From the NCBI GenBank assembly GCA_048498995.1, contig JBEHWX010000014.1, positions 8,921-72,920 on the forward strand: a DNA stretch of 64,000 nt, read 5' to 3'. The notes under the pieces were generated by a model that saw nothing but the letters and a program-made list of their open reading frames with translations, had not been told where the DNA came from and ran no database searches. The stretch comes from Bacteroidota bacterium. Its GTDB lineage: Bacteria; Bacteroidota; Ignavibacteria; OLB7. The translations under genes and the position numbers were made by a program. This document shows positions 1-64,000 of this stretch, one piece after another. Numbering within the stretch: position 1 is the first letter of the stretch; the number at the start of each line of letters is the position of its first letter.

Positions 1-219
1 CCGGTCCCGGGAGCTCCGAAGCCGGGGGCTCCCAAGTCGGGATCTCCGAAGCCGGGGGCTTCCAAGCCGGGGACTCCGATGCGGAGCATCCGATGGGAGA
101 TTCCGTCACGATATCCCGGCGGATATCCTCCCGGAACGGCTGATCGCGGCGTGCTCCATCCCTCCGGCGGTTCCATGCGATTCTGACCGTTCAACTTCCT
201 CTACAACCATAAGCGAAGT

Positions 220-1380
220 ATGTCCTACCTCTTCACATCCGAGTCGGTTTCCGAAGGGCATCCCGACAAGGTGTCGGATCAGATATCCGATGCGATTCTC
301 GATGCGATCCTCTCCAAAGACTCGAAAGCCCGTGTCGCCTGCGAGACGTTCGTCACCACCGGCCTGGTGGTGATCGGTGGCGAGATCACGACCAACACCT
401 ACGTCGACTTCGCCGAGGTCGCCCGCGACACGATCCGCGAGATCGGCTACACGCGTCCGGAGCTCCGTTTCGACTGCGATTCCTGCGGCGTTCTCAACGC
501 GGTGCACTCGCAGTCCCCGGATATCGCGCAGGGAGTCGACACCGGCGGCGCCGGCGACCAGGGAATGATGTTCGGATATGCGTCGGATGAGACCGAGGAG
601 TACATGCCGATGCCGCTGATGTTCGCCCACCGGATCATGCAGCGCCTGGCCGATGTTCGCAAGATGTCCGGCTCGCCGATGCCCTATCTCCGCCCGGACG
701 CCAAGAGCCAGGTGACGATCGAGTACGACGAGGAGAACCGTCCGGTGCGCGTCGACACCATCGTGGTCTCGACGCAGCACGACCCGTTCAAGAGCTCCGA
801 GGCGATGCAGAAGAAGATCAAGGCCGATCTGATGGAGCACGTGATCCGTCAGGTGATCCCGGACGAGATGTATGACAAGCGGAAGCTGAAGTTCTACGTC
901 AATCCGACCGGCAACTTCGAGATCGGCGGACCGCACGGAGACACCGGCCTGACCGGCCGGAAGATCATCGTCGACACCTACGGCGGCCGCGCCCCGCACG
1001 GCGGCGGCGCCTTCTCCGGCAAGGACCCGTCGAAGGTCGACCGCTCGGCCGCCTACGCCGCGCGCCACCTGGCCAAGAACGTCGTGGCCGCCGGCCTGGC
1101 CCGCGAGTGCACCATCCAGGTCGCCTACGCCATCGGCGTGGCCGAGCCGGTTTCCCTCCGCGTCGACACGCACGGCACCGGCTCGATGCCGGACCGCGAG
1201 CTGGCCGCGATCCTCCAGAAGGAGATCGACATGACCCCGAAGGGAATCATGCAGCGCCTGAAGCTCCGCCGTCCGGTCTACCGCAAGACCGCCGCCTACG
1301 GCCACTTCGGCCGCTCGGGAGACGGCTTCAGCTGGGAGGCGCTCGACCTGGTCTCCAAGCTCCAGCGCGCCACCCGCTGA
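220..1380 (+). CDS. metK: S-adenosylmethionine synthetase
   Basis: The 386-aa ORF begins [28 protein letters not shown] and contains [19 protein letters not shown], the canonical MetK motifs. The antisense ORF 106-1305 is spurious. Confidence 0.95.
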
Positions 1381-1562
1381 TCGCGGGGCCGCCGGAACAA
1401 CGCAGGCTTCGTCGGTCCGGTCCCGGTCACCGGGTGATCGTTTCCCGGGGAACGGTCACCTTCGTGAGAAACGCTCGCCGATGAGCTGTCGGGACCGGAC
1501 CAGACCCCGACATCGTCTGATCACAAGCATTCATACATACACTGGGAGAATCTGGAGTAGAC

Positions 1563-2840
1563 ATGGATTTCAAGGAAGGACAGTACAAAGTCCGCGATCT
1601 TTCGCTGAAGGATGAGGGTTACCGGCTGATCGACTGGGCCGAGAGCCGCATGCCGGTGATGATGGCGCTGCGCAAGAAGTACCGCGAGACGCAGCCGCTG
1701 AAGGGCTACCGCATCGCCGGCTGCCTCCACGTCACCAAGGAGACCGCCGTGCTCTGCCGCGCGCTGCGCGACGCCGGCGCCGAGGTTTCCTGGTCCGGCT
1801 GCAACCCGCTGTCGACCAACGACGCGGTGGCCGCGGCCCTGGCCGACGACGGCATCAAGATGTACGCCTGGCACGGCCTGAGCGTCGAGGACTTCTACTG
1901 GTGCATCGAGCAGACGCTCCTGATCGAGCCGAACCTGACGCTCGATGACGGCGCCGACCTGATCTTCACGGTTCACAACAAGCACCAGGAGATGGTGCCG
2001 AACGTGATCGGTGGAACCGAGGAGACCACGACCGGCGTGCATCGCCTCCGCGCGATGGCCGCCGACGGCGCCCTCCAGTACCCGGTGATCGCCGTCAATG
2101 ACGCCGAGACCAAGTGGGACTTCGACAACGTCTACGGCACCGGCCAGTCGACGCTCGACGGCATCATCCGCGCCACGTCGGTGATGCTGGCCGGCAAGAA
2201 CTTCGTCGTCGCCGGCTACGGCCATTGCGGCAAGGGCGTTGCCCTGCGCGCCAAGGGCATGGGCGCCAACGTGATCATCACCGAGGTGAAGCCGACCGCC
2301 GCCCTGAAGGCCACGCTCGAGGGGATGCGCGTGATGGAGATGGACGAGGCCGCCAAGGTCGGCGACATCTTCGTGACCGCCACCGGCATCAAGGACATCA
2401 TCGTCAAGCGTCACTTCGAGTCGATGAAGGATGGCGCGATCGTCTGCAACACCGGTCACTACGACTGCGAGATCAACCTCGGCGACCTCGAGGAGATGGC
2501 CAAGGGGAAGCGCACGATCCGCGACAACAACGAGGAGTACGACATGGCCGACGGCCGCAAGGTCTACGTCCTGGCGCAGGGTCGTCTGGTGAACCTGGCC
2601 GCGGCCGAGGGACATCCGTCGGAGGTGATGGACATGTCGTTCGCCAACCAGTTCATGTCGCAGATCCGCCTGGCCGAGGCTCACGCCAAGGGGGAGAAGT
2701 GGGAGAACAAGGTGTACGACATCCCGGAGGAGCAGGACCAGATGATCGCCCGCCTGAAGCTGGAGACGATGGGTATCGACATCGATGCCCTCACCGCGGA
2801 GCAGGTGGAGTACATGGACGATTACTCGGCCGGTACCTGA
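1563..2840 (+). CDS. ahcY: Adenosylhomocysteinase (S-adenosyl-L-homocysteine hydrolase)
   Basis: The 425-aa ORF has the typical SAHH N-terminus (DFKEGQYKVRDLSLKDEGYRLIDWAE) and an NAD-binding region (VVAGYGHCGKGVALRAKGMGANVIITE). A GGAG-type RBS lies upstream. Confidence 0.95.
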   Translation: MDFKEGQYKVRDLSLKDEGYRLIDWAESRMPVMMALRKKYRETQPLKGYRIAGCLHVTKETAVLCRALRDAGAEVSWSGCNPLSTNDAVAAALADDGIKMYAWHGLSVEDFYWCIEQTLLIEPNLTLDDGADLIFTVHNKHQEMVPNVIGGTEETTTGVHRLRAMAADGALQYPVIAVNDAETKWDFDNVYGTGQSTLDGIIRATSVMLAGKNFVVAGYGHCGKGVALRAKGMGANVIITEVKPTAALKATLEGMRVMEMDEAAKVGDIFVTATGIKDIIVKRHFESMKDGAIVCNTGHYDCEINLGDLEEMAKGKRTIRDNNEEYDMADGRKVYVLAQGRLVNLAAAEGHPSEVMDMSFANQFMSQIRLAEAHAKGEKWENKVYDIPEEQDQMIARLKLETMGIDIDALTAEQVEYMDDYSAGT

Positions 2841-2905
2841 TCCGGAATCCGAGTTCGGATCGGTCGCGGCCATATCGGTCGCGGCCGCTATAGTCTCGAA
2901 ACGAC

Positions 2906-2937
2906 GAAGGGCGCGGAGTGAACACTCCGCGCCCTTC
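2906..2937. terminator. Perfect GC-rich hairpin between convergent ahcY and a small membrane-protein gene
   Basis: GAAGGGCGCGGAGTG-AACA-CTCCGCGCCCTTC forms a 14-bp perfect stem. There is no strong T-run, so it is a possible bidirectional or Rho-assisted terminator. Confidence 0.45.
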
Positions 2938-3136
2938 GCGCGTGTACCTGCGTGGGCATCTCGAATCGACCGCGCCTTCCCGGCGCGACGATGGTGGGGA
3001 GGGCTCGCCGACCGCGGCGGAACTATCCGGCGCGCCGTCGATCGGCGCGCCTCTCTCGGCTCACGGTCCGAACGGCTTCGGCTCCCATTCCCTGGATCCG
3101 GCGCACTCAGGCGCCGGGTGCTCAGTCGCCAGGCGC

Positions 3137-3337
3137 TCAGTCGCTCAGGCGGCGTCCGGCTCCGAGCATCCCGCTGAACACCCTGTAGAGGACGTAGACC
3201 ACGGTTGCCACCACGGCGCCCCAGATCAGGAACATGAACAGCTTGATCGCCACGCCGAGCAGGACGAAAAAGACTTTGACGAGGATGAAGCCGACGACGA
3301 TGGCGCCGACGAGCGCGAGGATATTCTTCATAGTCAT
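3137..3337 (-). CDS. Small hydrophobic membrane protein (2 TM), hypothetical
   Basis: The ATG at 3337 (MTMKNILALVGAIVVGFILVKVFFVLLGVAIKLFMFLIWGAVVATVVYVLYRVF...) is preceded by AGGAGAA. The longer ORF to 3409 lacks an RBS. Confidence 0.4.
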   Translation of the reverse strand: MTMKNILALVGAIVVGFILVKVFFVLLGVAIKLFMFLIWGAVVATVVYVLYRVFSGMLGAGRRLSD

Positions 3338-3539
3338 GACCGTTGTTCTCCTGTTGAAGTGCCCGAAGCAGTGCTTCCGGTGGAAGCGTCGGCCACGGGA
3401 CCCACGCAATTGGCTACATTATAAGGAATCGAATCTGTTCGAGGTACGCCGATGAATCGGACTTCCGGTTGCTACGCGGACCGATCGTCCGGGTTTCACT
3501 GGTCGTGAAATTGGAACAAGGAATGGTGGAAACGACGCG

Positions 3540-4688
3540 ATGAACAAGTCCGAGTCCCGATCGGCGCCACGCGGCGAGGCGCGGGGAGCCACACATGGCG
3601 CCGCGCATGAGCCCTCGCGAGGCGCCTCGCGCGAAGCGCCTCGCGAGGGCGCGCTCGACGCGGCCACCGCCCAGGCGCTCCGGCGCAGGGCGGCGATGAT
3701 CTCCTTCGGCGTCGGCGTCGCGATGTTCGTGATGAAGACGACCGGCTACATGATCACCAACTCCGCGGCGATCCTCTCCGACGCCATGGAATCGGTGGTG
3801 CACGTGGTCGCCACCGGCATCGCGCTCTACAGCATCATCCTGATCGGCCGTCCCGCCGATCGGGAGCATCCCTACGGCTACGGCAAGGCCGAGTACTTCT
3901 CGGCCGGCGTGGAGGGGGCGCTGATCGTGATAGCGGCCATCGCCATCTGCTACGAGGCGACGCGGGATCTGATCAACGGCAGCCATCTCAAGGCGCTCGA
4001 CGTGGGAGCCTGGGTGGTCGGCGCCGCCGGCGCCATCAACCTGCTGCTCGGCTACTACCTGGTGCGCACCGGCAAGAAGACCAATTCGCTCGCCCTGGTC
4101 GCCGACGGCAAGCATGTGCTGACCGACAGCTACACGTCGATCGGGGTGCTGGTCGGCGTGATCCTGGTGGCGATCACCAAGCTCACGATCCTCGATCCTC
4201 TCTTCGCCATCGGCGTCGCGCTCAACATCATCTTCACCGGCTATCATCTGGTGGGGGAATCGATCCGGGGGCTGATGAACGTGGCCGAGCCGGAGCTGCT
4301 CGAGCGGATCGTGACGGTGATCAACCGGAACCGCACGCCGGACATGATCGACATTCACCGGCTCCGCGCCTGGAGCAGCGGACAGCGCCGGTTCATCGAC
4401 TTCCACCTGACGCTCCCGTACTTCTATTCCCTCCGCCGCGCGCACGAGGTGGGGGAGGTGCTGCACGACGCGATCCGGGGAGAATTCAGCGGAGAAGCGG
4501 AGGTGATGATCCACCTCGATGCATGTAACGACGATTGCTGCGTCTACTGTTCCAAGGAGCCGTGCGATCATCGCGGGAGCGCGCCACGGGACCGGCACGA
4601 GCTGACCGTGGCCTCGGCCGTCGCCGAGCCGACCTATCTCCGGCTCCGGACCGCCACGATCTCGGACATCCCGACGGATCGTCCGTAA
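3540..4688 (+). CDS. Cation diffusion facilitator (CDF) family metal efflux transporter
   Basis: The TM core has CDF signatures (ILSDAMESVVHVVATGIALYS; LVADGKHVLTDSYTSIGVLVGV) and a C-terminal cytoplasmic domain that is Cys-rich (CNDDCCVYCSKEPCDHRG). The start is uncertain: the N-terminus is low-complexity and contains a DNA palindrome, and the ATG at 3693 is an alternative. Confidence 0.75.
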   Translation: MNKSESRSAPRGEARGATHGAAHEPSRGASREAPREGALDAATAQALRRRAAMISFGVGVAMFVMKTTGYMITNSAAILSDAMESVVHVVATGIALYSIILIGRPADREHPYGYGKAEYFSAGVEGALIVIAAIAICYEATRDLINGSHLKALDVGAWVVGAAGAINLLLGYYLVRTGKKTNSLALVADGKHVLTDSYTSIGVLVGVILVAITKLTILDPLFAIGVALNIIFTGYHLVGESIRGLMNVAEPELLERIVTVINRNRTPDMIDIHRLRAWSSGQRRFIDFHLTLPYFYSLRRAHEVGEVLHDAIRGEFSGEAEVMIHLDACNDDCCVYCSKEPCDHRGSAPRDRHELTVASAVAEPTYLRLRTATISDIPTDRP

Positions 4689-4759
4689 TATCGGTTTCAC
4701 CGGGTGCCGGCATCGCGCCATGGCGCCGACATCGCAACATTGTTCTTCAGGAGGAGCTC

Positions 4760-5071
4760 ATGCCGACCAAGATGTATATCAACGGAAGGGAGGTCACCAA
4801 CCCGGTGGTCAAGGGGATGCTCGCGCCGTTCATCGCGCTGATGCTCCTGGCGATCCTCGGCATCGTCCTGCTCTTCGTGATTCCGGTGGCGGGGCTGCTG
4901 ATCGGTGGGGCGGCCGTGGCCCTGGCCGGCGGCGGGCTCGGCTACCTGCTCCGCTCCCGTCTCCGCTCCCGACACGGCGTTGCCACCGGTGGGCAGCCGA
5001 GGATCGAGGAGGCGGAGGTGATCAACATCGAGGATACCGCCAAGCGGGATAATCGTCGGATCGAGGAGTGA
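4760..5071 (+). CDS. Small membrane protein, hypothetical
   Basis: An ATG at 4760 follows an AGGAGG RBS. The 103-aa product has one long hydrophobic stretch (MLAPFIALMLLAILGIVLLFVIPVAGLLIGGAAVALAGGGLGYLL) and a charged tail. Confidence 0.4.
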   Translation: MPTKMYINGREVTNPVVKGMLAPFIALMLLAILGIVLLFVIPVAGLLIGGAAVALAGGGLGYLLRSRLRSRHGVATGGQPRIEEAEVINIEDTAKRDNRRIEE

Positions 5072-5160
5072 CGCGGTCGTCGGAGACGACGCGGTCGTCG
5101 GAGACGACGCGGTCGGCGGCCCGTATCGGGACCGGGGCCGGCTCCGCGTGGGGGGGGGGA
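5071..5160. repeat. 18-bp tandem repeat (~2.7 copies) followed by a G10 homopolymer tract
   Basis: GACGCGGTCGTCGGAGAC repeats at 5071-5120, and GGGGGGGGGG lies at 5151-5160. Both sit in the convergent intergenic region between the small membrane gene and the giant kinase gene. Confidence 0.6.
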
Positions 5161-5251
5161 AAAGGGATCGGGCCTCCTGGGGGTCCGGGCGCCCCGCCAT
5201 TGTTTCGAAGATCGTCGAGGATCGCGTCTCAGGCTCGCGGGCCGTCGGAGC

Positions 5252-10519
<5,268 letters not shown>

Positions 10520-11295
10520 TGGTGGACCGACGCGCCGGATACCGGACAGTCGCGTGGTCTGCGGATCGTTCTCATCGGAATGCGATCGCGCCCTCGGGAC
10601 ATCCGGCCGGGGAATCGGATGACGCATCGCCGGAGATCGCGCCGATCGCATCGCGCAAATATACGGCATGCCGCACCTGCCGCGATGCGGACGATATATG
10701 GATATATGAGGTATTGGAAGATGGCTGTCGATCCGCCCGGTCGGCGCCGCTCAACCGGCGATCAAGGCGGCCACCTGGTGCCCCACCCGACGACCGAATC
10801 CGTGTCGACGGCGAACGCGATGGCGGGAGATTTCGATCTCGATCGGAGATAACGACGGTGTTCCTCATCACCGAGTCTCATCGTCATGACGATGTGGGAA
10901 GGGATGATGGAGCGGGGCCCGGCAACCACCTCGCGCCTCGTCGAGATGGGATGTTCGTTGCCGGAGAAGGCATTCGCGTCGCCGTGGACGAACGGCCGCA
11001 TCCGTTGGCTGGATATTTCGGATCGGGAAATGGTCGCGCGGGGAGCTGTATGATTCGTCGCGCGCGCCCGTGGTCCGCGATGAGCTCCGGAGAGCGTTGG
11101 GATGATAAACGCGCGAGGTGGGAAGCAGGTGATGGCGTGTGTCCGCGGATTGCAACCGTATCGGCCGGCACGCGGCGAACCGATGTCTGCCGCGCGAGTC
11201 CGAGTGCCGTCATGGAGAGAGTCGCGCGCGGGGAGAATCTCGTCGACCTTCTACCGTCGCGACGCTCGAATCGTTCGATGCTGGCGGATGCCGGG

Positions 11296-11637
11296 AGTAG
11301 GGAGGGATGCGCGCCTCGGGCCGAACCCAGGGAGGGTTCTCATCAGTCTTCTGCCGCAAAAAGCTGCAAGCCCGTGCTGTGCCACGACTCCCGGATCATT
11401 TCGATGAAGAAGAGAGAGTGATGCGCGCCTCGGGTCGAACCCGGGGAGGGTTCTCATCAACCTCCCGCGCCGCAATGGCAACCAGCTCTCGTTGTGCGGC
11501 GCGAGCCTCTGGAACGTTTCGATGCCGATGGATGAAGAGAAGAGAGAGGGATGCGCGCGGCTGCGCCGCGCGGCCCTTCGGCGCTACGCGCCTCCGGGTC
11601 GAACCCAGGGAGGGTTCTCATCAGCCTCCCGCGCCAC
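11296..11637. repeat. Three degenerate direct repeats (~115-130 bp period), each resembling the tRNA-Ser 3' end plus its terminator
   Basis: The cores lie at 11304-11346, 11418-11460 and 11548-11624. Each reads (GA)nGGGATGCGCGC..CTCGGGTCGAACCCAGGGAGGGTTCTCATCA, compared with GAGAGAGGGATTCGAACCCTCGG in the tRNA 3' end. The spacers are decayed copies of the AAAAAGCAACAGGGCTCGCGC hairpin. Confidence 0.6.
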
Positions 11638-11684
11638 AAAAAGCAACAGGGCTCGCGCTTGCGGCGCGAGCCCTGTTGCTTTTT
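11638..11684. terminator. Bidirectional rho-independent terminator
   Basis: AAAAA-GCAACAGGGCTCGCGC-TTGCG-GCGCGAGCCCTGTTGC-TTTTT forms a 16-bp perfect stem flanked by an A-run and a T-run. It lies immediately 3' of the minus-strand tRNA-Ser. Confidence 0.8.
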
Positions 11685-11685
11685 G

Positions 11686-11776
11686 CGGAGAGAGAGGGAT
11701 TCGAACCCTCGGTAGCGGCTAATACCACTACGACGGTTTAGCAAACCGTTGCCTTCAGCCACTCGGCCATCTCTCC
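11686..11776 (-). tRNA. tRNA-Ser (anticodon GCU)
   Basis: The reverse complement reads GGAGAGATGGCCGAGTGGCTGAAGGCAACGGTTTGCTAAACCGT-[long variable arm CGTAGTGGTATTAGCCGCTAC]-CGAGGGTTCGAATCCCTCTCTCTCCG. It is a class II tRNA with a 7-bp acceptor, the anticodon loop TTGCTAA, a T-loop TTCGAAT and discriminator G. No CCA is encoded. Confidence 0.85.
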
Positions 11777-12369
11777 GAGTCTCGAAGCATTCCCTCTGGT
11801 CGCGCCGGTCGAAACGGCGATCGTCACCGAAGGGATCGCAAAGATAAGCAAAGGAGGAGGGAATGACCGCGAGAGTTGGCGCTTCGATGAAAAATTTTTT
11901 CTCTCCGATCCGATCCTCTTCCTCCATTACGGAGGAGAATAGGGGATACGCCCGATCGCATCGAGCAACGAGGGGCCTTTCGCATAGGGGGCTGGTAACA
12001 TCCACCGTGGCAGATTACCTGTTGCATCCCGTAACGTCTTGGCGTATGTTTGTCCCGCTCACTTGTGAAGAGGCCAACTACGCACCGCTGAATGTCGGAT
12101 CAAGGGCTCACCTCCCCGTAATTGAGGCCGACGTTATTTGATCGGAAGAAATCCGAGACGAAACAACCTCGAACTTTCAATTCTCTGATTCTCGAACACG
12201 CTCGACCGGGCGGCCACTAGTACGAACCGCACGCACAAGCGCTCTGTCGATCGTTGCCATACGTACGCACCGCAGCTACTGACAATATCATCCCCCTCGA
12301 AGAACGTTCCGCACGCGAGCGTGACAGGGCTGCTCATTGTCACAAGCGAATCTCAGCAACGGATCCACC

Positions 12370-15300
12370 ATGAAAAACTCGGCTACAACGACGTTGCGAG
12401 CCCTCTCGATCTGCATGCTCATGCTCGGGATCGGGGGAAGCGCTCAGGCGCAGTCGACCGGACGGCGCGTGATCGCGCATGTCGTCGCTCTCGACCAACC
12501 CTACATGTTCAATCGTCTCGGCGCCGCCCAACCGGCCGGGATGATCTACGCGCTTCTGCGCGACATCGTCCCGATCGACAAGTCGAAGGGGCTTGTCGCC
12601 GGCAACGTCCGTCTTCGGAGCGGCAAGCGTCCGCGTCCGATCGTCCTGCGCGTCAATCAGGGGGATACGCTCACCATCTACTTCACCAACTATCTCAAGC
12701 CCGCCACGCCCGGCGCCACGCTCAGTCCCTACCCGCCGCAGACGGTGACGATGGACACGCTGGCCTCGGGCCTCGGGGCAACCGAGACGCGCTACGCCGG
12801 CATCCATATCATGGGGCTGCAGCCGCTCGACACGATCAACTCCGACGGCACCTGGGCCGGCGCCAACGATGACGGACAGGTCGCCCCCGGAGGCTCGACC
12901 GTCTACAACCTCTACGCGCCGGAGCAGGGGAGCTTCCTTCTCTACAGCATGGCGGCCACCGCCAGCGGCACCGGCAACTCCAAGCCGGGCGCGTTCTCCT
13001 CGAGCACCTTCAACGTCGGCCAGATGCAGCTCGGACTCTTCGGCTCGGTCGCCGTCGAGCCTCCCGGCGCCGAGTGGTACCGCAGCCAGGTCACGCAGCT
13101 CGATCTGGCCGCCGCGACCACGAAGTGGATCGACTCCACCGGCAAGACCGTCACGCCGCTGACCGGCTATCCGGTGATCAACTACCAGGCACAGATCCTC
13201 GGCGTGCCGGTCCTGAGCATGCTGCAGAAGGCCGGCGCCGATTCGCTCGAGCTGGTCTACTCCGATCTGACCGCGGTGATCACCGGTCCGAACGCGGGGC
13301 CGTTCACCAACACGTCGAACGATCCGACCTTCGATCAGAACCCGGCCTATCCGAACCGGACGCAGCCGTACCGCGAGATCGTGCTCCACTATCACGAGCC
13401 GCAGAACGCGGCGGTGCAGGCGTTCCCGACCTTTTACGGCAGTCAGAAGACGCTGCTGACCTCCTCCGGCGGCGACAACTTCGCCATCAACTACGGCATC
13501 GCCGGCATCGGACCGGAGATCTACGCCAACCGCATCGGCGTGGGCCCGATGGACAGCTGCGTCAACTGCGCCTACGAGGAGTTCTTCCTCAGCTCCTGGG
13601 CCGTCGGCGATCCGGCGATGGTCGTGGATATTCCGGCCAACGCCAGCTCGGCGACAACCGGCGCGGCCGACAGCTCGCTGCAGACGCAGATGATGTACTC
13701 GGTCGGCGCCACCGTGCCGAACCCGCCGCCGACGCCGGCGCTCGGACCAAAGGCCTCCGTCGCCTATTTCCCGGACGATCCCTCGAACGTCTATCACTCG
13801 TATCTGGGTGACCACACCGTGTTCCGCGTGCATCACGCGGGCGCCGGCGTGACCCACATCCATCATCAGCACGCGCATCAGTGGCTCCGCTCGCCGAACA
13901 GTGCCAACAGCGATTATCTGGACAGCCAGACGATCGATCCGGGCTCGTCCTACACGCTGGACATGACCTATTTCGGCAGCGGCAACAAGAACCTGACCGT
14001 GGGAGATCAGATCTTCCACTGCCATTTCTACCCGCACTTCGCGCAGGGAATGTGGGGACTCTGGCGCGTGCACGACGTGCTGGAGATCGGCTCGATCCTG
14101 AACCCGCTGAACGGCCATCCGATCGCCGGAACGCGCGCGCTCCCGGATGCCGAGATCAAGACCGGCACGCCGATCCCGGCCATCGTCCCGCTGCCGACGC
14201 TGGCCATGGCCCCGGTGCCGGGCGCCGTCGCCATCGATCAGACCTCCGGCCAGATCGTGATCAAGGACACGACCCGCAACCCGGGCTTCCCCTTCTTCAT
14301 TCCGGGCGTCTCCGGCAGCCGCGCTCCGCAGCCGCCGATGGACTTCGCCTCCGGCGTCTTCTACAAGCCGGACGGCTATGGCGGGATGACGCGTGACAGC
14401 GGAACGCTCAACGGCGGACTGCCGCGCCACGTCGTGGTCGGCGGCAAGGTGGTCTGGCAGCAGATGACCAGCACCGACTGGACCAAGATCATCGACACGC
14501 TCGTCGCCATCCAGCTCCCGGATTCCGGCACCACGGTGGAGAAGGTCGCCATGAGCTTCCATGCCGTGCGCAACCACACCACGGTGACCCCCAGCGGCGC
14601 CACCGGCGCGACCTTCACGACCAACGGCCGTCCGCCGGCGCCGGGCGCTCCGTTCGCCGATCCGGCCGTCGACATGAACGGCAACCCGATCGCCAACAAG
14701 CGAGTCTACAAGGCCGCCGCCATTCAGATGGACGCGGTGTTCAACAAGAAGGGATGGCACTTCCCGCAGCAGCGGATGCTGATGCTCTGGGACGACGTGA
14801 AGCCGACGATCGCCGGAACGCGCCCGCCGCAGCCCTTCTTCTTCCGCGTCAACAGCAACGAGTACGTCGAGTTCCAGCACACCAACCTGGTCCCCGGCTA
14901 CTATGAGCTCGACAACTTCCAGGTCCGCACGCCGACCGACATCATCGGCCAGCATATCCACCTGGTGAAGTTCGACGTCACCTCCTCCGACGGCGCGGCC
15001 AACGGCTTCAACTACGAGGACGGCACCTTCGCGCCGGATCAGGTGGTCGAGCGGATCCACGGCATCAACGACGGACAGCTCTACGCCTACAAGTTCCGTC
15101 CGGGCGTGCCGGTCTCCAGCTACGCCGGCCTGCAGTCGCTCCCGGATCTGGCGCCGACGATGCCGGACACGACCGTCTTCGGCCAGCCGCCGAGCTACAA
15201 CCAGCAGAGCTGGCTCGGCGCGCAGACCACGATCCAGCGCTGGTACGCCGATCCGCTGCTGAACAACGCCGGCGTCGACCGGACGATGCGGACCGTCTTC

Positions 15301-18027
15301 ACGCACGACCACTTCGGCCCCTCGACCCACCAGCAGGCGGGACTCTACGCCGGCCTGCTGATCGAGCCGAGCGGCTCCCTCTGGATCGATCCGGTGACCG
15401 GCGACACGATGGGTGGGACGATCGGCACCACGCAGATCGTCAAGCGCCCCGACGGCGGCCCCACCGGCTGGCAGGCCAACATCATCGGCTCCAATCCGAC
15501 GCAGAGCTATCGCGAGTTCGCGCTGGAGTTCCAGGATCTTCAGCTGGCCTACTACGCGCCGAGCCGGAGCAGCTTCACGCCGTATCCGGTCTGGACCGGC
15601 GACACGACGGCCGCGTTCCTCGCCGGCGTCAAGGCCTACAACGGCTGGGTCGACAACAACAACTATCTCGGCAACAGCGCCACGATGGCGCAGCAGCTGA
15701 TCTCCAGCTCCGGCAACATCGGCACCTACTCCCTCAACTACCGGAACGAGCCGATCCCGCTCAGGACCGCGAGCTACCCGCAGACCAGCTCCACCGTTCC
15801 GCAGGCCAGCGGCTCGGCCGGCGATCTTTCCTACGCCTTCAGCTCGGACGTGCAGCGCGCCGACCCGAGCCTGAACTCGCAGCCGGCGACCGGCTCGGCG
15901 ATCGCCTCCGGCTCGGTCTTCACCTATCCGCAGACCGCGCTGACGCCGGGGATGGATCCGGGGGATCCGTTCACGCCGCTGCTGCGCGCCTATCAAGGAG
16001 ATAGCATCCAGATCCGGACGCTGGTCGGCGCCCATCTGCTGCCGCACTCGGTAACGGTGCATGGCGTCGACTGGCTCTACGAGCCGTCGGAGCCGAACTC
16101 CGGCTTCCGCTCATCGTACGTCGCGTCGCTGTCGGAGCACTTCGAGCCGAACTTCCGTCTGCCGAACACCAGCACCGGCAACGCCGACTTCCTCTACTCG
16201 ACGAGCCTGAGCGGCAACGGCCTGAACAACGGCCTCTGGGGAATTCTCCGCGGCTACAAGTCGACGACCAGCTCGCTGGTGGCGCTGCCGAACAACACGC
16301 CGGGGTACTCCTCGCAGAACTGCGGCTGCCCGACCGGAGCGCCGGTGCGCACCTACACGGTGGTGGCGATGTCCGCGCAGGCCGCGCTCGACTCCACCGT
16401 CGGCAACCCGGCCAACGGGGCGCTGGTCTACAATCCGAAGTTCGGCTTCAGCGATCCGAACGCGATCATCTACTTCCGCCAGTCCGATCTGACCGGCGGC
16501 ACCTACAACCGCTCCACCGCCGTCGAGCCGCTGATCCTGCGCGCCCGTCCGGGAGAGTGCGTGAAGGTGACGCTCGTCAACAAGTTCAATCCGACGACCG
16601 ACAAGACCTTCAGCACGCTGACCGGTCTGACGAGCATCTGGAAGAACGCCAACTCGCTCTACTCCAGCCTGGTCTACCAGGCCAGCCCGTCGTCGCGCGT
16701 CGGCCTGAACGCGCAGCTTCTCTCCTACGACGTCACCACGAGCGATGGCTCGCGTGTCGGCCACAACGCCGACCAGACCATCGCGCCCGATTCCACGCGC
16801 ACCTATTCCTGGTACGCCGGCATCTGGCAGAAGAGCGGCAGCGGCTACACGCCGGTGCCGGTGGAGTTCGGCTCGGCCAACCTCACCGCTCCCGATCCGC
16901 TTCTGCAGTGGAAGTACGGTCTGATCGGCTCGATCGTCGTCGAGCCGTCCGGATCGGTCTGGACCGAGGATGCCGGGTCGCACGCCTCGGCCACGGTCTT
17001 CGCCAGCAGCAGCGACAGCGCACAGAACAAGCCGGCCTTCCGCGAGTTCGTCACGATGCTGCAGAACAACGTGTCGGTGTCGCAGAACAGCTCGTCGTAC
17101 ACGGCGGTCAACTACCGCACCGAGCCGCAGCAGAACCGCGTCTCCAGCACCGTCACCAACCTGGCCAAGGCCAACCTCGCGGCCATGTACGCCGACTCCG
17201 CCTTCGGGCAGACGATCGGCGGGCTCCCGTCGACGCCGATCTTCACCGCCTCGGCCGGCACGCCGATCCGCGTGCGCATGCTGCACGCCTACGGCACCGG
17301 CACCAGCTCGAACATCGCGATCAACGGATATCCGTGGCAGGAGGAGCCGTATCAGAACAACTCCACGACGATCGGCACCAACCCGCTGTCGGAGTGGATG
17401 GGCGCGCGCAGCCTGCTTCTGTCGGCCAACAGCTACGATCTGCTGCTCGGCCCGGCCGGCGGACCCGGCGGCACCACCGGCGACTACCTCTATGCCTCGT
17501 ATGTCAAGAACGACAACTACACCGGCATGTGGGGGGTGATGACCGTCACGCCGCCGCGGGAGGACGCCGTGCGGATGATCGCCGCTGACCTGCAGAAGAT
17601 GGAGATCAAGGGACAGAACACGGTCGATCCGACGACGAACAAGTTCGCCAGCACGATCAACGTGTACTCGGTCAAGGGAGCCTCGCGCACCCTGATCGGG
17701 ACCATCCCGGTCGACACCTCCAACGGCTCCTGGAAGCTGGCGACCAACGTGCTCACGCGCCAGGGAAAGACGATGCTGCAGAAGCTGATCAACTCGCAAT
17801 CCGACCTTCTCCTGGTCTCCGGCGAGGGAGGAAGCATCAAATTCACGAACTCCGAGCTGAAGACCTTCGAGGCGGTGCGTCGCGCCGAGGAGACCGCGCG
17901 CGCGGTGAAGGCGCCGAGCCAGACGCCGGACCTCACGCGGCCGCTGCTGCCGGGCGAGCAGCCCTTCGTGGCTCCGCTGAAGCCGGTGACGGTCAGCAGC
18001 GGCAAGGACAAGAAGAGCGGGGAATGA
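12370..18027 (+). CDS. Giant secreted multicopper oxidase family protein (MnxG/MofA-like, putative Mn(II)/metal oxidase)
   Basis: The 1,885-aa product has a signal peptide (MKNSATTTLRALSICMLMLGIGGSAQAQ). Type-1/type-3 copper motifs include HCHFYPHFAQGMWGLWRVHD (HCHxxxHxxxxM), VHHAGAGVTHIHHQHAHQW, HIHLVKFDV and FTHDHFGPSTHQQAGLY. The size and multiple cupredoxin-like repeats fit 6-domain MCOs. Confidence 0.65.
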   Translation: MKNSATTTLRALSICMLMLGIGGSAQAQSTGRRVIAHVVALDQPYMFNRLGAAQPAGMIYALLRDIVPIDKSKGLVAGNVRLRSGKRPRPIVLRVNQGDTLTIYFTNYLKPATPGATLSPYPPQTVTMDTLASGLGATETRYAGIHIMGLQPLDTINSDGTWAGANDDGQVAPGGSTVYNLYAPEQGSFLLYSMAATASGTGNSKPGAFSSSTFNVGQMQLGLFGSVAVEPPGAEWYRSQVTQLDLAAATTKWIDSTGKTVTPLTGYPVINYQAQILGVPVLSMLQKAGADSLELVYSDLTAVITGPNAGPFTNTSNDPTFDQNPAYPNRTQPYREIVLHYHEPQNAAVQAFPTFYGSQKTLLTSSGGDNFAINYGIAGIGPEIYANRIGVGPMDSCVNCAYEEFFLSSWAVGDPAMVVDIPANASSATTGAADSSLQTQMMYSVGATVPNPPPTPALGPKASVAYFPDDPSNVYHSYLGDHTVFRVHHAGAGVTHIHHQHAHQWLRSPNSANSDYLDSQTIDPGSSYTLDMTYFGSGNKNLTVGDQIFHCHFYPHFAQGMWGLWRVHDVLEIGSILNPLNGHPIAGTRALPDAEIKTGTPIPAIVPLPTLAMAPVPGAVAIDQTSGQIVIKDTTRNPGFPFFIPGVSGSRAPQPPMDFASGVFYKPDGYGGMTRDSGTLNGGLPRHVVVGGKVVWQQMTSTDWTKIIDTLVAIQLPDSGTTVEKVAMSFHAVRNHTTVTPSGATGATFTTNGRPPAPGAPFADPAVDMNGNPIANKRVYKAAAIQMDAVFNKKGWHFPQQRMLMLWDDVKPTIAGTRPPQPFFFRVNSNEYVEFQHTNLVPGYYELDNFQVRTPTDIIGQHIHLVKFDVTSSDGAANGFNYEDGTFAPDQVVERIHGINDGQLYAYKFRPGVPVSSYAGLQSLPDLAPTMPDTTVFGQPPSYNQQSWLGAQTTIQRWYADPLLNNAGVDRTMRTVFTHDHFGPSTHQQAGLYAGLLIEPSGSLWIDPVTGDTMGGTIGTTQIVKRPDGGPTGWQANIIGSNPTQSYREFALEFQDLQLAYYAPSRSSFTPYPVWTGDTTAAFLAGVKAYNGWVDNNNYLGNSATMAQQLISSSGNIGTYSLNYRNEPIPLRTASYPQTSSTVPQASGSAGDLSYAFSSDVQRADPSLNSQPATGSAIASGSVFTYPQTALTPGMDPGDPFTPLLRAYQGDSIQIRTLVGAHLLPHSVTVHGVDWLYEPSEPNSGFRSSYVASLSEHFEPNFRLPNTSTGNADFLYSTSLSGNGLNNGLWGILRGYKSTTSSLVALPNNTPGYSSQNCGCPTGAPVRTYTVVAMSAQAALDSTVGNPANGALVYNPKFGFSDPNAIIYFRQSDLTGGTYNRSTAVEPLILRARPGECVKVTLVNKFNPTTDKTFSTLTGLTSIWKNANSLYSSLVYQASPSSRVGLNAQLLSYDVTTSDGSRVGHNADQTIAPDSTRTYSWYAGIWQKSGSGYTPVPVEFGSANLTAPDPLLQWKYGLIGSIVVEPSGSVWTEDAGSHASATVFASSSDSAQNKPAFREFVTMLQNNVSVSQNSSSYTAVNYRTEPQQNRVSSTVTNLAKANLAAMYADSAFGQTIGGLPSTPIFTASAGTPIRVRMLHAYGTGTSSNIAINGYPWQEEPYQNNSTTIGTNPLSEWMGARSLLLSANSYDLLLGPAGGPGGTTGDYLYASYVKNDNYTGMWGVMTVTPPREDAVRMIAADLQKMEIKGQNTVDPTTNKFASTINVYSVKGASRTLIGTIPVDTSNGSWKLATNVLTRQGKTMLQKLINSQSDLLLVSGEGGSIKFTNSELKTFEAVRRAEETARAVKAPSQTPDLTRPLLPGEQPFVAPLKPVTVSSGKDKKSGE

Positions 18028-18083
18028 GACGAAGCTCCCGACGGCCCATGCCGGAGGCGAGAGGATGAAGAAGATCCGACACG

Positions 18084-20105
18084 ATGACTATGACGATGAC
18101 TGATGACATGACGAGCTCGACCCGACGCGGGTGCTCGAAGCCTCGATGGATGCGGCCGCTCCGCGCGTGGACCCTGGCGCTCGCGCTGCTGGGCGCTCTC
18201 TCGGTCGACGCGCGCTCGCAGGGCGTTTCCGGCTCCTATCGCCGCGAGGTGATCGAGGAGGGGGTGCGCGTGGAGCTGGCGATCGATCCGGTCGACGGCT
18301 CCCAGCAGGGGAAGGAGTTTCACGAGGGGGAGAATGTCAGGGTCCGCTTCAGGATCTCCGACACCGTCTCCGGCACCGGGATCTCCGGCGCCTCGCCGGC
18401 CGCCTGGATGGATCTGCGGCGAGGCGCGCCGCTGGCCGGCAGGGAGTGTACCGAGCGAGTGGCCAACCATCTCGGCGGCGGCCTCAGCTCCCGAGCGGAT
18501 ATGGATCTGACGATCTACTACGTGCTGACGCTGAACGACGACGGGACGATCCACGTGGTCGATCCGATCTTCGGTTACGGCAACACCCGTCTGCTGGCGC
18601 AGGTGGAGCTACCCGCTCCGGGCGTCGACTGGGCGCTGGCCGAGGAGGGGGAGAAGCTCTTCGTCTCGATGCCGGCCGCCGGCGCGGTGGCGATCATCAA
18701 CACGGCGACCTGGAAGGTGACGGACACCGTCCGGGTCGCCGGCGTTCCCGCCCATGTGCTCCTCCAGCCGGATGGGCGCTATCTCTGGGTGGAGTATCAG
18801 CGGGCCGGCGGCGGCGGAGCCATCTCCGGCGTGGCGGTGATCGACGCGGTCACCGGCAGGCTTGTGCGCGAGCTCGAGACCGGCCACGGCGCGCACACGA
18901 TGGCGGTCGATCCCGACGGACGCTTCGCCTTCATCACCAACACGCTCGACGGAACGGTGACCGTGATCGACGCGCGCGATCCGCGCGTGCTGGCGCAGGT
19001 GCCGGTCGGTGGGCATCCACTGTCGATCTCCTACTCGCCGGTGGCGGCGGCGGCCTACGTGGCCGACTCCCGCGGCGCGGTGAGCGTGGTCGACGGCCGC
19101 TCGCATCGCGTGATAGCGCGCGCGCCGGCCGATACCGGCATCACCAGCATCAGGTTCGCCCCGGGCGGGCGCTTCGCCTTCATCGTCAGCCCGGAGAAGA
19201 ACCGCGTGCTGGTGCTCGACGCGGCCACCAACCGCGTGATCCAGAGCGCGAAGGTCGACTCGATTCCCGATGCCGTCTACTTCTCCGACCGGCTCGCCTA
19301 CGTGCGCCACGTGGCCAGCGAGAGCGTGCTCATGATCCCGCTCGACGGGGTCGGACGGGAGGGGGCGCCGCTGTCGGTGGTCAGTTTCCCCGGCGGGGAT
19401 TTCCCTCCGGGGCGCTTCAACACGCCGACCTTCGCCGACGGCGTGGTGCAGGCTCCGGGGGAGGGGGCGGTGCTCGTGGCCAACCCGCTCGATCGCGCGG
19501 TCTACTACTACTCCGAGGGAATGGCCGCGCCGATGGGAAGCTTCAGCAACTATCGGAAGGAGGCGCGCGCCGTGCAGGTGCTCGACCGGAGCCTCCACGA
19601 GAAGGCGCCCGGAGAATACCAGACGGTGGTGCAGCTCGGCGCCCCCGGCACCTACGATATTTCCTTCCTGCTCGACGCTCCCCGGATCATCCATTGCTTC
19701 GAGCTGGAGGTGAAGCCGGAACAGCAGGCGATGATCAAGCGCGTCGGCACCGCGGCCGGCCCGCTCGCGGTGACGTTTCTCGACGCGCCGCCGGCGGTGA
19801 AGAGCGGCAGCGGCACCACCGTGCGCTTCACGCTCAGCGATCCGGCCACGATGGCGCCCATCTCCGGACTTCGCGATGTGCAGATGCGCGGCATGCTCGC
19901 GGCCGGACTCTGGTGGGAGGATGTGGCGGCCACCGAGACCGCCACGCGCGGCACCTACGAGGCCTCGATCACGCTTCCCGATCCGGGCGCCTACTATTTC
20001 TACGTCGGCTGCCCCTCCCGTGGGATGGGCTTCAACAACGCACAATTCAAGGTCGTCCGGGCTCTTCCGGACCAGGAGGTGATGGAGGATCATGCGAGCA
20101 GGTAA
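18084..20105 (+). CDS. Secreted YVTN-family beta-propeller repeat protein
   Basis: Signal peptide after internal Met (MRPLRAWTLALALLGALS; start could be 18150). Repeated ~40-aa units read 'G..P..L..S.DG..LYV..' (AGVPAHVLLQPDGRYLWVEY; GHGAHTMAVDPDGRFAFITNTLDGTVTVID; GGHPLSISYSPVAAAAYVADSRGAVSVVD). It overlaps the next gene by 14 nt. Confidence 0.55.
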   Translation: MTMTMTDDMTSSTRRGCSKPRWMRPLRAWTLALALLGALSVDARSQGVSGSYRREVIEEGVRVELAIDPVDGSQQGKEFHEGENVRVRFRISDTVSGTGISGASPAAWMDLRRGAPLAGRECTERVANHLGGGLSSRADMDLTIYYVLTLNDDGTIHVVDPIFGYGNTRLLAQVELPAPGVDWALAEEGEKLFVSMPAAGAVAIINTATWKVTDTVRVAGVPAHVLLQPDGRYLWVEYQRAGGGGAISGVAVIDAVTGRLVRELETGHGAHTMAVDPDGRFAFITNTLDGTVTVIDARDPRVLAQVPVGGHPLSISYSPVAAAAYVADSRGAVSVVDGRSHRVIARAPADTGITSIRFAPGGRFAFIVSPEKNRVLVLDAATNRVIQSAKVDSIPDAVYFSDRLAYVRHVASESVLMIPLDGVGREGAPLSVVSFPGGDFPPGRFNTPTFADGVVQAPGEGAVLVANPLDRAVYYYSEGMAAPMGSFSNYRKEARAVQVLDRSLHEKAPGEYQTVVQLGAPGTYDISFLLDAPRIIHCFELEVKPEQQAMIKRVGTAAGPLAVTFLDAPPAVKSGSGTTVRFTLSDPATMAPISGLRDVQMRGMLAAGLWWEDVAATETATRGTYEASITLPDPGAYYFYVGCPSRGMGFNNAQFKVVRALPDQEVMEDHASR

Positions 20106-21516
20106 CGGATCGATCACCAGGAGTCTCCTCCCCCTTCTCCTCGCGGCGGCAATGATCCCCTCCTCGGGGCTGCTGGCGCAGACGAAGAAGGGGAGCTGCT
20201 GTGCTCCAGCCTCCAAGAGCGCCAGCGGCAAGGGCGCCAGCGGCAAGGGCGCCAGCGGCAAGAGCGCGGCGTCGAAGAGCGCAACGAAGGGGAAGGCCAC
20301 CAACTCCTGCTGCGCCCCCTCCGCCTCCGCCGCGAAGGCCGGCGACTCCGCCGATGCCTCGGCCGGACAGGTCTCCGTCTCGACGCTTCCGGACGTGACG
20401 CTCGTGAACCAGAACGGTGAGCGGGTCAGGCTTCACGATCTGATCCGCGGCAGGGTGGTGGCGATGAACTTCATCTTCACCACCTGCACCACGATCTGCC
20501 CGCCGATGGGGGCGAACTTCTCGCGGCTGGTCGATCTGATGGAAGATTATGTCGGCAAGGACGTGGCGATGATCTCGGTGAGCATCGATCCGGTGACCGA
20601 CACGCCGGAGCGGCTTCGGGCCTGGAGCCAGAAGTTCGGCGCCTCCGCCGGATGGACTCTGTTGACCGGCGCCAAGGACGACGTGGACGCGCTGTTGAAA
20701 GCGCTGAAGGTCTACACGCCGGCCAAGGAGAATCACACGCCGACGATGATGATCGGCGGCGCCGATGGCACGTGGATCCGCGCCAACGCGCTTGCCGCGC
20801 CGGAGACCCTGGCGAATGCCATCAAGGGGAAGCTCCCGAAGGAGCGGGTCAGGATCGTGGAAACGGTGGCGAATCTGGCTCGTGAGCGTCGCCCCCTGCC
20901 GCGCGTCGCGGTCACGCATGGCCTCACGAATGATCCGCAGTCGATGGTGGCGACATCGGCGCCCGCCGCGGCCGCACCCGCTACGACCGCGCCTTCGGTT
21001 GCCGCGCGGGGCGTGGCCGGAAACGACGATGCCGACCGGCAGTACTTCTCCGACCTGAAGCTGAAAAACCAGTTCGGCGAGGAGATGCGCTTCTACTCCG
21101 ATCTGCTGCGGGACAAGGTGGTGGTGATCGACGTCTTCTTCGCGCGCTGCACCGGAAGCTGCCCGGTGATGAGCACGACGATGAGCCGCCTTCAGGAGCA
21201 TCTCGGCGACCACGTCGGCAAGGATGTGAACCTGATCTCGATCACCGTCGACCCGGAACACGACACGCCGGAGACGCTCGGCGACTACGCGGATCGCTTC
21301 GGCGCGCGTCGCGGTTGGTACTTCCTCTCCGGCGCGCCGGAGGAGGTGCATCAGGTGCTCAAGCGGATCGGCAACGACGTGGGCCGCCCCGACGAGCACA
21401 AGACGATCATGCTCGTCGGCAACGTCCCGACGCGCCTCTGGAAGAAGGTGGATGGACTTTCCCCGGCCGACGAGATCATTCCGGTCGTCGACGCCATTCT
21501 CAAGGACAGGAAGTAG
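20092..21516 (+). CDS. Tandem SCO1/SenC (thioredoxin-like copper chaperone) protein with Cys-rich GKGAS-repeat N-terminus
   Basis: Two SCO1-type domains each carry a CxxxC motif and an invariant His region. The first reads VVAMNFIFTTCTTICPPMGANFSRL...ISVSIDPVTDTPERLRAWSQKFGASAGWTLLTG. The second reads VVIDVFFARCTGSCPVMSTTMSRL...ISITVDPEHDTPETLGDYADRFGARRGWYFLSG. The N-terminal region is SCCAPASKSASGKGASGKGASGKS...SCCAP. Confidence 0.7.
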   Translation: MRAGNGSITRSLLPLLLAAAMIPSSGLLAQTKKGSCCAPASKSASGKGASGKGASGKSAASKSATKGKATNSCCAPSASAAKAGDSADASAGQVSVSTLPDVTLVNQNGERVRLHDLIRGRVVAMNFIFTTCTTICPPMGANFSRLVDLMEDYVGKDVAMISVSIDPVTDTPERLRAWSQKFGASAGWTLLTGAKDDVDALLKALKVYTPAKENHTPTMMIGGADGTWIRANALAAPETLANAIKGKLPKERVRIVETVANLARERRPLPRVAVTHGLTNDPQSMVATSAPAAAAPATTAPSVAARGVAGNDDADRQYFSDLKLKNQFGEEMRFYSDLLRDKVVVIDVFFARCTGSCPVMSTTMSRLQEHLGDHVGKDVNLISITVDPEHDTPETLGDYADRFGARRGWYFLSGAPEEVHQVLKRIGNDVGRPDEHKTIMLVGNVPTRLWKKVDGLSPADEIIPVVDAILKDRK

Positions 21517-21525
21517 GCGGACCCG

Positions 21526-23076
21526 ATGATCTCGATCCGCACGATGGTGACGAAGAAGCCGGGCGCTCCGATGCTCCTGCTGTCGATGGCCGCGCTCCTG
21601 GCGGCCGCGACCATGCTCGTTCACGCCGACGGGTCTCCGGCGGTGGAGCGTGGGAGAAAGATCTATCGCGAGGGAGCCGAGGGAATGGTCGCCGTCGTCT
21701 CCGGCACGCCGGTCGCATCCTCCGTGCTCCCGTGCGGAAGCTGCCACGGTGCCGATGGACGGGGACGTCCCGAGGGGGGCGTCAAGCCCTCGAATCTGAC
21801 GTGGGAGGAACTGACGCGCGACCGGTCCGGGAGCGCCGACGGACGCCGGCATCCCGGCTATACCGAGAAGCAGCTGCGCCGCGCGATCACGATGGGACTC
21901 GATCCGGCCGGCAACGCGCTGCAGGCGGCGATGCCCCGCTACCGGATGTCGAATCAGCAGATGGACGATCTGATCGCCTATCTGAAGGTGCTCGGCGGCG
22001 AGCGGGATATGGGGCTGAGCGACTCGACGATCGAGACCGGCACCCTCTTCGGCTACCGGTCAGGCGGCGATGACGTCGGCGCCGCGATGCTCGAAACGAT
22101 CCGTGCCTGCTTCGACGAGGTCAACGGCCGCGGTGGGATCTACGGACGTAGAATCGTGCTGGCCGCTCCCTCCGCGGCCGACTCCACGCCGGAGCGTCTG
22201 CGGCAGTTCATCGCGCGGAGCGCGCCGTTCGCGATGGTCGGCTCGATCGGCGCCGGCGTGAACGATGATCCCTCGACGATCGCGGCCGAGCGTCGCACGC
22301 CGCTGGTCGGCGCCGTGGCCGCCGAGCCGCGACGGGACGCGGCGGAGGCGGGGATCTTCTATCTCTTTCCGGGACTGGCCGGCGAATGCGGCGCGCTGGT
22401 GGCGCACGCGATCCGGCATCTCGATGTCGATCACGCCCGCGGAGTGGTGCTGCACGACGGAGCCCCGCTGGACAGCACGCTGGCCAGGGCGCTTACCGAT
22501 ACCGCGGGGGGGCTCGGATGGAAGGCGCTCGTGCCGTTGCGGGTGCCGGACGATCCGGCGGGGCGCGACGCCCTGCTCAAGGAGCTGAGCCGCCAGGATT
22601 CGCTGGTATTGGTCATGCTGCTGCCGCCGGCGGTCCAGGCCGATCTGCTGCGCCGGCTTCCGGCCGGCTGGCGGCCGCGGCTGCTGGTGCCGTCGTCGCT
22701 CTGGGTGCTCGACCCCGGCACGATCCCGGCCGCTCTCGACGGCAGGATCTACATCTCCTATCCACTCTGGCGTGCCACGACCGCGGGAGCGGCCGAGTAC
22801 GACGCGCTGCGCCGGAAATACCGTCTCGGCGAGAACTGGCGCAGCTACCGGCTTGCCGCGCTCGCGTCGGCCAAGATCTACATCGAGGCGCTGATGCGCT
22901 CCGGCCGCGACCTGAGCCGGGAAACGCTCCTGGCGCGTCTGCGCGCGTTGTACCGGTTCGATACCGGCGTGATTCCTCCGGTGACGTTCGGGCCGAACAG
23001 AAGCATCGGCTCCACCGAGGTCTTCATCGCCCGCGTCGATCTGAGTCGCAAGAAGCTCGACCTGGTCGGCGACTGA
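21526..23076 (+). CDS. Fusion protein: mono-haem cytochrome c domain + periplasmic ligand-binding (type-1 PBP / LivK-like) domain
   Basis: A signal peptide is followed by the CxxCH motif (LPCGSCHGADGRG) and a c-type cytochrome fold region (AAMPRYRMSNQQMDDLIAYLK). Residues ~170-516 resemble Leu/Ile/Val-binding proteins (GYRSGGDDVGAAMLETIRACFDEVNGRGGIYGRRIVL). Confidence 0.55.
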   Translation: MISIRTMVTKKPGAPMLLLSMAALLAAATMLVHADGSPAVERGRKIYREGAEGMVAVVSGTPVASSVLPCGSCHGADGRGRPEGGVKPSNLTWEELTRDRSGSADGRRHPGYTEKQLRRAITMGLDPAGNALQAAMPRYRMSNQQMDDLIAYLKVLGGERDMGLSDSTIETGTLFGYRSGGDDVGAAMLETIRACFDEVNGRGGIYGRRIVLAAPSAADSTPERLRQFIARSAPFAMVGSIGAGVNDDPSTIAAERRTPLVGAVAAEPRRDAAEAGIFYLFPGLAGECGALVAHAIRHLDVDHARGVVLHDGAPLDSTLARALTDTAGGLGWKALVPLRVPDDPAGRDALLKELSRQDSLVLVMLLPPAVQADLLRRLPAGWRPRLLVPSSLWVLDPGTIPAALDGRIYISYPLWRATTAGAAEYDALRRKYRLGENWRSYRLAALASAKIYIEALMRSGRDLSRETLLARLRALYRFDTGVIPPVTFGPNRSIGSTEVFIARVDLSRKKLDLVGD

Positions 23077-23205
23077 TCGCCCCAGGCAGCGTCGGCCCCC
23101 GCGCGTGACCGACATGCGCGCGGAGGCTGACGACAACCAACCTTCGAACTACCCCGGGGCCGCCGATGCGCGGCCCATGAAGATGAAGTAACGGCGAGGT
23201 GCTCG

Positions 23206-24714
23206 GTGATCACGACGTCTCTCATCGCTACGATCGATACCCCGCTCTCCGGCGAGCTGCATGAGCTTGCCGAAGCTGCGGACGCCGTCGGCTCGCTCGA
23301 AGTGCGGGCCGATCTGGTCGGAGACATTCCGGAGCCCCGACTGCGGGAGCGCTTTCCCGGAAGCCTGATTTATTCGCTCCGGAGCGCCGCCGAGGGAGGG
23401 TCCTTCGACGGCGACGCCTCGGCGCGGCGCGAGCTTCTGGCGGCCGCCGCCGAGAAGTTCGACCTCGTGGAGCTGGAGGGGGAGCGGGATCTGCTTCCGG
23501 AGATCCTGGAGGTGGTGCCCGCGGCAAAGCGGATCATCTCCTGGCATGGGGCATCGGAAAGCCTCGCGCGGCTCGACCGGCGGCTCGACCGCTACACCGC
23601 CGTGCCGGCCGCGCTCTACCGTCTCGTTCCCGATGCCGCCTCGACCGCCGAGGCGCTTCTGCCGCTCCGGCTTCTGGCCGCGCGCCGCCGCGCCGATATC
23701 ATCGCCTATGCCTCCGGACGCCATGGCTCCTGGACCCGCGTGATCGCCCCGCACTTCGGCGCGCCAGTGGTCTTCGCGCCGATCGTCGAGAGCGGACGCG
23801 ATCCGTTCGCCTTCGGGATCCGACGGCTGATGGAGGATTACGGCCTGCCGCTGCTTCGTCCGGTCAAGCAGATCTTCGGCATCATCGGCACCGCCGTCGC
23901 GCACTCCCTCTCGCCGCGTCTGCACAACGCCGGCTATCGCGAGCTCGGATATCCCGCTCTCTACTTTCCCTTCCATGCCGAGCGGCTCGCCGAGTTCCGC
24001 GCGGCGATGGAGGGGCCGGAGGGGCTTGCCGCGCTCGGCATCCGGTTCGGCGGCGGGACGATCGCCGCGCCGCACAAGGAAGACGCCGTTGCCGCCGCGC
24101 GGATGAGCAACCGGCTCTGCGTGATCGCCAACGCCGCCAACAACATCGTGGTCTCCTCCGAGGCCTGGATCGCCAGCACCACCGACTCGGTCGGGGTGCA
24201 GGAGCCGCTGATGCGGCGCGGCATCCCGATCGCCGGGCTTCGCGTGCTCATCGTCGGCTGCGGTGGCGCCGGGCGCGCGATCGCGGCCTCGCTGAAGCTC
24301 TGCGGCGCGCGCGTGACGCTGATGAACCGCGGTCGCGATCGCGGCCTGCACGCCTCCCGGCTGCTGGGCCTTCCGCTGCTGCCGTTCTCCGAGGATCTCG
24401 TGCACGATTTCGACGTCGTGATCAACGCCACCTCGGTCGGGCGCAATCCGGAGGAGGAGCCATTCTCGGTGCGGAGTCTGCCGGCGGCCGCGATCGTGAT
24501 CGACCTGATCTACGGCGCCTCCACGACCCGGCTGATCTCCGAGGCGCGCGAGCGTGGGATGACCTGCATCGACGGCCGGGAAGTGCTCCGCGCGCAGGCG
24601 CTGGCGCAGTTCCGGCTGCTGACCGGGCTCTCGCTTCCGCGGCCGATCGTCGACGGCATTCTCGGCCGCGACGAGCAGGCGGTTCCGAGCGCGCTGGCCG
24701 TTCCCGGCTCCTGA
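23206..24714 (+). CDS. aroDE: Bifunctional 3-dehydroquinate dehydratase (type I) / shikimate 5-dehydrogenase
   Basis: The C-terminal half carries the AroE signature (IFGIIGTAVAHSLSPRLHNAGYRELG) and a Rossmann motif (VLIVGCGGAGRAIAASL). The N-terminal ~220 aa are AroD-like, TIM-barrel-like. Confidence 0.8.
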   Translation: MITTSLIATIDTPLSGELHELAEAADAVGSLEVRADLVGDIPEPRLRERFPGSLIYSLRSAAEGGSFDGDASARRELLAAAAEKFDLVELEGERDLLPEILEVVPAAKRIISWHGASESLARLDRRLDRYTAVPAALYRLVPDAASTAEALLPLRLLAARRRADIIAYASGRHGSWTRVIAPHFGAPVVFAPIVESGRDPFAFGIRRLMEDYGLPLLRPVKQIFGIIGTAVAHSLSPRLHNAGYRELGYPALYFPFHAERLAEFRAAMEGPEGLAALGIRFGGGTIAAPHKEDAVAAARMSNRLCVIANAANNIVVSSEAWIASTTDSVGVQEPLMRRGIPIAGLRVLIVGCGGAGRAIAASLKLCGARVTLMNRGRDRGLHASRLLGLPLLPFSEDLVHDFDVVINATSVGRNPEEEPFSVRSLPAAAIVIDLIYGASTTRLISEARERGMTCIDGREVLRAQALAQFRLLTGLSLPRPIVDGILGRDEQAVPSALAVPGS

Positions 24715-24755
24715 AAGCTGCGCGCTCGACATTCATCGACAACACTCACTCTGCC

Positions 24756-25157
24756 ATGCACCTGACGACCTACATGCGCGGCGACGCGATGGTTCCCGAA
24801 GGAGGGACGATCGATCTGGAGCCGATGCTCGGACGCTGGACCAATACCAACAGCGAGACGATCTACATCGAACGGTTCGAGACCTGGCTCGAGGAGGGGC
24901 GGCTGATGCTCCGCGTCTTCGGCGTCGGGACCGAGAAGGGGGCGCCGATCGACTGGGGAGCGATCGAGGTACAGCCGTACGGCAATCCCTCCACGCTCGA
25001 CCCGGCCGGCTTCCACGGACACTACCGGCTGGAGACGGTCGACGTGCTGCTGGCGGTCAACTACGCCAGGGGCATTCTGGTGATACAGACGTACAGCACC
25101 TTCAGCGACGGCAGCGGCCGCATTCCCTACCAGACGCGAGAGTTCTTCCATCGTTAA
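24756..25157 (+). CDS. Hypothetical small protein (paralogue A)
   Basis: This is a 133-aa ORF. It is paralogous to the next gene: GRWTNTNSETIYIERF versus GQWRNSNPKSTGISSFTL, and C-terminal YQTREFFHR versus YFAREYYFHE. Confidence 0.4.
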   Translation: MHLTTYMRGDAMVPEGGTIDLEPMLGRWTNTNSETIYIERFETWLEEGRLMLRVFGVGTEKGAPIDWGAIEVQPYGNPSTLDPAGFHGHYRLETVDVLLAVNYARGILVIQTYSTFSDGSGRIPYQTREFFHR

Positions 25158-25204
25158 CAGGCGCCGGCGCGGGAGCTTCCCGACGCCGGCTTCCGGAGGT
25201 ATAC

Positions 25205-25618
25205 ATGCAGACAGAGACCATCAGCCACTCCCGCGCCGGCGATCTGCCGGCGGCCGAGGGAGGCATGGCCGCGCCGATCGATCCGGGGCCCTATCTCGGA
25301 CAGTGGCGCAACAGCAACCCGAAGAGCACCGGAATCTCCTCGTTCACCCTCGCGCGCCGCGGCGACGCCGTGGTGATCCGGGCCGAGTCCGCGGACTCCG
25401 CGGTCGTCTGGCCCGAGACGGAGATCACGATGTTCGCCACTTCGGTGGCCGGCGACAAGCTCTCCGCGTTCAGCGCGCTGATCGACTTCGGCTTCATGGA
25501 GTCGTTTCTGGCGGGAAACATCAATCTGGGACTGATCGTGATAGCAACCTTCAACCGGTTCAAGGACGAGAGCGGCCGCGCCGACTACTTCGCCCGGGAG
25601 TACTATTTCCATGAGTGA
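25205..25618 (+). CDS. Hypothetical small protein (paralogue B)
   Basis: This is a 137-aa ORF that shares a conserved C-terminal motif with 24756-25157. It overlaps the start of the acyl-CoA dehydrogenase gene by 8 nt. Confidence 0.4.
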   Translation: MQTETISHSRAGDLPAAEGGMAAPIDPGPYLGQWRNSNPKSTGISSFTLARRGDAVVIRAESADSAVVWPETEITMFATSVAGDKLSAFSALIDFGFMESFLAGNINLGLIVIATFNRFKDESGRADYFAREYYFHE

Positions 25619-26825
25619 CGTCGCGACGGCAAACGGAACCAAGCGCGCGGTGATCGACCGGCAGGCATTGATCGCGCGGACGCGGGAGCTGGCCAACGGA
25701 GCTTTCCTGGCGCGCGCCGCGGAGTACGACCGGCTGGCGATCTTCCCGAAAGAGGATTTCGACGACATGCGCGCGGCCGGCCTTCACGCGCCGACGGTGC
25801 CGCAGAGTTACGGCGGCCTCGGCCTCGGCCCGGTCTGCGGGGATTCCTACACGCTCTGGATGATGACCAAGGAGCTGGCGAAGGTCGATCTTTCGCTGGC
25901 CCGCTGCTGGGAGGGGCACGCCAACTCCCTCGTGATTCTCGACGCGCTGGCCACCGAGGAGCAGAAGCGCCGGTGGTTCTCCGGCGTGGTCGATCGCGGC
26001 GAGCTCTGGGTGGCCTGGAGCGGCGAGCCGCAGAACCGCGTGCCGGGGGAGCAGCGCCGGTTCGGCACCAACCTCACCCGCGTCGACGGAGGCTACATCG
26101 TCGATGGCACCAAGGTCTTCTGCACCAGCGCCAACGGCGCGCACTGGGCCATTCTCCTGGTCAACGCGGAGGGGCCCGGCGGGGCGCGCCACGCCGAAAA
26201 CTCTCCCGAGCAGCTTCTGCTGCTGGCCTGCAATCTCGATGATCCGTCGGTCACCACCGATGACTCCTGGTGGGATCCGATCGGCATGCGGGGAACGGTG
26301 AGCCACCTGGTCCGCTTCGACAAGACGTTCGTTCCCGAGGAGAACCTGATCGGCCCCCCCGGCGCGTACCTGCGCGAGGGATGGCAGACGAGGTTCATCC
26401 CGCATTACGCCGCCTCCTTCCTCGGCGCGGCCGAGGCCGCCTACGATTATGCCCTCGAATACGTGGCGGCGCAGAACCGGGTGAACGATCCCTACGTGCA
26501 GCAGCATATCGGCACCATGGCGGTCAACGTCGAGACCGGGCATCTCTGGCTCAAGCACGTGGCCGAGCTCTGGCGCACCGATCCCGAGGAGGCGAAGCTG
26601 GCCGGCAGTCGTGCCCGTCACGTGATGGAGCATCTGTCCGAGCAGACCGTGAAGCTCTGCATCCGGACCTGTGGCGCGCGATCGCTGAACCGCCCCGGAC
26701 ATCTCGAGCGGATCTATCGCGATCTCTCCTTCTATGTCCGCCACGACAACGACGACCACAACCTTGCGATGATCGGCAAGGCGATTCTCGGACAGTCCTA
26801 CGACGCATCCTTCTACAAACCGTGA
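25611..26825 (+). CDS. Acyl-CoA dehydrogenase family protein
   Basis: The 404-aa product reads ...FPKEDFDDMRAAGLHAPTVPQSYGGLGLG... and ...CTSANGAHWAILLVNAEG..., matching the ACAD N-terminal, middle and C-terminal pattern. Confidence 0.75.
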   Translation: MSDVATANGTKRAVIDRQALIARTRELANGAFLARAAEYDRLAIFPKEDFDDMRAAGLHAPTVPQSYGGLGLGPVCGDSYTLWMMTKELAKVDLSLARCWEGHANSLVILDALATEEQKRRWFSGVVDRGELWVAWSGEPQNRVPGEQRRFGTNLTRVDGGYIVDGTKVFCTSANGAHWAILLVNAEGPGGARHAENSPEQLLLLACNLDDPSVTTDDSWWDPIGMRGTVSHLVRFDKTFVPEENLIGPPGAYLREGWQTRFIPHYAASFLGAAEAAYDYALEYVAAQNRVNDPYVQQHIGTMAVNVETGHLWLKHVAELWRTDPEEAKLAGSRARHVMEHLSEQTVKLCIRTCGARSLNRPGHLERIYRDLSFYVRHDNDDHNLAMIGKAILGQSYDASFYKP

Positions 26826-26829
26826 GTGC

Positions 26830-28353
26830 GTGATGGCTTTCACTTCCACTTCCCAGGTGTCTGCCCGTACGGGAGGATCCCGCCGCATCGATCCCATCTG
26901 GTCGCTCGGCTTCCGGTATTTCCTCGCCTACATCCCGTACAGCCTGCTGATCAAGGCATTGACCAGCGGGCTGGTTCCCGGCGTTCCGAAGGTCTTCGGC
27001 TACACGATCCTGCCGCTGGCCGCGGTGGCGACGTGGGTGCTGATGAGCATCATCGTCTGGCGCCTCGACTGGTGGCGCTACGTTGAGCGGCGCCAGGTGT
27101 TCGGCGTGTCGGTCCCGATCATCCGCTGGCAGTCGGTGATCGCCGGCGTCTGCACGGCGCTGATCGTCGCCACGACCACGCTCGCCTTCAGCCTTCCCGG
27201 CGTCTCGATCGTGCTGGTGCTGGTGGCGATGCGCGGCGGGGTACTGATCATCGCCCGCGTCACCGATTTCATGAGCGGACGAAGGGTGAAGTGGGATGCC
27301 ATGGCCGCGTTCGCGCTCACGCTCGGCTCGCTCGTGGCCGCCTTCGCCACCGCGACCGACTTCACCCTGACGGCCGCGGCTGTCGGGACGATCGGACTCT
27401 ACCTGTTCGGCTACGTGTTCCGGCTGCGGGTGATCGACATGCTCGGCAAGACGAGCGAGCGCGACACGACGATCCGCTACTTCGTCGAGGAGCAGGCGGT
27501 CGCGATGCCGGTGCAGCTTCTGCTGACGCTGCTGATCCCGCTGTTCGTCGGCGGGGAGGTGGGCAACGGTCTCTGGGCGGGAATCGCGGCCGTGCCCGGT
27601 CCGCTGGCCGGGGCGCTCTTCCTTCTGGTCGGCGCCCTCTACGCCACGCTCTATGTCTTCGGCACGCAGATCTATCTCCATCCGCGCGAGCATACGTTCT
27701 GCGTGCCGGTCAACCGCGCCTGCAGCATTCTCTCCGGCGTGGTCGCCTCCTTCACGCTGATGTTCCTGTTCAATCGTCCCGCGCCGCGCGCCGGCGAGCT
27801 GGTCGGGGCGGGACTGCTGCTATCGGCGCTCGCGCTGCTGGCGGTGGTGGCCGCGGTCCGCGAGAGACGCGCCGAGCCGGTGCGCCGCCTCTTCCTCTTC
27901 ATCTGCGCCGGCAACACGGCCCGCTCGCCGATGGCGCAGGCGATCTGCACCGCGGAGATCGCCGCGCGTCTCGGCGTGACGGTCGGCGAGCTGGCGTCCG
28001 CGGGCATCGAGCTCGGGTCGGCCGGCATCGCCGCGCGCACCGGCAAGCCGATGAAGCCGGAGGCGATCGCCGCCCTGGAATCGCTCGGCGTGGCCGCGCA
28101 CGACCACGTGGCCCGTCCGCTCACGCCGGAGCTGATCTCCGAGGCCGAGGCGATCTACTGCATGACCGGCGAGCAGCGCCAGGCCGTGATCGACATGATG
28201 CCGGAAGCGGCCGACAGAGTCCACTGCCTCAGCAACGACGGCGACATGGACGAGCCGACGGGACTGGAGGCGATGGTGAGCTTCGCCCTCAGCGCGCGGG
28301 AGCATCTGCGCCGGCACGTCGCCGGCCTGATCCCGGAGCCCCAGCTCGCATGA
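26830..28353 (+). CDS. Fusion: polytopic membrane domain (~9 TM) + C-terminal low-molecular-weight protein-tyrosine phosphatase (LMW-PTP/Wzb-like) domain
   Basis: The C-terminus has the P-loop CX5R(S/T) motif (LFLFICAGNTARSPMAQAICTAEIAARLG) and a typical LMW-PTP DPY-like end (YCMTGEQ...DMDEP). The N-terminal 360 aa are hydrophobic with many predicted TM helices. Confidence 0.6.
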   Translation: MMAFTSTSQVSARTGGSRRIDPIWSLGFRYFLAYIPYSLLIKALTSGLVPGVPKVFGYTILPLAAVATWVLMSIIVWRLDWWRYVERRQVFGVSVPIIRWQSVIAGVCTALIVATTTLAFSLPGVSIVLVLVAMRGGVLIIARVTDFMSGRRVKWDAMAAFALTLGSLVAAFATATDFTLTAAAVGTIGLYLFGYVFRLRVIDMLGKTSERDTTIRYFVEEQAVAMPVQLLLTLLIPLFVGGEVGNGLWAGIAAVPGPLAGALFLLVGALYATLYVFGTQIYLHPREHTFCVPVNRACSILSGVVASFTLMFLFNRPAPRAGELVGAGLLLSALALLAVVAAVRERRAEPVRRLFLFICAGNTARSPMAQAICTAEIAARLGVTVGELASAGIELGSAGIAARTGKPMKPEAIAALESLGVAAHDHVARPLTPELISEAEAIYCMTGEQRQAVIDMMPEAADRVHCLSNDGDMDEPTGLEAMVSFALSAREHLRRHVAGLIPEPQLA

Positions 28354-28510
28354 GGCACCCCCGTCGTACCGATCGCATCGGACGCCTGAACCATCCGCCG
28401 GACGCGTGCCCCGCGTGGTCGCGTCCCGTCCCGTCAGACGGGATGCCTCGCGTGCTCGCGGCGTGGAGCCTGTCTCAGCGCGCCGCCGGGGACGAGGCCG
28501 GGAGGATCGG

Positions 28511-29584
28511 GTGAACATCGATGTCTACGCCGAGGATCTCGGCTGGCTTTTCGAGGATCTGAAGCGGCGGTTCGCCGCGCTCGACCTCGACGGGATCACG
28601 ATCACGGCCGGCAGCACTCCCTCGCCGGATGCCGACGCCTGGGTGGCGCTCAGGACGCGCGAGATCGACCGCGCCCCCGATCCACGCCGGACCGTCGCCT
28701 GCATCCACGACTTCGACGACGAGCGGCAGTATCTCGAGGGGGGAAGCCGGCAGGGGGTCCGCGTCGCCGGAGGGATCGTGCTCTGCCATCCCGATCAGCG
28801 CGAATACCTGGCCGGCGGCGGCATCGCCATCGACGCCATGCCGGCCCTGGAGCGCCCGATCGGCGCGCTCGAGGTGTTCCGTCCCCGGCGCGAGCTGGAC
28901 GAGACCTTTCGCGTCGGCTGGGTCGGACGGAATCATCTCCGGAAGCGGATCGAGTGGCTGCCGGAAACGATCGCGCGGGTGCGGCTTCCGGAGGGATCCT
29001 ATCGCGTGCTGCTGGTCGGCCGGGATCTGGCCGATCTCGCCGAGGAGGTTCGCTCGCTCGGCGTCGGCTGCGATCATCTGGAGAAGGCGGATATCGGCTT
29101 CGACTCCTACCCGGCGCTCTACGCGTCGATGGGGTGCCTGCTGGTCACCAGCCGCGCGGAGGCCGGGCCGCTGACGCTCTTCGAGGCGCTGGCCACAGGA
29201 GTTCCGGTGGTGAGCACGCCGGTCGGGTGGGGACCGCTGCTGGCCTCATCGGGTGGACCCGGCGTCACCATCGCCACCGATCCGGCCGGGCTGGCCGGGG
29301 GAATCGAGGATGCTTTTGCCCGTCGGCACGAGCTCTTCGCGCGGCGCGCGGAGATCGCCGCTCAGGTCGGTGCCTGGTCGATGGAGGGATGGATGGAGGA
29401 TGTGGTGCGCTTCGCCGCGTCGGTCGCGGTGGGAGCGCGAGGCGGATCGCGCATCGCGGGACCGCACGTCGCGGCGCCGCACGTCACCGGGACGCATGCC
29501 GCTGGAACGCATGTCGCTGGAACGCATGCCGCTGGGACGCATGTCGCTGGGACGCGTGGCGCCGGCGCTTCAGTCATCTCGTGA
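28511..29584 (+). CDS. Glycosyltransferase family 4 (GT-B) with His/Thr-rich repetitive C-terminal tail
   Basis: A GTG start follows a GGAGGA RBS. The GT4 C-terminal motif reads EAGPLTLFEALATGVPVVSTPVGWGP. The tail AGPHVAAPHVTGTHAAGTHVAGTHAAGTHVAGT is encoded by 15-bp tandem repeats at ~29,480-29,560. Confidence 0.6.
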   Translation: MNIDVYAEDLGWLFEDLKRRFAALDLDGITITAGSTPSPDADAWVALRTREIDRAPDPRRTVACIHDFDDERQYLEGGSRQGVRVAGGIVLCHPDQREYLAGGGIAIDAMPALERPIGALEVFRPRRELDETFRVGWVGRNHLRKRIEWLPETIARVRLPEGSYRVLLVGRDLADLAEEVRSLGVGCDHLEKADIGFDSYPALYASMGCLLVTSRAEAGPLTLFEALATGVPVVSTPVGWGPLLASSGGPGVTIATDPAGLAGGIEDAFARRHELFARRAEIAAQVGAWSMEGWMEDVVRFAASVAVGARGGSRIAGPHVAAPHVTGTHAAGTHVAGTHAAGTHVAGTRGAGASVIS

Positions 29585-29633
29585 GCTCACCGGCCCTGTC
29601 GCGGCCGGCCCACATAACCTGGAGGATCGAGAC

Positions 29634-30476
29634 ATGGGGATCGTTTTGTCGGCCGACGAGGTCGAACGGTACGAGCGGGAGGGGTATCTCTCGCCGGTCG
29701 ACGGGCTGAGCACGGAGGAGGTGGGGAGATATCGCGCCTCGTTCGATGAGCTCAACGACTATCGCGGCGGGAAGATGGTGCCGATCCAGTGCGCGCAGCT
29801 TCATCTCTACTTCCCGTGGGCATACGAGCTGGCGCTCCATCCGAGGATCCTCGATACCGTCGAGGATCTGCTCGGCGAGGATATCATCGTCCACAGCTCC
29901 ACCATCTTCTGCAAGTATCCGAACGATCTGCGCTTCGTCTCCTGGCATCAGGATGGACATTATCGCGGGTTCGATTCGCGGCGGTCGGTCTCGGCCTGGG
30001 TGGCGCTCTCCGAGAGCACTCCGCGCAACGGCTGCGTCCGGGTGATCCCCGGATCGCATCGGACCCTCTACGAGCATCGCGAGTATCCCGACGCCGCGAA
30101 CATGCTCCTCTCCGGGATGACCATCGACGCTCCCGATGGGGTGGAGGAGGCGAGCGACATGGTGCTCGCGCCGGGACAGTTCTCGCTTCACCACGTCGAC
30201 CTGGTGCACAGCTCCGGACCGAATCCGACCGACGATTTCAGGATCGGCATGGCCGTCCGCTACATCGCCGCGGACGTCCGCCAGACGCTGCCGCATCACG
30301 CGGTGCTGCTTGCGCGGGGCCGGGACACGGCGGGACATTTCCGGCTGCTCGACCAGATCCCGACCGGCACCACCGCCGAGTGCGCCGACCGTCAGTGGCG
30401 CGCCCAGACCGAGTACATGCGCGTCCGCGGCATGGAAAACGCCGTGGCCGATATCGAGGCGGAGGGGCCGCGATGA
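29634..30476 (+). CDS. Phytanoyl-CoA dioxygenase (PhyH) family Fe(II)/2-oxoglutarate-dependent oxygenase
   Basis: The start has a GGAGGA RBS. Motifs include WHQDGHYRG...VSAWVALSEST..NGCVRVIPGSH...HHVDLVHSSGPN, which supply the His-x-Asp...His facial triad. Confidence 0.7.
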   Translation: MGIVLSADEVERYEREGYLSPVDGLSTEEVGRYRASFDELNDYRGGKMVPIQCAQLHLYFPWAYELALHPRILDTVEDLLGEDIIVHSSTIFCKYPNDLRFVSWHQDGHYRGFDSRRSVSAWVALSESTPRNGCVRVIPGSHRTLYEHREYPDAANMLLSGMTIDAPDGVEEASDMVLAPGQFSLHHVDLVHSSGPNPTDDFRIGMAVRYIAADVRQTLPHHAVLLARGRDTAGHFRLLDQIPTGTTAECADRQWRAQTEYMRVRGMENAVADIEAEGPR

Positions 30477-31573
30477 GCCGGGTGGCCATTCACCTGATGA
30501 ACCTGGTGGCGCGTGCCGTCGGATCGCGCAACGGCGCTCCGATCGGCCTGTATCGCGAGTGGCGCGCGTTCGAGGGAATGCTCCTGGAATGTCTCGGCGA
30601 GCTCGGCCACGATATCTCCATCGGCACCTATCGTCCCGGCGCGCGCGTGCACGACGATGCCGACGTGAGGATCTTCGCCCACGCGACCTCGCGCGACGTT
30701 CCGGGGGAGCTCTACTACAAGCAGATGCATCTGCGGGAGCTCTTCACGATCGACCACATCGGCTGGGGAGCCGATCACTCGGCCTCGACGCGGCCGGTGC
30801 CCTACCTCTCGGCCGATCCGGTTCTTGCCGAGTCCTACTGCCGCTCGCTGGTGGATGGGTATCTGGCCAGCGGAGGATCGAAGGCACCGCAGCCGCCGAT
30901 CGGCTCCACGCCGCGGCTCCCTTCACGCTACATCTTCGTTCCGGCGCAGGTGCCGATCGATTACGTCAACATTCATCACTCGCCGATCACGGTGGACCGG
31001 TTCATCCTCGCGGTGGCGCGCTGGGGAGCAAGCCGCGGCAGAACCGTGGTGATCAAGGTCCACCCGAGCTGCATCGGTTACGAGGAGGTGGATAGCGCCG
31101 TGGCCGAATGCGCGCGGCTCGGCGAGCATGTGCGGATCGTGGACGGGAACGTGCACGAGCTGATAGCCGGCGCGGAGGGGGTGATCACGATCAACTCCGG
31201 CGTCGGCTTCGAAAGCCTGATCCATGGGCGTCCGGTGGTCACCTTCGGCAACAGCGATTATCGCGCCGCGACCTTCGCCGCGGACGAGTCGAGCCTGGAC
31301 GAGGCATGCCGCTACATCGACGAGTATACCGAGCGACAGCGAAGGGAGGCGTGGCAGTTCATCCACCATTACTGCTTCGAGCATGCATTCAGCATCGAGC
31401 TCGATCAGTGGTGGCGCTCCTACGAACGGCTGCATGCCTATCTCGCCAGAACCATCCCGCACGTGGCGCGGGGTCCGCATCGTGACGACGTATCGCATGC
31501 GATGAGCGCCGGCTCCGTCGGCGTGGCGCCGGTGGCCCCCATGGGAAACGGTCTGGCCGGGGGGATGGGATGA
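30474..31573 (+). CDS. Capsule polysaccharide biosynthesis family protein (KpsC/KpsS/LpsZ-like)
   Basis: It has an ATGA overlap with the upstream gene. Blocks include IFVPAQVPIDYVNIH...VVIKVHP...GVITINSGVGFESLIHGRPVVTFGNSDY. This is a family-level guess. Confidence 0.45.
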
Positions 31574-32478
31574 CTCCGGTGGAGGAGGCGCTCGCGTTCT
31601 TCGACGGCGGCGATCCGGTGGAATATCTCTGGCTGAGAACCTCGGCCGAGCTGGTCTATTTCCACCGCGTGCTCCGCCAGGTGCTGGCCCATCCGGTCGC
31701 GCGCCGGTTCCAGTGGTACGTCAGGAACCGCGAGCCGATTCCCCGCGTCGGGGAGGATGTGATCGTGATCCAGATCGGCAACGAGGATCATCGCCTTCCG
31801 GAGCTCACCGACGAGCTCTTCCTTCTCTTCACCTCCTACCCGCCATCCCCGGAGTCGATGCCCGAGAATGTCCGCGCGATTCCGCTCGGCTACAACGGCG
31901 ACGTTCCGGATCTGCCGATGACGCCCTTCGCCTCGCGGCGTCTCGACGCGTTCTTCAGCGGGCAGGCCACCAACTACCGTCCTGCGATCGGCCGCGCCGT
32001 CGAGGAGCTGCTGCGCCGGCCCGGGCTCGAGCGGCTGAGAACCTTCATCAACTACACCGAGCGCTTCCGTGCCGGCCTCGCGCCGGATGAGTATGCGTCG
32101 CTGCTGATGGACGCGAAGGTGGTCTTCGCGCCGATGGGGACCCGCTCGCCGGTGACGTTCCGATTCTTCGAGGCGGCGCGCGCCGGCAACGTGATCGTCT
32201 CCTGCGAGCTGCCACGCACCTGGTATTACGATCCGTTCCCCGGCATCATCGTCGAGGATTGGGATGCGCTGCCGGAGCTGCTCGACCCGCTCTTCCGCGA
32301 TCCGGGGCGCCTGGAAGAGCTCCACCATCGCACCGTCGAGTATTACCGGAACTGCTGCTCCGAGGATGTGGTTGCCCGCTATATTCTCGGCGAGATACTC
32401 TCCCGTGCCGGCCGGACCGGCGGAGTCGTCGGAGGAGCCGCGTCCGGCGCCGGGCATGCCCACGGGGTGATCGAATGA
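31570..32478 (+). CDS. Putative glycosyltransferase (exostosin/GT47-like C-terminal fold), hypothetical
   Basis: It has an ATGA overlap. The region FFSGQATNYRPAIGR...MDAKVVFAPMGTRSPVTFRFFEAARAGNVIV resembles exostosin-type GTs. The call is weak. Confidence 0.3.
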   Translation: MTPVEEALAFFDGGDPVEYLWLRTSAELVYFHRVLRQVLAHPVARRFQWYVRNREPIPRVGEDVIVIQIGNEDHRLPELTDELFLLFTSYPPSPESMPENVRAIPLGYNGDVPDLPMTPFASRRLDAFFSGQATNYRPAIGRAVEELLRRPGLERLRTFINYTERFRAGLAPDEYASLLMDAKVVFAPMGTRSPVTFRFFEAARAGNVIVSCELPRTWYYDPFPGIIVEDWDALPELLDPLFRDPGRLEELHHRTVEYYRNCCSEDVVARYILGEILSRAGRTGGVVGGAASGAGHAHGVIE

Positions 32479-33854
32479 ACGGAGATGATGATCGTCCGCG
32501 GGAGCCGGAGCTCGGCCGGTACTACTCCGAGGGACCGGTATTCCGATCGCTCTCGGAGATCACCGGAACGCCACTTCGCGACGAGAAGGTCCATGAGCTG
32601 ACCGAGGCGCGCGTGCTCTACGTGAACCACGAGCTGATCCTGCGCGACTTCCCGGAGCTTGCCGCCGATATCTCAACCGCGCGCGATCGTTCACGGGAGC
32701 ATCTCCAGGCGCCCGTCGACCGGTGGCTGCTCTCCAACGTCGCGTTCATCTCCACCAGCCAGGCATCGCAGTGTGAGGCGAACACGCCGATCCCGTCGCG
32801 TCCCTCGGAGGTGATCGCCACGCGGCCGCATGCCTACGGTCGTGCGCTCCTCTTCTCGATCGCCGCCAATCGGCGGCCGGGCACCGCGCCGAACGATCTG
32901 CGGATGGCGGCCGAGGGATTGCTCGACGTGAAGGGGAGCGGCTGCGCTCCCGACGTGACGCCGAGGATCGGGACGCATCGCGACGGGCTGCTGAAGCTGA
33001 GCGACGCGCTCCTCGAAGTGCTCAACCAGCAGCTTATCGAAGCGATCTTCCGCCATGCCGGCACCGGATTCTCCACGGTGCCGATCTACGCGGTGATCGA
33101 TCCCGGGTTCGACATCAAGCTCCCGCGGGATCGCACGGCGCCGGCCGGGCTTCTGGTGCGCCGCGCGCATCGCCGGCCGAAAGGGGGCGCGGCGCTGCCG
33201 AAGTACGGGACGCCGGAACAGATCGTGCAGCTGGAAGTCGAGCTGCTGCTGCGTCGCTACGGCATCACGTCGAGCAATCAGATAACGTCGATCCTCTTTC
33301 GCGAGGAGAACGGGGAGCTTCGGGTCAGGTGGGGGAGAACCGAGCTCGAATGGCTGAAGCCGAAGGATCTGGCGACGCTGCGCAAGGCCTCGCGCTTCGA
33401 CGGCACGCCGCTGCTCATCGACGGGGTGAACGTGCAGCTTACCCAGACCGTGTCGGTCGATCCGTTGCGATGCGAGCTGATCGACTTCGGCACGTATCGG
33501 GTCTTCGCGTCGTTCGACCGGCCGCTGCTCAGCCTGGTCACCGACCGGCTGCTGCGATGGGGCGGAGCGATCCGCCCGGGAGAGCCGCGGTTCGTGGTTC
33601 CCGATCCCGCCGTCAGGATCCCGTGCGAGACCTGGGGCCCGGTCGTCGACGGTGACGGCGAGACGCATCTCGATATCTTCTGCGCGGAGCTGGCCTCGGC
33701 CCTCGAGGCGCGGAGCATGGGGCGCGACGAGCTTCACGCGGCGCTGGACGCCATGCTCCGCGAGGCGACGCGCGGATGGCATGGGACCGGCGGTGCGCCG
33801 GTGTCGGATATCTCGCGCTCGGAACAACAACAACAACATCGAACAGTCAGATGA
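32475..33854 (+). CDS. Hypothetical protein (459 aa), no recognisable motifs
   Basis: It has an ATGA overlap with both neighbours. Codon usage is consistent across the ORF, and the product is a soluble protein. Confidence 0.4.
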   Translation: MNGDDDRPREPELGRYYSEGPVFRSLSEITGTPLRDEKVHELTEARVLYVNHELILRDFPELAADISTARDRSREHLQAPVDRWLLSNVAFISTSQASQCEANTPIPSRPSEVIATRPHAYGRALLFSIAANRRPGTAPNDLRMAAEGLLDVKGSGCAPDVTPRIGTHRDGLLKLSDALLEVLNQQLIEAIFRHAGTGFSTVPIYAVIDPGFDIKLPRDRTAPAGLLVRRAHRRPKGGAALPKYGTPEQIVQLEVELLLRRYGITSSNQITSILFREENGELRVRWGRTELEWLKPKDLATLRKASRFDGTPLLIDGVNVQLTQTVSVDPLRCELIDFGTYRVFASFDRPLLSLVTDRLLRWGGAIRPGEPRFVVPDPAVRIPCETWGPVVDGDGETHLDIFCAELASALEARSMGRDELHAALDAMLREATRGWHGTGGAPVSDISRSEQQQQHRTVR

Positions 33855-34402
33855 GCATTCGTATTCCGGTGATTCTCGGGAGCAGCAGGGTGGGGCGGAA
33901 GAGCGTCGGCATTGCCCGCTACGTGGAGGAGCAATTGCGTGGATGGCCGGAGGTCGAGACGCGTCTGATCGATCTCGCCGAGCTGAATCTGCCGGTGATG
34001 GACTACCGTCTGTCCGAGATGCAGGACCCGCCCGCGGCGCTCGTCGACCTTTCCGAGACCTTCCGCTCGGCCGATGGGCTGGTTATCGTGACGCCGGAAT
34101 ACAAGAACGGCATCCCCGGCGTGCTCAAGAACGCGCTCGATTATCTGGAGGCGGATATCCTCCGGCGCACCCCGGTGGGGATCTGCACGGTCTCCTCGGG
34201 AGAGTTCGGCGGCATCAACTGCCTCGCGCATCTGAGGCTCGTTATCCTCGCGATGGGAGGCGTGCCGATTCCCCTCAAGCTCGCGGTCTCCAACGTCAAG
34301 GATCTGCTGGACGAGCAGGGGGCGCCCGATTCCCCGACGTTCGCTTCCCGCGCCCGACGGTTCCTGGAGGAAATGCTCTGGTACACGGAGCGATTGAAGT
34401 GA
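33851..34402 (+). CDS. NADPH-dependent FMN reductase family (flavodoxin-like) oxidoreductase
   Basis: The sequence IPVILGSSRVGRKSVGIARYV...GLVIVTPEYKNGIPGVLKNALDYL is the classic FMN_red pattern. It overlaps the upstream gene by ATGA. Confidence 0.7.
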   Translation: MSIRIPVILGSSRVGRKSVGIARYVEEQLRGWPEVETRLIDLAELNLPVMDYRLSEMQDPPAALVDLSETFRSADGLVIVTPEYKNGIPGVLKNALDYLEADILRRTPVGICTVSSGEFGGINCLAHLRLVILAMGGVPIPLKLAVSNVKDLLDEQGAPDSPTFASRARRFLEEMLWYTERLK

Positions 34403-35209
34403 GGTGATATCGCGGCGCGCGCGTCGGGTCCTGAAATCATCCGCTCCATCTCCTTCCGCACGTGCGGCCCTCCGTGGCCGCCCTTGACATATACCGCCAC
34501 GATCCGGCCTCATTGCACCTTGCACCGGAGTATCCCGCGTTTTCTCGCGACCATGGATCATTGCGCCCCGCCGTTACGGCCCCCTTCCTTTGGGCTATCC
34601 GGCGTGATGACACACGCGAAAAAATAAGTGGGAGATAATCTGCCGACCCATCAAGGATGTGACCTGCCGCGACGAGCTCCTCGGATCATGATATTGGTCA
34701 TTCGATCGGAAAATCCGACAATATCGGACGCGCGACGGGAGCATTTCCGGATCGTGACGGGAAATTGTTGCACGCGGCTCGTGGTGCAAGCTCCTGCTTG
34801 AGATATCGGATGGCAACATGCTATCATGACATTTCCGCCACGCAATCTTCCATCCCATCACCGGCATGACAGGCGGAATTTCATGTCATGAATCACGCGC
34901 GATTTCCCCCGCCGCGCGCGTCGCGAGGATCGCATGTGGAGACACGAAAAAGTTCCGCGCTCTCGGCAAGAGGGCTTGCTCGGCCTGGGTCCCACCGTTA
35001 CCTTTGGCGCGGATCCCACTCCCGATCCGTATCAATTACCGCATAGCACCACTGGATCCCGAAGGATTCCTGTTCACGGTGCAGTTATGGCGATGATCGT
35101 CCCGACGCATGTCAGGGCATCTTGCCGAGGTTCGGCCGTTTGACGCGTTCGCTCGTGCCACAGGTCCTCCCGCGAGCATCACGTTGTCTCAATCGACCCG
35201 CATCGAGCT

Positions 35210-36535
35210 ATGCGGGCGGGAAGGGGCTTGCCATGTCGTGTCGTCCAACTTCATCGCATGCACCACACTATGCCACGTAAGCGAATTGGCGATATCAGCG
35301 AGAGCCTGGAGTTTCTCAGGCGCCTCGAAAATCACTATCGCCGTCAGCCTCAGGAGGTCCGAATCCGAGCATTGCGCATTCTTCGCGAGCATCCCGGGAT
35401 GAGAATCAGGGATGTCGCCGTCAGAGCCGAATGCTCCGAAAGCTCCGTTCAGCGATGGTGGGATCTCTACCGTCGCAACGGGATCGCCGCCGTTATCGGC
35501 GCTACTCGACTGCCAGCCATGTTGACCGATTCCGAGCGGGTCGAGGAGCTGCGCCGCATTCTTCGCCGGGATGACGGGGCGCGAAGTCAGTCCGCGTCGG
35601 GCGAGGCTCGCCTGCCGGTCTCACCATTCCTCTCCGATCTCGCCGGCCACGTTCCGGTTGGCCATGTCCCGGCGGGCAATCATCCGGCCGGAGACCGAAC
35701 CGTCCATGACGTGGCGGCACCCGGTCGCGAGCTGCCGGACGCCGCGCCGGCACGCGCGACCATTCTCGAGTTTCTCCGTTCCCTGCCGGCCGCCGGCGGG
35801 ACCCGTCAGTGGCTCGAAACGTTCCGTGAGGCGCTGCGCGGCATGCTCTACTGCGTGGACCGGGTGACGGTGAGCCTGAACGTCGAATGTGATGTCAGGA
35901 ATCCCGACAGTTATGCTCCCGGAATCGTGGTGGCGCAACAGGTTTCAGATCAGATGGAGCCGGCCAGCGTCATCACCTCCATGCCGCGCCCCGGAGGTGC
36001 CGGCATCGCCTCCCGCTTCGTCGGCGAGCTTCGCCGGCGCGGCCTCGCCGTCGACAGTTACCAGCCGCCGGTCGAGCTGCATTACTACATCAACGGTACC
36101 GCGTATCTGGGGACCATCATCCTCTGGCGGGAGGCGCGCATGCCGGCGATACCGGAGCGGACGCTCGCGTTGATGCGGGATCTGGAGCCGATGATCGTGG
36201 TGCTACTCTCCGACTGCATCGCGCGGCACCAGCGGGCGTGTCCGCTCGATCGGGCGTTCAACGGCGCGCTCCGCAGGTTGATACAGGAGGCGGGCCTCAC
36301 CGACCAGGAGGCGCGCATCGCCCTGATGCAGCTTCATGGCCGCTCCTACAAGGAGATCGCCGATCTGCTCGATATTTCGCTCGACACCGTCGGCAAGCAC
36401 ATCAATTCCATTCACCGCAAGACGCGCACGAGGGGGCATGCCGAGCTGTTCGCCAAGTATTTCACGAAATCGCTGGGTGGCGGTTTCCTGACAGCCGACG
36501 TGTCAGGTTCCACCGGACCTTCCAGAAACCTGTAG
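35210..36535 (+). CDS. LuxR-family transcriptional regulator with an N-terminal transposase-like HTH
   Basis: The C-terminal LuxR HTH reads LTDQEARIALMQLHGRSYKEIADLLDISLDTVGKHINSIHRKT. The N-terminus reads RIRDVAVRAECSESSVQRWWDLYRRNGIAAV, which is IS630/HTH_23-like. The start may be the ATG at 35270. It lies immediately upstream of the sheath array. Confidence 0.65.
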   Translation: MRAGRGLPCRVVQLHRMHHTMPRKRIGDISESLEFLRRLENHYRRQPQEVRIRALRILREHPGMRIRDVAVRAECSESSVQRWWDLYRRNGIAAVIGATRLPAMLTDSERVEELRRILRRDDGARSQSASGEARLPVSPFLSDLAGHVPVGHVPAGNHPAGDRTVHDVAAPGRELPDAAPARATILEFLRSLPAAGGTRQWLETFREALRGMLYCVDRVTVSLNVECDVRNPDSYAPGIVVAQQVSDQMEPASVITSMPRPGGAGIASRFVGELRRRGLAVDSYQPPVELHYYINGTAYLGTIILWREARMPAIPERTLALMRDLEPMIVVLLSDCIARHQRACPLDRAFNGALRRLIQEAGLTDQEARIALMQLHGRSYKEIADLLDISLDTVGKHINSIHRKTRTRGHAELFAKYFTKSLGGGFLTADVSGSTGPSRNL

Positions 36536-37043
36536 TTGTTTCCCTTGCCCTCACGGGACTAGATTGCAACCGTTCGATTCGGCGTCCACCCGCGTGGTGG
36601 GCGCCGGGTCGCCACATCACCAGATATCCGCAGCGAATCCGTTGCACGAGCTTCATCAAGGGCGCCAGACGCGCCGCGACCGGGAATGAGATCCGGGGAG
36701 CAGTATTCGAGATCGATACGCGCCGGACATCCGAAGCGCCACCGCGCACACCGCGATAACAACAATTGAACAGCAGGCTCCGATCACGGAGCTCACGCCG
36801 GACGACGATGGCGCATGGGACCTGCGCGCATCGATCGTCGGATTTCCAACCGTTGGACGAGAGCGTTGGATTTCCCGTCGTCGGAATTTTCCGTGTCTGA
36901 GCTTCCGTCGCGCGGCATGATGCGCCTGCGGAGCAGGCTCACGCCCATGGCCGGGCAGGCATTATCGGAACGAGATTTCGGTTTCTCTCACACACATACA
37001 CCATCAGATCACCGACTGCAACCAGTACAAGGAGAACATTGCA

Positions 37044-38588
37044 ATGCCAGTCACACCAACATATCCGGGCGTCTACATCGAGGAGCTCCCGAGCGGCGTA
37101 CGGACCCTGATCGGCGTCGGCACGTCGATCACGGCCTTCGTCGGCCGCGCGCTCCGCGGCCCGGTCGATGAGCCGGTTCTGATCCACAGCTACGGCGATT
37201 TCGAGCGCACCTTCGGCGGCCTCTGGACCAAGAGCACCATGAGCTATCAGGTGCGCCAGTATTTCCTCAACGGCGGCTCGGACGCCATCATCGTCCGTAC
37301 CGTCGGCGCCTCGGGCACCCTCGCCGCCTTGTACGCGGCTCCGGCCCCCGCCGGAACCCTGACGATCTCCGCCGTCTCCCCCGGTGCCTGGGGCAACAGC
37401 GTGAAGATCAGCGTCGACAAAACCAATCTGATCGACATGGCCGACGCCGATCTGTTCCACCTGTATGTTACCGAGGTGGATCCGACCGACACGACCAAGA
37501 CCGTCAAGTACGAGCCCTTCTATAACGTCTCGGTCAATCCTGTTTCCCCCCGTTACATCGTGAAGGTCCTCGAGAACGAGTCGACGCTCGTGCGCGCCAC
37601 CGGAACGATCCCGGCCGACGCTCCGAATGCGCTTGCGTATACTTTCCTTGCCAGCGGCGCCGACGGTGCCGTGCTGACGGCGACCGAGGTGATCGGCAAC
37701 TCGGGGAACAAGACCGGCATGTACGCGCTCGAGAAGGCCGACCTGTTCAACATCCTCTGCCTGCCGCCGACGCTCAACGGCTCGGACGTTCTGGTCGACA
37801 TCGACACGGCCAGCTGGGGCGCCGCCCAGACCTATTGCAAGAAGCGTCGCGCCGTCGTGCTGATCGATCCGCCTGCGGCGTGGGACACGCTCGCCGAGGT
37901 GTACAACACGCCGGGCTTCACCAGCCTCAGCATCGCCGATGAGAACTCGGCCTTCTACTGGCCGTGGGTGGTGGTCTCCGATCCGCTGAAGGGGAACCAG
38001 CCGCTTTCGATCGCCCCGTGCGGCACGGTCGCCGGCGTGATTGCCCGCACCGATGCCGACCGCGGCATCTGGAAAGCTCCGGCCGGCATCGATGCCAACC
38101 TCGTCGGCGTTCAGTCGCTGGCCGTGAAGGTCACCGACGCCGAGAACGGCCAGCTCAACCCGCTCGGCGTGAACGTGCTCCGCACGCTGCCGGCCGCCGG
38201 CAACGTGGTCTGGGGCGCCCGCACCACCAAGGGTGCCGATCGCCTTGCCTCCGATTGGAAGTACCTGCCGGTGCGCCGTCTGGCCCTCTACATCGAGGAG
38301 AGCCTGTATCGCGGCACGCAGTGGGTCGTCTTCGAGCCGAACGACGAGTCGCTCTGGGCTCAGATCCGCCTGAACGTCGGTGCCTTCATGCACCAGCTCT
38401 TCCGCCAGGGTGCCTTCCAGGGCGCCAAGCCGTCCGAGTCCTACTTCGTCAAGTGCGACAAGGAGACCACCACGCAGAACGACATCAACCAGGGCGTGGT
38501 CAACGTCATCGTCGGCTTCGCGCCGCTGAAGCCGGCCGAGTTCGTCATCATCAAGCTCCAGCAGATCGCCGGGCAGATCGTCGCCTAA
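37044..38588 (+). CDS. Contractile tail sheath protein (eCIS/Afp2-4-like), paralogue S1
   Basis: An AGGAGA RBS precedes the N-terminus MPVTPTYPGVYIEELPSGVRTLIGVGTSITAFVG. The middle carries YALEKADLFNILCLPP. The C-terminus reads DWKYLPVRRLALYIEESLYRGTQWVVFEPNDE...FVKCDKETTTQNDINQGVVNVIVGFAPLKPAEFVIIKLQQIAGQIVA. Confidence 0.9.
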   Translation: MPVTPTYPGVYIEELPSGVRTLIGVGTSITAFVGRALRGPVDEPVLIHSYGDFERTFGGLWTKSTMSYQVRQYFLNGGSDAIIVRTVGASGTLAALYAAPAPAGTLTISAVSPGAWGNSVKISVDKTNLIDMADADLFHLYVTEVDPTDTTKTVKYEPFYNVSVNPVSPRYIVKVLENESTLVRATGTIPADAPNALAYTFLASGADGAVLTATEVIGNSGNKTGMYALEKADLFNILCLPPTLNGSDVLVDIDTASWGAAQTYCKKRRAVVLIDPPAAWDTLAEVYNTPGFTSLSIADENSAFYWPWVVVSDPLKGNQPLSIAPCGTVAGVIARTDADRGIWKAPAGIDANLVGVQSLAVKVTDAENGQLNPLGVNVLRTLPAAGNVVWGARTTKGADRLASDWKYLPVRRLALYIEESLYRGTQWVVFEPNDESLWAQIRLNVGAFMHQLFRQGAFQGAKPSESYFVKCDKETTTQNDINQGVVNVIVGFAPLKPAEFVIIKLQQIAGQIVA

Positions 38589-38616
38589 CCACCAACTCCA
38601 GCAAGGACAGTAAACA

Positions 38617-40215
38617 ATGCCTACTACACCAACGTATCCTGGCGTGTATATCCAGGAAATTCCGAGCGGCGTCCGGAGCATTTCGGGAGTCGGCACCTCG
38701 ATCACCGCTTTCATCGGCCTCGCGCTGCGCGGCCCGATCGACGAGCCGACGCTGATCCACGGCTACGGCGACTTCGAGCGGATCTTCGGCGGCCAGTGGA
38801 TCAACAGCGGCATGTCGTACTCGGTGAAGCACTACTTCCAGAACGGCGGCTCCGATGCCTTGATCGTGCGCATCATCCCGTCGAACGCCATCAAGGGGAA
38901 GACCGATCTCGACGCCGGCTCGAGCACGAAGGTGACGCTCGTGGCGGCCAACGAAGGGGCCTGGTACAAGAACATCTACGCGACGGTCGACTACAACGTG
39001 AACGTGTCGAACACCGATCCGACCTACGGCAAGGTGTTCAACCTGACGATCCGTGAGTATCTGACCAATCCGAACACCGACGCCAACGCGGTGCTGGTGC
39101 GCGAGGAAGTGATCCGGAATATCTCGGTGGACGCGACGGCGGCACGGTACATCGGCACGGTGCTGGCCAACGAGTCGTCGCTGGTGCGGTTCGATCCGGC
39201 CTCGACGGCGACGGTCAAGCCGTTGGCGGTGACCAATCAGGCGGTTGTCAGCGGCACTCCGGGGTCCGACGGCACGATTGCCAACGCGACGGTGACCGGC
39301 ACGAACTACACGACCGGCAAGCGGGGCCTGTACGCACTGGACAAGGCGGACTTGTTCAACATGCTGGTTCTGCCGCCGCTGACCCGTGACTCGGGGGGAG
39401 TCTGGACGGATGTTGCCAACAGCCTCGACGCGACCAACGGGGCGATCTGGAGCACGCTGATCTCGTACGCCAAGTCGCGCCGGGCCGTGGTGATCGTCGA
39501 TCCGGCCACCACCTGGACCAGCGTCTCCGCGGCGCAGTCCGGTGTTGCCGCGATGAGCCTCGCGCAGGAGAACGCGGCGATCTATTTCCCGCAGATCACC
39601 GTCGCCGACCCGCTTCGTGGCAACACGCTCGAGAATTTCGCGCCGTCGGGCGCGGTTGCCGGCGTGATCGCCCGCACCGACGCCGAGCGTGGCGTCTGGA
39701 AGGCTCCGGCCGGTCTCGACGCCCGTCTCGTCGGCGTCGCCAAGCTCTCGCAGTCGCTGACCGACGGCGAGAATGGCAGCCTGAATCCGCTCGGCATCAA
39801 CGTGCTCCGCACGCTTCCGGCGGCGGGCAACGTGGTCTGGGGCGCCCGTACCATGCGCGGTGATGATCGCCTGGCTTCCGACTGGAAGTACCTGCCGGTG
39901 CGCCGTCTGGCCCTCTACATCGAGGAGAGCCTGTATCGCGGCACGCAGTGGGTCGTCTTCGAGCCGAATGACGAGCCGCTCTGGGGACAGATTCGTCTGA
40001 ATGTGGGTGCGTTCATGCACCAGCTCTTCCGCCAGGGTGCCTTCCAGGGCGCCAAGCCGTCCGAGTCCTACTTCGTCAAGTGCGACAAGGAGACCACCAC
40101 GCAGAACGACATCAACCAGGGCGTGGTCAACATCATCGTCGGGTTCGCTCCGTTGAAGCCGGCCGAGTTCGTCTTCATCAAGCTCCAGCAGATGGCTGGT
40201 CAGATCGTCTCGTAA
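38617..40215 (+). CDS. Contractile tail sheath protein, paralogue S2
   Basis: MPTTPTYPGVYIQEIPSGVRSISGVGTSITAFIG; the 3' ~370 nt are ~95% identical to S1; central region divergent. Confidence 0.9.
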   Translation: MPTTPTYPGVYIQEIPSGVRSISGVGTSITAFIGLALRGPIDEPTLIHGYGDFERIFGGQWINSGMSYSVKHYFQNGGSDALIVRIIPSNAIKGKTDLDAGSSTKVTLVAANEGAWYKNIYATVDYNVNVSNTDPTYGKVFNLTIREYLTNPNTDANAVLVREEVIRNISVDATAARYIGTVLANESSLVRFDPASTATVKPLAVTNQAVVSGTPGSDGTIANATVTGTNYTTGKRGLYALDKADLFNMLVLPPLTRDSGGVWTDVANSLDATNGAIWSTLISYAKSRRAVVIVDPATTWTSVSAAQSGVAAMSLAQENAAIYFPQITVADPLRGNTLENFAPSGAVAGVIARTDAERGVWKAPAGLDARLVGVAKLSQSLTDGENGSLNPLGINVLRTLPAAGNVVWGARTMRGDDRLASDWKYLPVRRLALYIEESLYRGTQWVVFEPNDEPLWGQIRLNVGAFMHQLFRQGAFQGAKPSESYFVKCDKETTTQNDINQGVVNIIVGFAPLKPAEFVFIKLQQMAGQIVS

Positions 40216-40505
40216 TCCCCTTGGGAGCGGCCCCGACGTTTCGTCGCCGCCAGCTCCCTCCCGGCAGGGGATTGCTCGGCTCGAAGTCTGGGCGGGGTGT
40301 CCTGCACATCCCGCCCGGCTCGCGCCGGCAAGAGCGCAACAGCCCCAACGGCCGCGCGCTTCGCTCCCGGGAAGCCGCCACGGAAGTTTTCCCGGAAGTC
40401 GTCGTCATACAGCTTCGGCGCGGAATGCCGGACTGATAGCGTCGCAATGCCCGTAGTCGTTCGTTACCGATCCAGCAGCATTCGCCACCAAGCAACATCA
40501 CTGCA

Positions 40506-42116
40506 ATGCCCCTTCCGACATCATATCCCGGCGTATACGTTCAGGAATTGCCCAGCCAGTCCCGCGCGATCGCTCCGGTGGGAGCCACCATCACCGCGTT
40601 CATCGGACAGGCGATGCGGGGCGAGATGAACAAGCCGACGCTGATCAACGGCTTCGGCGATTACGAGCGGATCTTCGGCGGCCTCAATTATCTGAGCACG
40701 ATGAGCTACGCCGTCCGCGATTATTTCCTCAACGGTGGGTCGAACGCGGCGATCGTGCGTGTCGGCACGACGGCCGGATATACCTGGCGCAAGGGGCTTA
40801 CACGTCTGCCGACGTCGGATGCCCTGCAGTATCTCTTCCTGGAAGCGAAGTCCGAGGGAGCGTGGGTCAACAAGTGCATCGTCAGCGTCAGTTGGACTAC
40901 CTCCAATCCGAGCGATACCAACCTGTTTTCGCTCATCATCAAGGAATATTCCTATACCCATGCCGACTACGCCGATGTGGTCAACGACCCGGTGGTCGGG
41001 CAGGAAACTATCTACAATCTTTCGATCGATCCGAGCTCTCCCCGGTACGTCGTCAACGTGCTCGAGCAGGAGTGCGAGCGTCTGCGGGTTCAACCCGGAT
41101 CGACCGTTCCGACCGTGCGCCCGACGGCGTCGTCGTATCTGAATTTCAACCTCCGAACCGGTGTCGATGGCGTCGCGGCCGACGTGGATTATCTCGGCGA
41201 TTCCGTGCTGAAGAAAGGGATCTACGCGCTCGACCTCCTCGATCGTTTCGATGTTCTCTGCATTCCGCCGATCACGCGCGTGACGACCGGCGGCACCGGC
41301 AATGACGTCGGGCTTTCCACGTGGCAGGCGGCGCTGGCCTACTGCAAGCAGAGGCGCGCCATGCTCGTGGTCGATCCTCCGGCGTCGTGGACCAGCGTAT
41401 CGGCGGTTACCAACGCCACGACCGGCATCGACGGATCGTCCGGATCGAGCTACAAAAGTCTGCGCGATGAGAACGCGCTGATCACGTTCCCGCGCGTCTA
41501 CGCATCTGATCCGCTCAGCGCCAACCGCCTCGATCTCTTTGCCGCGTGCGGGGCCGTCGCCGGCGTCATCGCCGGCACCGATGGCAAGCGCGGCATCTGG
41601 AAGGCTCCGGCCGGACTCGATGCGCGCCTCGTCGGCATCTCCACCCCCGCGGTCAGGATGACCGAAGCGGAGATCGGCACGCTCAACCCGCTCGGCGTGA
41701 ACGCCATCAGGACCATGCCGGGGGCGGGCGTGGTGCTGTGGGGCTCGCGCACGCTGGAGGGAGCCGATCGCCTTGCCTCCGATTGGAAGTACCTGCCGGT
41801 GCGCCGTCTGGCCCTCTACATCGAGGAGAGCCTGTATCGCGGCACGCAGTGGGCCGTCTTCGAGCCGAACGACGAGCCGCTCTGGGGGCAGATCCGTCTG
41901 AACGTTGGAGCGTTCATGCATCAGCTCTTCCGCCAGGGTGCGTTCCAGGGGGCCAAGCCGAGCGAGGCCTATTTCGTCAAATGCGACCAGGAGACCACCA
42001 CGCAGAACGACATCAACCAGGGGGTGGTCAACGTTATCGTCGGCTTCGCGCCGTTGAAGCCGGCCGAGTTCGTCATTATCAAGCTCCAGCAGATCGCCGG
42101 GCAGATACTATCGTAA
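40506..42116 (+). CDS. Contractile tail sheath protein, paralogue S3
   Basis: MPLPTSYPGVYVQELPSQSRAIAPVGATITAFIG; conserved C-terminal block identical to S1/S2 family; it is preceded by a ~290-bp spacer. Confidence 0.9.
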   Translation: MPLPTSYPGVYVQELPSQSRAIAPVGATITAFIGQAMRGEMNKPTLINGFGDYERIFGGLNYLSTMSYAVRDYFLNGGSNAAIVRVGTTAGYTWRKGLTRLPTSDALQYLFLEAKSEGAWVNKCIVSVSWTTSNPSDTNLFSLIIKEYSYTHADYADVVNDPVVGQETIYNLSIDPSSPRYVVNVLEQECERLRVQPGSTVPTVRPTASSYLNFNLRTGVDGVAADVDYLGDSVLKKGIYALDLLDRFDVLCIPPITRVTTGGTGNDVGLSTWQAALAYCKQRRAMLVVDPPASWTSVSAVTNATTGIDGSSGSSYKSLRDENALITFPRVYASDPLSANRLDLFAACGAVAGVIAGTDGKRGIWKAPAGLDARLVGISTPAVRMTEAEIGTLNPLGVNAIRTMPGAGVVLWGSRTLEGADRLASDWKYLPVRRLALYIEESLYRGTQWAVFEPNDEPLWGQIRLNVGAFMHQLFRQGAFQGAKPSEAYFVKCDQETTTQNDINQGVVNVIVGFAPLKPAEFVIIKLQQIAGQILS

Positions 42117-42272
42117 CACTCCGGTATCGGCGCGGACTCGTTATTCCGAGTCCGGATCAAATGCAGTGCCCCGAGCCGAACGGGCCCGCGATTACGACTT
42201 GAATATGACATATCGTCTCGTTATCCAACGAGCACCACGCAACCATTCACGGCAAGACTCAAGCAAGATCCC

Positions 42273-51408: not shown

Positions 51409-52143
51409 ATGCGCACGATGACCACACGGGACCTCCTGTGGGTCTGGGAGCGCGGTTGCCGGCAGCATCCGGTCGACAGGGCACTGACGATTCTCATGGC
51501 CGGATATCCGGAATCGACATGGGAGGAGCTGGTGTCGCTGAGCATTGGGCAGCGGGATTCACGCCTGCTGAGCGTCAGGGAACGTACCTTCGGCACCCAT
51601 CTGGAAAGCCACTGCGAATGCCGTCACTGTCAGGAGCGTCTCGAATTCTCCGTCGACTCCACGGCATTGCGCGACGTCGGCGCGCCGATGAGGAGCCTGC
51701 CCGAATACTCGTTCGTTCACGACGAGATCGAGGTGTGTTTCCGGCTGCCCAATAGCTGGGACCTTGCCGCCATCGCAACCCTGAGTGATCCGCTCGAGGC
51801 CAGGTCGCTCCTCGTGGAGCGCTGCGTGCTACAGGTCACCCGGCAGGGAGCCGTGCTCCCCGCCGGGGACTTGTCCGAGGAGGTCGTTCAGGAGTTGGGA
51901 TCGCAACTCGCCGAACAGGATCCGCAGTCGGAGGTCGTACTCGATCTGGCCTGCCCCACGTGCGGCCGGAACAATTCGGTTCTCTTCGACATCGCCACGT
52001 ATCTCTGGCTCGAAATCGATGCCTGCGCGAAGCGCCTTCTCCGCGAAGTCCACACGCTTGCCCGTGCCTACGCCTGGCGTGAATCCGACATCCTGGAGCT
52101 GACGCCGGTCCGCAGGCAATTCTATCTGGCAATGGTGCATTGA
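51409..52143 (+). CDS. Hypothetical eCIS-associated protein with putative Zn-ribbon (CxxC...CxxC)
   Basis: The 244-aa product contains HCECRHCQ and CPTCGRNNS. It sits 12 nt after the tube gene, and its stop overlaps the next start (TGATG). Confidence 0.4.
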   Translation: MRTMTTRDLLWVWERGCRQHPVDRALTILMAGYPESTWEELVSLSIGQRDSRLLSVRERTFGTHLESHCECRHCQERLEFSVDSTALRDVGAPMRSLPEYSFVHDEIEVCFRLPNSWDLAAIATLSDPLEARSLLVERCVLQVTRQGAVLPAGDLSEEVVQELGSQLAEQDPQSEVVLDLACPTCGRNNSVLFDIATYLWLEIDACAKRLLREVHTLARAYAWRESDILELTPVRRQFYLAMVH

Positions 52144-53681
52144 TGGCTGATTTCTTCTCCCGGCTCGCCGAACGGACGCTCAGCGTCGCCCCGGTGGCCG
52201 AGCCCACGGTCGGATCCCTCTTCTCGTCGACGAATCTCTTTTCCGAAGGCTCGGCCGGCCTGGCCCAGGCTCCGGAGCAGGGATTCATCGACGAGCCCGC
52301 GGGGGCTCTCGATGAACCGATCGAACGGGATGATCCTCCGGCGGCCGATCCGCGGCCGCGCCAACCCGCCACGTCTCGTCCGGCCGATGCCGCGATCGGA
52401 GACCGGCGTGGAGCGGCGCCGGATATACAGCCGGATATGCCGGCTCACCGGCCCGCCGCTCCCTCGGTGAGTGCCGGCGACCCGGATGCATCCGCGAGCT
52501 CGATCGCCAGGGGGAATATCGATGCCGCGAACGATCGCGACCGCGCCTCGGACGCGAATGACGGCGGATACGCGACGCTTCTTCCGGAGCGTCCGCTCGC
52601 CGGCATCGACGTCGCGGGCGTGGAGGCTCCCTTCACCGCCGGCCCGCCGGCCGGGGAGGTGGAGGAGCATGAGAACGACGAAAGGACGACGACCACGAAT
52701 GAATCGAATCACGATGACGATGTAACGACGCGGCATTCCGCGCTGGGTGCGGCAGAGGACGCGACACACCGGCGGCCGGCTACGCCGGAAGCACCTGGGA
52801 GCGACGTCGAACGGACGCTGCTCCCGAGAAAGCCCACCACAGCGAGGACGCCCTGGTGGTCCTCCCCGAACGATGCGGCACCACCGGATTCCGGTGAGCC
52901 GCGCGGATCGGCGCACGCCGATCCGGATGCGTCGGGGGGGATCGCCAGTAGGCGTGACCAGCCGGATGACGATCCGCGTCGCGATGTCGCTCACGATGTC
53001 GCGCGCGACGCGGGACGTGGCGATGCGCCGTCGCTCCTTCCGGCTACCCCCGCCGGCGATCGTGCCGGGATCGGAAGCTCCCACGACGATGCCCCGCGGG
53101 GACGCTCCGAGGAGCGGAGCTCCGCGGCCGACGAGGGAAGCGTGGGGAATGGGAGATCCGCCCGTGGCGGAGACGCTTCCCGCGCCATCCGCGTGGAGCC
53201 ATCGTCCGAGCGGATGATGCGGTATGAAGGCGAGGAGCCCGGCGGCAGGGGCGCGACATCCGATCGTGGGGAGAGCTCGGGTACGCGATCGGCGAGGGGG
53301 AGCCAGCCGGCGCGCGGCGCGCGCATTCATCAGGTCGAGGCACGCGCCGATCGCGGTACGACGGAATCGGACGGGGGATCTCCCGCGAGGAGATCATCGG
53401 AAGCGGCACGCCAGCTGGTTCCGACACCACCGGGACAGCTTACGCCGATCCGCTCCACGGAGCGGGCCGAGGGGGAGCGATCCCGTAGAGATCATCACGC
53501 TCAGGCACAGCCGCAACCGCAGGCGCCGTCGCCGATCAAGGTGTCGATCGGCCGCATCGAGGTCAAAGCGGTGATGCAGACACCACCGGCGCAGCAGACG
53601 CGCCAGGCTCCCCAGCAGGGGTCGAGCCCGATCCTCACATTGGACAACTACTTGCAACAGCGGAATGGGAGAAGTCGATGA
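52143..53681 (+). CDS. Intrinsically disordered Asp/Arg/Ser/Ala/Pro-rich protein (candidate tape-measure analogue or cargo), hypothetical
   Basis: The 513-aa product is low-complexity throughout. A short structured-looking C-terminus reads KVSIGRIEVKAVMQTPP...LTLDNYLQQRNG. It is translationally coupled to both neighbours. Confidence 0.4.
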   Translation: MADFFSRLAERTLSVAPVAEPTVGSLFSSTNLFSEGSAGLAQAPEQGFIDEPAGALDEPIERDDPPAADPRPRQPATSRPADAAIGDRRGAAPDIQPDMPAHRPAAPSVSAGDPDASASSIARGNIDAANDRDRASDANDGGYATLLPERPLAGIDVAGVEAPFTAGPPAGEVEEHENDERTTTTNESNHDDDVTTRHSALGAAEDATHRRPATPEAPGSDVERTLLPRKPTTARTPWWSSPNDAAPPDSGEPRGSAHADPDASGGIASRRDQPDDDPRRDVAHDVARDAGRGDAPSLLPATPAGDRAGIGSSHDDAPRGRSEERSSAADEGSVGNGRSARGGDASRAIRVEPSSERMMRYEGEEPGGRGATSDRGESSGTRSARGSQPARGARIHQVEARADRGTTESDGGSPARRSSEAARQLVPTPPGQLTPIRSTERAEGERSRRDHHAQAQPQPQAPSPIKVSIGRIEVKAVMQTPPAQQTRQAPQQGSSPILTLDNYLQQRNGRSR

Positions 53682-54934
53682 GTAATTACCTGGCAATTGC
53701 TACCGTCACGGCATGCCTGAAACAATTGCTGCAACCCGCGGCCACGTCATTCAACGGATCGCCGGTCACGGTGCTCCGGCCGGATCTGATCGCCGGCAGC
53801 GGCAATTCGGCCGGTGTCAACGTCTACATGTACCAGGTGATGCCCAATACCGCCTGGCGCAATGAAGACCTTCCGGCGCGCCGCTCCGACGGTCAATTGA
53901 TCACGCGTCCGCGCGTGGCGCTCGATCTGTACTATATCATCAGCTGCTATGGTCCGGACAACGAGTTCGCGCCGCAGCGCATGCTCGGCAATGTCGTCAA
54001 GATCATGCACGAGACGCCGGTGCTCACCCGCGATTTCGTGCAGGATACAGTCAGCAGCACCAGCTATGTAAGCGGCTCCGATCTGATGAACGAGATCGAG
54101 CTGGTCAAATTCACGCCGACGGCGATGTCGACCGAGGAGATATCGAAGCTCTGGGCGGCGTTTCAGACCACGTACCTCGTTTCGGTGGTCTATCACGGCA
54201 CCGTGGTGCTGATCGACAGCAGCATGGACCCCACGCCGGCGCTCCCGGTTCGCAGCAGAAACCTCTACGTCGTTCCGTTCAATCAGCCGATCATCGAGCG
54301 TGTCCTCTCCGCCGATGGCCTCGGCGTGCCGATCGACGCATCGAGCACCGTGCTCATCAAGGGGAAGGGGCTTCGGGGGGATCCCACCGCGTCCACCAAG
54401 GTCCGTGTCGCCGGCACCGAGGTGGTGCCCGATCAGCTCAACGATCAGCAGATCACGGTGGACTTCACTTCGGTGCTGTTGGCCGGCTACCTGCGCGCCG
54501 GCGTGCAGGGCATTCAGGTGGTGCAGCCCCGCCTGATCGGAACCCCGGCGGTCGACCACACCGGCGTCGAGTCGAACGTGGTGCCGTTCGTGCTTCATCC
54601 GAAGATCACCGCCCTTAGCGCCACCAATTACTCCGGAACGGCGATGTCGCGCACCTGCGATATCACCCTCACGATCTCCCCCGTCGTCGGAAAGACCCAG
54701 CGCGTGATTCTCTTCCTGAACGAGATGACCGATACCGATCCGAAGTTCTACAGCTTCGTGGTACCGGACCGCGGCTCCGATTCCAGCACGATCACCGTCC
54801 ACGTCACCGGCGTGAAGGGAGCCTGGTATATAGTCCGCGTTCAGGTCGACGGCGCGCAGAGCCTCCTCGAGGAGGACACCGATCCGTTGAATACCACGCA
54901 CACGATGCCGAAGCTCGAGATTCTCGCGAGCTGA
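53678..54934 (+). CDS. Tail terminator/cap protein (Afp16/Pvc16-like, DUF4255) - tentative
   Basis: The N-terminus MSNYLAIATVTACLKQLLQP resembles eCIS cap proteins. The product is 418 aa with an Ig-like C-terminal region, and the gene has an ATGA overlap. Confidence 0.45.
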   Translation: MSNYLAIATVTACLKQLLQPAATSFNGSPVTVLRPDLIAGSGNSAGVNVYMYQVMPNTAWRNEDLPARRSDGQLITRPRVALDLYYIISCYGPDNEFAPQRMLGNVVKIMHETPVLTRDFVQDTVSSTSYVSGSDLMNEIELVKFTPTAMSTEEISKLWAAFQTTYLVSVVYHGTVVLIDSSMDPTPALPVRSRNLYVVPFNQPIIERVLSADGLGVPIDASSTVLIKGKGLRGDPTASTKVRVAGTEVVPDQLNDQQITVDFTSVLLAGYLRAGVQGIQVVQPRLIGTPAVDHTGVESNVVPFVLHPKITALSATNYSGTAMSRTCDITLTISPVVGKTQRVILFLNEMTDTDPKFYSFVVPDRGSDSSTITVHVTGVKGAWYIVRVQVDGAQSLLEEDTDPLNTTHTMPKLEILAS

Positions 54935-55230
54935 TCCGCCGATCGCCTCCCGTCCCGCACCTCCATCGGGTCCCATCAGGACTTGACGGGGAGCGGGGGG
55001 AGGACAGGGATCGTGGCTGTCGAATCCGATGCCAGTCGATCATGAAATGGACCCGGCGGACCGGAGACGATGTCGGCGAGCGCGCCACGCGGCCGCGTTC
55101 CTCGATCGCTCCGGTCCGTCCGCTCCGTCGATGATCGTCGGCATGGGCGGCGGGTCGGCATGGAAACGAGCAACCTTCACGTCGCGCGCGCGGGCGGCGC
55201 CATCATCATCTCTTCACTCATCATCCTGGC

Positions 55231-57200
<1,970 letters not shown>

Positions 57201-57210
<10 letters not shown>

Positions 57211-57569
57211 ACGGACTGGCGGGCGATCGCGCCGAAAGCCGCGGCGCGGTCGACACGCCCGCTCCGGATGCTCAGGTCCATCCGTCGAATCCGGCGCCGG
57301 CCGCCGCCTCCGATGCGTCGCGGCCGATCGAGCTCCACATCGACGAGCTGGTGCTGGAGGGATTCTCCGGCGTCGATCGCGATCTGGTGGGAGACGCGCT
57401 ACGTCGTGAGCTCACCAGGCTCCTCTCCTCCGGCTACGCGCCGGACTCCCTGAAGGAGGCGGGGGAGATGGCGCGGATCAACGGCGGCAGCTTCATCGTC
57501 CGCAAGGGAATGCATCCCGAAGAGATAGGGAAACAGATCGCGAGGTCGATTTTCTGGGGAATGAGATGA
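57201..57569 (+). CDS. Hypothetical small protein downstream of the ATPase
   Basis: The 122-aa ORF overlaps the ATPase stop by 10 nt and has no motifs. Confidence 0.35.
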
Positions 57570-58747
57570 GAGAATGTTTCTCTGCGGAGGGGCCGGAGAA
57601 GAGGGGACGCAACATTTTCGAGATCGATGATGGGAGCATCGCGAGCAATATGTCTCTCGACGACGAACGGGATTGTGTTGGCCGTACGAAGTAGATCCCA
57701 GCGGGCTAACGAAAGCAACCATCAGCGACGATACCGCCTGAATGTGTGAGAAGCAGGAAGCGGGCGCTGGCGCGGCTGAGGACGCGGTTTGCGGGAATCT
57801 ACGGGAAGCCCCGAACAGCTCCCACGCGAGCATGGGCCTTGCGAAACGGAACCGGAATATTCCCATGCCATCGACCTCGGAATTGCCGAAGCATGCGGTC
57901 CATGCCACAACAGCGACAATGTGGTGATCCTCGCATGGTCGAGCGAGCGCCGCAAGGTTGGCCTGATGGACCGTTCTTCCACGGAGCTCCCGCGGTGACG
58001 GCAGCATGAGAACAGGTCCGGCTTCACCCTGATTTCGAGTCACCGCCGCGTCCATCGATGTAACCATCGGCAGCGCCGGTACCGTCCGGAGCGCTGGGAA
58101 ATTTCTGTCGGCGTGGTCCCGACGCGCGTGGACTATTCCGTGAATCTGGGATATGGAGAGGCTCATCGGCGATGTCCGGGCCGCCGAATATTCCGACCCA
58201 TCGTCGGTGGCCGAGGAGAATCTGGAGCAGGCCGACGTTGAGCTTGACATGGAGTGCCGCGATGCGTATACTTGTCGACGACACATCCACGACGCCGCGG
58301 AATCACTCGAAATGATCGATCGCAACGCAGAATGCGCGCACGCGCCGCTGTTGTCCGGAGTGGACCGAGGGCCACGACCGACACCCGACAGTGCCTGCGA
58401 ACGGCGCCCGGAGCTCATCGAGCTCGATCGTCCACACCAGGGCGCATGTGTCAGACCACAACGCACGAATTCACTCGATGATGTCGCATTGACGGCTCAG
58501 CGACGACGCGCCGCCGCCAACCTCCGGAGCTTCGTCACGCAACGGGCCTTCGCGAGGAACGCGAGGTAGGGATCGCGAGCCCGCCTCGATCGCAACGAAG
58601 CGCGCGCCGGAGAACGCCGGAGATGCCGGCGCCGATGCGGCCGATCATCCCTCTTGCCGGTTCACGCACCGGTCACGGCACGGAGCGCGCGTGCCGGCAC
58701 CAGAACGAGTTTCGCTCAGAACTACCACACGTGGGAGTCTTCACACC

Positions 58748-59395
58748 ATGTCCAGTTTTCCAGGTTCACCACAACTGATGAAGGGGGCTCTCGTCGGCAT
58801 CGATGCAACGAGCCAGAAGGCGAGCACCATCAAGTTTCAATACAACCCGATGGAGCTCACCCGATCGCTCCAGGCACAGACGGCGACCGAAGGGGGAAGT
58901 CGCGCCGAGATCCTTCGACTGAAGGGGGCTCCGGTCGAGACGATCAGCCTCAAAATCGATATCGACGCCACCGATCAGCTCGAGGAGGCGGGGGGAACCG
59001 CGACCACGCTCGGCATCCATCCGCAGCTGGCCGCGCTCGAGCTGCTGGTCTATCCCAGCACGACGCGAGTGATCACCAACCAGAAGCTTCTGGCCGTCGG
59101 CACGATCGAAGTGATTCCGTACGCGGCGCCGTTCACCCTCTTCATCTGGGGAAAGAGCCGCGTGCTGCCGGTCCGCCTGTCCGACTTCAGCATCACCGAG
59201 CAGTATTTCGATTCCAACCTCAACCCGATCCGCGCCGAGGTCTCGCTCAATCTGCGGGTGCTCTCCTACAACGATCTTCCGTTCTCGCATCCCGGGAACG
59301 CGCTGTTCATCGCGCATCAGGTCGCAAAGGAAGCCTTCGCCGCCAGCGCGGGCTCCGGAACGGTCTCCACGCCGGCATCACTCTTATTCAAGTAA
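58748..59395 (+). CDS. Tube-like / tube-initiator-like baseplate protein (Afp5/Afp7-like) - tentative
   Basis: The 215-aa product begins MSSFPGSPQLMKGALVGIDATSQKASTIKFQYNPMELTRSL. Its position immediately before the LysM/tail-X, hub and spike genes is consistent with a baseplate protein. Confidence 0.4.
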   Translation: MSSFPGSPQLMKGALVGIDATSQKASTIKFQYNPMELTRSLQAQTATEGGSRAEILRLKGAPVETISLKIDIDATDQLEEAGGTATTLGIHPQLAALELLVYPSTTRVITNQKLLAVGTIEVIPYAAPFTLFIWGKSRVLPVRLSDFSITEQYFDSNLNPIRAEVSLNLRVLSYNDLPFSHPGNALFIAHQVAKEAFAASAGSGTVSTPASLLFK

Positions 59396-59412
59396 GCAGG
59401 GAGGCATTGTTC

Positions 59413-59721
59413 ATGTTCGATTCAACCAGTCGCTACGCTTCGATCGAAATCGCCTCGCGCAACGTGACCGGGAGTGATGGCGTCTTCCGCGAAGTCCGCT
59501 ACGTCCGCCGACGTTTCATTCCGTCGGCCAAGAATTATTCGGTCCTCCAGGAGCACAACGTGATCCTCGGCGATCGTCTCGACAACGTGACTGCCGATTA
59601 TTTCGGCGACCCGACCCAGTTCTGGATGATCTGCGACGGCAACGAGGCGATGAATCCGTTCGATCTCGTCTCCCGTCCCGGAACGACGCTCGAGATCCCG
59701 GTTCCTCAATTCCAGGTTTGA
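59413..59721 (+). CDS. LysM-like / phage tail protein X domain protein
   Basis: An AGGGAGG RBS precedes VLQEHNVILGDRLDNVTADYFGDPTQFWMICDGNEAMNPFDL, which matches the tail-X/LysM consensus (GD.L..IA..YYGD...W.I..AN...NP..L). Confidence 0.5.
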   Translation: MFDSTSRYASIEIASRNVTGSDGVFREVRYVRRRFIPSAKNYSVLQEHNVILGDRLDNVTADYFGDPTQFWMICDGNEAMNPFDLVSRPGTTLEIPVPQFQV

Positions 59722-59723
59722 CA

Positions 59724-60881
59724 ATGAACTTAACAGGTATACAACTGACGCTCATGGTCGGGCCCACGATCGCGGTGCCGGCGCCGGCCGTGCTCTCCGA
59801 GTCGATCGAGAGCGTGGAGGTGACGCATGCCGACGGCCGCGAGCGATCGGGATTTCAGATTACGTTCCAGGTCGGCCGGAACGGCCCGGCCGATGTGATC
59901 GATTTCGTGCTGATGTCGAACGCGATGCTGAAAGTATTCAACCGCGTCGTGCTCGTGGTCACCTTCGGCGCCAAGCCGCAGGTGCTCTTCGACGGGATCA
60001 TCACCAATCAGCAGCTCACCCCAGGCTCGGCGCCGGGCGAGTCGAAGCTGACGATCACCGGCGAGGACGTCAGCATCATGATGGATCGCAAGGAGATGAA
60101 CGAGGAGCATCCGGCCCAGCCCGAGGCGATCATCGCCTTGAAGCTGATCGCCAAGTACGCGCAGTACGGGATGATCCCGAAGGTGATTCCGCCGGTGAGC
60201 TTCGACGTGCCGATTCCGATCGAGCGGATCCCGGTGCAGCGCGCCACCGATCTGCAGTATATCAAGCAGATGGCCGAGCGGTTCAATTACACGTTCTACG
60301 TCACGCCGGGGCCGGTGCCGCTGACCAACACCGCCTATTGGGGGCCACGCATCAGGGTGGGGGTGCCGCAGCCGGCGCTCTCGGTCAACCTCGGATCGGA
60401 GACGAACGTGGAGTCGATCAACTTCGCGTACGATGGCCTGAAGCCACGCATCATCAAGGGAAAATTCCAGGATCGACAGACCAACAAGAAGCTGCCGGTG
60501 CTCGGCCTGATCAGCACGATCATCCCGATCGTGCCCTTCCCCGCGCTGCTGGTCAATTATCCGAACGCTGAGATGAAGCTCCCCGATCCCTCCGAGGATC
60601 TCGGCGGCAAGAACACGCTGCAGGCCACCGCGCGCGCCATCGCGAAGGTGAACGAATCGGCCGAGGAAGTGGTCTCCGCCAGCGGCGTGCTCGATGCCGC
60701 CCGCTACGGGAATATCCTTCATCCGCGCGGGCTGGTCGGTCTGCGTGGCGCCGGCTTCAACAACGATGGTCTGTACTATGTCAAGAGCGTCACGCACTCG
60801 ATCAAGCGTGGCGAGTACAAACAGCGATTCACCCTGACGCGTGAAGGGTACGGGTCGATTACACCAGTGGTGAGGCCATGA
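59724..60881 (+). CDS. Baseplate hub protein (phage late control gene D / gp27-like)
   Basis: About 385 aa, the same size as P2 gpD. It sits directly upstream of and translationally coupled to the gpV spike. A TTG at 59718 is an alternative start. Confidence 0.5.
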   Translation: MNLTGIQLTLMVGPTIAVPAPAVLSESIESVEVTHADGRERSGFQITFQVGRNGPADVIDFVLMSNAMLKVFNRVVLVVTFGAKPQVLFDGIITNQQLTPGSAPGESKLTITGEDVSIMMDRKEMNEEHPAQPEAIIALKLIAKYAQYGMIPKVIPPVSFDVPIPIERIPVQRATDLQYIKQMAERFNYTFYVTPGPVPLTNTAYWGPRIRVGVPQPALSVNLGSETNVESINFAYDGLKPRIIKGKFQDRQTNKKLPVLGLISTIIPIVPFPALLVNYPNAEMKLPDPSEDLGGKNTLQATARAIAKVNESAEEVVSASGVLDAARYGNILHPRGLVGLRGAGFNNDGLYYVKSVTHSIKRGEYKQRFTLTREGYGSITPVVRP

Positions 60882-61435
60882 GCACAGCAACCAGTTCATC
60901 AAACGGCGCCGCCTCGCAGTTCGGCGGCTCGGCCATGGGGCCCAGATATTTCGGCAAGTATCGCGGCACGGTCGCCAGCAACCTCGATCCGTTGCAGCTC
61001 GGGCGCATCCAGGTTTCCGTTCCCGCCGTTCTCGGCGACGGACGGCTGAGCTGGGCGCTCCCCTGCATGCCCTACTCCGGCAAGAACGAGGGCTTCTTCG
61101 CGCTTCCGCCGGTCGGCACGAATATCTGGGTCGAGTTCGAGGGGGGCGATCCCGACAGCCCGATCTGGGCCGGCTGCTTCTGGGATGTCGGAGAGGTTCC
61201 CGCTTCTCCCGCGATCCAGCAGATGAAGGTGATCCGCACCGAATCCATCACGATGACCATCAGCGATGTTCCGGGTGCCGGCGGATTCACCCTCGAAGTC
61301 GGGCCTCCGGCCGTTGCCACGCCGCTGAAGATGACCTTCGATTCCTCCGGCATCGAGTTGAAGAACGGCGCGGCGAGCGTGAAGCTCACCCCCGCGAGCG
61401 TGTCGGTCAACAACGGCGCGCTGGAGGTGATCTGA
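60878..61435 (+). CDS. Baseplate spike protein (gpV / gp5 / VgrG-N OB-fold family)
   Basis: The sequence YRGTVASNLDPLQLGRIQVSVPAVLGDGRLSWALPCMPYSGKNEGFFALPPVGTNIWVEFEGGDPDSPIWAGCFW is the classic Phage_base_V signature. Confidence 0.8.
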   Translation: MSTATSSSNGAASQFGGSAMGPRYFGKYRGTVASNLDPLQLGRIQVSVPAVLGDGRLSWALPCMPYSGKNEGFFALPPVGTNIWVEFEGGDPDSPIWAGCFWDVGEVPASPAIQQMKVIRTESITMTISDVPGAGGFTLEVGPPAVATPLKMTFDSSGIELKNGAASVKLTPASVSVNNGALEVI

Positions 61436-61767
61436 TGCCGGGCATGCTCGTTCACGTCGGCGCCACGATCCTCTGTCCGCATGCCGGACAGGCCTCGGTG
61501 GTCTCCTCCAATACACGGGTCATGGTCAGCAATCAGTTCGTCGCCCTCGTCGACGACAATTATCCGATCGCCGGCTGTCCGTTCGTGCTCGGCAACACGC
61601 CACATCCGTGCGTGAAGATTCAATGGCTCGTGCCGGCAACACGGGTCTTCGTCAACAAGAAGCCGGTGATCCTCCAGTCGAGCTCCGGGCTTTGCCTGGC
61701 CGCCGATCAGGCGCCGCAGGGGCCGCCGAACATCGTGATGACGCAGCTTCGCGTGAAGGGGATGTGA
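61435..61767 (+). CDS. PAAR-like spike tip protein (DUF4280 type)
   Basis: The 110-aa product reads GATILCPHAGQASVV...CPFVLGNTPHPCVKIQW. It follows gpV with a 1-nt overlap. Confidence 0.65.
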   Translation: MPGMLVHVGATILCPHAGQASVVSSNTRVMVSNQFVALVDDNYPIAGCPFVLGNTPHPCVKIQWLVPATRVFVNKKPVILQSSSGLCLAADQAPQGPPNIVMTQLRVKGM

Positions 61768-61814
61768 GCCCACGCCGCGCGGTTCAACACCACAGCAAAC
61801 GTCGAGACGAGACA

Positions 61815-63086
61815 ATGCAGAGATTTCAGATCCGCCATCGGGTGGAGCACCTGCTCCGTCCGCACATGACGATTCTCGGGCACCGGTTCCCGGCGTTTCA
61901 CCTCTGCGGGTACGCCGGGCTTCTTCTGATGGCCGCCACCATGCTGGCCCTGACAGATCTGCGTGGGCTTTCGCTCGCGATCACGGCCGGGCTTCTGCCT
62001 CTCGCGGCCGTGATCTTTCTCGGCTCGGCGATGCTTTCCAAGATTCTGACCGGCGTGGAGCAGATCGTCTACTATCGCATCCAGATCGCCATCGTTGCCG
62101 TCGCGGCGCTTCTGCTCCGGTTGATCGGCGCTCCGGTGGGAGCCTATCTGGATCTGTTGATACTGGGGATCGGCGCCTTCACCGCCGCCGGAAGGATCGG
62201 ATGCCTGATGGTGGGATGCTGCCACGGCACGCCGAGCCGGAACGGCATCTGCTATCACGACCGTCATGCACGCGAGGGATTTCCGCGCGCGCTGGTCGCG
62301 GTGCCGCTGATTCCGGTGCAGCTCGTGGAATCTCTCTGGGTGGCGCTCGTCGTTGCCGTGGGAATCGCCATGCTGCTCGCCGGCAGCGGAGCCACGGGCT
62401 CCGTGGTCGCATGGTATACGATCGCGTATGGGGTCGGGAGGTATTTCCTCGAATTCCGTCGGGGCGATCCGGAGCGTCCGTATCTCCTCGGCATCTCCGA
62501 GGCGCAGTGGACATCGCTGGCGACGATCGGAGTCGTCATCGCGGCGGAACAGATGGGGCTTCTCGCGCCGATCGCGTGGCATGCGCTGCTGTTCGGTCTG
62601 CTTCTGCTCCTCACGGCCGGCGTCATTGTCGGCAGGGCCACGTCGGACGCCGATTTCCGGTTCCGTCAGCCGAGGCACATCATCGAGCTCGCCCGCGCCA
62701 TCCGCGCGATCGATGCCGAGGCGCTGCTCGTCGAGGCGGGAGGGGAGCGGAGGAGCGGCGGAATTCCGGCGCGAACCACGTCCGAGGGAATGACGATCTC
62801 CACCAGCATCACCAGCGATCCCTGGCGACGAACCTATCACTATGCGTTCTCGAGCATCGGTGGGGCGATTGCTCCGCGTGACGCACAAGAGCTTGCGCGG
62901 CTGATACAGCTTCTTTCCGGCCATCCGGGATATGTGGAAGTGATCGAGGGGAGAGGAGGGATTCATCATCTCCTGATCCAGTCGGCGCGCGCCACACCCG
63001 AGCGTGAGGTCGAGGAGGGATTTTCCGTGATATCCGCAGAGCAGGGAGTATCACGGATGTCGGGAATGTCGGTCGCGCGCCGATAA
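61815..63086 (+). CDS. Polytopic membrane protein with Lgt (prolipoprotein diacylglyceryl transferase)-like signature plus ~140-aa soluble C-terminal domain
   Basis: It has ≥6 predicted TM helices. The sequence GRIGCLMVGCCHG resembles Lgt G-R-I-G-N-F-I-N-G-E. The sequence YGVGRYFLEFRRGDPERP matches the Lgt Y..G..RF..EF.R.PD signature. It is embedded between the PAAR and gp25 genes. Confidence 0.45.
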   Translation: MQRFQIRHRVEHLLRPHMTILGHRFPAFHLCGYAGLLLMAATMLALTDLRGLSLAITAGLLPLAAVIFLGSAMLSKILTGVEQIVYYRIQIAIVAVAALLLRLIGAPVGAYLDLLILGIGAFTAAGRIGCLMVGCCHGTPSRNGICYHDRHAREGFPRALVAVPLIPVQLVESLWVALVVAVGIAMLLAGSGATGSVVAWYTIAYGVGRYFLEFRRGDPERPYLLGISEAQWTSLATIGVVIAAEQMGLLAPIAWHALLFGLLLLLTAGVIVGRATSDADFRFRQPRHIIELARAIRAIDAEALLVEAGGERRSGGIPARTTSEGMTISTSITSDPWRRTYHYAFSSIGGAIAPRDAQELARLIQLLSGHPGYVEVIEGRGGIHHLLIQSARATPEREVEEGFSVISAEQGVSRMSGMSVARR

Positions 63087-63589
63087 CCGTGATCGAGGCT
63101 GTCCGCGCGCCGTCGCGCGGTCCGGAAGGAAGCGGCGTGCCCGGAGATGGCATGTCTTGCGGCTGCGCGCCTGGATTTTTCGCGGCTCGCCGTGGACGGC
63201 GTTGGCCATGTGCATGGAGAACGCCGGGCTTCGAGGAGCCGGTATAAAAAAATGCGCCGCATCCGGTTCACCACAACGACGGCCGCCGTATATTCGTGCC
63301 CATTCACGGCGCCACGCGCTTCACGCAATCGTTCGCGCCTCGAATTTTCAGCACCTCATCCCGATCGTCGGGTTTCCCGGGCGCCACGCCCGCCAGACTC
63401 CACCGCCGCCTCCTGACCACGGCGCGCACATGAGATATTCGATGCCGGCCCTTCACCGCCGGCGTGGGGAATAGCGGAGGGGAACGTCGGTCCAGTTGAA
63501 TGCGAGCATCAATGTCGCGACCGATGTCGGCAGCTCGCCGTTGAACGCCACAACCGAGTCAACTTTTCATACAACATTCGGGTACTCCG

Positions 63590-63946
63590 ATGCAAATCGA
63601 TTATCCATTCAAGCTGGACGGATTGGGGCGCACCACCCTCACCGACCAGAATGATCACATACGTGACATGATTGAACAGGTGCTTTTCACGACGCCCGGG
63701 GAGCGTGTGAATCGGCCGACCTTCGGCTGTGGGCTTCTGCAGCTCGTCTTCGGACCGAACAGCGATGAGCTCGCCACCACCACGCAGTTTCTCGTGCAGG
63801 GTGCGTTGCAGCAGTGGCTCGGTGACATCATCCAGCTTCAGCGCGTGGAGGTCAGCAGCCGTGACTCCCTGATCGAGGTGGTCGTGGCGTACGTGGTGCG
63901 CCGCACCCAGCAGAGCCAGGTCGCGAAAATCACACGGGAGGTCTGA
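63590..63946 (+). CDS. Baseplate wedge protein gp25/GPW family (Afp9-like)
   Basis: The sequence IRDMIEQVLFTTPGERVNRPTFGCGLLQLVFGPNSDE is the canonical GPW_gp25 motif. The product is 118 aa. Confidence 0.8.
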   Translation: MQIDYPFKLDGLGRTTLTDQNDHIRDMIEQVLFTTPGERVNRPTFGCGLLQLVFGPNSDELATTTQFLVQGALQQWLGDIIQLQRVEVSSRDSLIEVVVAYVVRRTQQSQVAKITREV

Positions 63947-63947
63947 T

Positions 63948-64000
63948 ATGACGGTACAAAATTTCTGTCCGAACGAGCGCCGTCGCGATCTGGTCAAATC
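63948..64000 (+). CDS. 5' end of the next baseplate gene (probably baseplate J/gp6-like), partial
   Basis: An ATG lies 2 nt after the gp25 stop (MTVQNFCPNERRRDLVK...). Its identity is inferred from gene order only. Confidence 0.3.
   Translation, partial: MTVQNFCPNERRRDLVK

What the first reader, a model, noticed from the sequence alone, without database searches (positions are those of the whole stretch)
12370..23076. Giant (1,885-aa) secreted multicopper oxidase with a dedicated copper-delivery/electron-transfer gene set
Typical multicopper oxidases are ~500 aa. This one is the size of the MofA/MnxG Mn(II)-oxidising MCOs and carries at least two full sets of copper-site histidine motifs. 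It is followed on the same strand by a secreted YVTN beta-propeller protein, a protein with two SCO1/SenC copper-chaperone domains, and a cytochrome c-PBP fusion. This reads as a self-contained periplasmic metal-oxidation module with Cu insertion and electron relay. Mn(II) oxidation or another metal/organic oxidase role is plausible but unproven.
Basis: partly seen in the sequence, partly recalled or inferred. Interest (0 to 1): 0.6.

Follow-up and report, generated by a model that had tools for sequence, protein, structure and literature searches.

The report
MnxG-type manganese oxidase operon
This is a Kapaibacteria-lineage copy of the already described Pseudomonas-type mnxG operon (a giant exported copper oxidase plus its propeller, copper-chaperone and cytochrome partners), so it is a probable manganese-oxidising system of a known kind, not a new one.

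Summary
The four genes exist as described: a 1,885-aa exported protein (12370-18027), a YVTN beta-propeller, a protein with two Sco domains, and a cytochrome c/solute-binding fusion. They are tightly packed on one strand.

The protein is nevertheless a multicopper oxidase:
- It matches the NCBIfam Pseudomonas MnxG profile end to end (1160 bits, below the 3100 cut-off).
- It matches solved Bacillus MnxG (9bxa, E 2e-93).
- Both AlphaFold halves hit 9bxa first.
- One canonical copper-ligand set is invariant in 60 homologues. This is one set, not the "two full sets" claimed.

Gene order equals the published P. putida GB-1 mnxG operon, minus the SurA-like gene and with the two Sco genes fused. That order recurs in most of 59 informative loci, mainly Acidobacteriota, Proteobacteria and Bacteroidota.

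Mn(II) oxidation is the best inference (about 0.6) and is untested. The "electron relay" role has no support.

Verdict: new member of a known kind, modest interest. A cytoplasmic/membrane gene module downstream (23206-28353) is a recurrent but facultative neighbour.

The parts
12370..18027 (+). mnxG-like gene: 1,885-aa exported six-cupredoxin-domain multicopper oxidase. It has a Sec-type signal peptide at about aa 1-28. The C-terminal extension (aa ~1728-1885) is absent from the Pseudomonas MnxG profile.
13855..13872 (+). Cu motif HxxHxH (H496, H499, H501; H498 is also invariant). It supplies a T1 His and T2/T3 His ligands.
   Evidence: Invariant in 14 and in 60 homologues. Aligns to Bacillus MnxG H281/H284/H286.
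14017..14052 (+). Cu motif HCHxxxHxxxxM (H550, C551, H552, H556, M561). It supplies the T1 Cys, His and Met and two T3 His. This is the only HCH in the protein.
   Evidence: H556 aligns to position 340 of Bacillus MnxG, the residue mutated in PDB 9bxa ('Mnx H340A').
14953..14961 (+). Cu motif HxH (H862, H864), trinuclear-centre ligands.
   Evidence: Invariant. Lies in the block aligned to Bacillus MnxG 426-559.
15304..15312 (+). Cu motif HxH (H979, H981), trinuclear-centre ligands.
   Evidence: Invariant. Aligned to Bacillus MnxG 568-611.
18084..20105 (+). Exported YVTN-type beta-propeller protein with a YtkA-like Ig domain at the C-terminus. The likely true start is 18150, giving 651 aa and the signal peptide MRPLRAWTLALALLGALSVDA.
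   Evidence: Present in 47 of 59 informative mnxG loci.
20092..21516 (+). Exported protein with two SCO1/SenC thioredoxin-fold domains (CxxxC at aa 132 and 353). A low-complexity linker after the signal peptide carries two SCCAP motifs.
   Evidence: Sco genes are present in 42 of 59 loci. They are fused in 15 of the 46 Sco-bearing relatives' loci by the script's >=380-aa cut-off, plus 7 further single ORFs of 344-379 aa.
21526..23076 (+). Exported fusion of a class I cytochrome c (CGSCH at aa 70) to a Peripla_BP_6 (LivJ-like) solute-binding domain. No ABC permease or ATPase gene was identified among the adjacent genes.
   Evidence: Present in 39 of 59 loci.

Best explanation
The region is a homologue, in a Kapaibacteria/Chlorobi-group bacterium, of the Pseudomonas-type mnxG operon.

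Proposed mechanism:
1. MnxG is made with a Sec-type signal peptide and exported unfolded. It folds outside the cytoplasm into a ceruloplasmin-like array of six cupredoxin domains.
2. It carries one type-1 copper (H496, C551, H556, M561) and one trinuclear copper centre (H499, H501, H550, H552, H862, H864, H979, H981) at the interface of domains 2 and 3.
3. Because export is by Sec and not Tat, copper must be inserted in the periplasm. The co-encoded protein with two Sco domains (CxxxC...H) is the likely Cu(I) chaperone/thiol reductase pair for this step.
4. The enzyme takes single electrons from Mn(II), and then Mn(III), at the T1 site. It passes them internally to the trinuclear centre, where O2 is reduced to water. 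The product is insoluble Mn(III/IV) oxide.
5. The beta-propeller and the cytochrome c/solute-binding fusion are conserved partners of unknown role. They may be structural or maturation subunits. The cytochrome may supply reducing equivalents for Cu(II)-to-Cu(I) or Sco thiol reduction.

Shown here: the genes, the signal-like N-termini, ligand conservation, the fold and the synteny. Inferred: copper loading by Sco, Mn(II) as substrate, location, and the partner roles.
For: - NCBIfam NF041487 (MnxG) is the only family hit, at 1160 bits. It is matched collinearly, query 32-1727 to profile 3-1894.
- PDB 9bxa_A, Bacillus MnxG: E 2e-93, collinear blocks.
- AlphaFold models have pTM 0.85 and 0.87. Both give 9bxa as the top Foldseek hit (E 3e-30 and 2e-42), followed by two-domain laccases, ceruloplasmin and factors V/VIII.
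- All 11 canonical Cu ligands and the axial Met are invariant in 60 homologues.
- Gene order is identical to the P. putida GB-1 mnxG operon (PMC11409713 Table 4; PMC8218464).
- Of 59 loci with at least 6 kb downstream, the propeller is present in 47, Sco in 42 and the cytochrome c/SBP fusion in 39, across several phyla.
- Both characterised relatives oxidise Mn(II). In GB-1 the mnxG mcoA double knockout makes no Mn oxide, and MnxG alone carries Mn(II) through to Mn(IV) (PMC12269067). Bacillus Mnx is the best-characterised Mn oxidase (bioRxiv 10.1101/2022.11.10.515945).
- Cytochrome c maturation genes are needed for Mn oxidation in P. putida (PMC11409713 text). This fits an operon-encoded c-type cytochrome.
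Against: - No activity data exist for this protein or for any Bacteroidota or Acidobacteriota member.
- The score is far below NCBI's equivalog cut-off (1160 against 3100). Every non-Pseudomonas homologue I tested scores the same way, 1000-1200 bits.
- Identity to Bacillus MnxG is only about 20-22% in the structure-based alignments.
- I could not obtain the GB-1 sequence, so I could not compute identity to it.
- The SurA-like sixth gene and the sigma-54/MnxS-MnxR type regulators seen elsewhere are absent here.
- No accessory protein has an experimentally defined role.
- AlphaFold confidence is low exactly at the copper-ligand loops. That is expected without metal, but it means site geometry was not checked.
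Confidence: 0.62

Rival explanations
1. The enzyme family and architecture are the same, but the physiological substrate is not Mn(II). Candidates are Fe(II), Cu(I), a phenolic or catecholic compound, or a general periplasmic oxidative-stress or copper-homeostasis role. Any Mn oxidation would then be a side activity.
For: - Multicopper oxidases are promiscuous. The Mn-oxidase survey notes that CueO and CotA oxidise Mn in vitro, yet it set them aside as doubtful oxidases.
- The window protein is below the MnxG equivalog cut-off.
- It sits in a clade (Bacteroidota/Acidobacteriota) with no tested member.
- In about one sixth of related loci, the neighbouring module starts with a dehydroquinase/shikimate-dehydrogenase-like gene, which could in principle give aromatic products.
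Against: - The two characterised members, Bacillus and Pseudomonas MnxG, are only 25% identical to each other, yet both are Mn oxidases. This brackets the family.
- No normal-size laccase or bilirubin oxidase is a closer relative. The best non-MnxG PDB sequence hit has E 0.42.
- The downstream module usually occurs without mnx genes.
Confidence: 0.28
2. The module is an energy-conserving (lithotrophic) Mn(II) oxidation system. Electrons from Mn(II) would be relayed through the cytochrome c fusion into the respiratory chain instead of going to O2 at the oxidase's own copper centre. This is the 'electron relay' part of the first reader's reading.
For: A c-type cytochrome is encoded in the operon and is conserved in 39 of 59 loci. 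Cytochrome c maturation is required for Mn oxidation in P. putida.
Against: - The complete trinuclear O2-reducing site is invariant, so the oxidase needs no external acceptor.
- The Mn(III)/Mn(II) and MnO2/Mn(II) couples are too oxidising to reduce a typical class I cytochrome c favourably (established redox chemistry, not tested here).
- No respiratory complex genes are linked.
- P. putida, which has the same operon, is a heterotroph and is not known to grow on Mn(II) (own knowledge).
Confidence: 0.04
3. The large protein is not a multicopper oxidase at all. On this view the Pfam-negative result is correct and the histidine motifs are chance.
For: Pfam reports no Cu-oxidase domain (best E 3.1). 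Most database homologues carry no Pfam domain and many are named 'hypothetical protein'.
Against: - E 2e-93 to solved MnxG.
- Foldseek E 1e-30 to 1e-42 to 9bxa, and 1e-9 to 1e-19 to laccases and ceruloplasmin.
- All canonical ligands are invariant in 60 sequences at 29% mean column identity.
- Some homologues do carry PF07732 or PF07731.
Confidence: 0.01

Closest known systems
Pseudomonas putida GB-1 mnxG operon (PputGB1_2447 and downstream genes; NCBIfam NF041487)
   Same: - A protein of about 1,900 aa, matched collinearly to the Pseudomonas MnxG profile over profile positions 3-1894.
- The same partner set in the same order: YVTN beta-propeller, SCO1/SenC, SCO1/SenC, cytochrome c + amino-acid-type solute-binding protein.
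- A predicted Sec-type signal on the window protein.
   Different: - The score is 1160 bits against the 3100 equivalog cut-off.
- The two Sco genes are fused into one.
- There is no SurA-domain sixth gene.
- No sigma-54 regulator or sigma-54 promoter is nearby.
- There is an extra C-terminal extension of about 158 aa: a beta-sandwich, a helix and a disordered tail.
- The host is in the Kapaibacteria/Chlorobi group, not the Gammaproteobacteria.
Bacillus sp. PL-12 Mnx complex (MnxG with MnxE/MnxF; PDB 9bxa)
   Same: - A homologous six-cupredoxin-domain oxidase (E 2e-93; top fold hit for both halves).
- The same permuted motif order: T1/HCH motifs in domain 2, HxH motifs in domain 3.
- The T1 His mutated in 9bxa (H340) corresponds to H556 here.
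   Different: - Bacillus MnxG is 1,217-1,227 aa. The window protein is about 650 aa longer, through insertions and a C-terminal tail.
- Identity is only about 20-22%.
- The partners differ. Here they are a propeller, a two-domain Sco protein and a cytochrome c/SBP fusion, not the small MnxE/MnxF subunits.
- This is not a spore-coat context.
Ceruloplasmin / coagulation factor V-VIII type six-domain cupredoxin proteins
   Same: The overall six-domain cupredoxin architecture is recovered by fold search.
   Different: - About 10-12% identity.
- In ceruloplasmin the trinuclear centre lies between domains 1 and 6 and there are three T1 sites (established knowledge). Here a single T1 site and the trinuclear ligands lie in domains 2 and 3.
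McoA-SCO1 pair of P. putida GB-1, and MofA (Leptothrix) / MoxA (Pedomicrobium) Mn-oxidising MCOs
   Same: These are Mn-linked multicopper oxidases. mcoA is likewise followed by a SCO1/SenC gene.
   Different: No NCBIfam or Pfam evidence links the window protein to these families. The only hit is MnxG.

Membership tests
Multicopper oxidase superfamily | Cupredoxin-fold domains | tested here: met
   AlphaFold models (pTM 0.85 and 0.87) hit 9bxa MnxG, two-domain laccases (TM about 0.7 on the target), ceruloplasmin and FV/FVIII.
Multicopper oxidase superfamily | Four copper-binding motifs giving 10 His + 1 Cys (T1 site plus trinuclear centre) | tested here: met
   HxxHxH 496-501, HCHxxxHxxxxM 550-561, HxH 862-864 and HxH 979-981 are all invariant in 60 homologues.
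Multicopper oxidase superfamily | Pfam Cu-oxidase models (PF00394/PF07731/PF07732) above the gathering score | tested here: not met
   No hit at E<=0.01; best is PF07731 at E 3.1, 8 bits. The precomputed domain column for related proteins is mostly empty as well.
Multicopper oxidase superfamily | Bound copper and O2-dependent oxidase activity | not testable with these tools
   Needs purified protein.
Pseudomonas-type MnxG (NCBIfam NF041487, equivalog) | Whole-protein score at or above the curated cut-off (3100 bits) | tested here: not met
   1160 bits. Massilia, Undibacterium, Duganella, Aquimarina and a gammaproteobacterial homologue also score 1000-1200 bits.
Pseudomonas-type MnxG (NCBIfam NF041487, equivalog) | Full-length collinear architecture of about 1,900 aa | tested here: met
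   Query 32-623, 776-1249, 1360-1568 and 1575-1727 match profile positions 3-588, 821-1299, 1470-1694 and 1721-1894.
Pseudomonas-type MnxG (NCBIfam NF041487, equivalog) | Operon partners: YVTN propeller, two SCO1/SenC, cytochrome c/SBP fusion, SurA-domain protein | tested here: inconclusive
   The first four are present in the same order. The SurA-like gene is absent; the next gene is AroD/AroE-like. A SurA_N+DsbA gene is present in 11 other loci.
Pseudomonas-type MnxG (NCBIfam NF041487, equivalog) | Control by a sigma-54 response regulator with sensor kinases (MnxR/MnxS1/MnxS2) | tested here: not met
   No sigma-54 activator lies among the neighbouring genes and no -24/-12 match lies upstream of mnxG. 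Such regulators sit upstream in 11-12 other loci. A distant regulator cannot be excluded.
Pseudomonas-type MnxG (NCBIfam NF041487, equivalog) | Mn(II) to Mn(III/IV) oxidation | not testable with these tools
   Needs an LBB assay or genetics.
Bacillus Mnx complex | MnxG catalytic subunit homologue | tested here: met
   phmmer E 2e-93 in collinear blocks. Top fold hit.
Bacillus Mnx complex | Small MnxE/MnxF subunits encoded alongside | tested here: inconclusive
   The tightly packed operon (gaps +122, -14, +9 nt) leaves no room for about 110-aa genes. I made no direct sequence comparison with MnxE/MnxF.
SCO1/SenC copper chaperones | Thioredoxin fold with CxxxC and a distal His, exported | tested here: met
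   PF02630 twice. CTTIC at aa 132 and CTGSC at aa 353. His in ENHTP and DEHKT. Nearest PDB entries are B. subtilis Sco/YpmQ, Thermus Sco1 and Bradyrhizobium Blr1131. An N-terminal signal-like segment is present.
Class I c-type cytochrome | CxxCH haem-binding motif in an exported domain | tested here: met
   PF00034 E 7e-8. CGSCH at aa 70 and a hydrophobic N-terminus at aa 13-32.

The most novel reading that the evidence does not exclude
The mnx genes and the gene set immediately downstream may form one functional super-cluster. The downstream set comprises an AroD/AroE-like fusion, two tandem family-less ~135-aa paralogues, a DszC/SfnB-like flavoenzyme, and a multi-pass membrane protein fused to an LMW-phosphatase/ArsC-like domain, often followed by PhyH-like and glycosyltransferase genes. 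On this reading a cytoplasmically made, exported small molecule or glycoconjugate works with the extracellular oxidase. It could act as a Mn(III) ligand, a redox mediator, or a matrix on which the oxide is laid down. That would be a component of bacterial Mn oxidation not described so far.
Probability: 0.1. Interest if true: 0.6.

Novelty: new member of a known kind. Interest (0 to 1): 0.3.

Why it matters
Practical points:
- Pfam-based pipelines miss this enzyme family. Many homologues are labelled 'hypothetical protein'.
- The complete mnxG-type operon is common outside the phyla where Mn oxidases are usually counted. Of the 80 best species-level loci, 50 are Acidobacteriota, 12 Proteobacteria and 10 Bacteroidota. 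A 2022 survey placed 98% of Mn oxidase homologues in Proteobacteria, Actinobacteria and Firmicutes.
- If these enzymes are active, soil Acidobacteriota and Kapaibacteria/Flavobacteriia would be under-appreciated contributors to Mn oxide formation.

For this window the result is mainly a confident annotation, not a discovery.

Tried and rejected
It returned nothing, even at E<=10. I rejected it as uninformative because profile, PDB and fold evidence agree on a multicopper oxidase.
- **Search for a second copper site set.** There is only one HCH and one canonical set. Other conserved His (342, 476, 568, 797, 987, 1222, 1226, 1257) form no recognisable MCO motif.
- **Upstream genes as part of the system.** The CheB-CheR-PAS-kinase-receiver gene (5252-10669, minus strand) and the CDF cation exporter (3540-4688) were tested. 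Neither is conserved next to mnxG in the closest relatives, so I rejected both.
- **Sigma-54 promoter upstream of mnxG.** No match in the 11777-12369 interval. The sigma-70 and terminator scans were at chance level.
- **Rfam scan.** It found only tRNA-Ser and no riboswitch.
- **Downstream module as an obligate part of the cluster.** Seeding a metagenome scan on its flavoenzyme showed that the AroDE-flavoenzyme-membrane protein trio is nearly always together. Mnx genes were nearby in only about 5 of about 24 long loci. I therefore treat it as a facultative neighbour.
- **Obtaining the P. putida GB-1 MnxG sequence or the Geszvain 2013 paper.** Neither was available. The plasmid collection gave only unannotated alphaproteobacterial homologues.
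- **Exact look-up of the window protein's contig.** Nothing on record.
- **Literature search for the 9bxa paper.** Not found.


Full report
**Observation.** The window is about 65% GC, so long chance ORFs occur on both strands. Third-position GC separates the real genes.
- 12370-18027 (+) has GC3 0.91 and encodes 1,885 aa from the first ATG.
- A 99% identical protein with the same start is called on an independent Logan contig that carries the same downstream genes.
- Three genes follow with gaps of +122 (or +56), -14 and +9 nt.
  - The beta-propeller protein (18084/18150-20105) has TIGR02276 YVTN repeats and a YtkA-like C-terminal domain.
  - A 474-aa protein (20092-21516) has two SCO1/SenC domains, each with CxxxC.
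  - A 516-aa protein (21526-23076) is a class I cytochrome c (CGSCH) fused to a Peripla_BP_6 solute-binding domain.
- All four begin with a signal-peptide-like segment and none has a twin-arginine motif.
- One detail is not. There is a single HCH and a single canonical set of multicopper-oxidase motifs, not 'at least two full sets'.

Pfam finds nothing, even at E<=10. Four independent lines show this is a blind spot of those models.
1. NCBIfam NF041487, 'manganese-oxidizing multicopper oxidase MnxG' (a 1,894-position model), is the only hit, at 1160 bits. Scanning the protein in four pieces shows a collinear match, query 32-1727 to profile 3-1894.
2. The only strong PDB sequence match is MnxG of the Bacillus sp. 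PL-12 Mnx complex (9bxa_A). E is 2e-93 in ordered blocks.
3. AlphaFold models of residues 1-1100 (pLDDT 78.6, pTM 0.85) and 1001-1885 (pLDDT 84.9, pTM 0.87) each retrieve 9bxa first (E 3e-30 and 2e-42). Two-domain laccases, ceruloplasmin and factors V/VIII follow. The fold is a ceruloplasmin-like six-cupredoxin array.
4. In alignments of 14 and 60 homologues (29% mean column identity), H496, H498, H499, H501, H550, C551, H552, H556, M561, H862, H864, H979 and H981 are invariant.

The motif order is permuted relative to three-domain laccases: HxxHxH and HCHxxxHxxxxM come first and the two HxH motifs later. The motifs align with the same motifs of Bacillus MnxG. The residue mutated in 9bxa ('H340A') corresponds to H556, the second type-1 His. 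The last ~158 residues lie beyond the Pseudomonas profile. They are predicted as a small beta-sandwich, a helix and a disordered tail.

**Context and comparison.** The gene order matches the putative mnxG operon of Pseudomonas putida GB-1. [quoted passage not shown] 2). The window differs in two ways: the two Sco genes are fused, and there is no SurA-like gene.
- Of the 80 best loci, 50 are Acidobacteriota, 12 Proteobacteria, 10 Bacteroidota and 8 others.
- Among the 59 loci with at least 6 kb downstream of mnxG, the propeller is present in 47, Sco in 42 and the cytochrome c/SBP fusion in 39, mostly in the same order.
- Fused Sco genes are common, including in all close Bacteroidota relatives, Pyxidicoccus and Massilia/Undibacterium.
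- Other loci add a SurA_N+DsbA protein downstream, and a sigma-54 response regulator plus an RR-PAS-kinase upstream. These echo the SurA gene and MnxR/MnxS of P. putida. The window has neither, and no -24/-12 promoter lies upstream.

**Host.** The host's adenosylhomocysteinase is 87-88% identical to proteins from Candidatus Kapaibacterium and 'Chlorobi bacterium' MAGs. The nearest named MnxG relatives are from the same group at 55% identity. The operon therefore looks native to a Kapaibacteria/Chlorobi-Ignavibacteria-group bacterium.

**How it most likely works.**

*Shown:* an exported six-domain oxidase with one T1 copper and one trinuclear centre, plus three exported, co-conserved partners.

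*Inferred:*
- Export is Sec-type, so copper must be inserted outside the cytoplasm.
- The two Sco domains have complete CxxxC...His sites. Their nearest solved relatives are B. subtilis Sco, Thermus Sco1 and Bradyrhizobium Blr1131. They are the obvious candidates for Cu(I) delivery and thiol reduction.
- Mn(II) is oxidised one electron at a time at the T1 site, and O2 is reduced to water at the trinuclear centre.
- Support for Mn comes from bracketing. Bacillus and Pseudomonas MnxG are only 25% identical to each other (bioRxiv 10.1101/2022.11.10.515945), yet both are Mn oxidases. In GB-1 the mnxG mcoA double knockout makes no oxide, and MnxG alone takes Mn(II) to Mn(IV) (PMC12269067).
- The propeller's nearest solved relatives are an archaeal S-layer YVTN protein, hydrazine synthase beta, NirF, YncE and thiocyanate dehydrogenase. 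Its role is unknown.
- The cytochrome c/SBP fusion also has no defined role. It may explain why cytochrome c maturation genes are needed for Mn oxidation in P. putida.
- An 'electron relay' away from the oxidase is not needed and not supported, because the O2-reducing site is intact.

*Probabilities:* about 0.6 that Mn(II) is the physiological substrate, about 0.3 for another substrate or role, and a few per cent for a respiratory (lithotrophic) relay.

**Membership.** The protein is a multicopper oxidase by fold and ligands, and a full-length homologue of both MnxG types. It fails NCBI's equivalog threshold (1160 against 3100 bits). So do all non-Pseudomonas homologues I tested, which means that threshold delimits the Pseudomonas clade only. 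I file it as a MnxG-family member with the Pseudomonas-type operon, not as a proven Mn oxidase.

**Outside the coordinates.** The next genes on the same strand recur next to mnxG in 9-14 of the 80 loci (window included), depending on the gene. These loci span Bacteroidota, Acidobacteriota, Alpha- and Gammaproteobacteria, in varying arrangements. The genes are:
- an AroD/AroE-like fusion (23206-24714);
- two tandem paralogues with no family (24756-25157, 25205-25618);
- a DszC/SfnB-like acyl-CoA-dehydrogenase-fold flavoenzyme (25611-26825);
- a protein of at least 8 TM segments fused to an LMW-phosphatase/ArsC-like domain (26830-28353);
- a PhyH-like dioxygenase (29253-30476).

Except for the multi-pass membrane protein at 26830-28353, those I checked (the AroD/AroE-like fusion, the two small paralogues and the flavoenzyme) lack signal peptides. 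A reciprocal metagenome scan seeded on the flavoenzyme shows that the AroDE-flavoenzyme-membrane protein trio is almost always together. Mnx genes are within reach in only about 5 of about 24 long loci. The trio's other neighbours are glycosyltransferases, a GINT1_N-type protein and a luciferase-like monooxygenase. I read it as a separate, probably glycoconjugate-related unit that is a recurrent but facultative neighbour. A functional link is possible (about 0.1) but not shown.

**Verdict.** This is a real, intact, well-conserved system of a kind already described genetically in Pseudomonas and structurally in Bacillus. It is new only in host lineage and in minor architecture (a fused Sco protein, no SurA gene, a C-terminal extension). 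Interest is modest. The useful general points are the Pfam blind spot and the abundance of this operon in Acidobacteriota and Bacteroidota, compared with a 2022 survey that placed 98% of Mn oxidase homologues in three other phyla.

Noticed in passing
window 23206-28353 and 29253-30476 (+): A conserved module sits directly downstream of the mnx genes. It comprises an AroD/AroE-like fusion, two tandem ~135-aa paralogues with no Pfam or NCBIfam family (each has an N-terminal LGxWxNxN motif), a DszC/SfnB-like flavoenzyme (50-78% identical across phyla), and a protein of at least 8 TM segments fused to an LMW-phosphatase/ArsC-like domain, followed by a PhyH-like dioxygenase. It lies next to mnxG in 9-14 of 80 genome loci. 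It is found without mnx genes in most metagenome loci seeded on the flavoenzyme. Its function is unknown, and its neighbours elsewhere are glycosyltransferases.
   Followed up: partly
window 37044-50555 (+), with 35210-36535 and 55231-57210: Eight tandem paralogous genes of 504-561 aa each carry Phage_sheath_1 + Phage_sheath_1C domains. An HTH/LuxR-type regulator precedes them and an AAA ATPase with a winged-helix domain follows. This looks like an extracellular contractile-injection-system locus. From my own knowledge, eight sheath paralogues is more than such loci usually carry (one to three).
   Followed up: no
window 11299-11776: Three direct copies of a ~56-nt element (core GCGCCTCGGGYCGAACCCRGGGAGGGTTCTCATCA) lie just beyond the 3' end of tRNA-Ser(GCT) at 11685-11776 (-). 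There is also a 34-nt inverted repeat at 11625-11697. These may be remnants of integration events at the tRNA, or a small repeat family.
   Followed up: partly
window 20092-21516, aa 30-90 of the two-domain Sco protein: The linker after the signal peptide is Ser/Lys/Gly/Ala-rich and carries two SCCAP motifs (CC at aa 36 and 73). A single CC at a similar position occurs in the Kapaibacterium and Flavobacteriia orthologues. It could be an extra Cu(I)-binding site. Not tested.
   Followed up: partly
window 5252-10669 (-): A 1,805-aa single polypeptide combines a CheB methylesterase, a CheR methyltransferase, multiple PAS domains, a histidine kinase and a receiver domain. It is divergent from the mnx genes and is not conserved next to mnxG in close relatives.
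   Followed up: partly
related proteins P0003, P0006, P0039, P0044 etc.; loci L001-L080: Many full-length MnxG homologues in public records are named 'hypothetical protein' and carry no precomputed Pfam domain. Of the 80 best species-level loci, 50 are Acidobacteriota. A 2022 survey, by contrast, placed 98% of Mn oxidase homologues in Proteobacteria, Actinobacteria and Firmicutes.
   Followed up: partly
L057 (DYGR01000032.1): A full-length MnxG homologue with a weak propeller match downstream sits on a 34-kb contig binned as Candidatus Methanoperedens nitroreducens, an archaeon. This is either horizontal transfer or a binning error.
   Followed up: no

Follow-up and report, generated by a model that had tools for sequence, protein, structure and literature searches.

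Family matches and synteny assign a single tube, cap, ATPase, and baseplate/spike set to the locus at positions 35210-64000 of the window (the whole 64,000-nt stretch of DNA that was analyzed), together with eight sheath genes. This combination raises the question of what kind of machine is encoded and what so many sheath paralogs do in it. The reading favored here, with a probability of about 0.6, is a functional injection system whose sheath would be built from several co-assembling paralogs. Coordinates refer to the window, and all genes given with coordinates lie on the + strand.

Identity and Class of the Locus

Pfam searches and synteny recovered a set comprising regulator, sheaths, tube, cap, ATPase, hub/spike, PAAR-like, and gp25 proteins. 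Candidates were found for all eight types of core subunit that Chen et al. 2019 list (Afp1/5, 2/3/4, 7, 8, 9, 11, 15, and 16), with only the Afp7 match being weak. A preliminary description had placed the region in the Afp/PVC superfamily of contractile injection systems rather than among prophage tails or pyocins, and this placement stands: the core subunits matched, the proposed cap and ATPase are Afp16-like and Afp15-like, and nearly all items of its gene list were recovered at or close to the positions given. Its claim that phage head and lysis genes are lacking was also borne out, with no capsid, portal, terminase, integrase, or holin family detected in the ORFs scanned across the 64-kb window or in the 10 kb read past it. 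A defective prophage tail region or R-type tailocin is hardly credible. Myovirus tails do share sheath, tube, gp25, J, hub, and spike proteins, but the locus also encodes a Pvc16_N cap and an AAA+ ATPase, no head, integrase, or holin family was found with them in the 64 kb or in the 10 kb downstream, and the genes are arranged as in lineage II injection systems from many phyla.

That order had been described as atypical or reversed; it is instead the conserved standard arrangement of lineage II loci. The succession of sheath, tube, and PF12322 protein is kept in 73-75 of 80 relatives, cap and ATPase come next in 57-58 loci (counted where the flank extends that far), and the further succession of second tube-like gene, hub, spike, PAAR, and gp25 is likewise kept in the fewer loci with a long enough flank. 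Translational coupling of most genes was likewise overstated, as overlaps occur at only 5 of 21 gene junctions. Judged by sequence, the locus encodes a lineage II contractile injection system on the chromosome, and it looks most like subtype IIa in its split hub/spike, two Baseplate_J proteins, PAAR, and downstream fibre gene. Both the split afp8 and the doubled afp11 that Chen et al. 2019 describe in subtypes IIa and IIc are present here. Genes upstream of the locus are housekeeping genes, alongside four large ORFs lacking a Pfam match. The host is a high-GC bacterium, probably a relative of Kapabacteria within the Bacteroidota-Chlorobi group.

The first gene of the locus (35210..36535) encodes a 441-aa LuxR/GerE-type regulator with an N-terminal HTH_23/HTH_28 region (Pfam GerE, E 3e-7; HTH_23, E 5e-10). 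GerE-domain regulators are known to adjoin these operons (Geller et al.).

An Array of Eight Sheath Paralogs

Eight sheath ORFs occupy 37044-50555, all matching PF04984 and PF17482, seven of them above the Pfam cut-offs. Sh1 (37044..38588, 514 aa) is preceded by an AAGGAG ribosome-binding motif and followed by Sh2 (38617..40215, 532 aa). Beyond a 290-nt gap lie Sh3 (40506..42116, 536 aa) and Sh4 (42273..43850, 525 aa), the latter with the lowest GC3 of the array (0.73; range 0.73 to 0.89), and then Sh5 (43878..45443, 521 aa) and Sh6 (45474..46988, 504 aa). Sh7 (47138..48715, 525 aa) is the most divergent copy, with 39-50% identity to the other paralogs and scores under the curated Pfam cut-offs (26.5 and 22.7 bits). 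Sh8 (49002..50555, 517 aa) adjoins the tube gene. Between Sh7 and Sh8, a decayed relic of a ninth sheath gene (48790..48965; tblastn E about 1e-6) retains ~60 C-terminal residues, contains an internal stop, and reads in frame into the Sh8 leader; part of it (48902-48944, family D11) is 91% identical to Sh1.

The preliminary description counted the eight intact ORFs correctly but did not recognize them as an outlier. Across 160 related loci, one sheath gene was found in 150, two in 9, and three in 1 (74, 5, and 1 of 80 genome loci; 76 with one and 4 with two of 80 metagenome loci), making an array of eight exceptional against a maximum of three. Because mutual identity is only 39-62%, the copies are not strain variants; the array recurs in the same order in a second assembly, and six metagenome contigs span Sh6-Sh7-Sh8.

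All eight copies are full-length, and the 84 columns invariant across the family are present in every one. The C-terminal 119 residues of Sh1-6 are 90% identical, whereas a ~135-residue insert (residues 90-222), located outside the Pfam sheath domains, is only 28% identical among paralogs. The best matches of the Sh1 AF2 model were the H. borinquense (9EZM) and S. coelicolor (8BKY) sheaths, and the closest solved sheaths for the locus are 8BKY, 9EZM, and 8BL4. In S. coelicolor Cis2, domains 1 and 2 build the sheath wall and the flexible domain 3 sits on the surface. From its position, the insert is a candidate counterpart of domain 3; similarity across copies is maintained in the predicted wall-forming N- and C-terminal regions, and the putative surface insert is diverged. 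Per-domain identities were 0.56, 0.28, 0.52, and 0.74 among paralogs and 0.76, 0.44, 0.66, and 0.87 among orthologues from other genomes, so that the paralogs have diverged further than orthologues in core and insert alike, relative to an orthologue sample of best hits to Sh1 that is biased towards similarity. Across the whole sheath family, conservation is lowest in the predicted surface domain.

The history of the array appears to combine duplication, conversion, and loss. Synonymous third-position identity is about 0.45, rising to 0.63-0.79 over the last 90 codons, and exact matches between copies reach 120 nt, the longest linking Sh2 to the Sh1 C-terminal region; the C-terminal core of Sh1-6 bears traces of gene conversion. 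The clustering of Sh2 with Sh5 (49/50 bootstraps) and of Sh3, Sh4, and Sh7 (48/50) points to robust cases of duplication inside the array. Monophyly of all eight has weak support, in 18/50 bootstraps and in 7/50 without the C-terminus; some copies may have come from other loci. Spacers of 27-30 nt within the array are homologous to one another and, together with the relic and the in-array duplications, suggest that copies are born and lost. Differences from variant strains number 14 synonymous and 1 non-synonymous in Sh8; in Sh7, compared with one variant strain, there are 14 synonymous and 6 non-synonymous differences and no indels. On these counts Sh7 and Sh8 are under purifying selection, and the sheath copies appear functional.

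Array Borders and Expression Signals

A 22-nt inverted repeat (21/22 complementary) brackets exactly the sheath array, with its left arm at 36974..36995, 49-70 nt before the start codon of Sh1, and its right arm, carrying the one mismatch, at 50724..50745, 124-145 nt before that of the tube gene. These are the only two copies in the 64-kb window, and 100 shuffles yielded 0 such repeats. All five variant contigs covering the right arm carry it in the same orientation. Long gaps of 290, 156, 286, and 313 nt precede Sh3, Sh4, Sh8, and the tube gene, respectively, and would allow separate regulation of parts of the array; no enrichment of a promoter-like motif was found in the array gaps. Shine-Dalgarno-like motifs occur only at Sh1, Sh2, Sh5, and Sh6 among the eight copies.

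Tube, Cap, and ATPase

The array is followed by a gp19/Afp1-like inner tube protein (50869..51396, 175 aa; PF06841, E 2e-45) and its conserved partner, a 244-aa PF12322 (T4_baseplate) protein (51409..52143) whose gene follows that of the tube in 73 of 80 related loci and whose CxCxxC...CxxC cysteines make a Zn-ribbon reading reasonable. Between tube and cap lies a disordered, A/R/P/S/G/D-rich protein of 512 aa (52143..53681) without a family match. Its conservation with a relative is confined to the N-terminal 28 aa, and it evolves fast (5 synonymous and 12 non-synonymous differences plus indels); it is possibly a length or assembly factor. The Afp16/Pvc16-like cap or tail terminator (53678..54934, 418 aa; Pvc16_N, PF14065, E 4e-42) precedes an Afp15-like AAA+ ATPase (55231..57210, 659 aa; PF00004, E 2e-25; PF22977 WHD). 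A small conserved protein of 122 aa (57201..57569) has homologues at the same place in 18 related loci, and one also in the related locus L094. The next 1.2 kb (57570..58777), which is the slot of DUF4157/cargo genes in relatives, holds no credible ORF; the cargo slot is empty, and no cargo or DUF4157 gene was found at the locus.

Baseplate, Spike, and Downstream Genes

The second block opens with a candidate tube initiator, a second tube-like CIS_tube protein (58778..59395, 205 aa; PF19266, E 7e-10) with a weak Afp7 match, followed by a weakly matched gp53/LysM-like baseplate protein (59413..59721, 102 aa; PF11246, E 0.005) at a position conserved in 17 loci. Afp8 is split into a gp27/gpD-like hub (59754..60881, 375 aa) and a gp5/gpV-like spike OB-fold protein (60878..61435, 185 aa; Phage_base_V, PF04717, E 2e-21). 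The hub, which has no Pfam match of its own, shares 30% identity (E 6e-43) with the Phage_GPD protein that occupies the corresponding place in the related locus L093. A PAAR-like spike tip (61435..61767, 110 aa) was assigned from a weak DUF4280 match and conserved position, and shows 9 synonymous and 0 non-synonymous differences.

Between PAAR and gp25 lies a polytopic membrane protein of 423 aa with a C-terminal soluble domain (61815..63086). Its presence had been noted in the preliminary description, but its Lgt-family identity and its tie to these loci had been missed: homologues lay inside injection-system loci in 6 of 6 contexts checked, and in 5 of 6 relatives they were found among DUF4157 cargo-zone genes, not baseplate genes. 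A gp25-like baseplate wedge/sheath initiator (63590..63946, 118 aa; PF04965, E 3e-17) is followed by the first Baseplate_J (Afp11-like) gene, of which the first 16 codons (63948..64000) fall in the window and the remainder runs past it. The suggestion that large wedge and fibre genes would appear beyond 64 kb proved right on a 99.98%-identical contig (L001), where the locus goes on to encode two Baseplate_J proteins of 999 and 907 aa, a further protein of 712 aa, and a DUF6519 protein of 1260 aa. The first Baseplate_J protein matches S. coelicolor Cis11 in 9GTP (E 4e-15), and DUF6519 is the eBAP5 tail-fibre anchor domain (PMC12923769).

Proposed Operation and Alternatives

In a multi-sheath machine, several paralogs would polymerize together on one tube and baseplate. 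Sh1-6 may act as interchangeable trunk subunits and thereby give a mixed or diversified outer particle surface, and the divergent Sh7 and Sh8 may take special positions, likened here to those near the baseplate that are a feature of Afp3/4 and Pvc3/4. The Lgt-family protein, encoded in the spike/baseplate block, might link the machine or its cargo to a membrane. Firing would follow the usual scheme, in which a fibre or membrane signal induces a baseplate change, the sheath contracts, and tube and spike are expelled.

Two other accounts of the array were weighed, both of which we consider improbable and to the same degree. Extra genes could simply raise the supply of the most abundant subunit, with differences between copies reflecting neutral drift in a domain of no importance. 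The 61 sheath layers of the S. coelicolor particle imply a high demand, the least conserved domain here is also the least conserved family-wide, and the ninth copy indicates that copies can be lost; yet a single gene is enough in 150 of 160 relatives, near-chance synonymous identity (about 0.45) outside the C-terminus points to copies that are old and still intact, Sh7 and Sh8 are under purifying selection, and pure dosage with conversion would tend to homogenize whole genes, not carry core and insert beyond orthologue divergence. Alternatively, the paralogs could be alternative sheaths, one or a subset being made at a time in a form of phase or antigenic coat switching, perhaps with the 22-nt repeat as inversion site or switch. 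The exact placement and uniqueness of that repeat, the long gaps that cut the array into four possible units, and the uneven ribosome-binding motifs and GC3 are compatible with switching, as may be the gene conversion between copies, since gene conversion is a hallmark of cassette-type variation systems. Against this, no recombinase gene was found in or beside the locus, all eight copies point the same way and each has a start codon of its own, a flip of the entire 13.7-kb block would switch off the full set without selecting one copy, the right arm keeps its orientation in the five variant contigs, and the gaps share no enriched promoter-like motif.

Whichever way the sheath is composed, the machine might not be extracellular: a cytoplasmic or membrane-anchored apparatus with the Lgt-family protein as membrane adaptor is unlikely, though a serious contender. 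The closest solved sheaths are the Cis2 proteins of S. coelicolor, whose system is cytoplasmic, and of H. borinquense, the haloarchaeal system being described as a type six secretion system for contact-dependent antagonism. The membrane protein CisA is required for firing in S. coelicolor, a polytopic membrane protein is encoded within the spike/baseplate block here, and the window contains no lysis genes for release. However, the Lgt-family protein has an architecture unrelated to that of CisA and usually resides in the cargo zone of relatives, and the present locus is followed downstream by a DUF6519/eBAP5 tail-fibre gene, a kind of component of which no counterpart was found in the Streptomyces system.

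Gene Content and Identity of the Locus

The locus encodes a bona fide contractile injection system of lineage II, ordinary in architecture, and its clearly unusual feature is an eightfold sheath array that combines a shared core with a divergent predicted surface. Beside the array, a locus-linked Lgt-like protein family and an inverted repeat bracketing the sheath genes are leads. Because the window is GC-rich (62–69%), long spurious ORFs are abundant, and genes were called by codon-position GC together with family searches. From position 35210 onward, these searches bore out the gene list of the preliminary description, with every gene on the plus strand. The locus opens with a 441-aa LuxR/GerE regulator (from 35210; N-terminal HTH, C-terminal GerE/LuxR), which is followed by the eight tandem sheath genes Sh1–Sh8 (37044–50555). 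All eight match PF04984 and PF17482, with Sh7 falling under the Pfam cut-offs, and the sheath fold was confirmed for Sh1 by a structure match of its AF2 model. Next come a gp19-type tube gene (50869–51396; PF06841, E 2e-45), a 244-aa PF12322 protein with CxCxxC...CxxC cysteines, a 512-aa low-complexity protein without a family match (52143–53681), a Pvc16_N cap (Afp16, DUF4255; PF14065, E 4e-42), an AAA+ ATPase (Afp15; PF00004, E 2e-25, plus a PF22977 winged helix), and a 122-aa ORF 3′ of the ATPase gene.

Beyond a 1.2-kb slot that holds no credible gene (57570–58777), the baseplate region begins with a second tube-like gene encoding a CIS_tube protein (58778–59395; PF19266, E 7e-10) and a 102-aa protein whose position is kept in relatives. 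Matches to Afp7, the LysM/gp53 tube initiator, are weak for both (Afp7 itself at E 0.43 for the CIS_tube protein and gp53 at E 0.005 for the 102-aa protein). A split Afp8 follows as a 375-aa hub, 30% identical to the Phage_GPD protein at the equivalent position in a relative, and a Phage_base_V spike (E 2e-21). The remaining genes encode a PAAR-like protein (weak DUF4280 match), a 423-aa polytopic membrane protein of the Lgt family (61815–63086; Pfam LGT), and gp25 (Afp9; PF04965, E 3e-17). The first Baseplate_J gene (Afp11) starts at 63948, with its first codons inside the window and its full length available from L001, a contig of GCA_048498215.1 that overlaps the window end.

[quoted passage not shown] No phage head, packaging, or lysis genes, and specifically none for capsid, portal, terminase, integrase, or holin, were found in scans of the window or of the 10 kb beyond it, as the preliminary description had proposed for the locus; four large ORFs upstream of 34.4 kb are without a Pfam match. 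An R-type pyocin or prophage tail was rejected on the presence of the ATPase and Pvc16-type cap and the failure to find lysis and head genes. The statement that most genes are translationally coupled proved exaggerated, with overlaps at only 5 of 21 junctions. Nothing useful came from PDB sequence searches with the cap, the hub, or the PF12322 protein, and an Rfam scan of 34–64 kb gave one sub-threshold match only.

L001 is 99.98% identical to the window over 53590–64000 and continues 10 kb further. On this contig, two Baseplate_J genes come after gp25; their products measure 999 and 907 aa and match PF04865 at E 3e-7 and E 4e-5, and Cis11 of 9GTP matches the first at E 4e-15. Then come a 712-aa protein with faint phage-tail similarity and a 1260-aa protein carrying DUF6519 (E 2e-62), which a 2026 catalogue of injection-system fibers lists as eBAP5, a tail-fiber baseplate-anchor domain (PMC12923769). 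The wedge and fiber genes that seemed to be missing therefore lie just downstream, where they had been guessed to be.

Upstream of 34.4 kb, the window carries housekeeping genes for MetK, AdoHcy hydrolase, a cation efflux protein, a CheB/CheR-PAS hybrid kinase, SCO1, a glycosyltransferase, and an FMN reductase. The AdoHcy hydrolase (1563–2840) is 87–88% identical to proteins labeled Candidatus Kapaibacterium and Chlorobi bacterium; on this one gene, the host is probably a relative of Kapabacteria in the Bacteroidota-Chlorobi group. The top genome match of the sheath likewise comes from a Kapaibacterium assembly, which has a single sheath gene on its 5.1-kb contig. Among the housekeeping genes, ∼17 kb upstream of the locus, sits a 1896-aa ORF (12337–18027) with a strong coding signal (GC3 0.91) and without a Pfam match.

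Gene Order, Subtype, and Cargo Slot

The gene order had been called atypical. When the locus proteins were mapped onto 80 loci with related sheaths, drawn from species-representative genomes of many phyla, the order turned out to be conserved and ordinary for lineage II. Sheath, tube, and PF12322 protein follow one another in 73–75 of the 80 loci, and cap and ATPase come next wherever the flank reaches (57–58 loci of 80). A slot whose length varies separates the ATPase in relatives from the second tube-like gene, which is followed by the 102-aa gene, hub, spike, PAAR, gp25, and two Baseplate_J genes. The locus shares this order, from the sheath to the two Baseplate_J genes, with lineage II eCIS of subtypes IIa and IIc (Chen et al., 2019; dbeCIS). 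It also resembles them in its DUF6519 fiber gene and in the adjoining GerE-type regulator; GerE-domain regulators have been described beside such operons (Geller et al., 2021). It differs in having eight sheath genes instead of one, in lacking a DUF4157 protein and leaving the cargo slot empty, and in placing an Lgt-family membrane gene between PAAR and gp25.

An afp8 divided between two ORFs, a duplicated afp11, and afp10 (PAAR) are all present, and these are IIa/IIc traits (Chen et al., 2019). In the same classification, PAAR is absent from subtype IIb alone, and IIa and IIb are the subtypes with divergent afp12/13 genes. Judged by gene content rather than by an Afp11 tree, the locus appears to fit subtype IIa best.

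In relatives, DUF4157 and other genes occupy the slot that separates the ATPase block from the second tube-like gene; DUF4157 (eCIS_core) has been called a core domain (Geller et al., 2021). Here, no remnant of DUF4157 or other cargo was detected in the slot, tblastn with relatives’ DUF4157 proteins gave no match within 35–64 kb, and Pfam scans of the available sequence gave none either; a DUF4157 gene could lie further out. A minus-strand ORF of 339 aa in the slot was dismissed as a gene on account of its junk-like, S/R/A-rich translation and lack of homologues.

Eight Sheath Genes in One Locus

Profile matches give eight sheath copies in the window. The same count over 80 genome loci gives one sheath gene in 74, two in 5, and three in 1. 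Among 80 metagenome loci, the corresponding numbers are 76, 4, and 0, and two of the 4 two-copy loci look like frameshifted single genes. The literature records one sheath protein in AlgoCIS, the Anabaena system, and Streptomyces and three in Afp and PVC; more than three per system are not described in the searchable literature. The array is not an assembly artifact: its copies are only 39–62% identical in pairwise protein comparisons, their order recurs in a second assembly whose contig begins inside the array, and six independent metagenome contigs span Sh6-Sh7-Sh8 in array order. Independent assemblies (L007 and the starts of contigs L096–L101, at window positions ∼38406 and 46745) break in the conserved C-terminal part of the sheath, and short-read metagenome assemblies are therefore likely to fragment multi-sheath arrays of this kind and to under-count them.

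All eight paralogs are full-length, and a family alignment of 27 sequences has 84 invariant columns, every one of which they retain. Mean pairwise identity, computed by region in Sh1 numbering and compared with a biased set of orthologues in other genomes chosen as best matches to Sh1, varies strongly along the protein. Over residues 1–89 it is 0.56 for the eight paralogs, 0.61 for Sh1–6, and 0.76 for the orthologues. The respective values are 0.28, 0.28, and 0.44 over residues 90–222; 0.52, 0.56, and 0.66 over residues 223–395; and 0.74, 0.90, and 0.87 over residues 396–514. The most divergent region, residues 90–222, lies outside both Pfam sheath domains. Structural comparison of the Sh1 AF2 model (pLDDT 77) gives the sheaths of Halogeometricum borinquense (9EZM) and S. 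coelicolor (8BKY) as best matches. The S. coelicolor sheath protein Cis2 builds its wall from domains 1 and 2 and exposes a flexible domain 3 on the surface, and residues 90–222 are, by their position in the sequence, a candidate counterpart of domain 3. By analogy with Cis2, the paralogs probably have the wall in common and differ mostly in the part predicted to be exposed.

Synonymous third-position identity among Sh1–6 is ∼0.42–0.5 over most of the gene, near the expectation from GC3 bias, and reaches 0.63–0.79 in the last 90 codons. Exact nucleotide matches between copies extend to 120 nt (Sh1/Sh2) and 91 nt (Sh1/Sh3). This rise in synonymous identity, together with the long exact matches at the 3′ ends, indicates gene conversion confined to the C-terminal assembly region of Sh1–6. 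The duplication unit included the spacer, since the 27–30 nt spacers Sh1-Sh2, Sh4-Sh5, and Sh5-Sh6 are homologous, each beginning with CCACCAA and carrying an AAGGA-like motif. Copies have been lost as well as gained, as indicated by a relic between Sh7 and Sh8 (48790–48965): the decayed C-terminus of a ninth sheath, ∼60 residues with an internal stop, which runs in frame into the Sh8 leader.

A neighbor-joining tree of 213 sheaths places the eight paralogs in one exclusive clade as a point estimate. Bootstrap values are strong for Sh2+Sh5 (49/50) and Sh3+Sh4+Sh7 (48/50) and weak for the clade of all eight (18/50), whose monophyly is accordingly not claimed. Comparison with variant strains at ~98–99% nucleotide identity covers Sh7 and Sh8 among the sheaths. 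Sh8 differs by 14 synonymous changes and 1 non-synonymous change, and Sh7 by 14 synonymous and 6 non-synonymous changes with no indels; both genes are thus maintained by selection. Sh4 (42273–43850) stands out in composition, its GC of 0.594 and GC3 of 0.73 (versus GC3 of 0.85–0.89 in Sh1, Sh2, and Sh8) producing a GC dip at 42–44 kb, a possible sign of a different history or level of expression.

An Inverted Repeat Bracketing the Array

The eight sheath genes are bracketed exactly by the arms of a 22-nt inverted repeat. The left arm, GATTTCGGTTTCTCTCACACAC (36974–36995), lies 49–70 nt upstream of the Sh1 start codon. The right arm (50724–50745) is its reverse complement with one mismatch (21/22 complementary) and lies 169 nt 3′ of the Sh8 stop and 124–145 nt 5′ of the tube start. 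The repeat has only two copies in 64 kb and none in 100 shuffles, and the right arm persists, always in one orientation, in each of the five variant contigs spanning it. No similar inverted repeat was found around the two- or three-copy sheath arrays of six other loci, and no recombinase gene was found near the repeat. Inversion site, long-range RNA stem, and shared operator are candidate roles for the element.

A Locus-Linked Lgt-Like Membrane Protein

PAAR and gp25 genes are adjacent in relatives; here, the gene for the 423-aa membrane protein and a 503-nt gap stand between them. The protein matches Pfam LGT (E 3e-19), and the only strong fold match of its AF2 model (pLDDT 87.6) is E. coli Lgt (5AZB). 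It shares with that enzyme the membrane-domain fold and the motif Y..GR..EF.RGD, which is retained in this protein and in 30 homologues. It differs in an extra C-terminal alpha/beta domain of ∼100 residues and in scores that fall well short of the curated Lgt cut-offs (63.7 vs 334 bits and 39.2 vs 118.9 bits). A 30-sequence alignment of the family shows a mostly invariant motif, GRIGCLMVGCCHGxP, which reads GRIGCLMVGCCHG in the window protein and occupies the place of GRxGNFxNxExxG in E. coli Lgt. Despite the Lgt-like fold, an assignment as canonical Lgt was rejected on the sub-cut-off scores and on this motif. A resemblance of the C-terminal domain to type III secretion chaperones was set aside as unreliable (probability 0.4–0.6, E > 0.2).

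The family, a second lead from this locus, is large, with 893 cluster representatives at E ≤ 1e-30, and homologues lay inside injection-system loci in all six neighborhoods checked. Five of the six adjoin DUF4157 (eCIS_core) proteins in the cargo zone, and one stands between PAAR and gp25, as in the window. Homologues in relatives’ loci include those of L093 (10001–11233), L094 (10001–11164), and L182, L183, and L184 (9001–10239 in each). LGT is listed only twice, and is not enriched, in the enrichment table of Geller et al., and a link between Lgt and contractile injection was not found in the searchable literature. The gene is under moderate constraint, judging by 17 synonymous against 11 non-synonymous changes in the variant strains. 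As to function, we can offer guesses: by analogy with the bitopic adaptor CisA of S. coelicolor, the protein might be a membrane anchor, or it might lipid-modify another protein of the locus.

Assembly and Possible Roles of the Sheath Paralogs

Contractile sheaths are usually regarded as homopolymers, and the Afp/PVC sheath as a trunk protein with two adaptor paralogs. Eight intact paralogs in one locus raise two questions: whether many interchangeable subunits can form a single contractile lattice, and what role its outer surface plays. The known precedent for particles with more than one sheath paralog comes from lineage Ia, in Afp2/3/4 and Pvc2/3/4, which have the C-terminal sheath domain in common with Sh1–Sh8 (E 1e-24 to 1e-47). 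They number three, not eight, and belong to another lineage with another gene order. Extra domains, present in some and missing from others, set the Afp/PVC paralogs apart from one another, whereas Sh1–Sh8 are all of one architecture and vary in sequence.

The locus has one set each of tube, cap, ATPase, baseplate, and spike genes beside its eight sheath genes, and we favor a reading in which several sheath paralogs would polymerize on one tube. Conversion would keep the Sh1–6 interface uniform, making the subunits interchangeable in the lattice and leaving their outer domains different. Sh7 and Sh8 are diverged in the wall regions too, and they may occupy special positions by analogy with Pvc4, which is listed among the sheath initiators and grouped with Pvc9 (PMC12210884). 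Alternatively, one sheath copy might be expressed at a time, the genes serving as alternatives to each other. The repeat at both ends of the array could be an inversion site; across the array itself, sigma-70 promoter and terminator searches returned no more sites than in shuffles, and the Bacteroidota-type promoter TAnnTTTG is absent from all intergenic gaps of the locus, its sole occurrence being upstream of the LuxR gene. The array might also be a simple dosage amplification.

A bolder reading, which we regard as rather unlikely, goes further. The array would be a dedicated surface-diversification device and the 22-nt repeat a block switch or RNA-processing signal; separately, the Lgt-like protein would be an undescribed accessory enzyme or anchor. 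A common, conversion-homogenized polymerization core with differing outer domains would then yield mosaic or switchable coats, and these might help to escape recognition, attach to different partners, or adjust how fibers dock. Contractile particles are under development as programmable protein-delivery tools, and if mixing of paralogs occurs, the outer domain would be a candidate engineering site.

Comparison with the Streptomyces System and Site of Action

The S. coelicolor CIS (Cis1–16; 8BKY, 8BL4, 9GTP) provides the closest solved sheath by sequence (E 4e-77). The two systems resemble each other in a three-domain sheath, with the flexible domain 3 at the surface, in the match between Baseplate_J and Cis11, and in the lack of a recognizable tape-measure gene; the S. 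coelicolor system also depends on a membrane protein. It has a single sheath protein, no fibers, a contiguous Afp8 (IId), and the bitopic CisA, whereas the locus described here combines eight sheaths and a fiber gene with a split Afp8 and a polytopic protein of Lgt-like type. The S. coelicolor system is cytoplasmic and linked to cell death. Analogy with the closest solved relatives, together with the membrane protein, would argue against release and for an intracellular or membrane-anchored mode. The predicted fiber gene favors an attack on other cells from the exterior.

The 512-aa disordered protein encoded between the PF12322 protein and the cap differs between strains by 5 synonymous and 12 non-synonymous changes plus indels, and it appears to evolve almost neutrally. 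Conservation with a distant relative is limited to its first 28 residues, and its length ranges from 236 to 514 aa across loci.

Other Intergenic Elements

A 13-nt motif, GGTTCACCACAAC, stands directly 5′ of the start of the second tube-like gene (58758–58775) and again at ∼63262–63280, in the 503-nt gap before gp25. The sequence GGAGAACGCCGG is also common to both gaps, and a shared leader or regulatory role is possible for these repeats. Between strains, no stretch varies more than the one separating the Lgt-like gene from gp25 (63087–63589), with 27–28 substitutions in ∼556 nt, and the adjoining gp25 gene has zero substitutions.

Follow-up and report, generated by a model that had tools for sequence, protein, structure and literature searches.

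What an integral membrane protein is doing among the spike and baseplate genes of an extracellular contractile injection system (eCIS; CIS for short), a phage-tail-like machine, is the question raised by a gene at positions 61815-63086 (+ strand) of the window, that is, the whole stretch of 64,000 nucleotides of Bacteroidota bacterium DNA which was analysed. The open reading frame is real. Its ATG at 61815 agrees with the gene calls in near-identical public contigs and, when set against a 98%-identical homologue, it displays 17 synonymous and 10 non-synonymous codon differences, which is consistent with purifying selection on the gene. The 424 codons include the stop, such that the actual product is of 423 amino acids and not the 424 given in an earlier, sequence-only reading of the DNA. 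ORF call and translation, a Pfam LGT match, an AlphaFold2 (AF2) model of the protein (pLDDT 89), Foldseek and homologues together identify it as an eCIS-associated, Lgt-like integral membrane protein. Scans with Rfam and for tRNAs gave nothing close to the gene, and the protein has no PHROG match and no PADLOC match.

ORF calls and Pfam scans place the gene, as had been claimed, between a PAAR-like gene and gp25. Directly upstream, across a gap of 47 bp, lies the gene for a 110-aa PAAR-like/DUF4280 spike-tip protein (61435..61767, +; Pfam DUF4280 E=0.003, below cut-off), preceded by a VgrG/Afp8-like spike gene (60878..61435, +; Phage_base_V, Pfam E=2.4e-21), and downstream there is a gp25-like baseplate wedge gene (63590..63946, +; Pfam GPW_gp25 E=3.3e-17). 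As far as the window shows it, the rest of the eCIS locus occupies 35210..61767 of the same (+) strand and, from Pfam scans, contains an HTH/GerE regulator, eight sheath paralogues, a gp19-type tube gene and a T4_baseplate-like gene, together with Pvc16_N, an AAA+ ATPase, CIS_tube (Afp5-like), a gp53-like small gene, an Afp7-like gene and the spike genes. The PAAR-like protein is a candidate partner of the Lgt-like protein in the window's sub-lineage. The same gene order is found around the Lgt-like gene on the contig of a homologue, P0005, the protein of which is 43% identical. The description 'inside the baseplate operon' is accordingly apt for this window but not as a general feature, being peculiar to one sub-lineage (the window, L005/L089 and P0005); in other words, placement of the gene with the spike and baseplate is a rare arrangement. 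The window contains no gene for DUF4157 cargo and no remnant of one, even with the HMMER filters off, nor is any DUF4157 gene called in the 10 kb downstream, such that this cargo is not a universal partner unless it is encoded elsewhere.

The wider family provides the context for this arrangement. More than 200 homologues have identities of about 40% over about 90% of the length, and the family amounts to about 909 clusters (50% identity) at E<=1e-30, spread over more than ten phyla with about 35-45% identity across them. A check of candidate stretches taken from 185,579 species genomes confirmed about 130 relatives, and a family profile search at E<=0.001 gathered about 9,500 clusters only. 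eCIS hallmark genes (DUF4157 or structural CIS) lie within 10 kb in 76 of the 80 GTDB species-representative loci, and DUF4157 ORFs are present in 71 of these 80, usually on the same strand, no more than about 700 bp off and often overlapping the Lgt-like gene. Indeed, in most relatives the gene stands within a DUF4157 (eCIS_core) cargo array, with an AAA+ ATPase on one side and an Afp5-like tube gene on the other, and the Pfam-annotated contexts of relatives give the same eCIS association. A more distant member, on a plasmid of Rhodococcus opacus strain 9, flanks an actinobacterial CIS cluster (RefSeq annotation), and cultured carriers include Mitsuaria sp. PDC51, Roseateles chitinivorans P36, Variovorax ureilyticus P51 and Calothrix sp. 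NIES-4105. The Lgt-like family is, then, a dedicated accessory component of extracellular/cytoplasmic CIS loci, a connection between Lgt and CIS for which no paper was found in the literature.

Some further features of these loci deserve mention. As a putative acceptor site, the motif [QR]RxCx(1-2)C occurs ahead of the DUF4157 domain in just 63 of the 169 neighbouring DUF4157 ORFs, from 38 of 72 loci; so limited a spread tells against the lipidation of cargo discussed below, and the motif is taken as a lead only. The small genes found between cargo and Lgt-like gene were considered as a conserved third partner and rejected, as they are heterogeneous (HEAT-repeat-like and other kinds). Matches in phage collections are partial, covering only the Lgt-homologous core (query aa 111-238), and are to unannotated records.

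Lgt, the phosphatidylglycerol:prolipoprotein diacylglyceryl transferase of bacteria (EC 2.5.1.145), lipidates lipoproteins by moving diacylglyceryl from phosphatidylglycerol (PG) to the lipobox Cys. The proposed link to Lgt extends past the two short motifs in which it was seen. The match to Pfam PF01790 (LGT), at E=2e-19, scores 70.3 bits where the cut-off is 24.9 and puts the resemblance well above chance. It is a partial match, the alignment spanning only profile positions 91-235 of 240 and ending at protein aa 242. Homology to Lgt by sequence thus runs from the end of TM3 through TM7; the N-terminal third of the protein is unalignable to Lgt by sequence, and an enterobacterial Lgt profile did not carry the alignment into TM1-3. 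When the PDB was searched by sequence, with either the protein or the family profile, no Lgt came up. When the AF2 model was submitted to Foldseek, E. coli Lgt (5AZB) was the top and sole significant PDB match (E=4.7e-4, probability 1.00, TM 0.59 normalised to target, 273 columns). Scores against the NCBIfam equivalogs are well under the cut-offs, at 39.2 bits versus 118.9 for TIGR00544 and 63.7 versus 334 for NF000778, with the remaining lgt models lower still. The gene is a divergent Lgt-fold relative and not the cell's housekeeping Lgt, and the family to which it belongs is a large subfamily of the Lgt fold that had not been described before.

Both of the Lgt motifs that had been quoted are present, GRIGCLMVGCCHG at aa 126-138 (62190..62228, +) and YGVGRYFLEFRRGDPER at aa 205-221 (62427..62477, +). 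To map residues, the family was aligned by hhalign with E. coli Lgt and with an Lgt profile. In the first motif this pairs R127, C130, C135 and G138 with R143, N146, E151 and G154 of E. coli Lgt, in the second it pairs Y205, R209, E213 and R216 with Y235, R239, E243 and R246, and it further equates D113 with D129 and P167/Q169/E172 with P197/Q199/E202. The first motif is an altered one: in place of the Lgt signature GRxGNFxNxExxG the protein reads GRIGCLMVGCCHG, with both N146 and E151 turned into invariant Cys, and the family motif becomes GCxxxGCCHG, in which two essential signature residues are swapped for Cys and an extra Cys-His follows. In E. coli Lgt the changes E151A/Q are inactivating (PMC4728403). 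The catalytic residues of Lgt are thereby divided, the equivalents of R143, R239, Y235, E243, D129 and G154 being conserved and those of N146 and E151 lost; the former are the residues which hold the phospholipid head group in Lgt. In a non-significant PDB match (E about 0.5), which is not relied on here, GCLMVGCCHG..GVC was paired with the 3Fe-4S loop of glutamate synthase.

Conservation was assessed over 120 representatives of mutual identity <=50%, in which C130, C135, G138, Y147, P167, G195, Y205, R209, R216 and Q231 are invariant and R127, D113, C136, H137, H151 and E213 reach 90% conservation or more; all of them are found in the window protein. The loop equivalent to the Lgt 'head' (about aa 139-167; 62229..62315, +), predicted from alignments and charge analysis to be cytoplasmic, is short, at about 34 residues versus about 50 in Lgt; within it, Y147 and P167 are invariant and H151 is nearly so. 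The region of the essential Lgt H103 (the H103-GGL motif at the start of TM3) is not aligned by sequence; near that position the family has YYHH, which the window protein lacks, its own sequence being YYRIQ. In TM1, a CGY motif is a candidate match to Lgt Y26. The pattern of conservation of the family as a whole looks enzyme-like.

The membrane core, at aa 27-276 (61893..62642, +), was delimited from DSSP of the AF2 model, hydropathy and the Foldseek alignment to 5AZB. At least six membrane helices had been claimed, and hydropathy and the AF2 model predict eight, at aa 27-49, 54-79, 86-103, 108-133, 168-188, 196-215, 229-246 and 254-276. Helices 1-7 make up the Lgt fold. As the Pfam alignment stops in helix 7 (aa 229-246), helix 8 (aa 254-276) is extra, and it brings the C-terminus to the side of the signature. 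In E. coli Lgt, the active site is periplasmic and the cytoplasmic face is the positively charged one (PMC4728403). Here the charges are distributed in the reverse manner, K+R being 15.4 on the signature side versus 1.5 opposite, whereas the corresponding values for E. coli Lgt are about 5 and 13. In keeping with this, the K/R-rich N-terminal segment (aa 1-26; 61815..61892, +), with K+R 5 and D+E 1 in the window protein and a family mean K+R of 5.1, is predicted to be cytoplasmic from its charge count and from the N-terminal extensions of relatives, which are long (up to about 250 residues), charged or CxxCxxCC-bearing, and without a signal peptide. From the charge bias (the positive-inside rule), the extra helix 8 and the fusions to cytoplasmic-type domains, of which the first and last are indirect signs of topology, we infer that the catalytic face, both termini and the C-terminal domain probably lie in the cytoplasm, and that the protein is inserted in the membrane the other way up from Lgt. 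In other words, Lgt has its active site and head in the periplasm, with N-out and C-in, and the prediction for the Lgt-like protein is N-in/C-in, with the catalytic face in the cytoplasm.

The soluble C-terminal extension noticed in the sequence-only reading is, in the AF2 model of the whole protein, a folded domain (about aa 281-390) followed by a disordered tail. The domain as delimited here (aa 278-395; 62646..62999, +) is an alpha/beta unit of about 115 aa specific to the family, in the order helix, three strands, helix, two strands, with pLDDT 90 when modelled alone and with H288, E291, T322, G325, S329, S346 and H385 as its conserved residues. The tail (aa 396-423; 63000..63083, +) is of low confidence, with pLDDT <50 for aa 399-423, and is unconserved in the family alignment. 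Pfam does not recognise the domain, and nothing in the PDB or BFVD matches its fold significantly, the best that the PDB offers being E=0.015 with TM <=0.38; a profile search with the domain recovered only fragments of the same Lgt-like family. PDB profile matches to designed helical repeats were rejected as spurious. Weak fold matches to T3SS effector chaperones (ExsC, SycH, SicP) recur and are taken as a lead only. Certain relatives carry a CxxCxxCC domain, at the N-terminus in P0125 and at the C-terminus in P0121, P0231, P0003, P0011 and P0061, the module occurring in only 6 of 87 loci. There is also one C-terminal fusion to DUF4157 (P0228/L088), which is on a 4-kb contig and is possibly an assembly or frameshift artefact.

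The overall picture suggests that the family is associated with a lipid-linked step, undescribed so far, in the building or loading of eCIS, and our best guess is that the protein may be a cytoplasm-facing lipid transferase or tether that works on CIS cargo or spike. Taken whole, the reading of a CIS-dedicated subfamily of the Lgt fold which lies upside-down in the membrane and lipidates or tethers a cytoplasmic CIS component is held tentatively, as somewhat short of probable. Its steps would be as follows. The cleft, the termini and the C-terminal domain would face the cytoplasm, which is where CIS particles are assembled and loaded, and a membrane phospholipid of the inner leaflet would be used to lipidate, or covalently or transiently to tether, some CIS component in the cytoplasm. 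For most lineages the best candidates for this target would be the DUF4157 cargo proteins, whose genes surround the Lgt-like gene; in the window's lineage it could instead be the adjacent-encoded PAAR-like spike tip or the baseplate. The Cys/His cluster might provide a catalytic thiol or bind a metal, and docking might fall to the C-terminal domain. With N146 and E151 absent, the canonical chemistry of Lgt may be lost, and the fold is perhaps a mere scaffold. The more specific form of the proposal, whereby an Lgt-derived, cytoplasm-facing transferase with a Cys/His and possibly metal centre puts a diacylglyceryl or related lipid on DUF4157 cargo or spike tip before loading, is unlikely. Of the two suggestions made at the outset, membrane anchoring of the particle in the manner of CisA or thylakoid-anchored CIS and co-option of a lipid-modifying enzyme, both are possible.

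Other accounts of the protein have to be set against this one. That it could be an ordinary housekeeping lgt, located in an eCIS cluster by chance, is an idea which draws on the Pfam LGT match and on the name 'prolipoprotein diacylglyceryl transferase (family protein)' which homologues bear in the sources, and it is effectively refuted by scores well under every NCBIfam lgt equivalog cut-off, the replacement of N146 and E151, the eight helices, the additional domain and the presence of eCIS genes alongside in 76 of 80 loci. Moreover, Lgt is near-universal, in contrast with the roughly 130 relatives confirmed in the candidate stretches of 185,579 species genomes, and a family profile that stops at about 9,500 clusters (E<=0.001) leaves canonical Lgt proteins mostly unmatched. 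That the gene is the organism's sole housekeeping lgt, a case raised in the sequence-only reading, is very unlikely, given sub-cut-off equivalog scores, the missing N146 and E151 and a family tied to eCIS loci. An Lgt paralogue that faces the periplasm in the usual orientation and lipidates a dedicated exported protein, for example a lipoprotein with a part in immunity, in release or in receptor-related tasks, is improbable. Such a role would suit the Lgt fold and its phospholipid-binding arginines, the Cys-rich loop could form disulfides in the periplasm, and Lgt paralogues do exist in some bacteria. Against it, the charge bias is strongly opposite (K+R 15.4 vs 1.5), N146 and E151 are gone, and the N-terminal extensions, which reach about 250 residues, include the CxxCxxCC domain and are free of signal peptides, would need to be exported; DUF4157 is, moreover, the sole conserved partner seen in a partial look at the neighbours, one with signal peptides and lipoboxes outside its scope.

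A more serious contender, albeit a somewhat unlikely one, is a non-catalytic membrane adaptor, in which the Lgt fold is an anchor and the cytoplasmic C-terminal domain recruits baseplate, spike, AAA+ ATPase or cargo; akin to Streptomyces CisA or thylakoid-anchored CIS, it would permit firing, loading or release. In its favour are the conservation of an integral membrane protein across CIS loci, a soluble C-terminal domain predicted on the cytoplasmic side, the loss of the Lgt essentials N146 and E151, and the position of the window gene between spike tip and baseplate wedge, an order kept with the 43%-identical homologue. A family member also stands beside an actinobacterial CIS cluster, and actinobacterial CIS need a membrane adaptor (PMC12237407). 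However, the polar cleft residues (R127, R209, R216, Y205, D113, E213) and the Cys/His cluster are unchanging over more than ten phyla, a pattern of an active or ligand-binding site and unlike that of a passive anchor. CisA, moreover, is bitopic and unrelated, and most loci place the gene in the cargo module rather than the baseplate module. There remains a function in lysis or release, in which the protein consumes or remodels phosphatidylglycerol or perturbs the membrane, or else one of self-protection against membrane-active cargo; this reading, too, has a low probability. eCIS particles are thought to leave via lysis of the producer (PMC8213781), which speaks for a release factor, and the Pfam scans of the window, which were not aimed at holin or endolysin, returned neither. 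In relatives, the gene lies amid toxin and immunity-like (HEAT-repeat) genes, yet its identity of about 35-45% across phyla beside adjacent toxin domains that vary argues against a toxin-specific immunity protein, and there is no holin similarity and no PADLOC or PHROG match to sustain a release factor.

The Lgt-like family, a widespread, conserved and enzyme-like membrane protein lodged in the cargo module, offers a concrete handle on eCIS cargo selection, processing and loading, and on the contact of the particle with the producer membrane. In the literature, the role of the eCIS-specific DUF4157 domain is called unknown (PMC8213781; bioRxiv 10.64898/2026.05.27.728243). The family has been missed by enrichment at the level of Pfam because housekeeping Lgt drowns the signal; Geller et al. 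give an odds ratio of 0.35 for the LGT domain. If a cytoplasm-facing, Lgt-derived lipid transferase is indeed what the gene encodes, the payloads of some CIS would be lipidated, or their particles would be put together at the inner leaflet, and no lipidation of the Lgt type would have been known before on the cytoplasmic face of a bacterial membrane. Few enzyme folds would, like this one, have flipped their membrane orientation and had their catalytic motif rebuilt, which bears both on the mechanism of Lgt and on Lgt as an antibiotic target. As cultured carriers exist, these predictions are directly testable.

In comparison with known systems, the thylakoid-anchored CIS of Anabaena and the membrane complexes of T6SS share with the Lgt-like family the concept of a contractile machine coupled to the membrane of the producer cell, although anchoring of the particles is no more than a possibility here. 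In those systems anchoring is achieved via baseplate-protein extensions or TssJLM and is not known to involve an Lgt-like enzyme. The DUF4157/eCIS_core (PF13699) cargo proteins, for example Cgo1 and Cgo2 of AlgoCIS, are the genetic partners of the Lgt-like gene in 71 of 80 loci; they are soluble and are loaded into the tube lumen via a disordered N-terminal signal and an AAA+ ATPase (bioRxiv 10.64898/2026.05.27.728243), with no membrane partner mentioned there or in PMC8213781. CisA of the cytoplasmic CIS of Streptomyces coelicolor (PMC12237407) is likewise a membrane protein encoded in a CIS cluster, with a soluble cytoplasmic part that could touch the particle and with no expectation that it is a structural part of the free particle. 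A CisA-type adaptor is marked by being required for contraction in situ. CisA, however, is bitopic, with a cytoplasmic N-terminus and no Lgt fold (PMC12237407), and the Lgt-like protein is polytopic, with eight TM helices and an enzyme-like cleft; the two have no known sequence or fold relationship and are set apart by description. With E. coli Lgt (5AZB/5AZC, PF01790) the protein shares the membrane fold, homology from the end of TM3 to TM7 and conserved equivalents of D129, R143, G154, P197/Q199/E202, Y235, R239, E243 and R246. It differs from it in GCxxxGCCHG, a shorter head loop, an eighth TM helix, a C-terminal domain, a predicted opposite orientation and a CIS-locus instead of a housekeeping context.

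The Lgt-like gene occupies 61815-63086 on the forward strand and encodes 423 amino acids, such that the open reading frame described in the sequence-only reading stands while its length of 424 counts the stop codon. Gene calls made independently place the start at the same ATG (61815), both on an NCBI contig of identical sequence (GCA_048498215.1) and on Logan contigs of 98% identity, and the codon differences from the 98% homologue, 17 synonymous against 10 non-synonymous, are consistent with purifying selection on the gene. A long antisense frame at 61707-62969 was rejected as a gene, being the usual high-GC artefact; homologues conserve the forward strand. The AlphaFold2 model of the protein is confident (pLDDT 89, pTM 0.84) and, with hydropathy, gives eight membrane helices (residues 27-49, 54-79, 86-103, 108-133, 168-188, 196-215, 229-246 and 254-276), in keeping with the earlier expectation of at least six. 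These are followed by the soluble C-terminal extension that had been proposed, here a folded domain at about residues 281-390 (helix, three strands, helix, two strands), and then by a disordered tail. The two Lgt-signature-like segments are likewise both present, at residues 126-138 and 205-221.

Judged by sequence and by its predicted fold, the protein is Lgt-like. Pfam LGT matches it at E=2e-19 and 70 bits (cut-off 24.9), over profile positions 91-235 of 240 only, and a Foldseek search of the model against the PDB gave the E. coli Lgt structure, 5AZB, as the top and sole significant match (E=4.7e-4, probability 1.00, TM 0.59 normalised to the target, 273 of 284 columns aligned), which bears out the suspected Lgt link. 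The relationship is a distant one, since plain sequence and profile searches did not find Lgt among PDB matches and the hhalign profile-profile alignment with Lgt is limited to the end of TM3 through TM6. In that alignment D113, R127, G138, P167/Q169/E172, Y205, R209, E213 and R216 pair with D129, R143, G154, P197/Q199/E202, Y235, R239, E243 and R246 of E. coli Lgt, and C130 and C135 with N146 and E151. In the E. coli enzyme, whose TM4 carries the signature motif at its periplasmic end, R143 is essential and PG-binding, E151 is PG-binding (E151A/Q being inactive) and H103 is essential (PMC4728403). By this map the two phospholipid-binding arginines are retained, as is much of the hydrogen-bond network, and two signature residues are replaced. 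As to the Lgt catalytic residues, therefore, conservation is partial: equivalents of R143, R239 and Y235 are kept, N146 and E151 have become cysteines, and the H103 region, which is YYHH in the family, reads YYRIQ in the window protein.

Few positions in the family are as well conserved as the two replacing cysteines: C130 and C135 are invariant in 120 representatives of at most 50% pairwise identity, together with G138, Y147, P167, G195, Y205, R209, R216 and Q231. At least 90% conserved in the same set are R127, D113, C136, H137, H151 and E213 and, in the C-terminal domain, H288, E291, T322, G325, S329, S346 and H385; the window protein carries all of these residues. The family comprises more than 200 proteins of about 400 amino acids, with about 40% identity across about 90% of their length, C-terminal domain included. 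Of 1.84 billion cluster representatives scanned with HMMER, 909 score E<=1e-30 and no more than about 9,500 reach E<=0.001, such that canonical Lgt is mostly not retrieved by the family profile. The window protein itself falls far under every NCBIfam lgt equivalog cut-off (39 against 119 for TIGR00544, for example). It belongs to a distinct family and is very unlikely to be the housekeeping enzyme.

The Pfam LGT alignment stops within the seventh helix, where SxxQWxS seems to match the SMGQxxS at the start of Lgt TM7 (two sequences read by eye, unaligned); the eighth helix is thus extra, and because of it the C-terminal domain shares a membrane side with the N-terminus and the signature motifs. 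Charges were counted over a 40-sequence alignment, the signature side, which bears the Lgt-type motifs, being the N-terminus, loops 2-3, 4-5 and 6-7 and the segment after TM8. Lysine plus arginine amount to 15.4 on this side against 1.5 in the four short loops opposite, the reverse of E. coli Lgt (about 5 against 13), the counts for which agree with its published topology, in which the active site is periplasmic and the cytoplasmic face carries positive charge (PMC4728403). Moreover, relatives carry charged N-terminal extensions of 50 to 250 amino acids without signal peptides, and a CxxCxxCC (PF03692) module is fused N-terminally in one protein and C-terminally in five others (P0125, P0121, P0231, P0003, P0011 and P0061), which suggests a partner of metal or redox type and an Lgt-like protein with both ends on one side of the membrane. 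In P0228 (L088 591-2438, 615 amino acids), the Lgt-like part runs directly into DUF4157/eCIS_core at residues 512-588. This may be a Rosetta-stone fusion, or the 4-kb contig may contain an assembly error or a frameshift. From the charge bias, the extra helix, the signal-less extensions and the two kinds of fusion we infer a predicted insertion of the family with its catalytic face towards the cytoplasm. The CxxCxxCC module, of about 200 amino acids and ending in PF03692 (putative Zn/Fe-chelating), occurs in a minority of loci, either fused or as a separate nearby gene (L066 9242-11203, L081 9221-11179, L043 1811-3655, L028 6365-7096, L015 13930-14409).

Pfam scans of the window place the Lgt-like gene within a contractile injection system (CIS) locus. 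A regulator of HTH plus GerE/LuxR type (35210-36535, +) lies directly upstream of the first sheath gene, GerE-domain regulators having been reported beside eCIS operons (Geller et al.). Eight tandem sheath paralogues follow (37044-50555, +), each with Phage_sheath_1 and Phage_sheath_1C, of 504-561 amino acids and only 38-61% mutual identity. Afp and PVC loci have three sheath genes; the eight found here suggest an unusually composite sheath or alternative sheath subunits. Next in order are a gp19-type tube gene, a T4_baseplate-like gene, a 513-aa gene without Pfam match, Pvc16_N, an AAA+ ATPase (55231-57210), a 122-aa gene and a 1.1-kb ORF-poor gap (57570-58690), which is the exact position of the cargo array (DUF4157) and the Lgt-like gene in relatives. 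No DUF4157 remnant is detectable in this gap; it holds a near-consensus sigma-70-like site (58244-58272, 11/12 matches). Beyond it stand the CIS_tube (Afp5-like) gene, a gp53-like small gene, an Afp7-like gene, Phage_base_V (60878-61435) and the DUF4280/PAAR-like gene (61435-61767), directly before the Lgt-like gene, after which come a 0.5-kb non-coding gap (63087-63589) and gp25 (63590-63946). The earlier placement between PAAR-like and gp25 genes is thus correct. Within the non-coding gap there is a weak, promoter-like sequence (63267-63294), and Rfam gives no match; its counterpart is present in locus L005 and is about 0.3 kb in the contig of the homologue P0005. Further downstream, the identical contig encodes three large proteins of baseplate type and one DUF6519 protein. 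A search of the whole 64 kb, also with HMMER filters off, gave no DUF4157/eCIS_core gene, and the gene calls over the next 10 kb of the identical contig (L089 1-21272) include none; nor did the window ORFs scanned contain a canonical lgt.

Elsewhere in the window, a 1,896-aa ORF (12337-18027, +) has strong coding GC3 (0.91) and no Pfam match, and is followed by genes for a beta-propeller/YtkA-like protein, SCO1/SenC and cytochrome c. A giant hybrid signalling protein of 1,805 amino acids (5252-10669, -) combines CheB methylesterase, CheR methyltransferase, multiple PAS, histidine kinase and receiver domains.

Across taxa, one genome per GTDB species was scanned, 130 relatives were confirmed among candidate stretches, and the best 80 of the 130 were analysed. 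These 80 come from Acidobacteriota, Chloroflexota, Desulfobacterota, Myxococcota, Bacteroidota, Planctomycetota, Cyanobacteriota, Spirochaetota and others, Betaproteobacteria among them. ORFs matching the DUF4157/eCIS_core HMM are present in 71 of the 80 loci (a sample being confirmed with Pfam) and structural CIS genes recognisable by the window's proteins in 27; combined, CIS hallmark genes lie within 10 kb in 76, and two of the other four loci are contigs shorter than 3 kb. The DUF4157 ORFs are on the same strand as the Lgt-like gene, usually a few hundred bases away and often overlapping. The typical order is AAA+ ATPase, small gene, DUF4157 cargo genes (with or without immunity-like genes) with the Lgt-like gene, and Afp5-like tube gene. 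DUF4157 is a highly eCIS-specific cargo/toxin marker, dispensable for loading (PMC8213781; bioRxiv 10.64898/2026.05.27.728243). The window's order (PAAR-like, Lgt-like, gp25, no DUF4157 nearby) is a minority type common to P0005, and is old and stable, as P0005 keeps it at only 43% identity. The eCIS association extends to Actinomycetota: a more distant member on a Rhodococcus opacus plasmid (NZ_CP095404.2, 644891-661514; gene 7944-9200 of this stretch, L090), with 34% identity over about half of the query and GCxxxGCCHG retained, is annotated in RefSeq as a prolipoprotein diacylglyceryl transferase family protein. It flanks a divergently transcribed CIS cluster (DUF4255, two sheath genes, tube), with a DUF4157 gene then a HEAT-repeat gene, and two BTAD regulators, nearby.

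Among the DUF4157 ORFs that flank the Lgt-like gene (for example L003 7515-9452, L044 7693-9966 and L001 7719-10010), two cargo architectures with conserved cysteines were seen, one with DUF4157 near the N-terminus, preceded by LQRKCxCG...CxxCKKK, and one with DUF4157 at about residues 280-350, preceded by YEQEADRVAE, QRxCxxCE and a conserved region without Pfam match (CPYLDYWFxYY...RYAPE...TGxITGVPE). A HEAT-repeat-like gene of about 200 amino acids (LASDAPGxYEAAxxWF...HWRILLLL), probably an immunity or accessory protein, recurs between a DUF4157 toxin gene and the Lgt-like gene (for example L018 9289-9918, L028 9260-9868, L040 9400-10008, L054 9447-10016, L072 9370-9993); the HEAT-repeat gene behind DUF4157 in Rhodococcus is similar.

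The findings establish a polytopic membrane protein of Lgt fold that has a conserved cleft, is specific to CIS loci and is linked genetically to their cargo genes. What it does there can be proposed only tentatively, the reading we favour falling somewhat short of an even chance: the protein would bind an inner-leaflet phospholipid through its retained arginine pair and would lipidate or tether a cytoplasmic CIS component, with the new Cys/His centre serving as nucleophile or metal site and the C-terminal domain docking the partner. In most lineages this component would be DUF4157 cargo; in the window's lineage it might be the spike tip or the baseplate. The weaknesses of this proposal are that N146 and E151 are lost, that the window protein is without the HH motif and the window without DUF4157, and that, of 169 neighbouring cargo ORFs, no more than 63 have a Cys-containing motif ahead of DUF4157. 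Less likely, though still credible, is that the same protein serves as a membrane adaptor without catalysis, in analogy to CisA. The charge pattern and the signal-less extensions point inwards, and a conventionally oriented paralogue lipidating an exported protein is improbable; a role as release or immunity factor is quite as doubtful. That this is the organism's housekeeping lgt, which happens to sit here, is not borne out by the sub-cut-off equivalog scores and the distinct family, and is scarcely conceivable.

No publication that connects Lgt or diacylglyceryl transferase to contractile injection systems came up in full-text literature searches. Geller et al. list Pfam LGT in their enrichment table with an odds ratio of 0.35 and 2 occurrences in eCIS operons, and for this reason it was not flagged. 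The CIS-dedicated Lgt subfamily, probably inverted in orientation, is undescribed. The nearest concept in role is CisA, a CIS membrane adaptor, which is bitopic (PMC12237407) and to which no evidence of homology was found. Lgt itself is the closest known protein: it shares the fold and some of the active site with the Lgt-like protein, which has a different signature motif, number of helices and genomic role, an additional domain and a different predicted orientation.
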